A stretch of DNA of 39,905 nt from Cyanophora paradoxa CCMP329 (taxonomy: Eukaryota; Plantae; Glaucophyta). Below the pieces are notes generated by a model. That model saw nothing but the letters and a program-made list of their open reading frames with translations, was not told the origin of the DNA and searched no databases. The stretch spans positions 1 through 39,905 of the forward strand of contig QPMI01000548.1 of NCBI GenBank assembly GCA_004431415.1, in the 5' to 3' direction. Shown here in pieces: positions 1-39,905 of the stretch (within the stretch, counting starts at the first letter, position 1; each line of letters opens with the position of its first letter). The translations under genes were made by a program, and so were the position numbers.

Positions 1-1568
1 CGGCCTTCTCGGAGCACGGCGGCGAGGAGGGCGATCTGCATGGTGATGGCGGAGGGCCTCGACCCTAAGGCCTGCTCGGAGGAGGAGCTCAAGATGCGCT
101 CCGGCGACGCCTACTCCCCAACTTCAAGAACGTCGCGGCGACGATGTGCGCACCAAGGCGACGCGCAAGGTGCTTGTCATCGTCTGCAACAGCTTCCCGC
201 AGGTGCGCCCGTTCCCCTGCCCCCTTCCCCTTCCCCGGCGCCCTTTCTCACTTGCCCCGGCGCAGGCTCGAGAACCGCATGCTCGAGTTCTTCGCCCGCG
301 TGTCCTGATCCCCTCGACCACAAGCCGGCCAAGAAAGCGCACCTACCTCCACTCCGACATCCGAGAACGAGCTGCCGGCGCTCATGGTCGCGGCCTTCAC
401 CTTCGCGTGGAAGATCATCACGCGCTCTCCGACGGCAAGGCCTCCTGCATCCAGGCCTTCGAGCCGGCGTGGCTGCGGGCGCAGCGCCTCGGCTTCTGGC
501 AGGAGACGGCCTCCTGTCCCCTCACCCGCTTCATCATCACCCACTGCGCCGTCGACCCACCACCTACGTCGCCGCCCCGAACACGGAGGGCTACATGACG
601 AGCGTCGCGGGCATCGTCGAGTACATCGCGCGCACGGAGGCCCCGACACCTCCGCCGCCGTCGGCGCCGACATCGAGAACGGCCGGCTGGACGAGACCTC
701 GCCGGCTTCGGCTCCTGTGCCGCCTCTACTCCTACAAGCTCGGCGGCGTCTGGCAGACCTACATCCGCGGCATCGTCCCAAGGCCCCGCTCTCCCTCGGC
801 GAGAGCCAGCCGGCGCTGGAGGCGATCGCGATCCCCGTCGCCCAGTTCAAGGACCCGGCGCCCGACGTCGGGCCCTTCCTCGTCAAGCCCCACACCAAGG
901 GCAAGGGCAAGCGCACCCGCAACTCGGCGCCGGCCTTCCTCCCGCCCCAGCCCCCGCCACGGCCCCCAGCAGCGCCCCGGCCAGCAGCGCATCGACGAGA
1001 TGCTGCCGCGCCAGGTCCGGCCCGCGTACCCCCGCCTTCCCTCCCGTACCCCCCTCCCCCGCCCCCTCCTGATCCAAGGGCAGGGTACCCGACGAACGGC
1101 GGCGCGGGCCCGAGCGGCTACGGGAGCTCGGCCTCCTCCGCGAGCGCCGACGGCCCCAGCCCCTCCCGGCCCCGGCGCCGTCCTCACCGCGATCCAGGCT
1201 TCGGGCCCAGCAGGAGGCCGAGCGGCGGGCGCTGGCGGCGCGCCAGGCGCGCGAGGCGGAGGAGCGGCGCCAGGCCCTCTGGCCCAGCGCCTGCAGGCCA
1301 CCATCGCCTTCCGCGCCGAGCTGGACTCCGGCTTCCGCGCCGGCCAGATCGCCGGGCGGAGGCCTCGGAGCGCTGGCGGGCGTTCGAGGCGGAGTCGGCG
1401 GGGCTGGCGAAGGGCCTCGGCTACAGCTACCGGCGCGTGCCCGTGCTCAAGGACTACGCGTCGGCCGCGGCGCGGGAGGCCTCGCGGGCGGAGATCGACG
1501 CGGCGGAGGAGCAGGCGGCGCGCGAGGAGGCCGAGGACAACGCGCGCTTCCGGCACCTGCACCACTGA
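1..1568 (+). CDS. D5-like superfamily 3 helicase, C-terminal part, with Pro-rich linker; frameshifted and intron-containing
   Basis: Joined frames give ICMVMAEGLD (Walker B-like), ELKMRSGDAYSPNFKN, KVLVIVCNSFP (motif C Asn), RVLIP and ENELPALMVAAF, in the order typical of D5 helicases; stop at 1566-1568. Confidence 0.6.
203..265 (+). other. Putative 63-nt GT-AG spliceosomal intron in helicase gene
   Basis: CAG|GTGCGC ... C/T-rich ... CTCAC branch-like site ... GCGCAG|. Confidence 0.6.
1015..1083 (+). other. Putative 69-nt GT-AG spliceosomal intron in helicase gene
   Basis: CAG|GTCCGG ... C-rich ... CTGAT branch-like site ... GGGCAG|. Confidence 0.5.
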
Positions 1569-1616
1569 GGCCCGAGGCGGTATTTTTTCTCAACCCTCCC
1601 TCAATTCGGTCCCGCG

Positions 1617-1804
1617 ATGGCCTTCGAAGCTTATCCTGCCCACTACTCGCTAGGAGCGCTGGCCGCGACCCTCACCTGGCTCCTCGGCGGCACCCCACGG
1701 CCTCGGCGGTCATAGGCGTGGGCTTCGGCTACGCCGCCAAGTCCCTCTACGCCCCCGGCGGCGCCTCGCAGGCGGCGGCCGGCATGCGCCCCGCCGGGCG
1801 CTAA
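1617..1804 (+). CDS. Small hydrophobic viral protein (one frameshift)
   Basis: ATG after TATTTTTTCT motif; MAFEAYPAHYSLGALAATLTWLLGG / AVIGVGFGYAAKSLY...GR*. Confidence 0.45.
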
Positions 1805-1898
1805 CTTTTCAAAGTTCATTCTCCCCTCCCCTTTTCCGAGTTCCGAGTCCGTTGGCGTTCCCTTTTAAATTTTCTTCATTCTCGTTACACGTTCGAAG

Positions 1899-2376
1899 AT
1901 GTCGAGCGCGGTAGAGAAGCTGCTGTGCACCGTGTTCAAATCGGATTCGCGATGCAGCAAGATCGGCGAGGCGGCGAGGGCTAAGGGCGGGGCGGCGGCG
2001 GAGGGGCCCAGGGTGAAGGCGGCGGATCCCGCGCCGCCGTCGCTGAAAACGATCAAGGGGGCGGGCAAGGGCAGGAGCGTGGGGGCGCTGCCCCTCGTGG
2101 CGATCGCGCCGGGGCAGAGGGAGGCGGCGCACGCGGCGACGGCGGCGCTGGCCGCGCGGCGGCAGGCGGAGGCCTACCCGTGCCTGGGCCGGGGCTGCAC
2201 CCGCCGGCCGCCGCCCCTACGCCGTGAGCGCCTACTTCGACGAGGCCAACCGGCTGAGCTGCCAGGAGCTGTGCGACAACCGCATGCGGCGCGCCGTGGA
2301 CGGGCACCTGCCGCTGCTGGTGGCGCTGGGCGGCTCGCTCCTGATGGTCTGGTACCTGCGCGGCCTGGTCATTTAG
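1899..2376 (+). CDS. Hypothetical protein with C-terminal transmembrane helix (frameshifted)
   Basis: AAATTTTCT motif upstream; shifted C-terminus ...LSCQELCDNRMRRAVDGHLPLLVALGGSLLMVWYLRGLVI*. Confidence 0.5.
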
Positions 2377-2402
2377 ATAGTTTTTCGAAGTCTAGGTCAA
2401 AG

Positions 2403-2803
2403 ATGGGCTGGGTGGACGCCGTGCTGACCAAGGTCTTCGGACCGAAGAGCGCGCAGCCGCCGCCGAGCTTCAACCTGGCCGCGGCGATCAGCACGACGAT
2501 CGAGCGCAAGAACAACGAGCTCATCCTAAAGAACGACGGCAAGCTTCCCTGGGCCGACGTGGCCGCGGGCGCACTCGGCAGCACGCTGACGGGAATCGAT
2601 CGGACGGGCGCCGCGGGCGTGAAGGTCGGGCAGGCGGTTGCGGCCGTGCCGGAGCTTGCGATGAAGGGCTGGCACTACGCCAAGATCGCCGCCGGCGTCG
2701 CCGCGTGCTCCTTGCGATCTGGCTCGCGTGGCAGCTGCGCGGCGCCTACCAGGGCGCGCGCCTGCAGAGCGCCCAGCTCGACTATTTTCTAAAGGCTAGG
2801 TAA
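2403..2803 (+). CDS. Hypothetical membrane protein (frameshifted)
   Basis: MGWVDAVLTKVFG...KIAAGVAA / VLLAIWLAWQLRGAY...FLKAR*. Confidence 0.5.
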
Positions 2804-2815
2804 AGCGAGCGAACC

Positions 2816-3188
2816 ATGCGCGGCGGCTCTTCCCCCGTGTTTCCTTCGCTGAGAACCCGGTGGCGAACGCAGTCGCCCCTACCCCCTGGAGCCCGGAGTG
2901 AAGCTGGAGCGTGCGAACGCAGTCTCCGTCAAGAAGGCCAAGCGCACGCTGGCGCTGGAAGTCCCGGTCGCGGAGGATACGGAGAAGGTTGCATTCAACA
3001 AGCGCAAGACGTACAAGGCGATACGCGAGGGACAGCTGCTGCCCACGGACTCGGTTCCCGGGCTGCCGGGCACCACGGCCGGCGAGCTCCTAGTGCGCAA
3101 CCTGCGCCTGCAGTACGTCTCCCGCCTCCGCCGCTCCAAGGCCAAGAAGGCGCGCCTGGACTCGGGCGATAGCAGCTCTAGCTCGTAG
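2816..3188 (+). CDS. Basic hypothetical protein (frameshifted near the 5' end)
   Basis: TATTTTCT motif upstream; ATG 2816 joins ORF 2898..3188. Confidence 0.45.
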
Positions 3189-3215
3189 GGCTCTGTACTG
3201 TTGTATTCAATGCCT

Positions 3216-3498
3216 TTACCAGTTCCTGTTCCTATCCCAGAGCACGACTCGGGTGAAGGGCACGGTCATAGCGAACATGAACTCGGCGAACTTTGCAAAG
3301 TTCATCAGGGTTCCCAGGCGGGATCCTCCCAGTAGATCGCCTCGCGCAGCGCCTCGTAGACGCGCATGAGGGAGCGCTCGTTCTCCGTCGCGAAGGCGTC
3401 GCCGGGCTCGTCGGGTCGGGATCCGTGAGCTCGGAGTACTCGTCCGAGCTGCCCGCGCTCTCGGCACCTGCGGCGGGGTCGGGCGAGGGGTCGGGCAT
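3216..3498 (-). CDS. Small acidic hypothetical protein (frameshifted)
   Basis: MPDPSPD...SDEYSELTD / ENERSLMRVYEALREAIYWED / LMNFAKFAEFMF...RNW*; promoter motif at ~3518. Confidence 0.4.
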
Positions 3499-3533
3499 TC
3501 TCTGTAAGTAGAAGGGCAGAAAATCACTAGCAA

Positions 3534-3875
3534 TCACGGGCGCCGGAACTCCATCGAGTCGCCGCGCCAGTACTTGTTGCCGGAGGCGAGCAGCTTCATC
3601 GGCTCGCCCGTCGAATCGTGCTTCCAGGCCTCGCCGTCCCAGAGGGCCGTGCCGCCGTCCTCTAGCTTGAGGCGGTGGCCCGGCTCGAGCCGGTTGCCGT
3701 CGAGCATGCGGCCGGCCATGAGCGCCAGGTCCCACTCGGTGAGGTTGCGCTGCTCTGCGGGGGTGAGGCCGCGCTCGACGCGCTCGGGCTGGCGCGCCTC
3801 GCGCTCCATGCGGCTGAGGCCTACCAGGAAGAAGATGGGCAACGCAAAGGCCATGAGATCTAGCAGGGCCTCCAT
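3534..3875 (-). CDS. Hypothetical protein with N-terminal hydrophobic anchor
   Basis: MEALLDLMAFALPIFFLVGLSR...; intact 113-aa frame; TTTTCT motif upstream. Confidence 0.55.
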   Translation of the reverse strand: MEALLDLMAFALPIFFLVGLSRMEREARQPERVERGLTPAEQRNLTEWDLALMAGRMLDGNRLEPGHRLKLEDGGTALWDGEAWKHDSTGEPMKLLASGNKYWRGDSMEFRRP

Positions 3876-3885
3876 TGGGCAAGAC

Positions 3886-4173
3886 TTAGAAAAGGTTCCG
3901 GACCAGGCCCGAGAGCTGCGGGCCCAGGCGCCGGGCGGCGTAGTAGAGCGCGGCCGCCGCCGCCGCAAGGATCAGAAGGCGCGGCGGGCCGCGCGCCGGC
4001 TCCTCCAGGGTCAGGTCCACGGTCTCCGGCCCGCGCGCCGGAGCCGCCAGGATCTCGGGCTCGGAGCAGAGGGACTTGGGCCCGCGGCGGCGGCGCTGCT
4101 TGGGCGCCGAGGCGGCGGCGGTGAGAAGGTCCTCAGGCTCCTGCTTGATACCTGCGCAATCGGTGAAGTCCAT
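3886..4173 (-). CDS. Small protein with C-terminal hydrophobic helix
   Basis: MDFTDCAGIKQEPED...VDLTLEE...LLILAAAAAALYYAARR; AATTTTCC motif upstream. Confidence 0.5.
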   Translation of the reverse strand: MDFTDCAGIKQEPEDLLTAAASAPKQRRRRGPKSLCSEPEILAAPARGPETVDLTLEEPARGPPRLLILAAAAAALYYAARRLGPQLSGLVRNLF

Positions 4174-4241
4174 GCTTGCTGGGTACCTTGGAAAATTGTG
4201 GGAGGCGTCCGGAGTGTGCGAACGTAGCTCCAATGGGATTT

Positions 4242-4904
4242 GCGTCATTTACGTCCGCGTCATTTACGTCACGGAGTTTGCCGGCGACTCGGGACTCGGG
4301 CCCAACTTCTCCCGGTAAGTTCGAGACTTGAACTCGGCGGGGTACCCCCGGTGTCCTAGTGTCCTAGTGTCCTAGTGCTACTAGCTAGGTGGTATCGATA
4401 TCTAGCTAGCTAGCGCTAGCGCTTGCTTAATTAATTAACCTGAAGGGTCGCGTCATTTACGTCAGCGTCATTTACGTCACGGAGTTTGCCGGCGACTCGG
4501 GACTCGGGCCCAACTTCTCCCGGTAAGTTCGTCACGACCAGTAGCTACTAGTACCGCTAGTACTACGTAGTACTACTTAGTACTACTTGGTACTACTTAG
4601 TACTACTAGCTTAGTACTAGTAGCCACCGATACTGGTACAGCTTTTATAGATTTAAGCATTCATTCAATGTGAATAACGATAATAGTAATAATAATAACG
4701 ATAAGTAATAGGGATACCCTATTTTTCCAAGTCTCGAACTTACCGGGAGAAGTTGGGCCCGAGTCCCGAGTCGCCGGCAAACTCCGTGACGTAAATGACG
4801 CTGACGTAAATGACGCGACCCTTCGGTAACCTCCGCAACCCTTCAGGTAAATGTCAGGTAACTTCAGTTGAGTTAATTAAGCAAGCGCTAGCTAGCTAGA
4901 TATC
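4242..4904. repeat. Composite repeat (candidate replication origin): ~90-bp unit in two direct copies (4242-4330, ~4450-4531) and one inverted copy (4728-4824), around 10-bp tandem repeats and an AT-rich core
   Basis: Near-identical GCGTCATTTACGTC(C/A)GCGTCATTTACGTCACGGAGTTTGCCGGCGACTCGGGACTCGGGCCCAACTTCTCCCGGTAAGTTCG; outer inverted arms ~4397-4434 and ~4873-4904. Confidence 0.9.
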
Positions 4905-5548
4905 ACAGCTCTACCTTGCCCAAGTTGATGGTATCTAGCAGGGCCTGCTCCTCCAAGTCTGCACCGCCGCCGCCGCCCAGCGCTAGCGCTAGCTCGATAC
5001 CGCCTCCGGCTTGATCTCCCTTGGCTCCAGCCACCTGAGGGCTCAGGCCACCTCCTCCTGGTGAAGCCGGTATCGTTGCTCTTGTCCAGCTTGAGGTAGC
5101 GGTAGGGCGCCGGCGCCGGCCAGTCCGGCCTGTGGCCGCTTGCCTCCTTGGCTATGTCCTTGGGCCTACGCGGTCGCAGGTCCGCCTTGGCCTTCGCCCT
5201 CTGCAAGGGCCCAGCGCCTTGAACTTCGGTGCCTTGGTCGCCGGCAGGGCCTTCGGCTGGGGCTTCACCGCCTTCGGCTGCTGAGGCCTTAGCTGCTTCG
5301 ATTTCGGCATACTTCTTGCTCATAAATGAGAAAAGCGCCTCGAAGTCGGCCTTTATCTCCTCCTTGGTCCAGGATGTCACCTGATCCGGGTCACCTGAGA
5401 ACGGCGCATCGAACGCCACGTGGAGCGATTTGCAGGCCTGAGCTATCATTGGCTCGGGCCAGGCCAGCTCGATCAGCTGAAGGTAGATGTTCAGGGCCTT
5501 GTCGAGCTTGGCGCCCTGAGAGACTAGCTGGGAGATAGCGGGCTCCAT
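4892..5548 (-). CDS. Hypothetical protein embedded between repeat copies
   Basis: 218-aa ORF with helical N-terminal domain; ATTTTCTA motif just upstream; 3' end uncertain. Confidence 0.55.
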   Translation of the reverse strand: MEPAISQLVSQGAKLDKALNIYLQLIELAWPEPMIAQACKSLHVAFDAPFSGDPDQVTSWTKEEIKADFEALFSFMSKKYAEIEAAKASAAEGGEAPAEGPAGDQGTEVQGAGPLQRAKAKADLRPRRPKDIAKEASGHRPDWPAPAPYRYLKLDKSNDTGFTRRRWPEPSGGWSQGRSSRRRYRASASAGRRRRCRLGGAGPARYHQLGQGRAVISS

Positions 5549-5633
5549 GGTACAGCAGAGCTTTAGAAAATGGCGCCAAGTCCAAGTCCTTTTTTACGGG
5601 CGAGGCCTGGGCCGGGGGCCAGGGCCGAGTCCC

Positions 5634-5686
5634 AACTCCGTGACGTAAATGACGCTGACGTAAATGACGCGGACGTAAATGACGCC
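5634..5686. repeat. Fourth, partial copy of the repeat unit: three GACGTAAATGACGC iterons
   Basis: AACTCCGTGACGTAAATGACGCTGACGTAAATGACGCGGACGTAAATGACGCC. Confidence 0.85.
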
Positions 5687-5703
5687 GAATTTTCAAGTTG
5701 CCC

Positions 5704-5745
5704 TCACCTGAAACTCAGCTGAGCGCTCACCTGACCCTCACCTGA
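5704..5745. promoter_or_regulatory. Cluster of four phased TCAnnTGA (E-box) motifs
   Basis: TCACCTGA 5704, TCAGCTGA 5715, TCACCTGA 5727, TCACCTGA 5738. Confidence 0.55.
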
Positions 5746-5810
5746 ACGGCCTCAAAACCGCAGCCCCGCCGCGCCCTCTCCTCACACTTCAAAGCCAAGA
5801 GAAATCAAGA

Positions 5811-6080
5811 ATGTGCATCCCCACGTACTTCACCTGCTGTCTCACCTTCGGCATCTTCGCATACGTCATATACGACGATGAGTTCGACCGAAACACGTTC
5901 TACTTCTGCAAGCTCCTTCGCGACATTTCGTCGGAGCACCGCAAGGGCGATGAGTATGATTGGATTCAACTGCTCCCCCTCAAGAACGAGATCGTACTGT
6001 GGAGAGAGAAGTGCATTGTAGGCAGGTTCAAGATTAGCTCGATTCGTGTAGCCGTCGTAGAGGATCTGATGGTGAATTGA
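5811..6080 (+). CDS. Small hypothetical protein with hydrophobic N-terminus
   Basis: Intact 89-aa ATG ORF between two E-box clusters. Confidence 0.45.
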   Translation: MCIPTYFTCCLTFGIFAYVIYDDEFDRNTFYFCKLLRDISSEHRKGDEYDWIQLLPLKNEIVLWREKCIVGRFKISSIRVAVVEDLMVN

Positions 6081-6128
6081 ACACGTGTTTTACCTGAATC
6101 ACCTGAGCGCTCACCCGAGGTCAGCTGA
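6081..6128. promoter_or_regulatory. E-box-like cluster upstream of the SSB gene
   Basis: ACACGTGT, TTACCTGA, TCACCTGA, TCACCCGA, TCAGCTGA at 9-12 bp spacing. Confidence 0.5.
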
Positions 6129-6195
6129 AGTCGGGTGGGGCGCCCTTAAATATTTTCTAGCGCTAGGCTGAAGCACACTCTAAGCTAACGCAAAC

Positions 6196-6990
6196 ATGGC
6201 CACCGTCCGCAACGCCAACGAGATCGACCCCGCCAAGCTCGCCTTCGAGATCGACGCCACCGGCCGCATCAAGGCCAAGTACGACGGCCTGCAGGGCCTC
6301 ATGATGTACGCGCCGCCCATGGTCACGATCAACCCGTGCATCAACACAGAGCAAGGCAAGGCGTGGAGCGACGAGAAGAAGGCCTTCGTCATGGAAGAAA
6401 ACGGCGGATTTTACACGCTGGACCTCACCGATCTCAGCGCCGTCGACGGCCAGACGAACCCAGCCGCGGACGAGTTCCTCAAGCTGCTGGAGGCCCTGGA
6501 CGCGAAATTCTGCGAGTTCGTGCAGCAGAACCAGGCCAAGCTCAAGGTCTCGCCCGGCCGCTCCCTCTCCAAGGATCAGATCTCGGTGCTGCAGACGCCC
6601 AGCGTGCGCATCAAGGTCGACAAGGAGTCGGGCCAGGCCTTCTACAAGTACCTCAACATGCGCATCCGCACCCAGACGATGGCGGGCAAGCGCAAGACCG
6701 TGCCCGTCGTCGACATGTCCAACTACCTCATCACCGAGCGCGCCACCATCGGCACCGGAGACCTGGTGGCGGCGCTCATTAAAATCGACACCGCCTACGC
6801 CATCCCCGAGGGCAAGTTCGGCCTCAAGTGGTCCTTCCTCGCCGTGCAGCAGTGCAAGGTCGGCGCCTTTCGCTTCGCCGGGCGCGCCCCCGAGCTGGCC
6901 TTCAAGCCCTACGACAACGAGGCCGATTTCGAGCCCTACCTAAACCCCGAGTCTATGTACGCAGCCCCATGCAGTAGCTCGGACGAATAA
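6196..6990 (+). CDS. Single-stranded DNA-binding protein (NCLDV / T7 gp2.5-like OB fold)
   Basis: Intact 264 aa; IKAKYDG..LMMYAPPM, YTLDL, FLKLLEALDAKF, VAALIKIDTAY...GKFGLKWSFLAVQ and an acidic tail, the layout of NCLDV SSBs. Confidence 0.7.
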   Translation: MATVRNANEIDPAKLAFEIDATGRIKAKYDGLQGLMMYAPPMVTINPCINTEQGKAWSDEKKAFVMEENGGFYTLDLTDLSAVDGQTNPAADEFLKLLEALDAKFCEFVQQNQAKLKVSPGRSLSKDQISVLQTPSVRIKVDKESGQAFYKYLNMRIRTQTMAGKRKTVPVVDMSNYLITERATIGTGDLVAALIKIDTAYAIPEGKFGLKWSFLAVQQCKVGAFRFAGRAPELAFKPYDNEADFEPYLNPESMYAAPCSSSDE

Positions 6991-7030
6991 ATTGTGAATT
7001 TTTGGTGCAATTGATTACACGCGTTTACAC

Positions 7031-7833
7031 TCAAAGGCCGTTGAACTTGCCGCCCACCGCCCTGGGCTCCGCCGCCGTCGAGGCCGCCGCCTCCGTCACC
7101 TCCTTCATTACCTCCGGGTTCGCGTTCGCCGCGTGCACCGCCAGCACCGTCTGCACCAGGGCCATCCCCAGGCGCGCCTCGGGCCCCAGGGTCACGTAGC
7201 GCGAGTACTTAATCACCAGCTCCTCTAAGATCGGCTGCACCTGGTCCATCGAAGAGAGCGTCGCCTGCCCGAGCCCGTCGAGCTTCAGGCCGATCGGATC
7301 GTACGCCTTGTTCAGGTGCTCCAGCGAGTGCATGCCCGCGATCAGAAAGAGGCGCGCCGCCTCCAGCGAACCCCGCGTGCTCAGCTCGCGCTGAATCTCC
7401 TCGTACTCTTCCTTCAGCTCGTCCAGCGGCGTGGCCAGGCTCAGCTTCTTCGTGGACGTAAGCTCGCCCCCGAACGAGCGCCGGTACTGCGCGATCTGTC
7501 GCAGGACCTGCTTCTTCTCGTCCACGTCCACCTGCGCCTCGTCCCGCGGCCGCTCCTGCAGGTCGATTCCCAGCGCCTTTTTCACGCTCTGCTCCTTCTT
7601 CTTCGTCATTTCGATGTGCTCCTGCACGCTGAAGCCCGCGCCCTTGCTCGGCGCCGTCGGCGGCACCGCGGGCCCGTCGCCCGGCAGCGCCATCCTGTCG
7701 GCCTTCGGCGCCTTCTCCCCTTTTCCTTGCCCTCCTTCGCGGGGCGGCCCTTCTTCCGGGGCTGCGGGATTCCCACGGGGTTCGGCCCGTCCACGGCCAG
7801 CGCCTCGAAGCCAAGCATCGCCGAGGGGTCCAT
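7031..7833 (-). CDS. Conserved NCLDV-type hypothetical protein (DUF5767-like); frameshift near 7720
   Basis: LDELKEEYE...LEHLNKAYDPIGLKLDGLG...ILEELVIKY...GPEARLGMAL...VH resembles a widespread NCLDV family; N-terminus from ORF 7606..7833. Confidence 0.6.
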
Positions 7834-7862
7834 CCTTTACGCCTGCCCCTTAGAAATATTTT

Positions 7863-8192
7863 TCACTCCGAGGTCAGCTCGACGAAGAGCTCGATGTAAA
7901 GCCAGAGCTTCTCGCGCAGCTCGGGCCCGCTGCCGTAGAAGAGCGAGCGCACGGCCGAGGCGTACTCCTGCGGCAGCCTCTCGAAAACCGAGTCGTCCTT
8001 CGCCTTGATCAATTCCGCCTCCGCGTTGATGTGCCTCCTGAACAGAACGATGACCGCCGTGGCCCCGATGCCGCGCAGCGACTGGATCTGCGCCCGCACC
8101 CCCGGCTCCTTGGCCTCCGGCTCCAGCAGGTCGAGGAAGCGGCCCCAGCGCGCCTCGATTTGCTCGCCCAGCGTCGCCTCCGTCGCAGCCAT
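7863..8192 (-). CDS. Small helical NCLDV-like hypothetical protein
   Basis: Intact 109 aa; LIKAKDDSVF...REKLWLYIELFVEL pattern recalls small NCLDV proteins. Confidence 0.55.
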   Translation of the reverse strand: MAATEATLGEQIEARWGRFLDLLEPEAKEPGVRAQIQSLRGIGATAVIVLFRRHINAEAELIKAKDDSVFERLPQEYASAVRSLFYGSGPELREKLWLYIELFVELTSE

Positions 8193-8211
8193 GCTACGCG
8201 TGCTTCAGAAA

Positions 8212-9407
8212 TTAGCGTCCGCCGCTGCCGCTGCCGCTGCCGCTGCCGCTGCCGCCGCCGCTGCCGCTGCCGCCGCCGCTGCCGCCGCCGCCGAGGAGGG
8301 CGTTTGCCGCTTGCTCGTACATTGCCGCCTTGCGCGCGCTGGTCTCGCGGAGGAGGGTGGCCTGCGCGGTCTCGGTGCCCTTCACGAGAGCCTGGAAGGC
8401 GGTTTGAATCGTGGTCTGGCTGCGCTCACCGGTGCCTGCCATTCCGGCGACGGTTCCCAGGCCCCGCAGCCCCGCAATCGAGCCTAACGTTGCGGTATCC
8501 GCATAGGGTCGGCTTCCTACGGCCGGATTCACGACGGCCGGCAGCAGGTTCTGGTCCGCGTACGGCGTCGCCGTCGCCAGCGCGGGCCCGCGCGTGCCGA
8601 CCTGATCCATGAGCATCGCCCCGAACGGGTTGCCCCGGCTGAAGTCCACGTCGTTGCGCCCGTAGGGCTTGTTGACGGCGCTGCTGATGTTGGCCGTCTG
8701 CGCGTTGAACATGGGCGAGAGGTCGGGGGTGTAGCCCGCGCGCAGCCCCTGGGGGTTCTCCGTCGTCTGCCCGTAGCGGCCGGCCGGCCCGAGCAGGTTC
8801 TCCTTCTCGATCTCTTCCATCGTCTTGATCCAGCCGCGCTCGCGCGCCCACTTCATGACGAGATCATCGTAGTTCATCGGGAAGAAAACCTTCTGGTACT
8901 TGTCGAAGCGCTGAATTTCGATATCCTGCTCGATCATGTTTGTAATTCGCTCCAGCAGCTCGGGGTAATATTCCTCGAGCATTTTGGCGACGCCCGGCTG
9001 CTTCAGGTCGAAGGCCGTCATCGCCCACTGGTCGAAATCGCGAATCATGATTTCCTTCCGCAGCACGAACGCATTCTCGACGTCCTCCTCGCTGATCTGT
9101 CGGCTGGGGTAGGTGTTCTGCAGCTGCTGTCGGATGCCCATGCGCATCAGCTTCTCCATGGAGGGCGTGTACTTCATCGCGGGCAGGGTCTTCGTATTCC
9201 CCCGCTGAGCCCCAGGCCACGTGCCTGATCCTCGGGCGTGTAGACGTCCGCCTTTGTCCCATCTACGACGGGCACCTCGGGCATGACCGTGCCCGGAAGG
9301 AACTTGTTCACGATGCCGTCCATGTCGGCCTTCAGGTCGTTCTTCAGCGACTGGCGCTGCTTCTTAGAGCCCTCCCCAATGTCCATCATAGAGTGGCCCT
9401 TCGTCAT
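8212..9407 (-). CDS. Hypothetical (possibly structural) protein with Gly/Ser-repeat tail; frameshift at ~9200
   Basis: ORFs 9174..9407 and 8212..9177 join via LSG/NTKTLPAMKYTP; (GCCGCT)n at 8219-8293 encodes the GS tail; lies directly downstream of MCP. Confidence 0.6.
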
Positions 9408-9486
9408 CGTGCCTCGGTTAGGATCCCAGTGGGAAAATTTATTGGTTCACATCGGCCTACCAAGCACACCCTGGCTAACAAGCAAT

Positions 9487-10875
9487 CTAATGGAAGCGGC
9501 GGTAGGCGCCGCCGTTGGTGAAGGTGATCTCGTTGTAGTAGCGGCAGTAGATGTCGGCCACGGGCAGGTTGGGTGCCGTGTAGGTCTTGAGCGTGGTGAG
9601 CGTGAGCTCGATGGTCTTGAAGGCGCCCATGTCGAGGCCGCCGAACATCTTGGTGTTGTCCGCCACGTCCGTGCCGAAGGGGAGCGAGTAGATGAACTCC
9701 GTCCCGAACTGGCCCACGTTGCGGGGCTGGATATCGCTGCTGTGGGCGTCGTGGGCCGCAAGGGTCACGTTCCCCGTGGTCCCCGGCACGTTATCGTGCC
9801 CCGACCACGGGTGCGGGTGCAGCGCGTCGGCCACGTCGGCGGCCGCCGTCCCGTCCATCGAGGTCACGCCCCGCAGCAGCTCGAGGTGCTTGCGCGTGGG
9901 GGCGTGCGTGTGCTCCTTGTGCGCGATGGCCGTGCGCAAAAAGTGCGCATCGTGGTTCGAGCTGTCGACCACCTTGATGTTGTCGCACTTCAGCTCGATC
10001 TTGTCGAGCGGGCGGAAGCGCCAGAAGTGCTCGCCGTTGTCGGTGTGCGGCTTGTCGCGCACCACCACGATCAGCTCGTAGCAGATCCCCGTGAAGGGCA
10101 GGCGGATGGCGGCGCCCGACGTGAACTGGACGTGGTAGTGCTGCACGTACTTGCCGGCCCACGTGAACGAGTTCGGGTGCAGCGCCAGCTCGCGCGAGTC
10201 GATGTGCACGTAGCGCAGGATGAGCTTGGTGTCCAGGCTGACGCTGCTCGTCAGGCTGGTGTTCGTGTGCAGGCCGCCGTCCACGAAGGAGGCCGTCACC
10301 TCCTTCTGCGACGCAAAGGTGATCTGCAGCTTCATCTCGTTGCCGGTCCCGCGGATCTTGTGGAGGGGCACGGCGAACTTTCGACCGAAGCCCGTCGCGA
10401 TGCGGATCGGCACGTACAGCGTGTTCGGGGCCTTGCCCCGGCGGCGCAGCGGCTGGTGCGCCCAGAGGTTGTTCACCATGTCGACGTGCTCGGTGACGGA
10501 CTTGTCGTCCTCGAACTCGCCGTAGATGGCGTCGTGGTGGCCGTCGTACTCGTGGATCAGCTGCGTGCCCACGAAGATCTTCACCTTCTTGAGCAGCACG
10601 TAGCCGGCCTTCGGGATGTAGAAGTGGTCGGCGTTCGTCAGCGCCGGCAGCGTCACCCGGAGCCAGGCGTCGTTGAACATCGGCGCCGAGTGCGGGATGA
10701 CGATGTCGACGGTCTGGCCGAAGGTGACGCCCGACTGCACGGGGCTCACCTCGAGCACCTCGTCCACGAACGGCATCGCCGTGTCGAAGGTCTCGTGCAC
10801 GTGCACCGACGCGTCGGAGCTGCGCAGCGAGTGGTGCAGGGCGGTCGTGGGGGTGGAGATGAGCGCGGAAGCCAT
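9487..10875 (-). CDS. Major capsid protein, NCLDV-type double jelly-roll (divergent)
   Basis: Intact 462 aa; N-terminal VTFGQTVDIVIPHS..FNDAWLRVTLP..GYVLLKKVKIFVGTQLIHEYDG and C-terminal IYSLPFG..FGGLDMGAFKTIELTL..IYCRYYNEITFTNG match NCLDV MCP motifs. Confidence 0.85.
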   Translation of the reverse strand: MASALISTPTTALHHSLRSSDASVHVHETFDTAMPFVDEVLEVSPVQSGVTFGQTVDIVIPHSAPMFNDAWLRVTLPALTNADHFYIPKAGYVLLKKVKIFVGTQLIHEYDGHHDAIYGEFEDDKSVTEHVDMVNNLWAHQPLRRRGKAPNTLYVPIRIATGFGRKFAVPLHKIRGTGNEMKLQITFASQKEVTASFVDGGLHTNTSLTSSVSLDTKLILRYVHIDSRELALHPNSFTWAGKYVQHYHVQFTSGAAIRLPFTGICYELIVVVRDKPHTDNGEHFWRFRPLDKIELKCDNIKVVDSSNHDAHFLRTAIAHKEHTHAPTRKHLELLRGVTSMDGTAAADVADALHPHPWSGHDNVPGTTGNVTLAAHDAHSSDIQPRNVGQFGTEFIYSLPFGTDVADNTKMFGGLDMGAFKTIELTLTTLKTYTAPNLPVADIYCRYYNEITFTNGGAYRRFH

Positions 10876-10917
10876 GGTGGTTTAGGGATGCGTTGAGAAA
10901 ATTTTTTGGGTGGACGC

Positions 10918-12883
10918 CTACGTTATTAGAGGGCGCGGCCCCCGTCGCGCCAGGTCCGCGTCGTACGCCTTCTTGCGGAGTGCGTCCGTGATCGCAGACC
11001 AGTCGCGTGTGCCGTTAAGATAACCCAGGGCAAGTCCTTGGCCCAACATGAAGTAACGCTCTGGATCCAAGTTCATGAGTTGCTGGGCCCGCTCCTCTAC
11101 GCGCCGCACACGCTCCATAAAGGGGCCCTTTGCCGCAGATCCGAGCGGGTCCGCTTCTCGCTCAGCTTCGAAGAATTTCACGACATCCCCGCCCAGGTCC
11201 GAAATATCACGGTGCTGCTCTGCTATCCGTGCCTGTGCCTTGTTGACTCCAGCTGCCTGGGCTTGGGCTATCGATGCCAGTTGGTTGTAATCGATTTCTT
11301 CTGCAAGGTATTTCGCAACGGCGGCGTCCCCTGCAGCGCGCGCGATTTCGGGCGATACGCTCACAAGGAATCCCTCCCGGCGAGCCCGATTGGCCGCGCG
11401 CTCCGCTTCCGCCTCCTCGTCCATGGGATCGTCTGGACTGGCTGGATTGCCTGGAGCACCGGAGCGAATTTTCTTCAGCAGCCCCGCACGGCGAGCTTCT
11501 GTCGCCTCTTTCACCTTCTTGGCGGCCAGTTCAAGCGCATCGTTTAAGTCCATCGTCGTATACCCGGGTCTCCGCCCCGTATCCTTGTACGCGGCCCTGC
11601 GCTTGTCCATGGCTTCCATCTCGCGCGGGACGAGGGGGCGATTTCTATCCCCGCGTTTGCGAGTTGAGCCTGGACGGCGACGGGCACCCGCTCGAGCACG
11701 GCCCTTGCCGCCGCAACGGCCACCGCCTCGGCCGCCACCACCTCTGGCGGGCGCGAGGGCCCCGCCTGTGGCTCGGGCGGCGGCGGGGTGGCGGCGGGGC
11801 GGCGGCGGGGGCTGCTGCTCCGCTGGGGCGCCGACGGCCGGGCCACCGTGTCCGGGGGCTGCGAGGGCCGGGCTGCGGCTGCAGCGGTGGCGTCTTCGGC
11901 CCGGGGGGCGGAGGCGGCGGAGGCGGAGGCCCCGGAGGCGGGGCCCCCCCTTCGTTGTCGGAGTCTGACTCGATCATTTCGTCTCTGGGTTCCTTGGATG
12001 GCAGGGCCTTCTGAATGAGGGCCTCGCGCGCGCCCTTGCCCGCCTTGATTGCTCTGCCCATGGCCGCCTCCGGGAAACTGGCCTCGATGGCCTCGTTGTC
12101 CCCGTCCGTGATGCGCACCTTCTGCTCGCGGCGGGCCTTGATGTACTGTTCCTTGTCCATCCGCTTCTTCGCCCGCCTTTTCTCCCTGGGTACGTCGCGC
12201 TGGCGGCTCTCGTCCGGCCCCGGCCCCTCGCTGTCCGAGCTCGAGGGCGGCTCGGCCTGGGCGAAGGGCTGGCGCGTGTTGCGGTTCGTCCAGTCGGGGT
12301 CGTACTTCCCTCCGATCAGCTCCTCGGGCTTCTTGTTCTCGCGCGCGTAGATGCTCGTGGGCTTGAACTCCTCGCCGTTGATGATGTACTTGTAGTAGTA
12401 GTACGCGTCCTCGAGGTTCATCGGGCCCAGCGTCTCGAGGCGCTTCTTGCGCTTCAGGAATTCGGTGATCTGATCCTCCTTCGACTTGCAGAACTCCCGC
12501 ACGCCCGGCAGCACCGTCAGGTTCTTGCCGTCCACGTCGCAGGCGCCCGCTCCCTTGGCCTTCAGGTTCGCGGTGAAGGCCGACTGGCCCATCAGCCAGG
12601 CGCGGAAGCCCTCCTCGTACTCCTCGTCGAGGCTCGACTCCATCTGCTGGAACTTGTTGATGTAGTACGCGTTGGCGATGGCCTGCGCCTCCACCTCGGC
12701 GAGCTTGTCCGATTGATCGCGCTCCTCGAACCGAATTTCCGGCGTGGCCCTCGCCAGCGCCGTCTTCATCAGCTGCTGAAAGTGCGCGTACTTGTCGCTC
12801 TCGAAGGGCGTGATGTGCGAGTCCCCGCCCCCCGGGATCGCGAGCACGTTGCGCGGCGCGAAACGCGAGGCGAGCCCCCTCAT
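10918..12883 (-). CDS. Large hypothetical protein with central Pro-rich linker (frameshifted)
   Basis: ORF 11645..12889 (from ATG 12883) joins the 11544 frame and ORF 10918..11619; globular N-domain with FRAWLMG..LPGVREF..GPMNLEDAYYYYKY. Confidence 0.55.
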
Positions 12884-13157
12884 TTGCACTTCTTAGGAGC
12901 CGGCTTTGAAATTTTATCGGTCTTGGCCTTGTCTTCCTTCCCGTCCTTCTTCTCGGCCCCTTCTTCCCCTGCTTCGTCGGGCGCATCGCCACGAATATTT
13001 CGCCGGGCGAGACGTCCTCGTACAGCGGCTTCGGTCCCTTAGGAAATTCGGGCGGGCCCTTCAGCTTCTCCTTCGCCTCCTTCACCTCCGCCTTGGTGGG
13101 CCGCTCCTGCCCGTTCGTGGGCGCCTTTTTCGCGGGCTTCTTCTGCGCCTCCGGCAT
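12880..13157 (-). CDS. Small Lys/Glu-rich protein (one frameshift)
   Basis: MPEAQKKPAKK...VSPGE / IRGDAPDEAGEEG...KKCK*; stop overlaps the next ATG (ATGA). Confidence 0.45.
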
Positions 13158-13497
13158 GTTTACCCATCACCAGAAAAATATGGGTTGGCGCCCCCGTACG
13201 TCTCGGGAACTGCCTCTCCCACCTGCGCTCGGCCGCGTCCCTCTGGTCGGCGAAGCTACGGTAGGCCGCGGCCCTCTGCCCCATCACGATTTGCCAGAGC
13301 CGTGCACGGACCTCGTCCTGCAGTCTGTACACCCAATCGCGAATGTTCTCGACGATATCCGTCGGCAGCGTGGCCAACCCCGCCTTGATCTCGGGTACAT
13401 CCGTGGGATCCTCTTCGAGCGTAAGCTTCTGCATGCGAGCGCGCAGCATCTCAATTTGCGTATCGATTGGGGCCCAATAAGGGATAGATCGAGACAT
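13039..13497 (-). CDS. Hypothetical helical protein; true 3' end probably near 13150
   Basis: ATG after AATTTCTCA motif; MSRSIPYWAPIDTQIEMLRARMQKL... Confidence 0.5.
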   Translation of the reverse strand: MSRSIPYWAPIDTQIEMLRARMQKLTLEEDPTDVPEIKAGLATLPTDIVENIRDWVYRLQDEVRARLWQIVMGQRAAAYRSFADQRDAAERRWERQFPRRTGAPTHIFLVMGKHAGGAEEAREKGAHERAGAAHQGGGEGGEGEAEGPARIS

Positions 13498-13520
13498 CGG
13501 GGTACGGGGTCACTGAGAAA

Positions 13521-13771
13521 TTACACTGGGTCGGAAGAGGAGGTACCCCACCAGGATCCCCGCTATAATCCAGAGGGGCGACCAGTCGCGCTCCGCCGGC
13601 GCGCCCCCGGCGTCACCATCAGCTGCCCCGCCCGGGCCTGCGCAGGCCGTGCGTGCGGTGGTCCGCCCAGTGCGGGCGCGGGAACTGCTCCTGCGGCATG
13701 CGCTCGGGGTAGATGCCGTCGAATCGGTTCTGCATTTGGTACATGTCCCTATCGAACAGCAGGGAGGCCAT
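13521..13771 (-). CDS. Small protein with C-terminal TM helix (frameshifted)
   Basis: MASLLFDRDMYQMQNRFDGIYPERMP.../ WSPLWIIAG / ILVGYLLFR; TATTTCTA motif upstream. Confidence 0.4.
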
Positions 13772-13774
13772 TTC

Positions 13775-14287
13775 TCAATTTGGGGAGGGACTTAGAAATA
13801 CTGCCCGTGAGCTCCCTGTCGCGGATCCTGCGAAAATCCGCGAAGAGCCCGCGCGCGCAGCGCCTGCAGACGAGGCGGGCCCGCCCGCCCACGCGCGCCA
13901 CCGAGATCTCGTGGCCGAACTGCAGGTGGCCCGGGAAGCAGGTGGGGGGTAGTCGCAGACGAAGCAGTGGCAGGGGCAGTTGCGCCGCCGAATCACTGCT
14001 GAAGAATCGCAGGCTCGCTCGCCGCCTTCCTCGGCGCGCGCTGGCGCTTGGGCTGGGCCTCGAGCGGGCTCGGGTCGCCCTCCGCGGGGGCCGCCTCTAG
14101 GCGCTGCTGCTGCCGAGGGCGCTCGCGGCGAGGGCGTTCGGGCGCTCAGAAAAAGTGCGTAGTAGCGGACGGCGCACCGGGGGCAGCAGACGTAGACGCC
14201 CGCCTTGAGCACCCAGCCGCGCTTGGTCTGGGGCAGGCGGCAGATTTCGCAGCAGAGGGACCTGGGCTTGCGGCACGAGGATCCCAT
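13775..14287 (-). CDS. One or two small Cys-rich (Zn-binding) proteins; frameshifted
   Basis: CCEIC...CCPRC, then CPCHCFVC...VCRRC in adjacent frames. Confidence 0.35.
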   Translation of the reverse strand: MGSSCRKPRSLCCEICRLPQTKRGWVLKAGVYVCCPRCAVRYYALFLSARTPSPRAPSAAAAPRGGPRGGRPEPARGPAQAPARAEEGGERACDSSAVIRRRNCPCHCFVCDYPPPASRATCSSATRSRWRAWAGGPASSAGAARAGSSRIFAGSATGSSRAVFLSPSPN

Positions 14288-14319
14288 CTGGCGGGCGGGG
14301 CCTAGAAATCACAATGGGA

Positions 14320-14795
14320 TCACAACGGATTGAGCGCGGCGTAGAGGGCGATTAAGTAGGCGTCGCAGAGGTCGTCGAGCTTGCCGTTTCGATCCGCGAT
14401 GTCGGCGAGCTCGGCGGGTACGAGGTCGCGGCACTTGTCCACGGCGCCCCGCTTGCGCTCCTTGTAGCTCGGGTTCGAGATCTTGAAGAAGTGCTTGATG
14501 GCGCGCGGGCTCACGATCCGCGCACGCCCGTACAGCAGGGCGTGGAGCGTGCACTCGATGCAGCGATTGATTCCCGTCCTCTGGCCCTCGATCGCGATCT
14601 GGTCGGGAAGGCCGAAGGCGCTATGGCCGCGAGTAACCTCCACCAGGCGCGCAACCAGGCGGCCACAGCAGCGCGCAGACGGGAAGAGGGCGATCTTCTG
14701 CCAGTCGAGAATCTGGGATTCCTTTGTCTGCGGATCGAATTCGATGAGGCACCATGCGAAATTGATGACCCCACATCCACGCCGAGGATCTTCAT
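14320..14795 (-). CDS. Holliday junction resolvase, poxvirus A22 / RuvC-like; frameshift after codon ~9
   Basis: MKILGVDVG / INFAWC, IAIEGQ, ERKRGAV, KLDDLCDAYLIA carry the RuvC acidic catalytic residues. Confidence 0.85.
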
Positions 14796-14828
14796 CCCAG
14801 GGTCGCAAGAAAATCTGAATGAAGGGGG

Positions 14829-15041
14829 ATGGCAGAGGCCTGGGCGGAAAAATTCATCCGGATGGTGCATCGACATTACCGAGATGAGTTCTTCAGCTCA
14901 GACTACAGCCAAAGCGTTCCAGACATTCTGAGCGATTTCGAAAGCTGCATTAGAGAGGGCTGCGCGCTGCTAGGTATCGACTACGAGGACCTGGAGCTAG
15001 GTATCGACTACGAGGACCTGGAGCACCCTCGAAAAATCTGA
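14829..15041 (+). CDS. 70-aa protein with an internal 27-bp tandem duplication, flanked by 19-bp direct repeats
   Basis: LGIDYEDLE twice; AAAATCTGAATGAAGGGGG at 14810-14828 and 15033-15051. Confidence 0.45.
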   Translation: MAEAWAEKFIRMVHRHYRDEFFSSDYSQSVPDILSDFESCIREGCALLGIDYEDLELGIDYEDLEHPRKI

Positions 15042-15055
15042 ATGAAGGGGGTAAA

Positions 15056-16125
15056 ATGGCCAAGGACCCCAAGAAGCCGAAGAAGCCGAAGGCGGCCAAG
15101 CCCCAGCCCGCCCAGCCCGCAGGCGCAGCGCCCGCGGCCCCCGCCCCGCCGGCCAGGCCACCGGCACGGGCTCGGGCACGGCCCCCGCCGCCGGCGCCAG
15201 CTGCGCCATGGGCATGACAGAGGACGGCCAGCAGCTCACGCCCGAGCAGGTCAACGCCTTCCTCGACAACTCGAAGACGGGAGGCATCGAGCGCATGGCC
15301 TGCCTGCCCGAGCTCAAGTGGTTCGACGTGAACACCGTCAAGTCCGACGCCACGGTCGTCTGCGTCGGCAAGCGGCGCACGGGCAAGTCCTTCTTCCTCC
15401 GCGATCTCATGTTCAACCTCTCCGGCACCTTCCCGGGGGGTATCGTGATCAGCCAGACCGATCGCCTGAACGGCTACTGGAAGCAGTACATCCCGCAGCG
15501 CTTCATCTGGCCCAAGTACAACCCGGGCGTGCTCTTCCATTTATTCAGGAGGCAGCAGGCGATCATGCAGCACAACAAGTCCGAAGACGTGCTCGCGGGA
15601 AAGGAGGATCCCGTCGACCCGCGATTTTTCGTGCTGCTCGACGACGTGATTTCCGACGCTCGGCTGCGGTACGACGAGGCCCTCAACGAGCTCTTCGTGG
15701 CGGGGCGCCACTACAAAATCATGACCCTTATCACGACGCAGTATGCCAAGGGCATCAATCCCGTCCTGCGCTCCAATACTGATCTGGCTGTCATTTTCAA
15801 GTGCTCGCAGGCGATGCAGCGCGAGGCCCTCGCAAAGGAGTGGGGCGACATCATCTCCCAGCGCGCCTTCTACTACCTGCTCGATAAGTACACGCAGGAT
15901 AACCACTGCCTTATCATCGATTCTTCCAACAACTCTACGAACCCTCTGGACGTTTTGTACGTCTACAAGGCCGAGGAGCCGCCCCCCTTCCGCATCGGAT
16001 CCAAGGAGTACTGGGAGGGCGAAACCGTCAACGGAGAAAATCTCGTGGGTCCGGACGACGGCACGGTGGACAAGACGCTCCTCGGCATGATAGATAATTT
16101 CAGGAAGCACCGCGGCCTCGCCTGA
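15056..16125 (+). CDS. A32-like (FtsK/HerA) genome packaging ATPase; frameshift in the low-complexity N-terminus
   Basis: Walker A GKRRTGKS, Walker B FFVLLDD, GRHYKI, TTQY, LRSNTD. Confidence 0.92.
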
Positions 16126-16151
16126 TTTTTTCTGAGGCTTCGTGCGTAAGC

Positions 16152-16502
16152 ATGTCGCCCAGCGCCCACATCGCCTCCGTCTTCCGCGTCGAGTCCATCG
16201 CTTACGACTGCCTCCTGGAGGCGAGCCTCGACCCCTCCTCGCCCTTTAACGACGGCGAGGTCAGCAGCGCCCTGGAGAGGATCTGCGACGCGCTGGGAAT
16301 TAACTGGGAGCGCCTGACCGCGGAGGCGGCGGACGAGGCCGCGGCCGAGTCGCTGGGCAGTGAGGACACCAGCTCGGAGGAGATGACAGACGAAGAGGGA
16401 GACAGGGTGATTTACGTGCGCGACCCGGACGATTTTGCGACCTCGGAATCGGGCTCGGAGGAGGAGGCAGAGGAGACCGAGGACGAGGACTCCGACGCCT
16501 AG
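16152..16502 (+). CDS. Acidic hypothetical protein
   Basis: Intact 116 aa; ATTTTTTCT motif upstream. Confidence 0.55.
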   Translation: MSPSAHIASVFRVESIAYDCLLEASLDPSSPFNDGEVSSALERICDALGINWERLTAEAADEAAAESLGSEDTSSEEMTDEEGDRVIYVRDPDDFATSESGSEEEAEETEDEDSDA

Positions 16503-16537
16503 GCGCGCCCCTTAAAAATTTCCGAGGCGCTAGGAAA

Positions 16538-16882
16538 ATGTCAAAGGTGCTCCTAGGGCTCTCCCAGGCTATCGTGCAGTACGCCCTCGGCCTGGCATCC
16601 GGCTCCCTCATCGACGCCGCCTTCTCCTCGCACGAAGGCGAAAACAGGGCGGGCCACGCAGCCGAGCTCGCCGCGCAAGTCGCCGTCAACGGCCTCTCCC
16701 TCGGCCTGCTCTCGAAATACGTGCTCACCCTCAAGTTCTTCGACGACGACCCCACCGGCGGAATTATGTTCATCCTCGGATTCACACACGGGCAGACGAA
16801 CATGCTAATCAAGGCTACCAGCGCCAGCTTCGGAATCAAGCAGGCGCTCGAGCGGAAGGCCGCCGCGATCACTAAAGAGTAG
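16538..16882 (+). CDS. Small multi-helix membrane protein (possible virion membrane protein)
   Basis: Intact 114 aa with three hydrophobic stretches; DPTGGIMFILGF. Confidence 0.55.
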   Translation: MSKVLLGLSQAIVQYALGLASGSLIDAAFSSHEGENRAGHAAELAAQVAVNGLSLGLLSKYVLTLKFFDDDPTGGIMFILGFTHGQTNMLIKATSASFGIKQALERKAAAITKE

Positions 16883-17710
16883 CTAAAGAGTAGGAAAGAA
16901 ATGCCAGTCGTTGTACTCGCAGATCCTGTTCCAAATCGAATCTAACTCCGAGAGTTTCTGCCTGCTCTTGAGCAAGGGGAAAAAGGGGAGGTGCTGGGGC
17001 AAATCCAGCAGCACGAAAATCTGCCTGAAAACGTAATTGTAGTTGAGCATGTTCTTCCTGCCCTGCGACTTGAACATGCTGAAGGGGACCTCCACCAGGG
17101 CGAACATCTCCTGCACCCGGTCCATGTCCTCCGCGCTCATCGGAGGCGGGCGCTCGCCCGTGATGCGCCACTTGATCTGCGCCCAGCGCTCGATGTACTT
17201 CTGCTGCTTCAGAGCCCGGAGAACTTGGCGGATATTGTCTTTGCTCCACTCCTTCCCCGCCATGCGCCTCGCAATAGCTGCCAGCACGTCCTCGGGTACC
17301 GGAGAATCCTCCAGGCAGTGCTGCTTAAGTCGCTCGGAAACGTGGTACTTGCGCAGGTAGTTGCTGTGGAGCTCGCTGACAGCCAGGGGTTGATGGTCCG
17401 GATAATAAAGATCCAGGACCAGACCGCAGCCTTGGCAAACCAGATCCCCATCCAGGTGAACACCAACGAGGGCGGTAGAGCTGCAATTTCCGCAGGGGAC
17501 AGCGGCTTCGCCTTGGGGCCTTGGGTGCGGCGGTTGCGCTTGCGGGGGCGCTCTCCGGCCCCGAGGTAGGAGTTGGCGATGGCGGCGGCGGCGGCGGGTA
17601 CGGTGCCGGAGTGTCGAAGTCTGGGTCCCCTCGTCGTGAAGGATGGCGCCGTAGCGCTGGATCTGCTCGAAGTTTCGGAGGAGGAGATCGATTTCGTTAG
17701 AGTCTGCCAT
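16883..17710 (-). CDS. Viral late transcription factor 3 (VLTF3, poxvirus A2-like) with N-terminal Zn ribbon
   Basis: CGNC...LVCQGCG, YLRKYHVSERLKQ, RKNMLNYNYVFRQIF...FFPLLKSRQKL..LDSIWNRIC...W.FFPTL. Confidence 0.9.
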   Translation of the reverse strand: MADSNEIDLLLRNFEQIQRYGAILHDEGTQTSTLRHRTRRRRRHRQLLPRGRRAPPQAQPPHPRPQGEAAVPCGNCSSTALVGVHLDGDLVCQGCGLVLDLYYPDHQPLAVSELHSNYLRKYHVSERLKQHCLEDSPVPEDVLAAIARRMAGKEWSKDNIRQVLRALKQQKYIERWAQIKWRITGERPPPMSAEDMDRVQEMFALVEVPFSMFKSQGRKNMLNYNYVFRQIFVLLDLPQHLPFFPLLKSRQKLSELDSIWNRICEYNDWHFFPTL

Positions 17711-17828
17711 TCCTCTGAGTCCTCGTACTGCAGCTGAGCTATTCCCCTGCAGAACCAACAGGTTGGCTTCTCAGAGGAGAGTGGGTCCCACTTGCAAGTG
17801 AGGAAGCACTTGTTGCAGAAGGCGTTGC

Positions 17829-17867
17829 TCAGGTGATTCATGTGAGGCTCAGGTGATGCTCAGGTGA
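17829..17867. promoter_or_regulatory. Four phased TCAnnTGA E-boxes in the divergent VLTF3/HUH intergenic region
   Basis: TCAGGTGA 17829, TCATGTGA 17838, TCAGGTGA 17849, TCAGGTGA 17860. Confidence 0.55.
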
Positions 17868-17941
17868 GGTGCGGACGTACCCCGGGGCCCCACGTGGAAG
17901 CTCACCCCAGCCTCGGAAAATTTTCTAGGCCTTGGTCTGAC

Positions 17942-18784
17942 ATGCTCAACCTCATCGCGAGGGGCGTGGCAGCAAACAGGCAAGCCCGGGCACCGAACCC
18001 TCACCTCCGCATGGACGCCTCCGGCCGCTCCCGGGTAGAGACGCACATCGTGGTGGGCAACATCAACGACAAGGTGCTGGCGCCCGACAAGACGTGGTTC
18101 CAGAAGGTGCTGGACGCGGCGCCCGTGAGGAAACTGAACGGGGAGGATCGGCCGCAGCGCGAGTCGAATTTCATGATCACCATCCAGACCAACTACAAGC
18201 CGCGGAGCAGGGGAGAGGGCTCCAAGGTGCAGGACGCGTTTCACAGGGGGCTGGAGGCCCTCTTCTACGACGACAGGCAGCTGGCGCGGTGCATAAAGAT
18301 GGGGGTGTACCCCGACAAGGCGAACCCCAAGGGCTTCGATTTCAAGTCCGACCAGTACGACACGCACGTGGAGAAGGGCAACGCGAACATCGGCATCGAG
18401 TACGGGCCGCGGTCGGGGCGGCTCCACGCGCACATCCTGCTCACGCTGGTGCACTACTCGCGCGTGCAATTCGACGGCAAGAAGGCGTCGGATTTCCTCA
18501 TCAAGTTCATGCAAACGGAGGGGCAGGGCGGCCTGCCGAATTTCTACAAGGACGACTGGTTCGGGGAGGAGTACCAGAAGACGGCGGTGCGGCCGATACG
18601 GAGAAAGGACGCCCTCGGCATGCAGTGGACGGGCAAGGAGACGGGCTACAGGAAGCGAGAAACCGCCAGGCAGATGCACGTAGACGTAAAATTGCTGCCG
18701 CAGAGCAACCTTAAGGATCTGCTGCAGCTGTACATTACGAAGACGGTAGAGGCCCTCGAGACGGGCGCTGTAAAGCTCGTGTAA
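17942..18784 (+). CDS. HUH endonuclease (Rep-like), short paralogue
   Basis: Motif I SNFMITIQTN, motif II IEYGPRSGRLHAHILL, motif III LQLYITK (YxxK); AAATTTTCTAG upstream. Confidence 0.8.
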   Translation: MLNLIARGVAANRQARAPNPHLRMDASGRSRVETHIVVGNINDKVLAPDKTWFQKVLDAAPVRKLNGEDRPQRESNFMITIQTNYKPRSRGEGSKVQDAFHRGLEALFYDDRQLARCIKMGVYPDKANPKGFDFKSDQYDTHVEKGNANIGIEYGPRSGRLHAHILLTLVHYSRVQFDGKKASDFLIKFMQTEGQGGLPNFYKDDWFGEEYQKTAVRPIRRKDALGMQWTGKETGYRKRETARQMHVDVKLLPQSNLKDLLQLYITKTVEALETGAVKLV

Positions 18785-18805
18785 ATTTTTTCTCGTGTCC
18801 AATAA

Positions 18806-20834
18806 ATGCCTCCGAAGCGCCGAGGCCGCAAGAAGAAGCCAGAGAGCTCGAGCGAGTCAGAGGAAGAGGAGCCCACGTCCCCGTCCTCCGAGTCGGAGGA
18901 AGAAGAGGAGGAAGAGGAAGAGGAGCCGGAGCCTAAGCCGAAGGGCAAGGGCAAGGGGAAGGGAAAGGGAAAGGCAAAGGGAAACGCGCCCGATACCGGC
19001 GTGGACGAGCTCGAGACGCCCGTCGTTGAGATTCCGAAGCGATACGTGCTGGTTCAGGGCGAGGACGGCATATTCCAGCAGCAGAAGAGCATATCCGATT
19101 ACATCAAGCTCTCGGCCACCAAAGAAGTTCAGATGCTCCCATCGCTGCTCGATAAATCATACCACGAGCCCGCGACCCTCTGGAGCATCCACAGCGAAAT
19201 CGAGTACGATAAACTCCCCGAGGAGCGACTGCGCGCCATACCGCGCACGTACCAGAGCGCGCAGAAATCGCCGCCAATCTGCTACCGCTGCCTTCGCCTC
19301 ATGTACGAAGCCACGCCCGTGCCGAGCGCCAAGGGGCCAACACGCCAGAGAAAATCGCCGCGAGGGAGGCAGCGCAGGCGAGGAAGGATGCCGTGTACGA
19401 AGAGTACGTCGCGGTCATAGAGAAGGCAAACGCGTGGGCGGCCAAGCAAAACGGCAAGGGAAAGAAAAAGGGCCAGGAGCCGTACCCCCTCATCAAGGAC
19501 AAGAAGCCGGCGCAGGTGCCCACGGTGTCGCCCAGAAACTCGTGGCTCTGCCAGAAGTGCGTCACGCTGCTCGGCAACAAGGGCCTGCTCGTGATCTTGG
19601 GCCTGCAGAGGCGAAAGAGGGGCGACACGGCCACCGTCTCCAAGCAGACGCGCGACCACATGGTCGAGAGCGTGCTCGGCGGGCCGAAGCCAAAGACCAC
19701 GAAAAAGGCAAAGGATACGGCCGCTGACTTCGGATCGTCCGTCATCGAGCCCAACTCTGCGCAGTCGAAAATCAGAAAGGCGAAAATCGTGGCGCCGAGC
19801 ATGGAAGATTTAATGGCAACCTTCGCGGACGCGCAAGAGGTAAAGCAGAACATAGAGAAGGCGAAAACGGGACTGCAGGCGGCGCAGGCAAACGGGCTGG
19901 AGGCGCTCGAGAAGGTGATCACGGAAATCAGCGAGACGGGGCGGTCGGTCTTCATCCTCAACAAAAAGAATCCCGACGGAAGCACGCGGTACGACATACG
20001 ACAGGCGCGCCAGTCGCGCTACTGGGTGCTCTTCAACACCCACAAGCGCCTGGGAGAGGCGCGAGAATTCGAGGCGGCGGCGCTGCGCGACAGCCTCGCA
20101 GAGGTGCTCTCGGATGCAGAATTCTACAAGTTCATACGCTTCAATATGAAGGAAGAGAACGGCAAGTACAAGGACGACACGTACGCCAACGCAATCATCG
20201 GAATTCGCGTGCAAGGGGCGTGGAGGTGGGGCCGACGGACGGCGCGCTGCACGCCCACGTGCTGGTGACGATCGATCACATATCGAATTTGCAGGTGCTG
20301 TGGGCGAATTACGACTGGGTGGTGCTGCTGAAGGAGAAGGAGCCGAGCACCACGACGGTGTACGAGCGGCTGCACCAAATTCTGTCCGCGAAATTCACGG
20401 CGGCGGGGCAGCGCCTCGTAGACCAGAAGAGGGCAGAGGCAGGGCCTCAACCGAGCATCGATACGATGGTGGAAATCGCAGAGCTCGAGCGCATGCTGAC
20501 GGAAGAGAAGATAGGCATGGGGAAAGATCCGCCCACCGTCCTTGCGTCGCTGATCCCAGAGGAAAATTACGCGAGCAAGCTGCAGGAGTACCTCTCAAAG
20601 ACGCTGCCCGACAAGCAGAGGCGCGATTTACTGAAAGAGTGGTCGCACGCGCGAAACACGAACAACACCGACAACAACACGGACGGGTACCTCTTCACGA
20701 TTTTCCAGGCGGACGCCGGCCAGGCGGACGATCCCCGCTTCGCGCCGCAGGCCGCGGAAATCGGCGACCTGAGGGCCAGGGGCCGAGGGCGCGGCAAAGG
20801 CAAGGGGCGCGGAAGGGGAAGGGGTAGCGGATAA
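18806..20834 (+). CDS. HUH endonuclease, long paralogue with charged, CxxC-containing N-terminal extension (two frameshifts)
   Basis: ORFs 18806, 19393 and 20220 join; SRYWVLFNTH, VEVGPTDGALHAHVLVTIDH, LQEYLSK; CYRC and CQKC upstream. Confidence 0.75.
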
Positions 20835-20856
20835 TAAATCTGACGGGCCCGCGAAA

Positions 20857-21228
20857 ATGTTCCAGGGGGAATGCACCCACTCGGACATCATCACCGTCGT
20901 CTGCGGCGCGCTCTTCCTGGTCTCGGAGCTGCTGGGCGGCACGGAGCGCGTCGGCCCCAACACAGTGCTGGGCGCCCTGAAGGCGGCGGCCCTTAGGGTC
21001 GTCCGCCGCGGACAGCCCGAGCCCGAACCCCCACCGGAGCAGCAGAGGCGCGAGAGCACGCAGAACATAGGGCCGCACCACGTCGACATTCAGATGACGC
21101 AAACCGGTACCCGTTTTTTTCTAGAGAACATGGGAAATGGAGACTCCCGCGACACCAGCCCCCAGCGCAGAGGCTCCAGCGCCCAGCAACTCCAGCAGCA
21201 GCACCGCGGCCTACCCTTGGCTTCTTAG
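20857..21228 (+). CDS. Small membrane protein; true end probably near 21120
   Basis: IITVVCGALFLVSELLGGTERVGPNTVLGAL. Confidence 0.5.
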   Translation: MFQGECTHSDIITVVCGALFLVSELLGGTERVGPNTVLGALKAAALRVVRRGQPEPEPPPEQQRRESTQNIGPHHVDIQMTQTGTRFFLENMGNGDSRDTSPQRRGSSAQQLQQQHRGLPLAS

Positions 21229-21487
21229 GACTTACGCGCGAAAGAAGCAGCAGCAGCCGAAGGCACCGGCGGAAATGGCGGCTGACCTGGATCGGTGCAC
21301 CCGCCGCGCCATCGCGAGCTACGCCAAGCGCGTCGAGCAGTACCACCCCCAGATGGCAGAGGACGCCCGGGCGTACGCGAAGAACCCCGCCGCGAGCCCG
21401 CCCGTGATGGCCGCCGTCATCGACCGGCTGCAGTGGGCGCTGCACGAGGAGGGAGAGCGCGTCAGGAATTTCTTCATGCCCAAGTAA
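21137..21487 (+). CDS. Hypothetical protein
   Basis: Intact 116 aa; TTTTTTTCTAG motif upstream. Confidence 0.55.
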   Translation: METPATPAPSAEAPAPSNSSSSTAAYPWLLRTYARKKQQQPKAPAEMAADLDRCTRRAIASYAKRVEQYHPQMAEDARAYAKNPAASPPVMAAVIDRLQWALHEEGERVRNFFMPK

Positions 21488-21509
21488 ATTTCTGAATGGG
21501 CCCTTAACA

Positions 21510-21698
21510 ATGTCGTCCATGCTCCCGAGCCTCGATGATATCACCAGCGATTCCCGCTACCTGGGCAGCCTGCTGACCCTCGGCGCGGTCGCCTACATGT
21601 CGCCCGCGCGCTACTACCTCGTGCGGATCCTCGCCGCGCAGTTCGCGGGCTACTACTTCGTGGGGCCCTACCTCCTCAACGGCCTGAGGAAGGCATAA
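21510..21698 (+). CDS. Small membrane protein
   Basis: 62 aa, two hydrophobic helices; AAATTTCT motif upstream. Confidence 0.55.
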   Translation: MSSMLPSLDDITSDSRYLGSLLTLGAVAYMSPARYYLVRILAAQFAGYYFVGPYLLNGLRKA

Positions 21699-21721
21699 TT
21701 TCTCAGGCCCCTTCCTAAATA

Positions 21722-22171
21722 ATGTCCTGCGTCAACCTCTACGTCCAGTCGAACGGAGAGACGCAGGATTCCGAGGGCTTCTGGCGCCTCAGGCTGAACC
21801 AGATCCCCGCCGACATCGACACGCTGCAGATCAAGGGCGTCTACCTGGAGCTGGACACGACCGCGATTCCGGACCCCACCGCCGCGAAAACCGTCAACGT
21901 TCTGCTGATGGACGTGCCCGACTTGAACGTCACGACCATCTCGAACGTCAACACGTGCATCAACAAGGTCGTGATCCCGACGTGGGGCCACGACGGCCTC
22001 GAGAACACCATCCTCTACTGGTTCGAGGTGCCCATGGCCGTGCGCCCGAACTACGTCGCGTACGACAAGTTCCAGGAGCTGCGCGTGCGCTTCACCGACA
22101 TCACGGGCGCCACCAAGAAGAACAACGCCTTCATCGTCAAGAACTTCGGCCTCTGGGCCTTTGCGAAATAG
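21722..22171 (+). CDS. Probable minor capsid (penton, single jelly-roll) protein
   Basis: 149 aa, beta-strand pattern; C-terminal FQELRVRFTDITG resembles PLV/NCLDV penton ends; precedes the fibre cluster. Confidence 0.45.
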   Translation: MSCVNLYVQSNGETQDSEGFWRLRLNQIPADIDTLQIKGVYLELDTTAIPDPTAAKTVNVLLMDVPDLNVTTISNVNTCINKVVIPTWGHDGLENTILYWFEVPMAVRPNYVAYDKFQELRVRFTDITGATKKNNAFIVKNFGLWAFAK

Positions 22172-22191
22172 ATTTTCGCATGCCCCCTTAA

Positions 22192-22667
22192 ATGCGCCTG
22201 ATCATATTTCCGCGAAAGGGCTCGGGCGTCAAGACGCGCACCTTTACGGGCGTGCCTGGCTACCCCTCGCCCCTCACTTACAGAGTCGATCTTGTAACCG
22301 CCTCTGGTCCAATTAAATACGGGCTGCTGCACAGCCTCAGTCACATCCGTCTCGGCGAGAGCGCATGGCAGGACTTGGCCTTAATCGTAGAATTCGAGTA
22401 CAGGGGGTAGACACGCTAACGGGCGAGCACGTTTACAGGGTACGGGTAGCAAGGGAGGGGTACTCGCTGCCGAACGGCACGGGCGGGGAATACTGGGAGC
22501 CGAAAATACGCGACGCCTCCGAGGCCTACCGCTGGCTGCGTGACGAGCAGATCACTATCAGGCCCGATTACCCCTACGCCGACGTTTTCTGGCAGGTGCC
22601 CGTGGGCCGTTGGACAACGGGCGAGGTGAGCGGCAAGCTGAAGTGGACGTGGGACGCGGAGCATTAG
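22192..22667 (+). CDS. Hypothetical beta-rich protein (one frameshift in a G run)
   Basis: ORFs 22192..22410 and 22365..22667 join at EFEYR/GVDTL. Confidence 0.5.
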
Positions 22668-22692
22668 TTAATTTTTCTCTCTCGCGGATAAA

Positions 22693-25600
22693 ATGTCGAT
22701 GCTCGACGACCCCTGGCGCATGGCCATCCCGAATCCGGACGAGGTGCTGAACGGCGCCTTCGCGATAGACGGGAGCCTGAGCGTGAGGGGAATTTACGCG
22801 GACGAGATAAGGCTGCGCAAGGGCGCGACCTACAGCGATTTCCTGACGTCCGTCGGTACCTTGGACGATTACGGTGACCTCACCGCAATTATCAAGGGCT
22901 CTGGGGCGTCACGACCGAGACGGGCGTGGACTGGAACATTATTAAGAGGGCGGCCGACGTGAAAATCGCAAACTCCGTTACAGCGAAAGACGCCACCCTG
23001 AACCTCGTGAAACTGACTCTAAAGGGCGCAGAGGGGACGTGAGGCCCGGGTACAACGCACTCGAGCGCATCGCGGGCCCCTGCGCCACATCTACTGGAGC
23101 CGCCAGGCGCTGCCGAGCATGGAGCCCGAGCAGTACAGGCGCGACAGGGAGGAGTTTTTCGCGTGGTTCGACCACTTCAAGGTGAACATCCGCGCCCTGA
23201 GCGCCGACAGGACGGGCGAGACGCCGGAGACGACGGGCGGGGCCGCATCCCAACGGCACCCGACGTGCTCCCCGATCGCTCAGACTGGGCGAAGACGCAG
23301 AACTGGGCGCTGAAGGACCACTTCCACGACGAGAGGTACGCCCTCGTCAAGCACCCGCATGTGAAGGCCGACATCACGGACTGGGCGCACCGCCACCTGT
23401 ACGACGACATCATCGGCGGGCCCAAGGTGCCGGGCGCGATTCCGGGTGGGGTACGGGCGGCGGAAGCACGGGAGGTGGGGTACAGGCACCGGGGTGGGGG
23501 TACAGGCACCGGGGTGGGGTACAGGCACGGGGGCGGAGGGGCTCCAGTGGCACGCCCGTGGGAGGGGGCGGGGTAGCAGCGGCTCGGGTGGCGGCGGCTC
23601 GGGCGGAGAGAGCGGCGGAGGGGTACGCTCGTGCCGATCCTTGGTACAACAACGGGAATCTTCGGCGCGGCCCTGATTGCAGGCGGTGCAAAGTACTACA
23701 GGGATCGGAAGGCGTACGAAAGGGACATTGCAGAGCTGCAGAAAGATAACAAAACGATCGTTTACTCAGACGAGCAGGTGAGAATACTGGCAGAGGAGCT
23801 GAAGACAAGGGAGCGGCAATTTAACGAAATGAGGACAGCGGCCGAGAAAAAGATAGCGGACGATTTGAAAGAGGCGAGCGATAGAATTGAGAAATCCCTG
23901 GAGGCCGAGGAGAAAGCCGAGATCCGGAAGAGAGAGGCCGATAGGATCGTGGAAAACGCGATAAGGGAGGCAAAGGAGCAGGCAAGGACCGAGCTGGAGA
24001 AACTGGACATGGAAATAGCAAACAAGGTCAACATAGCAAACGAGGTCGAAGAGGGCACAAAGATGCTGGACGATGAGCGAAAGGCAGCGGAGGAGCAAGC
24101 CAGAAAAGCAAAGGAGGATTTAAGGCAGCTCGAACTGCGAGAACAGGAGAGGCAGAAGGCAGAGGGGCTCGCATCCACCATACGATTCAACCTAGAGCAG
24201 CAAGTGAAAACGCTGACGGCCGAGCTGCAGAGGATAGGGACGGCTGTGCCAAGGGGCACAATGGAGACGCAGACGACGCCAAGGCCCGATCCAAGGCCGG
24301 CCGCCGAGAGGCTGCCCTTCGCGCGGCTGGGTAGGAGCGACCAGGTGGAAGAGCTCATTGGCCTCACGCTCGAGGATCAGAGGGCCCTCTTCGACGCGTT
24401 AGAGCAGCGGCGCAGGGCGGACGAGGAGGCAGCTGCCAAGACAGAAGAGGAACGACTGAAGGCAATGCAAACTGCATCAGACGAGGAATTTGCACGGCTG
24501 GAGGAGCCGAAGGTAGCGGAGCGTAAGCGACGACTGGAGACGTTCAGGGGGCGCAGATGGATTTTTACCGCTCGGAGCTCAAAAGACTGAAAGAAGGAAA
24601 TGCATCGGGGACAGGCTCCGCGCCATGGAAGAGAACATGCGCGACTTTAGCTACGTTATGGATCAGCTGACGGGAAGGGGTCAGAAAGACGCCGAAGAAC
24701 TGAGGAGAAAGATGGCCGATGAGAAGTGGAAAAACTTTGAGCGTCAGGCTGTTCAGAGGCCCATCAGCGATGCCATCTGGATAGCATACGGCGACGTGGA
24801 GGAGATGCACAGAGAACTGCGGACGGAAGCGAGCCTGTGGCGGGGAGCCCTCGAATGGTCACTGTACCGGATACAAAAGGGGAGTTTTTGGCAGAGCTGC
24901 GAGCCAATCCGAAAACGGTGAGCGCGGGCGCACAGAGCGCGTACCTCTCCATGGTCGATTACGTGGGCAAGCTGAGCAAATTTTGGGAAATGCGAAGAGC
25001 CATCATTCCAGCGGAGGGGCTCGCGCAGTACGATGCCATGGTGCGCGATCTGGAGGCCTTCAAACGTGAGCACCCACCCGCCAAATACAAGATTCACATA
25101 GATACGACGGCATTCATGGGCGATCTAAGGAAGAGAGGAGACGAGGCCAAGAGTCAGATCGAGGAGCGCTACAGAAAGGCCCAAGCGGACAAGGAGTACG
25201 CAAACAGGGTGATCGAAGAGCGGAAGCAGCAAGCCAAGGAGAACGCGGCGAGACGCAACGCCGAGATAGAAGAGCAGAGGCGGAAGATCGCAGAGCGCAA
25301 GGCGGCAGAGGAAGAGGCAAGAAAGACCAAGGTAGAGACAGAGTACCAAGCATTGAAACGGGAGGCCAATCAACTGTTAAAAGGAGGGGAAGGGCCTACG
25401 CCGACGAGGGCGCGGGCGTGGCTCGGCCAGCCCGACGACATCACCCTCGCGGAAAGGGACGACGTTTCCGTAGAGGAAATGCGCCCGGGCACGGCTCGCC
25501 TGCCCTCCGAGGGCGTATTTCAGACGCTCGACAGGCGCGTGATGGGCGACTCGGACGTTATTCTGCGCAACGCCCTCATGCCCTACGGCGACTGGAACCG

Positions 25601-27774
25601 CGCCACCGCCGACGCCCTTGCCGATTTCGACCTCGAGCGATTCACCACCAAAGAGCAGCGCGACGCTTCCTGGGGCGCCCGAGGGCAGGCGGCCCGGGGT
25701 GGCCAAGGAGGCCTTCAGCGCAGAGACCCTCTTCTCCGCGGGGTACGGCGAACAACGACGGCATGTCTTTCGGGGCAGCCGATTTATTTCAGGGGGCGGG
25801 CATCGACTTGGTGGGCGCCGGGCTGGGGGTACGGGCTCGCGGGCCATGCGGCGGGCGGGCGCGGCGGCGGCGGCCTTGGGCTGGCGACGGCGGCGGCCTG
25901 CTCTCGGCCTACCAGGCGCTCTCGCAGGGCAAGATAGGGGAGGCCGAGTTCTTCGATACGTTCCGCGATCAGATGATCATGACGGTCGGCTCCTTTGGCC
26001 TTCAGACGGGCATGTCGTCCGCCCTGAGCGCCCTCACGAAAATGAGGATCGGCACGGTGGGCGGACTTGGCCTGTCCATCCTCGCGGGCGCCATCGCGCA
26101 GGTGATCGTGGATATCATCAACGGGCGCAGCGCGGAAGAAATCGTGAAGAACTTTTTCAAGTACCCCGTCGACTGGGCGACCGACACCATACAGTTCATC
26201 GCGGAGCTCTCGCAACAGATCTACGACTGGGGCGTCGAGACGTGGGGCGACGAGGCGAGCCAGCTGCGCAACCGAATTAATCGGCTGGAGGGCGAGCTGG
26301 GCTCCGGATTTTTGGGTGTGTACGACCCCTCGGAGGCGCGCGAAATGGCCTCGCTCTTGGCCCAGGAGCTGCGGTTAAACGAAATCAAGGAGCCGAAGGA
26401 GCTGCAGGCCTTCATTCGCGCGCTCGACAACAGCATCAACGATTACCGTACCCCCAAGGACCAGAAGACCCTGCTCGAAATCGATCGCGCGACCGTGCTC
26501 TTCCTCTCCCAGCTCACCGTTAAAATGCAGGAGGGCTTCGGGTCGACTTCGCTCGCCCTGAGTCGACTTATGCGCGACCTGAAGCAGATGATAAAGGAGG
26601 AGACCAAGGGCGGAAGCGCGTCTTAATTGCCGTCTACCAGGAGGGCCTCAACAGGATCAATCACATCGAAGCCCTAAGGCGCGAATTCGGCTCGGCCATC
26701 CGTCACTCGGGCGTCTCGTCGAACGGAGGGGCGCAGGTGGCCCGCCTGGCGGACGCCAACTCGCGCCTCGAGATTCCCGGGACCTTCCGCATGCAGGATT
26801 GGTGGGAGGCCGAGGCCTTCAGGAATTACGGGGCCTTCATAGACAACGGGATCAATTCGCAGAGCCCCAAGGCAAACTGGCTGGTACCCAAGGCCTACGT
26901 CGATAAATTGGTTGACAGGCCTGCAGCACCATACACCAAGAAGATCGCCAAAGGCATCGAGTACTGGGCGCCCGAGCCAGGCCAGCCCGTGTTTGCATCG
27001 CAGAACTACGAGTGGCACATGGCGCCGGGGGCGAGCCAGGCCGTGAGCACCGTGGGCGTTGCCGTGCCGCAGCTGGCGACGGTGGCACACACGGGGCGTA
27101 TGCAGATCTCAGCGGGAGGCCGACGATACCCGTGATACCAACAACGTGGGCGTGGGATAGCATCACGGGGAAGCCGAGTACGTATCCCCACGCAGACCAC
27201 CAGCACACCATCTCTCAGATCAGCGACTGGACGGCCCCGGACTTGACGAACATCTCCGTGGATTGGGACAACGTAACGGGCAAGCCACTTACCTTCCCCC
27301 CTCTACACACAGTCACAATGTGTACTGGGATAATGTCATCGACCGACCCACTTCCTTCCCACCCTCTACGCACAGTCACACAGAGTACTCGCTCACCAGC
27401 CACGGGCACAGAAACGTGAACATGGATGCGTACATAACGCACGGCACGTCCTTCCACTCCTACGCTGCGTACACGGAGTTTAACATCAATTCAACATACA
27501 CGGTGACGTTCAACATTACATTCGGACAGGCGTACGACACTGGAGGCGGACTGGGACCCCAGCAAACCCAACGCCGGTTATTAACGTAACCCCCTCGTTC
27601 GACATCAATCCCGGCGGCAGCACGGATGTCGATTTCTACGGGGCCAACGTCACGGCGGTGAGTCACACTGGCTTTACAGTTAAAGTGAGATTCCAACCCA
27701 GAATGACGGTCACGCCCACCCAAATTGTCCAGCTTTTTATTCATTGGACCGCGATCGGCAAGCTGCTTATGTAA
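22693..27774 (+). CDS. Giant (~1,700 aa) fibre / tape-measure-like protein; multiply frameshifted
   Basis: Successive frames give HxH tail-fibre repeats (KHPHVKADITDWAHRH; WDSITGKPSTYPHADHQH; WDNVTGKPLTFPPSTHSH), a Gly linker, long coiled coil, hydrophobic Gly/Ala helices and a C-terminal lectin-like beta domain ending FIHWTAIGKLLM*; no internal promoter motif noticed. Confidence 0.55.
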
Positions 27775-27798
27775 TCGATTTTCTGATGCAATCCAAAA

Positions 27799-28851
27799 AT
27801 GTCGGTCGCTGTCCCTCTATTTACCTATGCTGCCAGCGTGAATCACAAGGGCGATCACACGATTAAGGAGACCACCCTCGGAAACCAGGCCACCGAGGCC
27901 CCTACAACGCCACGGCCGTCCCCTTTCCGAGGCCGACCTCGTCCGCGTCGGCGAGCTGCGCTGCGACAAGATGCGCACGCGGAGGGCGGGTCGGCCGTGC
28001 CGGGGCGCGTGAGGACGCAGAGGCTCACCGTCACGAACGGGCCTGGGACGGGAGCGGGTACACCACGAATCAGGTGACCTTTAATGGGACTGTGAACGGG
28101 AGGGGAATGCGGCTCTGTATGTGCAAGGAGGCGGAGCAAACGTGGTGGGGGGCTTAGGGTGAGCGGGGCTTCAAACTTGGCGGGCATCGTTACATTGGAC
28201 GATAAGCTGCAAATTACCGGAACGTCACCGTACATAAATGGCGTGGTTCAGGCGTAGCTATAAAGTACAACGAAAACGATAGACTCCTCTGTGGGACTCT
28301 TGGCGTTGGTGTTACAGGTACTCTATTTACCTCGGCAATCGAAGGCCCTACTAATGGCCTAAGCATAGCAAACACTTCAATCGTTGATAGCGGAAGCGTC
28401 AGCTCTGGTCTATCCTTGAGAAACAACGGCACCGAACGACTGCTGTGCGGAACCGTCGGCGTTGGCATCACGGGTCGGCTCATCGTCTCGACGCTCACGG
28501 CGATGGAAACCGAGCCGTTTATTCGGATGCTCAAGGATACCTGACAAACTCGTCGAGCGATAGCCGCCTGAAAGAAAATGTCGCGAGCATGTCGGGCATT
28601 CTCCCTCTTCTGCTGCAGCTGAATCCCGTGTCGTTCACCTGGAAGAACACATCCTCGGGGGTTCGAAAACGGATTACGGTCTCATCGCACAGGAAGTCCA
28701 AGGCGTCTTCCCGAGTCTCGTTTTCGAGAACGCGGATGGATTTCTCGGGGTAAACTACGACAGGCTCATTTCCCTGTCGTTGAAGGCAATTCAGGAACTT
28801 TCACAAGAAGTTCAAACTCTCAAAGACCAGGTAGCGGCACTGGCGAGCTGA
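27799..28851 (+). CDS. Fibre protein with C-terminal peptidase S74 intramolecular chaperone (frameshifted)
   Basis: SSDSRLKENV...LNPVSFTWK / DYGLIAQEVQGVFPSLV...GVNYDRLISLSLKAIQEL followed by coiled coil. Confidence 0.8.
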
Positions 28852-28871
28852 TCTGGAACAACTAGGAATAA

Positions 28872-31003
28872 CTACACCGCGAGTATCACAATTCGACCGT
28901 TGCCACCGTCGCTGAAAGACGAGCCACCGTTGCCGCCCCTACCAATGCCTGCTGCGTAGTGAGCGTCTCCGCTATTTCCTGCCACCTGGCCGGACCCAGG
29001 ATACACCGTAGCATCCGTCAAGTTTCCTATGTAGCTCGAGCCACCGCCACCTCCAAACATTCTTGCTATTGGGTTCTCTGACACTCCGCTCCTGCTGGAC
29101 CCAGAGCCTCCACCGAAGTAACCACCACCACCACCACCACCGAACCTGTAGCCGCTTGAATCAGGCCCAGTCTCTCCACCTTGGCGCAAAGTTCCCGGGT
29201 TGCTGGCCTGGCCCCTGAGGCCACAACACCGGCTCCGCCAGCGGTTTGGGTGCCTCCTTGAGCCGGTATCTCTCCGGTTACTCCAACCAACCCAGCCGCA
29301 CCACCGGTCAACCCCCCGCCTACTCCCCGCCGCCATTCGAATCACATGTACCCCCACCTCCGGCCCCTGCAACAACCAAGTCGGTCCCTGCAACGCGCTG
29401 AATTGCAGAACGACCACCACCGGCGCCGTTTTTGTACTCCGGATCGACGCTATGGCTCCAGCCCCTTCCACCACCTCCGTAGACGGTAGCAGTGGCAGTC
29501 CCCGATACACCCTTTGGGCCGCCGCATCCAACAACAAGGATGAGCGTCTCCCCGAGGACACAGCCAATGTACCAACTACGCAAGCACCCGCGCCTCCACG
29601 GACCCCGTACCTGCGCGTTCTCCGCCTCCACCCCCGGCCGCCCATACGATGACACGCACAGCCACAGTCCCCGTTGGTACTACGAAAGTCTGGTCGGCCC
29701 GGTGTAGGAGAATGTACCCAAAACAGGAGCGTTTGCAGTTGTTGCACTGGCAGACGAGGACTGAGGGCCTTCCTCGCCGATCTGGTTGACGCCCTTGATG
29801 GTGTAAGTGTAAGTGGTTCCGTAAACGGTCGTTGTGTCCGAAAAGGGCTGCTCGTGTCGCTGGCAAGGAACACGCCACCCCTGTAGATGTTGTAGGAGAC
29901 GGTGACGCCCGTCACCGGCACCGACCACTCGAGCACAACAGGCTGTGCTGCCCCCGCCGCGGGGTTGCAGTGAGCCCAGTGGGCGCCCCCGGGTCCGTGG
30001 TGACGTACGCCGCAATACTCTTCGGCCCCTCCCCTCCCGTGTTCGTCGCGGAGATCTGGTACTCGTACCCTGTACCCCAGACGGTGGTCGTGTCGCTGTA
30101 GGAGTTGGTCGCGGAGTCTGTGAGGTAGGCCCCGTCTCTGTAAATCTTGTATCCCGTCGCTCCCGTGGACGCAGTCCAGCTGAGGCTGACAGGCTGCTGC
30201 TGGTCGTTGGGTGCTGATGCCGTCACGTTCGTGGGGCGTTTGGCATAGTCCAGACCAGGAGCGGATCGGACTTGTCGTATTCGACACCGCCCACGATGCC
30301 GGCCACCTGGTAAGAGTATTCCGTGCCCCACGTAAGAGCAGTGCTATCGTCAATGTACGAGGTAGACAGGGCACTGCTCGCAAATCCGATTGGCGTACCG
30401 TTCCTGTAAATTCGAATCGAGTCCGCGCCCTCCATGGCCACCCAGTTGATTGTGACGACTATGGCGGGTTTCGGGAAGCCCGAAGACGCGGGCCGCCCCG
30501 GCAATAAAATCGCCGTAGGTCTGGGCCGTGGCGGTCGTGAGCGTGGTGTAGGCTTCGATCTGCGGGCTGAAGCCGCCTATGCCTTGGAAGAGAATGTAAT
30601 TGCTCATGGCACCCTCGTGGGTGTAGAGAAGCGACTGTGCGTAGGTTGTGGGCGGGGCTTTGCCATCAGAGCCCGTGCTGCTGCTGCCCTGTTCGCGAAC
30701 CGCCGCCACGCGGTAGAGTCGCTGGGCCCCCAAACTAAAGGGAGAGTCCGTGTAGGTGACGGTTGGCGCATTCACCGTGGCCACGAGATCCCAGGGGCCG
30801 TTGATGCTGGTCGCCCTGTACACCTTGTACTTGACGGCGTTGGTGACCGCGACCCAGTTCAGCTGAAAGCCGTACGTACTGTTCCCGTTGTTGAGCACGG
30901 AGCCCGATCGCACCTGGGGCCTGCCCACAGTCAGCGAGATCGGCTCCACGCCATACTGCGGAGCCTGCACCACCTGCTTTTTCACGAATACGAAGCGGGG
31001 CAT
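28872..31003 (-). CDS. Fibronectin type III repeat protein with C-terminal glycine-rich domain (frameshifted)
   Basis: About four FN3 units (LSWTASTGATGYKIYRDG...YSDTT...YEYQISATNTGGEG), then AAGGGG...GGGGGGYFGGGSG...GGGGSSYIG...GGNGRIVI. Confidence 0.75.
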
Positions 31004-31042
31004 TTTCCTCTACGATCCGAAAAAATATCTGCCCCGGGGTAA

Positions 31043-31723
31043 ATGACTTCCAACTGGTACCAGACCCTCAGCGGCTCACTTGACGTTGGCAACAACACCA
31101 AGGATTTCGCACGCATACCCTCCGGCAGTTACGTCGACGTCTTTCTGCAGAATCCCGTCGTGATTCAGGTCGTTCAGAACGCCTACGCCACGCCCAAGAT
31201 TTATTCCTACCAGCTCTTCTTCGACCCTCTGAGCCTCAGCGCAGAGGTTATCGAGCTGCTGCACGAATCAGGACTCGTGAAAAAGGTGGCACCTGCCACG
31301 GCCACTGCCAACGTCTTGCGCTGTCTCGAGGTCAAGTTCAGGGAGACGGGGTACGGCCCCACCGTGAACCGGTACCCCAGTTCTTCGAATCTTCCGGGTA
31401 CGGGAACTTACCAGATGAGGGGTACGCTCAAGGGCGACGTGCTCTTCACGAAATTCAATCCAAGTCCCGCGACCCTGGGGGCCCTCTACACGGGCGGCAA
31501 CCCACGCGGCTCGACTCTACCCCGCTTCCCCTTCACCTTTTTCAGGTTCCAGGTCTTCCCCCTCTCCTACGCCGCCGACCAGCCCCACTTCAGCACGGGC
31601 GCCAGCCTCTGCGCGGAGCTGCGTGAGTGCTCGATTTCCTACGCGTACGGCACCGACGCTGACTCTGTGCCTGGGGCCCGCGTCATGAACATCGGTGGCG
31701 ACATCACCCTCTTTCACGGATAA
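31043..31723 (+). CDS. Hypothetical beta-rich protein, paralogue A
   Basis: Intact 226 aa; colinear similarity with the next gene. Confidence 0.65.
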   Translation: MTSNWYQTLSGSLDVGNNTKDFARIPSGSYVDVFLQNPVVIQVVQNAYATPKIYSYQLFFDPLSLSAEVIELLHESGLVKKVAPATATANVLRCLEVKFRETGYGPTVNRYPSSSNLPGTGTYQMRGTLKGDVLFTKFNPSPATLGALYTGGNPRGSTLPRFPFTFFRFQVFPLSYAADQPHFSTGASLCAELRECSISYAYGTDADSVPGARVMNIGGDITLFHG

Positions 31724-31746
31724 TCTTTCTCATTTGAGGTCGCAAA

Positions 31747-32558
31747 ATGCCGACCACCTCGGCCACCATCGTGAAGACCGTGTCTGCCGGCTCGATCGTC
31801 CCCGATTTCTACGGCAACGCTGGAACGTGGCCAACGCAGGGACGGACAAGGTGGAGTGGGACGGAAACTACGCCACCCCGCTCACCGTGAGGGTCCAGAA
31901 TCCCGTCATGTTGCGCGTCACCTCCAACGATTTCGAGAATCCCGCCTCCTGCTCCGTGTACGTGTACTTTGACATCGACTCGGGCGTGAGCGCGGATGAG
32001 GCGGAGGCGCTCTGGCTCTCGGGCCTCCTGAAAAAGATAGAGCCCTCTGTGCCTGATCGGCCCGCCATTCGCGTGCTCGAACTCAAGTTCACCGCTAACA
32101 CCGCCCTCACTCGCAAATTCGGGAATGGTGCGAATCCGAACATCAAAACGCATTTAGATGGCGCCCTCATCGATGCCACACACAAGACCACGCAGGCCGT
32201 TCCCTTTGAGATGTACAACCTCTGGAAGATGACCGCAAAGGAGATGATGACGAATGCCACCACGGGCGGCGCCTCGGGTACCGATTATTCATACGGCGCC
32301 TCGAATCCCCGTACCCAGGTCTGGCCCCGGCTCCTCTTCACGAAATTCACTTTCAAATTGTACAACAACATCGCCGGAATGCCTACCTCTGGAATGGTCG
32401 TGGGCTCTACCCTCATGGCCGAACTAATTGAGGCAGAGGCGGACTACACGACTGCGACTACCAACTCGACAGCGCCAGGCGCCGGAGCCGAAGTTTACGT
32501 GGCCTGGGAAACGGTTGGTCGCGAGTACGACACCAAGATTCACACCACTAGCGTCTAG
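31747..32558 (+). CDS. Hypothetical beta-rich protein, paralogue B (5' frameshift)
   Basis: MPTTSATIVKTVSAG joins ORF 31695..32558; QNPV, SGLLKKI, NPR..PR..FT.F.F motifs shared with paralogue A. Confidence 0.65.
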
Positions 32559-32913
32559 ACTGGCTAAGCTGCATTAGCGCCTGTGCCGCCTCCATCATCT
32601 CCCGAATCTCCTCGCTCTTCTCCTGTAAATTGGCGTACCCCCTCCTCTTCTTGCGAATATCCGACATTGATGCCCAGCGCAGGTTCTCCCTCCTGTAGTC
32701 CAGCGGGTTGCCGTTGATGTGTTCCACGTAGCGTCCACGTGGCGACTTCCCGAGGATCAGTTGGGAGAGGTAGTGCTTGCGCCCTCCAAACGTCTTGCTC
32801 ACCCTGTCCCTGTCCACTCTCCAGGGAAACTCCAAGGCACTCGGGGGTACGTCCGAGTTGACCAGGACGTTGTAGGCGACGTCTTGCGAGTCGGTGCACC
32901 GGAGCAGGGCCAT
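32548..32913 (-). CDS. HNH endonuclease-like protein (phage HNH_3 type)
   Basis: HYLSQLILG...YVEHINGNPLDYRRENLRW. Confidence 0.7.
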   Translation of the reverse strand: MALLRCTDSQDVAYNVLVNSDVPPSALEFPWRVDRDRVSKTFGGRKHYLSQLILGKSPRGRYVEHINGNPLDYRRENLRWASMSDIRKKRRGYANLQEKSEEIREMMEAAQALMQLSQSRR

Positions 32914-32934
32914 TTTGCCCTAGGTTCAGAAAAA

Positions 32935-33455
32935 CCTGGGACTTGGGACTTGGGACTTGGGACTTGGGACTTGGGAAGAGTTGAAACCCAGGTCCCGGCC
33001 CAGACTTTCTCCAGGATCAGAAATTTGTCAGACAAGTCAGGTGAGTTTTTCTACCGACTTTTTACTCCTACCACCCTCGTACTCTTTTTTACTCGTAGTC
33101 TTTTTTACTCGTATCCCATCTCGTACCCTCCTTCTCTCGACATCTCGCACGAATACTCCTACCCCTCTTCACATCCTTTTTCGGTTGCATACTCTCGTGA
33201 GCTTTCATGTCCAGTATCATGCTACAAGTCGTACACCAGTTCAGACTCTACCTCGCTTGAAATCTCACCTGGAATGTCACCAGAAACGTCGTATCCAAAT
33301 TTCCGTACCCCTTTCTAAGTCTGCCCGGTGGTTAGGGACTTGGCACGGCAAACTCTCAGATCCAGAGAAAGTCTGGGCCCAGACCCTGAGTCTAACTCTT
33401 CCCAAGTCCCAAGTCCCAAGTCCCAAGTCCCAAGTCCCAAGTCCCAAGTCCCAGG
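32935..33455. repeat. Imperfect ~105-120 bp inverted repeat whose outer parts are (ACTTGGG)5 and (CCCAAGT)7 arrays
   Basis: CCTGGG(ACTTGGG)5AAGAGTT..GGCCCAGACTTTCTC at 32935-33038 versus its reverse complement at ~33337-33455. Confidence 0.9.
33109..33300 (+). repeat. Sixteen consecutive 12-bp units, each starting with TC and otherwise divergent
   Basis: TC at 33109 + 12n for n = 0..15. Confidence 0.8.
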
Positions 33456-33526
33456 ATCGCGCCAAGTCATAACTGAATAGTCGGCCAATTTTTACAAGTA
33501 TGTACAATGGAATGACGCAATACTAT

Positions 33527-34582
33527 TTACAGCATCTCAAAGTCAGAATCATCGTCATCGGAAACCAAGTCAATCGGGGCCTCGGGCGCGGACTTAAGGG
33601 GAATGCGGGGAAGGGCCTGCGCTGCCTGCACTAAGTCCTGCCGCTCCTGCTCGCGCTGCGCCGCCAAGGCCGCTGCCGCCTCTGCCTCGCGCCGCTGCTG
33701 AGCCTCGACGCGCGCCCTAAGTTCCGCTGCCTCCTTCTTCTTGCGCTCGGCAATCTTGGCCAGCGTCATCTCGCGACGAAGAAGGCGCTCGTGACGCAAC
33801 TTGCGCCGGAGTTCGGCCATTTCGCGCTTGGCGATGATGCGCTTCTCAATGGTCTTGACGTGCTGAGTCAGGCGCTTGCTGAAGTGTGACGTGACGCGAG
33901 AACGGGCAATGCCAGCGCCGATCTTCAAGTCTTTTTCGTGTTCCTTGGCGGGATTCTTGACTCGCTCGGAGTTGTCGGTGAATGACGTGGTCTCCATGAA
34001 CTTCTTCTTGACGATTGACTTGGTCTTGATAATGCGGCGCTTGCGAGTCGGGTTTTCGTTGTCGCCTTCAGAGTCGGAAGAGGACTCAGAGTCGTATGGA
34101 ATCGGCACGTCAAAGTCGATAAAGTCGTTGATGTCAGACTCGGCGTCAGAGGCCTCGGACTCGGCGTCATCGACTGGCTCGGGAGCGGGCTCGGCGACGG
34201 GCTGAGGGGCAGATGACGACGATGACGGAGGGGGGAAATTCGTGAAGACTTGAGGGGGATAGGCCCAGGCGAGCGTCTCGGCGGCAGACTCGGCGAAAAG
34301 CTTGGGGTCGCCCCAGCCAGTGGGAGTCTTGACCCAGCCGGGGACGGGGGGCACGTCGACGGGCTCGGGCTTGGGCTCGGGCTTGGGTTGCTTGGACTTG
34401 GGCAGAAGGGTGGATACAAAGTTGAGGTTGATGGTATGGAAGCCTTCTCCGCTGTGAGCTTGGTAGAGGTACCCCAGCTTGCGGGCACGCTTCTCCATTT
34501 CACGGGTAGGCCAATCGCGGGACTTAGCCCACATCTCACGGGCCTTGGCAAGGTCCTCGACAAGCTCAGAGGGAATCGACAT
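33527..34582 (-). CDS. Hypothetical charged/coiled-coil protein; possible 5' UTR intron at 34583-34641
   Basis: Intact 351-aa frame from ATG 34582; preceded by GTCCGC...CTGAT...TTTGCGCAG|ATG and by a GAATTTTCA motif. Confidence 0.6.
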   Translation of the reverse strand: MSIPSELVEDLAKAREMWAKSRDWPTREMEKRARKLGYLYQAHSGEGFHTINLNFVSTLLPKSKQPKPEPKPEPVDVPPVPGWVKTPTGWGDPKLFAESAAETLAWAYPPQVFTNFPPPSSSSSAPQPVAEPAPEPVDDAESEASDAESDINDFIDFDVPIPYDSESSSDSEGDNENPTRKRRIIKTKSIVKKKFMETTSFTDNSERVKNPAKEHEKDLKIGAGIARSRVTSHFSKRLTQHVKTIEKRIIAKREMAELRRKLRHERLLRREMTLAKIAERKKKEAAELRARVEAQQRREAEAAAALAAQREQERQDLVQAAQALPRIPLKSAPEAPIDLVSDDDDSDFEML

Positions 34583-35091
34583 CTGCGCAAAGGGAAGAGA
34601 GATCAGCAAAGGCAAAACGTGAGGTGACTGAGAGAGCGGACTTGTGAAAATTCGGAGAGGCGGGGATTCCTTGGGCTGAGAGAAGGCGGCGAACCCGTTT
34701 CAAGAGTGAGCCAAAATGGCGGCGGACCGCGGTTTTGTGGGCGATTTTTTTCGCGGTCTAGTTCGCAACGGAAAACGTTGCCAACTGGCCTGAAAAAAGC
34801 CAAATTTAGCGTTGGGCCGAAGGCAGAAAAAGGGAGCCGGCCTGACGGAAATCGCCCGAGTGCGTCCGCCGAAGGTCGAGTCTCGGGCCGGGGGTACACC
34901 CTCAGGGGCCCCCCCTGGCCCCTCACCCTGGTAGTACCCTCTCAAAGGGATTTTCGAAGCCGTACAATTCTTGGTAAGTCTCGTAATCCGGGCTGTACCC
35001 CTCACAATCTGCGGGAGCCCCATTGAAAGCCTCCGTCTATCCTCTCTCAATTCCCTGCGGAAAAGACTGCGGTCGCTTCGAGCTTCGCGCG

Positions 35092-35391
35092 TCACGCCAG
35101 CTGGGCGTGGTCTATGATTGTTAGGGTTGTCGTAGCCTGGCCCACCAGCCTCACGAAATTTTCGCGTATGGCCTCGGGGAGACTCTGGAAACGGTTCGTT
35201 GCGTGGAACTCAATCCATTCATTGAATCGACGCGGATATTGACGGATGACTTCAAGCACGCCCTGTAAGTTGGGCTCTGGTGTTACGTCGGGGATGTCAT
35301 GTCCTGTGAGGTGCCAGCGCCAGAACTCGCGCAGCCTCTCGAATGCCATATGCAACTCAAAGGGGAAATCGTAATAGAGATTGCCTGACAT
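35092..35391 (-). CDS. Hypothetical protein
   Basis: Intact 99 aa; AAATTTTCG motif upstream. Confidence 0.5.
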   Translation of the reverse strand: MSGNLYYDFPFELHMAFERLREFWRWHLTGHDIPDVTPEPNLQGVLEVIRQYPRRFNEWIEFHATNRFQSLPEAIRENFVRLVGQATTTLTIIDHAQLA

Positions 35392-35442
35392 TTTTCTCCC
35401 CGTCCGAAAATTTCCCCGCTTTTGAGTCTAGACTCTGATTCC

Positions 35443-35504
35443 AACTCTTCCCAAGTCCCAAGTCCCAAGTCCCAAGTCCCAAGTCCCAAGTCCCAAGTCC
35501 CAGG
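35443..35504. repeat. Third heptamer array, AACTCTT(CCCAAGT)7CCCAGG
   Basis: Identical to 33394-33455. Confidence 0.9.
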
Positions 35505-36158
35505 TCCCATTTTTCTCCCATTTTGACTCGAGATTTTGCCCAAGTCCAAATCCGGACCCGGGATTCGAACCCTCGTTTTCGATCGATTTCACGCGTGAAA
35601 AACGCACTTTTCGGCCTTTTCGCATTTATTTTCTCTACCCCGGCCCAAAATGGACCCCCTCCCCGAAATCGCGATCGAAAATGGTCGCGATCGTCTCGTT
35701 TTCGCGATCGTCGTGATCGGAATCGTCATCGCGATCGTCGCGATCATGGTGATCACCAGCCTCGTCTACGGTACCCCCCAGCTGTGACCCGGAGGTTATA
35801 AGAACCTCCGCAATCCAAGCGTCACTTCCGAGTCTCGAGCTCTCGGGGTTGACTTTTCGCGTTTGGCCCATTGTTGGCCCTCCTATATAGCTACTTACTT
35901 TAGCTAGCTTAACTCCCGTAAGTTCTAATTTTACGCATTCTACCTGGCTAATCACCTACTTCAAAAAGAGGGAGCGAGTACGCTCGCGCGGCATCGATAT
36001 CAAACACGCCGCCACGTTGAAAGAAGACTTCCGATTGAATCAATCAAAATCAAAGAACACGGCACTCAGAGGCGGGCGAAGGATCGCCTTGCCGTTCAAA
36101 ATTGAAAGCGAAGGGAGAGAAGGGGGAGGAAGAGAGGGAGGCGGGAAAAGCTGTACCC

Positions 36159-36926
36159 CTAGACGGGCACCGCCGCCTGTCCGTACCCCCCTACCCGTGC
36201 TCCTCCCCCTCGACGATGGCGCCGAGGGCGGGGAAGGAGTTGCAGCGCTGCTTCGTTCGCAGGCGGGCGAGCTGGGGTACCACCACGGGAGCCGAGACGG
36301 CGCCCCGCAGCTGCCCCGGCGCCGGCGGGGGCGACGGGCCCTTTGCAGCCAGGGGCGGGGAGGGGCCCTTGTTGGGCGGGGATGGCCGGCTGGGGAAGAG
36401 GGGGCACGAGGCGGGTCCGTGGGGCACGCCCGCCGGCGCCGGGGAGCGCGGGCTCGAGGAGGGGCTCGGGGAGAAGGCGGGCGGGCTCCAGAGGGGCGGG
36501 CTCACGCGGAGGCGGGCCACAGCCTCCGCCTCCAGCGCGGCGCAGGGCTCGCCGAAGCGGAGCGGCGGGAGCGCCGCGTCGAAGCGCGCGGCGGAGCCCT
36601 CCGCCACGCGCGGCAGCGCGATCCTCGCCACGCGCTCCCCCGGCTCGCCCTCCCTGCGGAGCGGAAGAAGGACGAAAGAAGCGTGAGCGGGCGAGCGAGC
36701 GGCGTGCGGCGGCGAAGGCGGCGGCGGCGGCTGAGGCGCGGCGGGCGCGCCACAGGGGGTCGGAGTAGAGCTTGGAGCGCGCGAGGAGGCGGAAGGAGAA
36801 CTCCAGGCGGTCCGAGCCCTCCTTGACCGGGATCGCCACCCGCCGGGAGAAGAGCGCCCGCTCCTGCGCACGCGCGCGCGCGGGCGCGGGGCCGCGCGTC
36901 AGCCTACGTTCCGCAGAAGCGACCAC
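36159..36926 (-). CDS. Host-like intron-containing gene of unknown function; exon limits approximate
   Basis: Very GC-rich coding segments separated by short intron-like tracts ending in GCAG (e.g. ~36864-36907, ~36654-36750). Confidence 0.3.
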   Translation of the reverse strand: MVASAERRLTRGPAPARARAQERALFSRRVAIPVKEGSDRLEFSFRLLARSKLYSDPLWRARRASAAAAAFAAARRSLARSRFFRPSSAPQGGRAGGARGEDRAAARGGGLRRALRRGAPAAPLRRALRRAGGGGCGPPPREPAPLEPARLLPEPLLEPALPGAGGRAPRTRLVPPLPQPAIPAQQGPLPAPGCKGPVAPAGAGAAAGRRLGSRGGTPARPPANEAALQLLPRPRRHRRGGGARVGGYGQAAVPV

Positions 36927-37904
36927 GCCGCCTCTCTGTCTTTCGAGCCCCCGGGAATCGACTCGCTCCGGCCAGCGGACTCCCGAGTGCGCATGCGCGG
37001 GCGCATGTCTAGTGCGTCTAGTCTGCGGGCTGGCGAACCTGCCGCGCGGGCCGGATGACCGGCACTTCGGCGTCGCCGGCGGGCTCTAGTGGCACCGGAT
37101 CCTCCTCTTCAATCGTCCGCTTCATCTTCTGCGGGGCGATTTTGTCCCATCTGGCGGCAGGCTCAGTCGAGAGAGAGAGAGAGAGAGTGCGCTGCGGAAT
37201 CTGCGACGGACCCGCCCAGCGCCGGCAGGCTTCCGGTGAGAGCCACATCCTTCGCCAAAGTAAGCAAACGCATCGAAAAGGCCCACGTATGCAAACCGGC
37301 CCACCGTTTCGAGGCCGGCCTCGATGCTCGCCGTAAACAGCACGACCGCATACACCGCCGGACGCTCGGACCCGCTTGTTCTCGGGTCAAGCTGGATTGA
37401 AAGCATCTCCTTGATCCGGTCCGCTGGACTAGGAAGCAGCCGCCTCAGGCCTTCGGCTTCGACAATAGCAGCATTTACGGAACAGCCTCGCCGGCGGAAA
37501 GCGAAACGCGCTCGGCGCCGCTGCGAGCTTAAGTTGCTGACACAGAGCACTCGAGTACGCTGGGTTTCGCTGAAGCTTAAGCCGGCAGACTACGAGTGGG
37601 CACGCCCACCGTAGATCTTTAAAAACAAAAATTAAGCCGGCAAGATCTCGGACATGTGACGGCCGATGGGGAACCGCTGGCCTCAGGGTACAGCGTGTTT
37701 CTGATCCGGTCGATTGGCAAACGCGAACCAGCGCGGCCCCGGCCCAGCGGCGGTTGCATAAACTTAGATCAGCGCTAGCTAGCCCGACAGGCTGAAGCCT
37801 GAAGGCTGTAGCTAACTACTAGCAGAGGCAGAGGGCAAGCGGCCGAATTCGATATCGATCCAGAGCTTCGAATTCGATTCGACCGGGGGCGGGGCCGGCC
37901 CGGC

Positions 37905-39905
37905 CTAGAGGCGGAGCATGCGGTTGAGGACGAGCTGCTCCTTGCGGAGGGCCGCCTCGCGGGCCTCGAGCGCCTGCGCCTCCTCCGCCAGCCGCTGCTC
38001 GCGCCCCCGCAGCTCCCGCTCCAGAGCCGCGTACTCGACGCGAGCCTCTTTCAGAGTCGCCTCCAGCCCGGCCACCTTCAGGAGGAGGAGAGGAAGGGGC
38101 GTTCAGCGTTTAGCGTGGCGAGGAAGGAGGGGAGGGAGGGAGGGAGGGAGGAGGGGCCGGCGACCTTGCGGGAGAGCAGCGTCTCCGTGTCCCGCACCGC
38201 CGCGAGCTCCTCCGTGCGGCGGCCCAGCTCCCGCTGCAGCGCCTCCGCCTGCGCCGCCAGCGCCCGCGCGTCCCCGCTCTCCTCGCTCTCCTTCGCCTCG
38301 TGCGCCGCCAGCTGCGCGGCGAGCTAAGACTGAAGAAGTGGAAGGAAGGGAGAAGACGAGGAAGGGGCGGGCCTGGGAGCGGAGGGCGCGGTTCTCGGCC
38401 AGGAGCTCGGCGAGGCGCGCCTCCTTGGCGACGACGGCGGCCGCCAGCTCCGCCACCTTGCCCTCCCGCTCCCGCACCGCCTCCCGCAGCGCCTCCGCCG
38501 CCTCCGCCCGCGACTCCCGCCCCGCCGCCAGCGCCCCCGCCCGCTCCTCCTGCCGGCCGCGGGGCGTCGGGCGGGGTGCACGTGGGAGGGGTACAGGCAA
38601 GCGGGGCGCACGAGGGCGAGGGCGCGGGCGTTGGAGCGGGCGAGCTCCTCCTGGAGGCGGGCGGCCGCCTCGTCGGCCTCGAAGAGGCGCGCCTCGGCGG
38701 CGGCGAGGTCGCCCCGCGCCGCCTCCAGCTCGCCCTCCCGCGCCGTCGCCTGCGCCAGCGCCTCGGCGAGCTTCAGCGTCTTCGCCCGCTGCGCAGAAGC
38801 GTCAGATCAGATCTGATCTGATCGGATCTGAGGCGGGGCCGGCCGCACGAGCTGGGCGTGGAGGTCGGCGACCTCGGCGGCCCGCGCGGCCAGCTCGCCC
38901 GAGGAGGAGGAGGCCCCCGCCCGCTGCGCCTCCGCCTCGGCGCGCGCCTGCTCCGCCTCCTCCGCCCGCATCCGCGCCTCGGCCTCGGCCCGCTGCGCCC
39001 GCCCCGCGCCTCCTCCGCCGCCTGCCCGGCCCGCGCCGCCTCCTCCTTGGCGGCCGCCAGCTCGCGGCGGGCCGCCTCGAGCTTCTCGGCGGCGTCCCGG
39101 GCGCGCTCGTCCGAGCGCGTCGCTTCGTCCCGGGCCCGCCCCACCTCGGCCTTCAGCACCTGCGCGTACCGGCGTTCGTTACTTAGGCTCGGGGAGGGAG
39201 GGAGGCGGCCCCCCCTCGCTCGGACCGACCTCGACCTGGAGCTGGGCGCTCCGCGCCGCCGTGTCGAGCTCGTGGGCGCGCTGGCGCCCCTCCTCGCCCT
39301 CCCGGTGCGCCTCCTCGAGAGCCCCCGCGAGCCGCTCGGCGTTGGCCGTCGCCGCCTCCAGCGCCGAGCGGAGCGCCGCCTCCCGCGAGGCGGCGGCCGC
39401 CTCGCCGCGCCGGGCGGCCGCCTCGGCCTCGACGGCGCGCCGCTCGCGCTCCGCGAGCTCCCGCCGCAGCGCCCCGTGCTCGGCGTGCGCCGCGTCGGCC
39501 CTCGCCCGCTGCGCCTCCGCCTCTCCCCGCGCCGCCTCCGCCTCCTCCTGCGCCGCCTTCACCTCCCCCCTGGGCCCGGAGCTCAGACTCGGACTCAGGT
39601 GAGCTCAGCTGAGCCGAGCTGGGGCGCACGCGAGGCGGGCGCATTGTGCGTCGAGGCTGACGAGGTGCGCGGCGCGCTCCTCCCCCGAATCCCCCTGCAG
39701 CCTCCGCAGCTCCCCCTGCAAAAGGTCAGGGGGGGGGGAGGCAGGGAAGGGGGGTACGCACGCGGAGGGCGGAGACCTCGTCGGCCTCCTTCTGGAAGGC
39801 GGCGCAGCGGGCGGCGAGCTCGCCCCTCTCCCGCTCGCTCTCCTCCAGCAGCGCCTCGGCCGCCATCGCCCGCTCCAGCGCTGCCCGGAGCTCCCGCGCC
39901 TCGGC
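37905..39905 (-). CDS. Host multi-exon coiled-coil (Ala/Glu/Arg-rich) protein, 3' part
   Basis: Heptad-like exons (e.g. LKAEVGRARDEATRSDERARDAAEKLEAARREL) interrupted by several short C/T-rich introns; ends ...EQLVLNRMLRL*. Confidence 0.65.

Follow-up and report, generated by a model that had tools for sequence, protein, structure and literature searches.

How does a relative of the giant viruses that carries capsid and packaging genes, and in which neither a polymerase nor an integrase is visible, come to lie in the chromosome of an alga? The question is raised by a 39,905 nt stretch of the Cyanophora paradoxa CCMP329 assembly (the window), which carries the mriyavirus genes for the major capsid protein (MCP), A32 packaging ATPase, VLTF3, RuvC, SSB, two HUH endonucleases and a D5-type SF3 helicase, as well as Mriya_1, Mriya_48, Mriya_51 and PEV_20 (Table 1). 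All of the MCP, A32, VLTF3, A22/RuvC, SSB, SF3 helicase and paired HUH genes named in a preliminary description of this DNA were recovered by profile matches and motifs. Its proposal of a mriyavirus affinity is supported by 12 window genes that match gamadvirus profiles, the MCP weakly, and by four blocks of gene order conserved with gamadviruses. The Mriya labels were assigned via gene order, from Yutin Table S1 to loci L030 and L026. None of the 225 window ORFs matched a PolB, RNA polymerase or integrase family, which bears out the reported lack of such genes for the window, and the ORF family scans found no transposase in it. A further 208 ORFs of at least 52 aa lie in unannotated regions, the 150 longest of which (at least 64 aa) were scanned. 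The element is a mriyavirus that falls outside the gamadvirus core, and its VLTF3 and predicted MCP fold point away from a PLV.

Table 1. Features of the element and of its right flank, by position in the window
Feature	Positions	Strand	Evidence or remark
D5-type SF3 helicase, 3' third	1-1568	+	Residues ~1037-1519 of a ~1500-aa protein
Internal repeat set A	4242-5685		82-90-nt direct and inverted copies: 4242-4330, 4442-4531, 4735-4824, partial 5634-5685
SSB	6196-6990	+	Homologue of gamadvirus PEV_26, profile E 2.9e-22
Mriya_48/DUF5767 envelope-like protein	7031-7833	-	Main ORF 7031-7693; other copies begin at 7833
PEV_20 homologue	7863-8192	-	E 7e-6
Mriya_51 homologue	8212-9177	-	E 3e-8
MCP	9487-10875	-	NCLDV-type double jelly roll; intact, 462 aa
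Mriya_1 homologue	11645-12883	-	E 2e-9
RuvC/Pox A22-like resolvase	14320-14853	-	E 3e-5
A32 packaging ATPase	15056-16125	+	Intact core ORF 15208-16125; other copies begin at 15056
114-aa hydrophobic protein	16538-16882	+	Conserved in gamadviruses between ATPase and VLTF3, E 9e-9
VLTF3 late transcription factor	16883-17710	-	E 2.7e-24
HUH endonuclease 1 (HUH-1; Y1 Rep)	17942-18784	+	Motifs I-III intact
HUH endonuclease 2 (HUH-2)	19213-20834	+	Counterpart of gamadvirus HUH_long; C-terminal HUH domain; start maybe 18806
149-aa protein, candidate minor capsid protein	21722-22171	+	Score 0.87; lead only
Fibre-like gene pieces	27161-28851	+	End in Peptidase_S74 chaperone
Fibronectin-III/glycine-rich surface-protein pieces	28872-31003	-	
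Two adjacent ORFans	31043-32558	+	226 aa and ~270 aa; found in many copies
HNH endonuclease	32548-32913	-	
Internal repeat set B	32934-35509		7-mer arrays in ~80-nt direct and inverted copies: 32934-33011, 33365-33455, 35423-35509
Terminal module	35790-35883		8-bp perfect hairpin 35790-35810; second hairpin ~35828-35848; end ...GGCCCTC(C)
TATATA target word	35884-35889		Inside palindrome CTATATAG; also in empty allele
Host gene, spliced	35890-37151	-	ORF stops near 36161

The gene set agrees with the near-complete virus previously placed at 1-35950, but the right end falls at 35882/35883 and the left side lacks 3.1 kb or more. With the 35.9 kb seen and the missing helicase portion of at least 3.1 kb, the minimum size of the element lies within the 35-45 kb range of Mriyaviricetes. 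Gamadvirus profiles of VLTF2, PDDEXK and Mriya_50 (28, 70 and 49 sequences, respectively) had no match in the window, outside which the leftmost 3.1 kb or more lies. PEV_8, PEV_12, PEV_14, PEV_15, PEV_22, PEV_27, PEV_34 and PEV_35 were likewise not detected in the window with profiles, which small divergent genes can escape, and profile-profile comparison (19 pairs) was negative for mCP, VLTF2, Mriya_50 and the small PEV genes. Rfam gave no match in the window, and a bacterial promoter scan returned nothing informative.

Both HUH endonucleases keep the HAH and Y-x2-K motifs, and two additional HUH relatives are 69 % and 57 % identical (P0007 and P0010). A frameshift near 20220 splits the HUH-2 ORF and 15 small breaks interrupt the helicase reading frame; these frameshifts look like long-read errors. 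The helicase shows Walker B-like, B', motif C and arginine finger motifs within the window, with Walker A just to its left, and has two likely GT-AG introns (203-265 and 1015-1083). It was typed as D5/DUF5906 with an ESM score of 0.97 and a marginal Pfam match (DUF5906, E=0.038), and its domain sits at the C-terminus of a large protein, as does the SF3 or SF2 domain in Mriyaviricetes. The gamadvirus helicase profile (SF3_hel2) matched neither nine full-length copies nor the window, and phage tblastn, NCBIfam and PHROGs searches gave nothing useful for this protein.

The MCP was recognized by Pfam Capsid_N (E 1.4e-8) and by the gamadvirus MCP profile (E 0.002); PDB sequence searches with the MCP and the helicase returned nothing useful. 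Its predicted fold aligned best with a PBCV-1 capsid chain, at Z 36.0 (rmsd 2.5, 351 residues aligned), compared to Z of about 19-20 for virophage and PRD1 capsids, in a model folded from an alignment that contained NCLDV-like MCPs; a single-sequence fold reached a pLDDT of only 31.6. The MCP phylogeny called for in the preliminary description neither showed nor rejected a grouping with gamadviruses; the sequence forms a long branch, and the grouping with 16 gamadvirus MCPs received an AU p of 0.57 in a weak tree built without named Yaraviridae or an NCLDV outgroup. Sampling for such loci yielded 78, which apparently were again gamadviruses. For the A32 ATPase (Pox_A32, E 6e-5), a quick tree without an outgroup placed the three Cyanophora rows together on a single long branch, separate from the 44 relatives sampled. 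The candidate minor capsid protein had no match to the gamadvirus mCP.

Compared to 'Gamadviridae' (endemic viruses of Pleurochrysis sp. and their relatives; Yutin et al. 2024, PMC11253617), the element shares the MCP, ATPase (43-53 % identity), VLTF3 (34-42 %), RuvC, duplicated HUH, SSB (PEV_26), PEV_20, Mriya_1, Mriya_48, Mriya_51, the 114-aa gene and the size class. The conserved blocks are ATPase-114aa-VLTF3, Mriya_51-PEV_20-Mriya_48, Mriya_1-x-MCP and HUH-HUH_long. It differs in its D5-type helicase in place of SF3_hel2, in the lack of detectable VLTF2, PDDEXK, Mriya_50 and most PEV genes in the window, in a short and very divergent MCP, in a much shorter second HUH, and in having a glaucophyte host and a defined integration end. 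VLTF2 is absent from Phaglo_G and many Yaraviridae (Yutin Table S1, PMC11253617). [quoted passage not shown] As described in Yutin Table S1, it differs in having PDDEXK, Mriya_50 and mCP and in having neither Mriya_48 nor a short HUH, and the portion of the Phaglo_G preprint that we consulted (10.1101/2022.07.28.501842) reports no target site. Polintons, PLVs and Zoravirus-type groups (10.64898/2026.06.19.733378; PMC12220804, whose accessible part lists Cyanophora PLVs) are also multi-copy endogenous capsid viruses of protists with fibre genes. Unlike these, the element shows no pPolB, rve or tyrosine recombinase in the window, nor the terminal inverted repeats with a 5-6-bp duplication that mark Polintons and PLVs, has VLTF3 and an NCLDV-type MCP, and is larger than the 20-30 kb given for the Zoravirus group.

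Repeat set A, whose 15-nt units contain TGACGT, likely consists of promoter or enhancer modules. Set A was considered as a boundary between two elements and ruled out, because the helicase, SSB, MCP, ATPase and HUH genes are collinear in other copies. Set B brackets ORFs 33527-34582 and 35092-35391. A conserved TTTC(T) element lies 13-26 nt upstream of start codons, and the TTTCT motif is shared with gamadviruses.

Close relatives of the element's products are proteins of the glaucophyte Cyanophora paradoxa itself (91-100 % identical, 26-30 contigs per marker), which, together with the GC-rich sequence, agrees with the GC-rich protist or alga host proposed earlier. Named contigs carrying the HUH, MCP and helicase numbered 27, 26 and 30, respectively, and element genes were found on at least 82 contigs. 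The depth of the sub-terminal contig was 20-27 times that of the flank, a rough ratio, whereas the last ~50 nt reached a contig depth of 7000-8000, about 75-80 times the flank and three to four times the body. We estimate roughly 20-30 near-identical copies in the genome. Identity among copies was 99-100 % for the ATPase and 91-100 % for the MCP, a difference that would be as expected of a selected, replicating virus population, and the earlier suggestion that the virus is possibly still functional is plausible. No free relative of this lineage, nor of the terminal hairpin, was found in IMG/VR. The multi-copy family, its fixed end and its target word are absent from the preliminary description.

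The right end was located by comparing short-read contigs over 35520-37160 from DNA runs X1, X6 and X11 and from run X15, which has no cover over 35520-35847 and, at a guess, may be RNA. Contigs left the window at 35889/35890 with different continuations in at least six (X1), five (X6), five (X11) and one (X15) cases. The word TATATA, with an expected frequency of about 1-2e-5 per base, occurs once in the 39,905 nt, at the junction. The two terminal hairpins have z of -3.0 and -3.8, and variant contigs diverge left of 35790, sharing only sequence right of 35790 or 35829. An empty site was seen in X15 contig 18, a spliced contig that is identical to the host flank along 997 nt and extends 484 nt further left into non-viral sequence; it is the sole contig, in one run, to show the empty allele. 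The junction-to-host contig was present in three DNA runs with no differences and at flank depth, although filled-junction contigs reach only 23-29 letters into the element, under the 31-letter bridging threshold. Each of the three DNA runs also holds a lone 61-nt end piece embedded in a stretch of TA repeats, and the window contains no terminal inverted repeat that would pair with the right end. The junction contigs and the empty site support the integration claimed previously. The flank is a spliced host gene, as described, but the element ends at 35882/35883 rather than 35950, and the virus likely sits ~280 nt into the 3' UTR of this gene.

A precise end beside a rare TATATA, with no integrase in the visible part, makes purposeful insertion likely, rather than an accident. 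We tentatively propose, at close to an even call, HUH-driven, target-specific integration of a young, multi-copy, chromosomal mriyavirus with rolling-circle replication in the nucleus. After a nick by HUH-1 or HUH-2 at the terminal hairpin, one strand would be peeled off by the SF3 helicase together with SSB, and strand transfer would join the fixed, hairpin-bearing end to a host TATATA, as in IS91, Helitrons and Replitrons. Because the window shows no viral polymerases, introns are likely and the TTTC(T) element precedes start codons, transcription and copying would fall to the RNA polymerase II and the DNA polymerase of the host, with the TTTC(T) element possibly read with VLTF3. Once a copy escapes silencing, RuvC may resolve genomes and A32 package them into double-jelly-roll capsids. 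The lone end piece resembles a one-ended insertion, and the element has the Y1 HUH enzyme, near-end hairpin and short specific target of HUH transposons (Helitrons, IS91, IS200/605 and Replitrons), which use terminal hairpins and short targets (PMC10288648). However, none of the HUH transposons covered in the part of that source consulted, which also reports no Replitrons detected in glaucophytes, is a ~40-kb capsid-coding virus, and the transposase role here is putative. HUH genes also occur in all mriyaviruses, even in those that live free, and therefore do not by their mere presence account for integration.

The main rival, which we judge rather unlikely, is a conventional integrase (a tyrosine recombinase or rve, encoded at the left end or acting in trans) that recombines the junction of a viral circle with TATATA. 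The left end lies outside the window, where 3.1 kb or more leaves room for an integrase gene or a target duplication, and genes for rve or a tyrosine recombinase are frequent in the mriyavirus-related groups VC102, VC218 and VC134, according to the part of the source seen (10.64898/2026.06.19.733378). TA on either side of the lone end piece also fits a crossover core or a duplication, and so counts against HUH pasting; against the integrase stands the absence of any match among the window ORFs. The extra depth of the last ~50 nt would suit an end that belongs to a wider mobile family, such as a family of TA-targeting DNA transposons of the host that has taken up the virus and now carries it along as cargo, in a Teratorn-like fusion. 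TA targets are typical of Tc1/mariner, and the variant contigs have only the terminal sequence in common. This capture is nevertheless improbable, as to the left of 35790 the variant contigs carry sequence similar to the virus's own sub-terminal region, the number of contigs with element genes is enough for a ~80-fold end, and the window holds no transposase.

Accidental insertion of viral DNA through host repair with later segmental duplication, or an assembly chimera of free virus and host, has very little probability left and is largely refuted already. The window does begin inside the element and contains many indels, and accident is the published reading for Nucleocytoviricota-type insertions without mobility genes (10.1101/2025.04.19.649669, seen in part). 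However, the variety of flanks at one precise end, the rare target word that they share and the empty allele rule out that one inserted copy was simply duplicated, and the identical junction in three DNA runs at flank depth speaks against a chimera.

One preprint (10.1101/2025.04.19.649669) has already reported mriyavirus-like sequence from a glaucophyte; it describes Mriyaviricetes-related regions embedded in host DNA of a Glaucocystophyceae assembly and colours a glaucophyte branch in its MCP tree, according to the legend. These are very likely the same element family. The portion of the preprint available to us reads the insertions as mainly accidental and reports no end, target, copy number or mechanism; what is new here is the fixed end with its target word and empty site, the number of copies, and the upstream motif that the element shares with gamadviruses. 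The accidental reading is thereby challenged for the Cyanophora mriyavirus lineage. A ~40-kb giant-virus relative that doubles as a rolling-circle transposon, with its duplicated HUH Rep as a transposase specific for TATATA, still moving in laboratory-grown cells of a model glaucophyte and able to be reactivated as a virus of a glaucophyte host, is possible, if on the doubtful side.

In summary, the mriyaviruses are possibly the living group that most closely models the ancestor of giant viruses; how they replicate, however, has so far only been inferred, and they are said to have no integration genes. The current study offers a culturable alga with dozens of young copies, an exactly placed end beside a target word, and one allele that is empty, together with a candidate origin or attachment hairpin and a putative gamadvirus-wide promoter motif. 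Two questions thus become testable at the bench: the role of the duplicated HUH, and how integrase-less Nucleocytoviricota enter chromosomes.

The preliminary description had read positions 1-35950, from the sequence alone, as a near-complete endogenous mriyavirus-like virus, and this reading of the feature holds. The MCP, A32 ATPase, VLTF3 and A22/RuvC genes it named were recovered by ORF listing and Pfam, the SSB was matched by a gamadvirus-locus profile, and both HUH endonucleases were matched by profiles and kept their catalytic motifs (HAH and Y-x2-K). Further Pfam matches in the window were to DUF5767, HNH, an S74 chaperone and pieces of fn3. The MCP was predicted to fold as a double jelly roll (model pLDDT 70.7; alignment of 33 sequences, NCLDV-like MCPs among them), and structure comparison placed the model nearest to the PBCV-1, faustovirus and iridovirus capsids (Z 33-36), with virophage and PRD1 capsids at Z 19-20. 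As also noted at first sight, no polymerase or integrase is visible: DNA polymerase, RNA polymerase, integrase, recombinase and transposase families matched none of 225 scanned window ORFs, a scan that shorter frameshifted pieces could escape.

Features of the window with their coordinates
Feature	Position	Strand	Basis
MCP	9487-10875	-	ORF listing and Pfam
A32 ATPase	15208-16125	+	ORF listing and Pfam
VLTF3	16883-17710	-	ORF listing and Pfam
A22/RuvC	14320-14853	-	ORF listing and Pfam
HUH-1	17942-18784	+	profile match
HUH-2	ends 20834	+	profile match
Repeats, TGACGT-type 15-mers	4242-5685		
Repeats, 7-mer GGG-containing arrays	32934-35509		
Host gene, intron-rich, long coiled-coil protein	37900-39905	-	

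Nucleotides 1-1568 encode the 3' third of a protein of about 1500 aa, full-length copies of which carry Walker A, a Walker B-like motif, B', motif C and an arginine finger. By these motifs and its ESM assignment (0.97, the ten best family matches unanimous; Pfam marginal, E 0.04) it is identified as a D5/DUF5906-type SF3 helicase, in line with the initial call. Two GT-AG segments (203-265 and 1015-1083), both multiples of three in length, are excised in gene models of other copies and are likely spliced; excising the former leaves 15 residues between motif C and the arginine finger, approximately the norm for the D5 type.

An ATPase query retrieved 111 loci from three collections, including the gamadvirus contigs NZEQ01000048, Ga0181408_1000174 and, putatively, Ga0209337_1000251 of Yutin et al., and profiles were made from these and six HUH/VLTF2-centred loci. 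They matched the SSB, Mriya_48, PEV_20, Mriya_51, Mriya_1, RuvC, the ATPase, a 114-aa gene, VLTF3 and both HUH genes, and weakly the MCP (E 0.002), the Mriya and PEV cluster labels being transferred via gene order in the published table of Yutin et al. Gamadvirus order was retained in four gene blocks, which together with the matches bears out the mriyavirus-like character. VLTF2, PDDEXK, Mriya_50, the gamadvirus minor capsid, most PEV genes and SF3_hel2 were not detected in the window with gamadvirus profiles; the gamadvirus-like scaffold Phaglo_G of Phaeocystis globosa (described as Phaglo-G in 10.1101/2022.07.28.501842) is similar, being listed with SF3_hel1 and without VLTF2. In an ATPase tree without outgroup, a long branch separated the three Cyanophora rows from 44 relatives, and the MCP tree neither favoured nor rejected grouping with gamadvirus MCPs (AU p 0.57). 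We would file the element in Mriyaviricetes, near but outside the core 'Gamadviridae'. The 114-aa hydrophobic gene shares its end with the tail of VLTF3 by overlap. It recurs throughout the gamadvirus loci (10927-11268 in locus L030, and in 98 others) and is seemingly absent from the numbered clusters of the Yutin table. Two environmental HUH proteins, P0007 (ENA) and P0010 (JGI), are 69% and 57% identical to HUH-1, which by sequence identity places the lineage beyond this alga's assembly.

All named close relatives were Cyanophora paradoxa proteins (EukProt), in 90%-identity clusters of 12 (HUH), 14 (MCP), 18 (ATPase), 22 (SSB) and 22 (Mriya_48) members. Among the names listed, at least 27 contigs carried HUH, 26 the MCP, 30 the helicase and 82 any element gene (all lower bounds), and copies were collinear by gene number, as in tig00021036 and tig00020824. 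Identity to the window gene was 99-100% for ten ATPase copies and 91-100% for eleven MCP copies, an unevenness that separate insertions out of a virus population under selection would explain better than neutral duplication. The family also contains two helicase types (P0103 and P0104 versus P0091, 75-78% identical overall, against 89-97% within the main type), which suggests recombination or two viral lineages.

Fourteen DNA runs contained 82-86% of sampled words from 31000-39905, and contigs of four runs were aligned to 35520-37160. Junction-spanning reads had been proposed as a guard against chimeric assembly: one contig each from DNA runs X1, X6 and X11 started at 35861 and matched the rest of the compared stretch with zero differences (depth 92, 106 and 86), but extended only 23-29 letters into the element, below the tool's 31-letter rule, which can be a product of word-based assembly at a multi-copy repeat end. 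The virus-to-host coverage comparison, likewise proposed, gave depths of 2488, 2064 and 1854 for the sub-terminal contig 35592-35823, about 20-27 times the flank; depth is not a copy number per the tool, and the ratio nonetheless agrees with the contig count. The element's last ~50 nt reached depths of 7000-8000. For its final 100 nt, hairpin folding beat 200 of 200 shuffles on both strands, and variant contigs follow the window leftwards as far as the first hairpin and part from it exactly there, at 35790.

Right after TATATA, whose sole occurrence in the window is at 35884, contigs departed at 35889/35890 with differing continuations (at least six, five and five in X1, X6 and X11). A spliced host contig from X15, a run guessed to be RNA, equalled 35883-37151 over 997 nt with no difference and continued leftwards for 484 non-viral nt. 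This is an empty allele containing TATATA, and TATATA is therefore host target. The same run also contained a different contig, made up of the element end plus flank. With the stop of the host ORF near 36161, the insertion point falls in what is likely a 3' UTR. The spliced contig and the intron-rich gene beyond it agree with the intron-rich host neighbour first described. Separately, an 8148-nt contig in X1, X6 and X11 contains, inside a TA run, a lone 61-nt element-end piece (window 35829-35889); the locus is single-copy.

The data show a fixed end with hairpins, a specific target used at many sites, one site also seen empty, two HUH domains that look catalytically intact, and no integrase in the part that is visible; integration was very probably programmed. 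The text of the preprint 10.1101/2025.04.19.649669 takes such insertions as mainly accidental; beside one fixed end and one target at many sites, accident or artefact is very improbable here. The element would lead a nuclear life relying on host polymerases, would replicate by rolling circle, as already proposed for Mriyaviricetes, and would use HUH for strand transfer into the target, like IS91, Helitrons and Replitrons. Those transposons (PMC10288648) have hairpins at their termini and short targets in common with the element, and by this analogy we infer HUH transfer here, tentatively and at slightly under even chances. An integrase could instead be encoded in the left end, which lies outside the window; this is unlikely, if less so than capture of the element by host transposon ends, a doubtful reading beside a window whose 225 scanned ORFs gave no transposase match.

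Against a full-length copy, 1.56 kb of the helicase showed 15 small frame steps, of which 13 removed 1-2 bases, with identity between breaks mostly 90-100%; single-base losses also occur elsewhere in the window. Long-read consensus error in repeats typically consists of loss-biased indels with few substitutions. One published C. paradoxa assembly was built from PacBio RSII reads and corrected by majority rule with short reads (PMC6704402). Such correction copes poorly with repeats. Because the breaks resemble read error and none interrupts the ORFs of the MCP, ATPase core, SSB and HUH-1, a functional copy is plausible. In C. paradoxa, genes of viral origin are reported to be over-represented in the part of the genome that is methylated and mostly silent (PMC12344493).

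The motif [AT]TTTC lay at most 45 nt upstream of the start in 25 of 30 listed viral ORFs, a list partly picked after the motif was seen (23 at 13-26 nt; random windows 11%), and among 5-mers upstream of gamadvirus genes TTTCT ranked first (246/573; an independent set with redundant loci). This is likely a promoter or initiator common to both. The two internal repeat families, direct and inverted, lie directly upstream of, and flank on both sides, small ORFan genes near both ends, and are possibly host-factor enhancers or invertible cassettes.

The main text of Yutin et al. (PMC11253617) makes no mention of Cyanophora, glaucophytes, integration or endogenous forms, nor do two of its supplements of 'Cyanophora' or 'glauco'; 'Cyanophora' is likewise not in the main text of PMC10120064. 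The above preprint, whose figures and supplements may hold more, describes in its text regions related to Mriyaviricetes that lie within the host DNA of a Glaucocystophyceae assembly, and has thereby already noted that elements of this kind occur in a glaucophyte. Giant-virus-like insertions in C. paradoxa are reported in PMC12344493, Cyanophora PLVs are listed in PMC12220804, free Yaraviridae are added by PMC13768754, and mriyaviruses are without integration genes according to 10.64898/2026.06.19.733378. In the literature searched, with few subscription papers covered, neither the end sequence nor the target site of any mriyavirus is described, nor how one would integrate. What is new and testable is that integration here is precise, target-specific and apparently recent, with no integrase visible.
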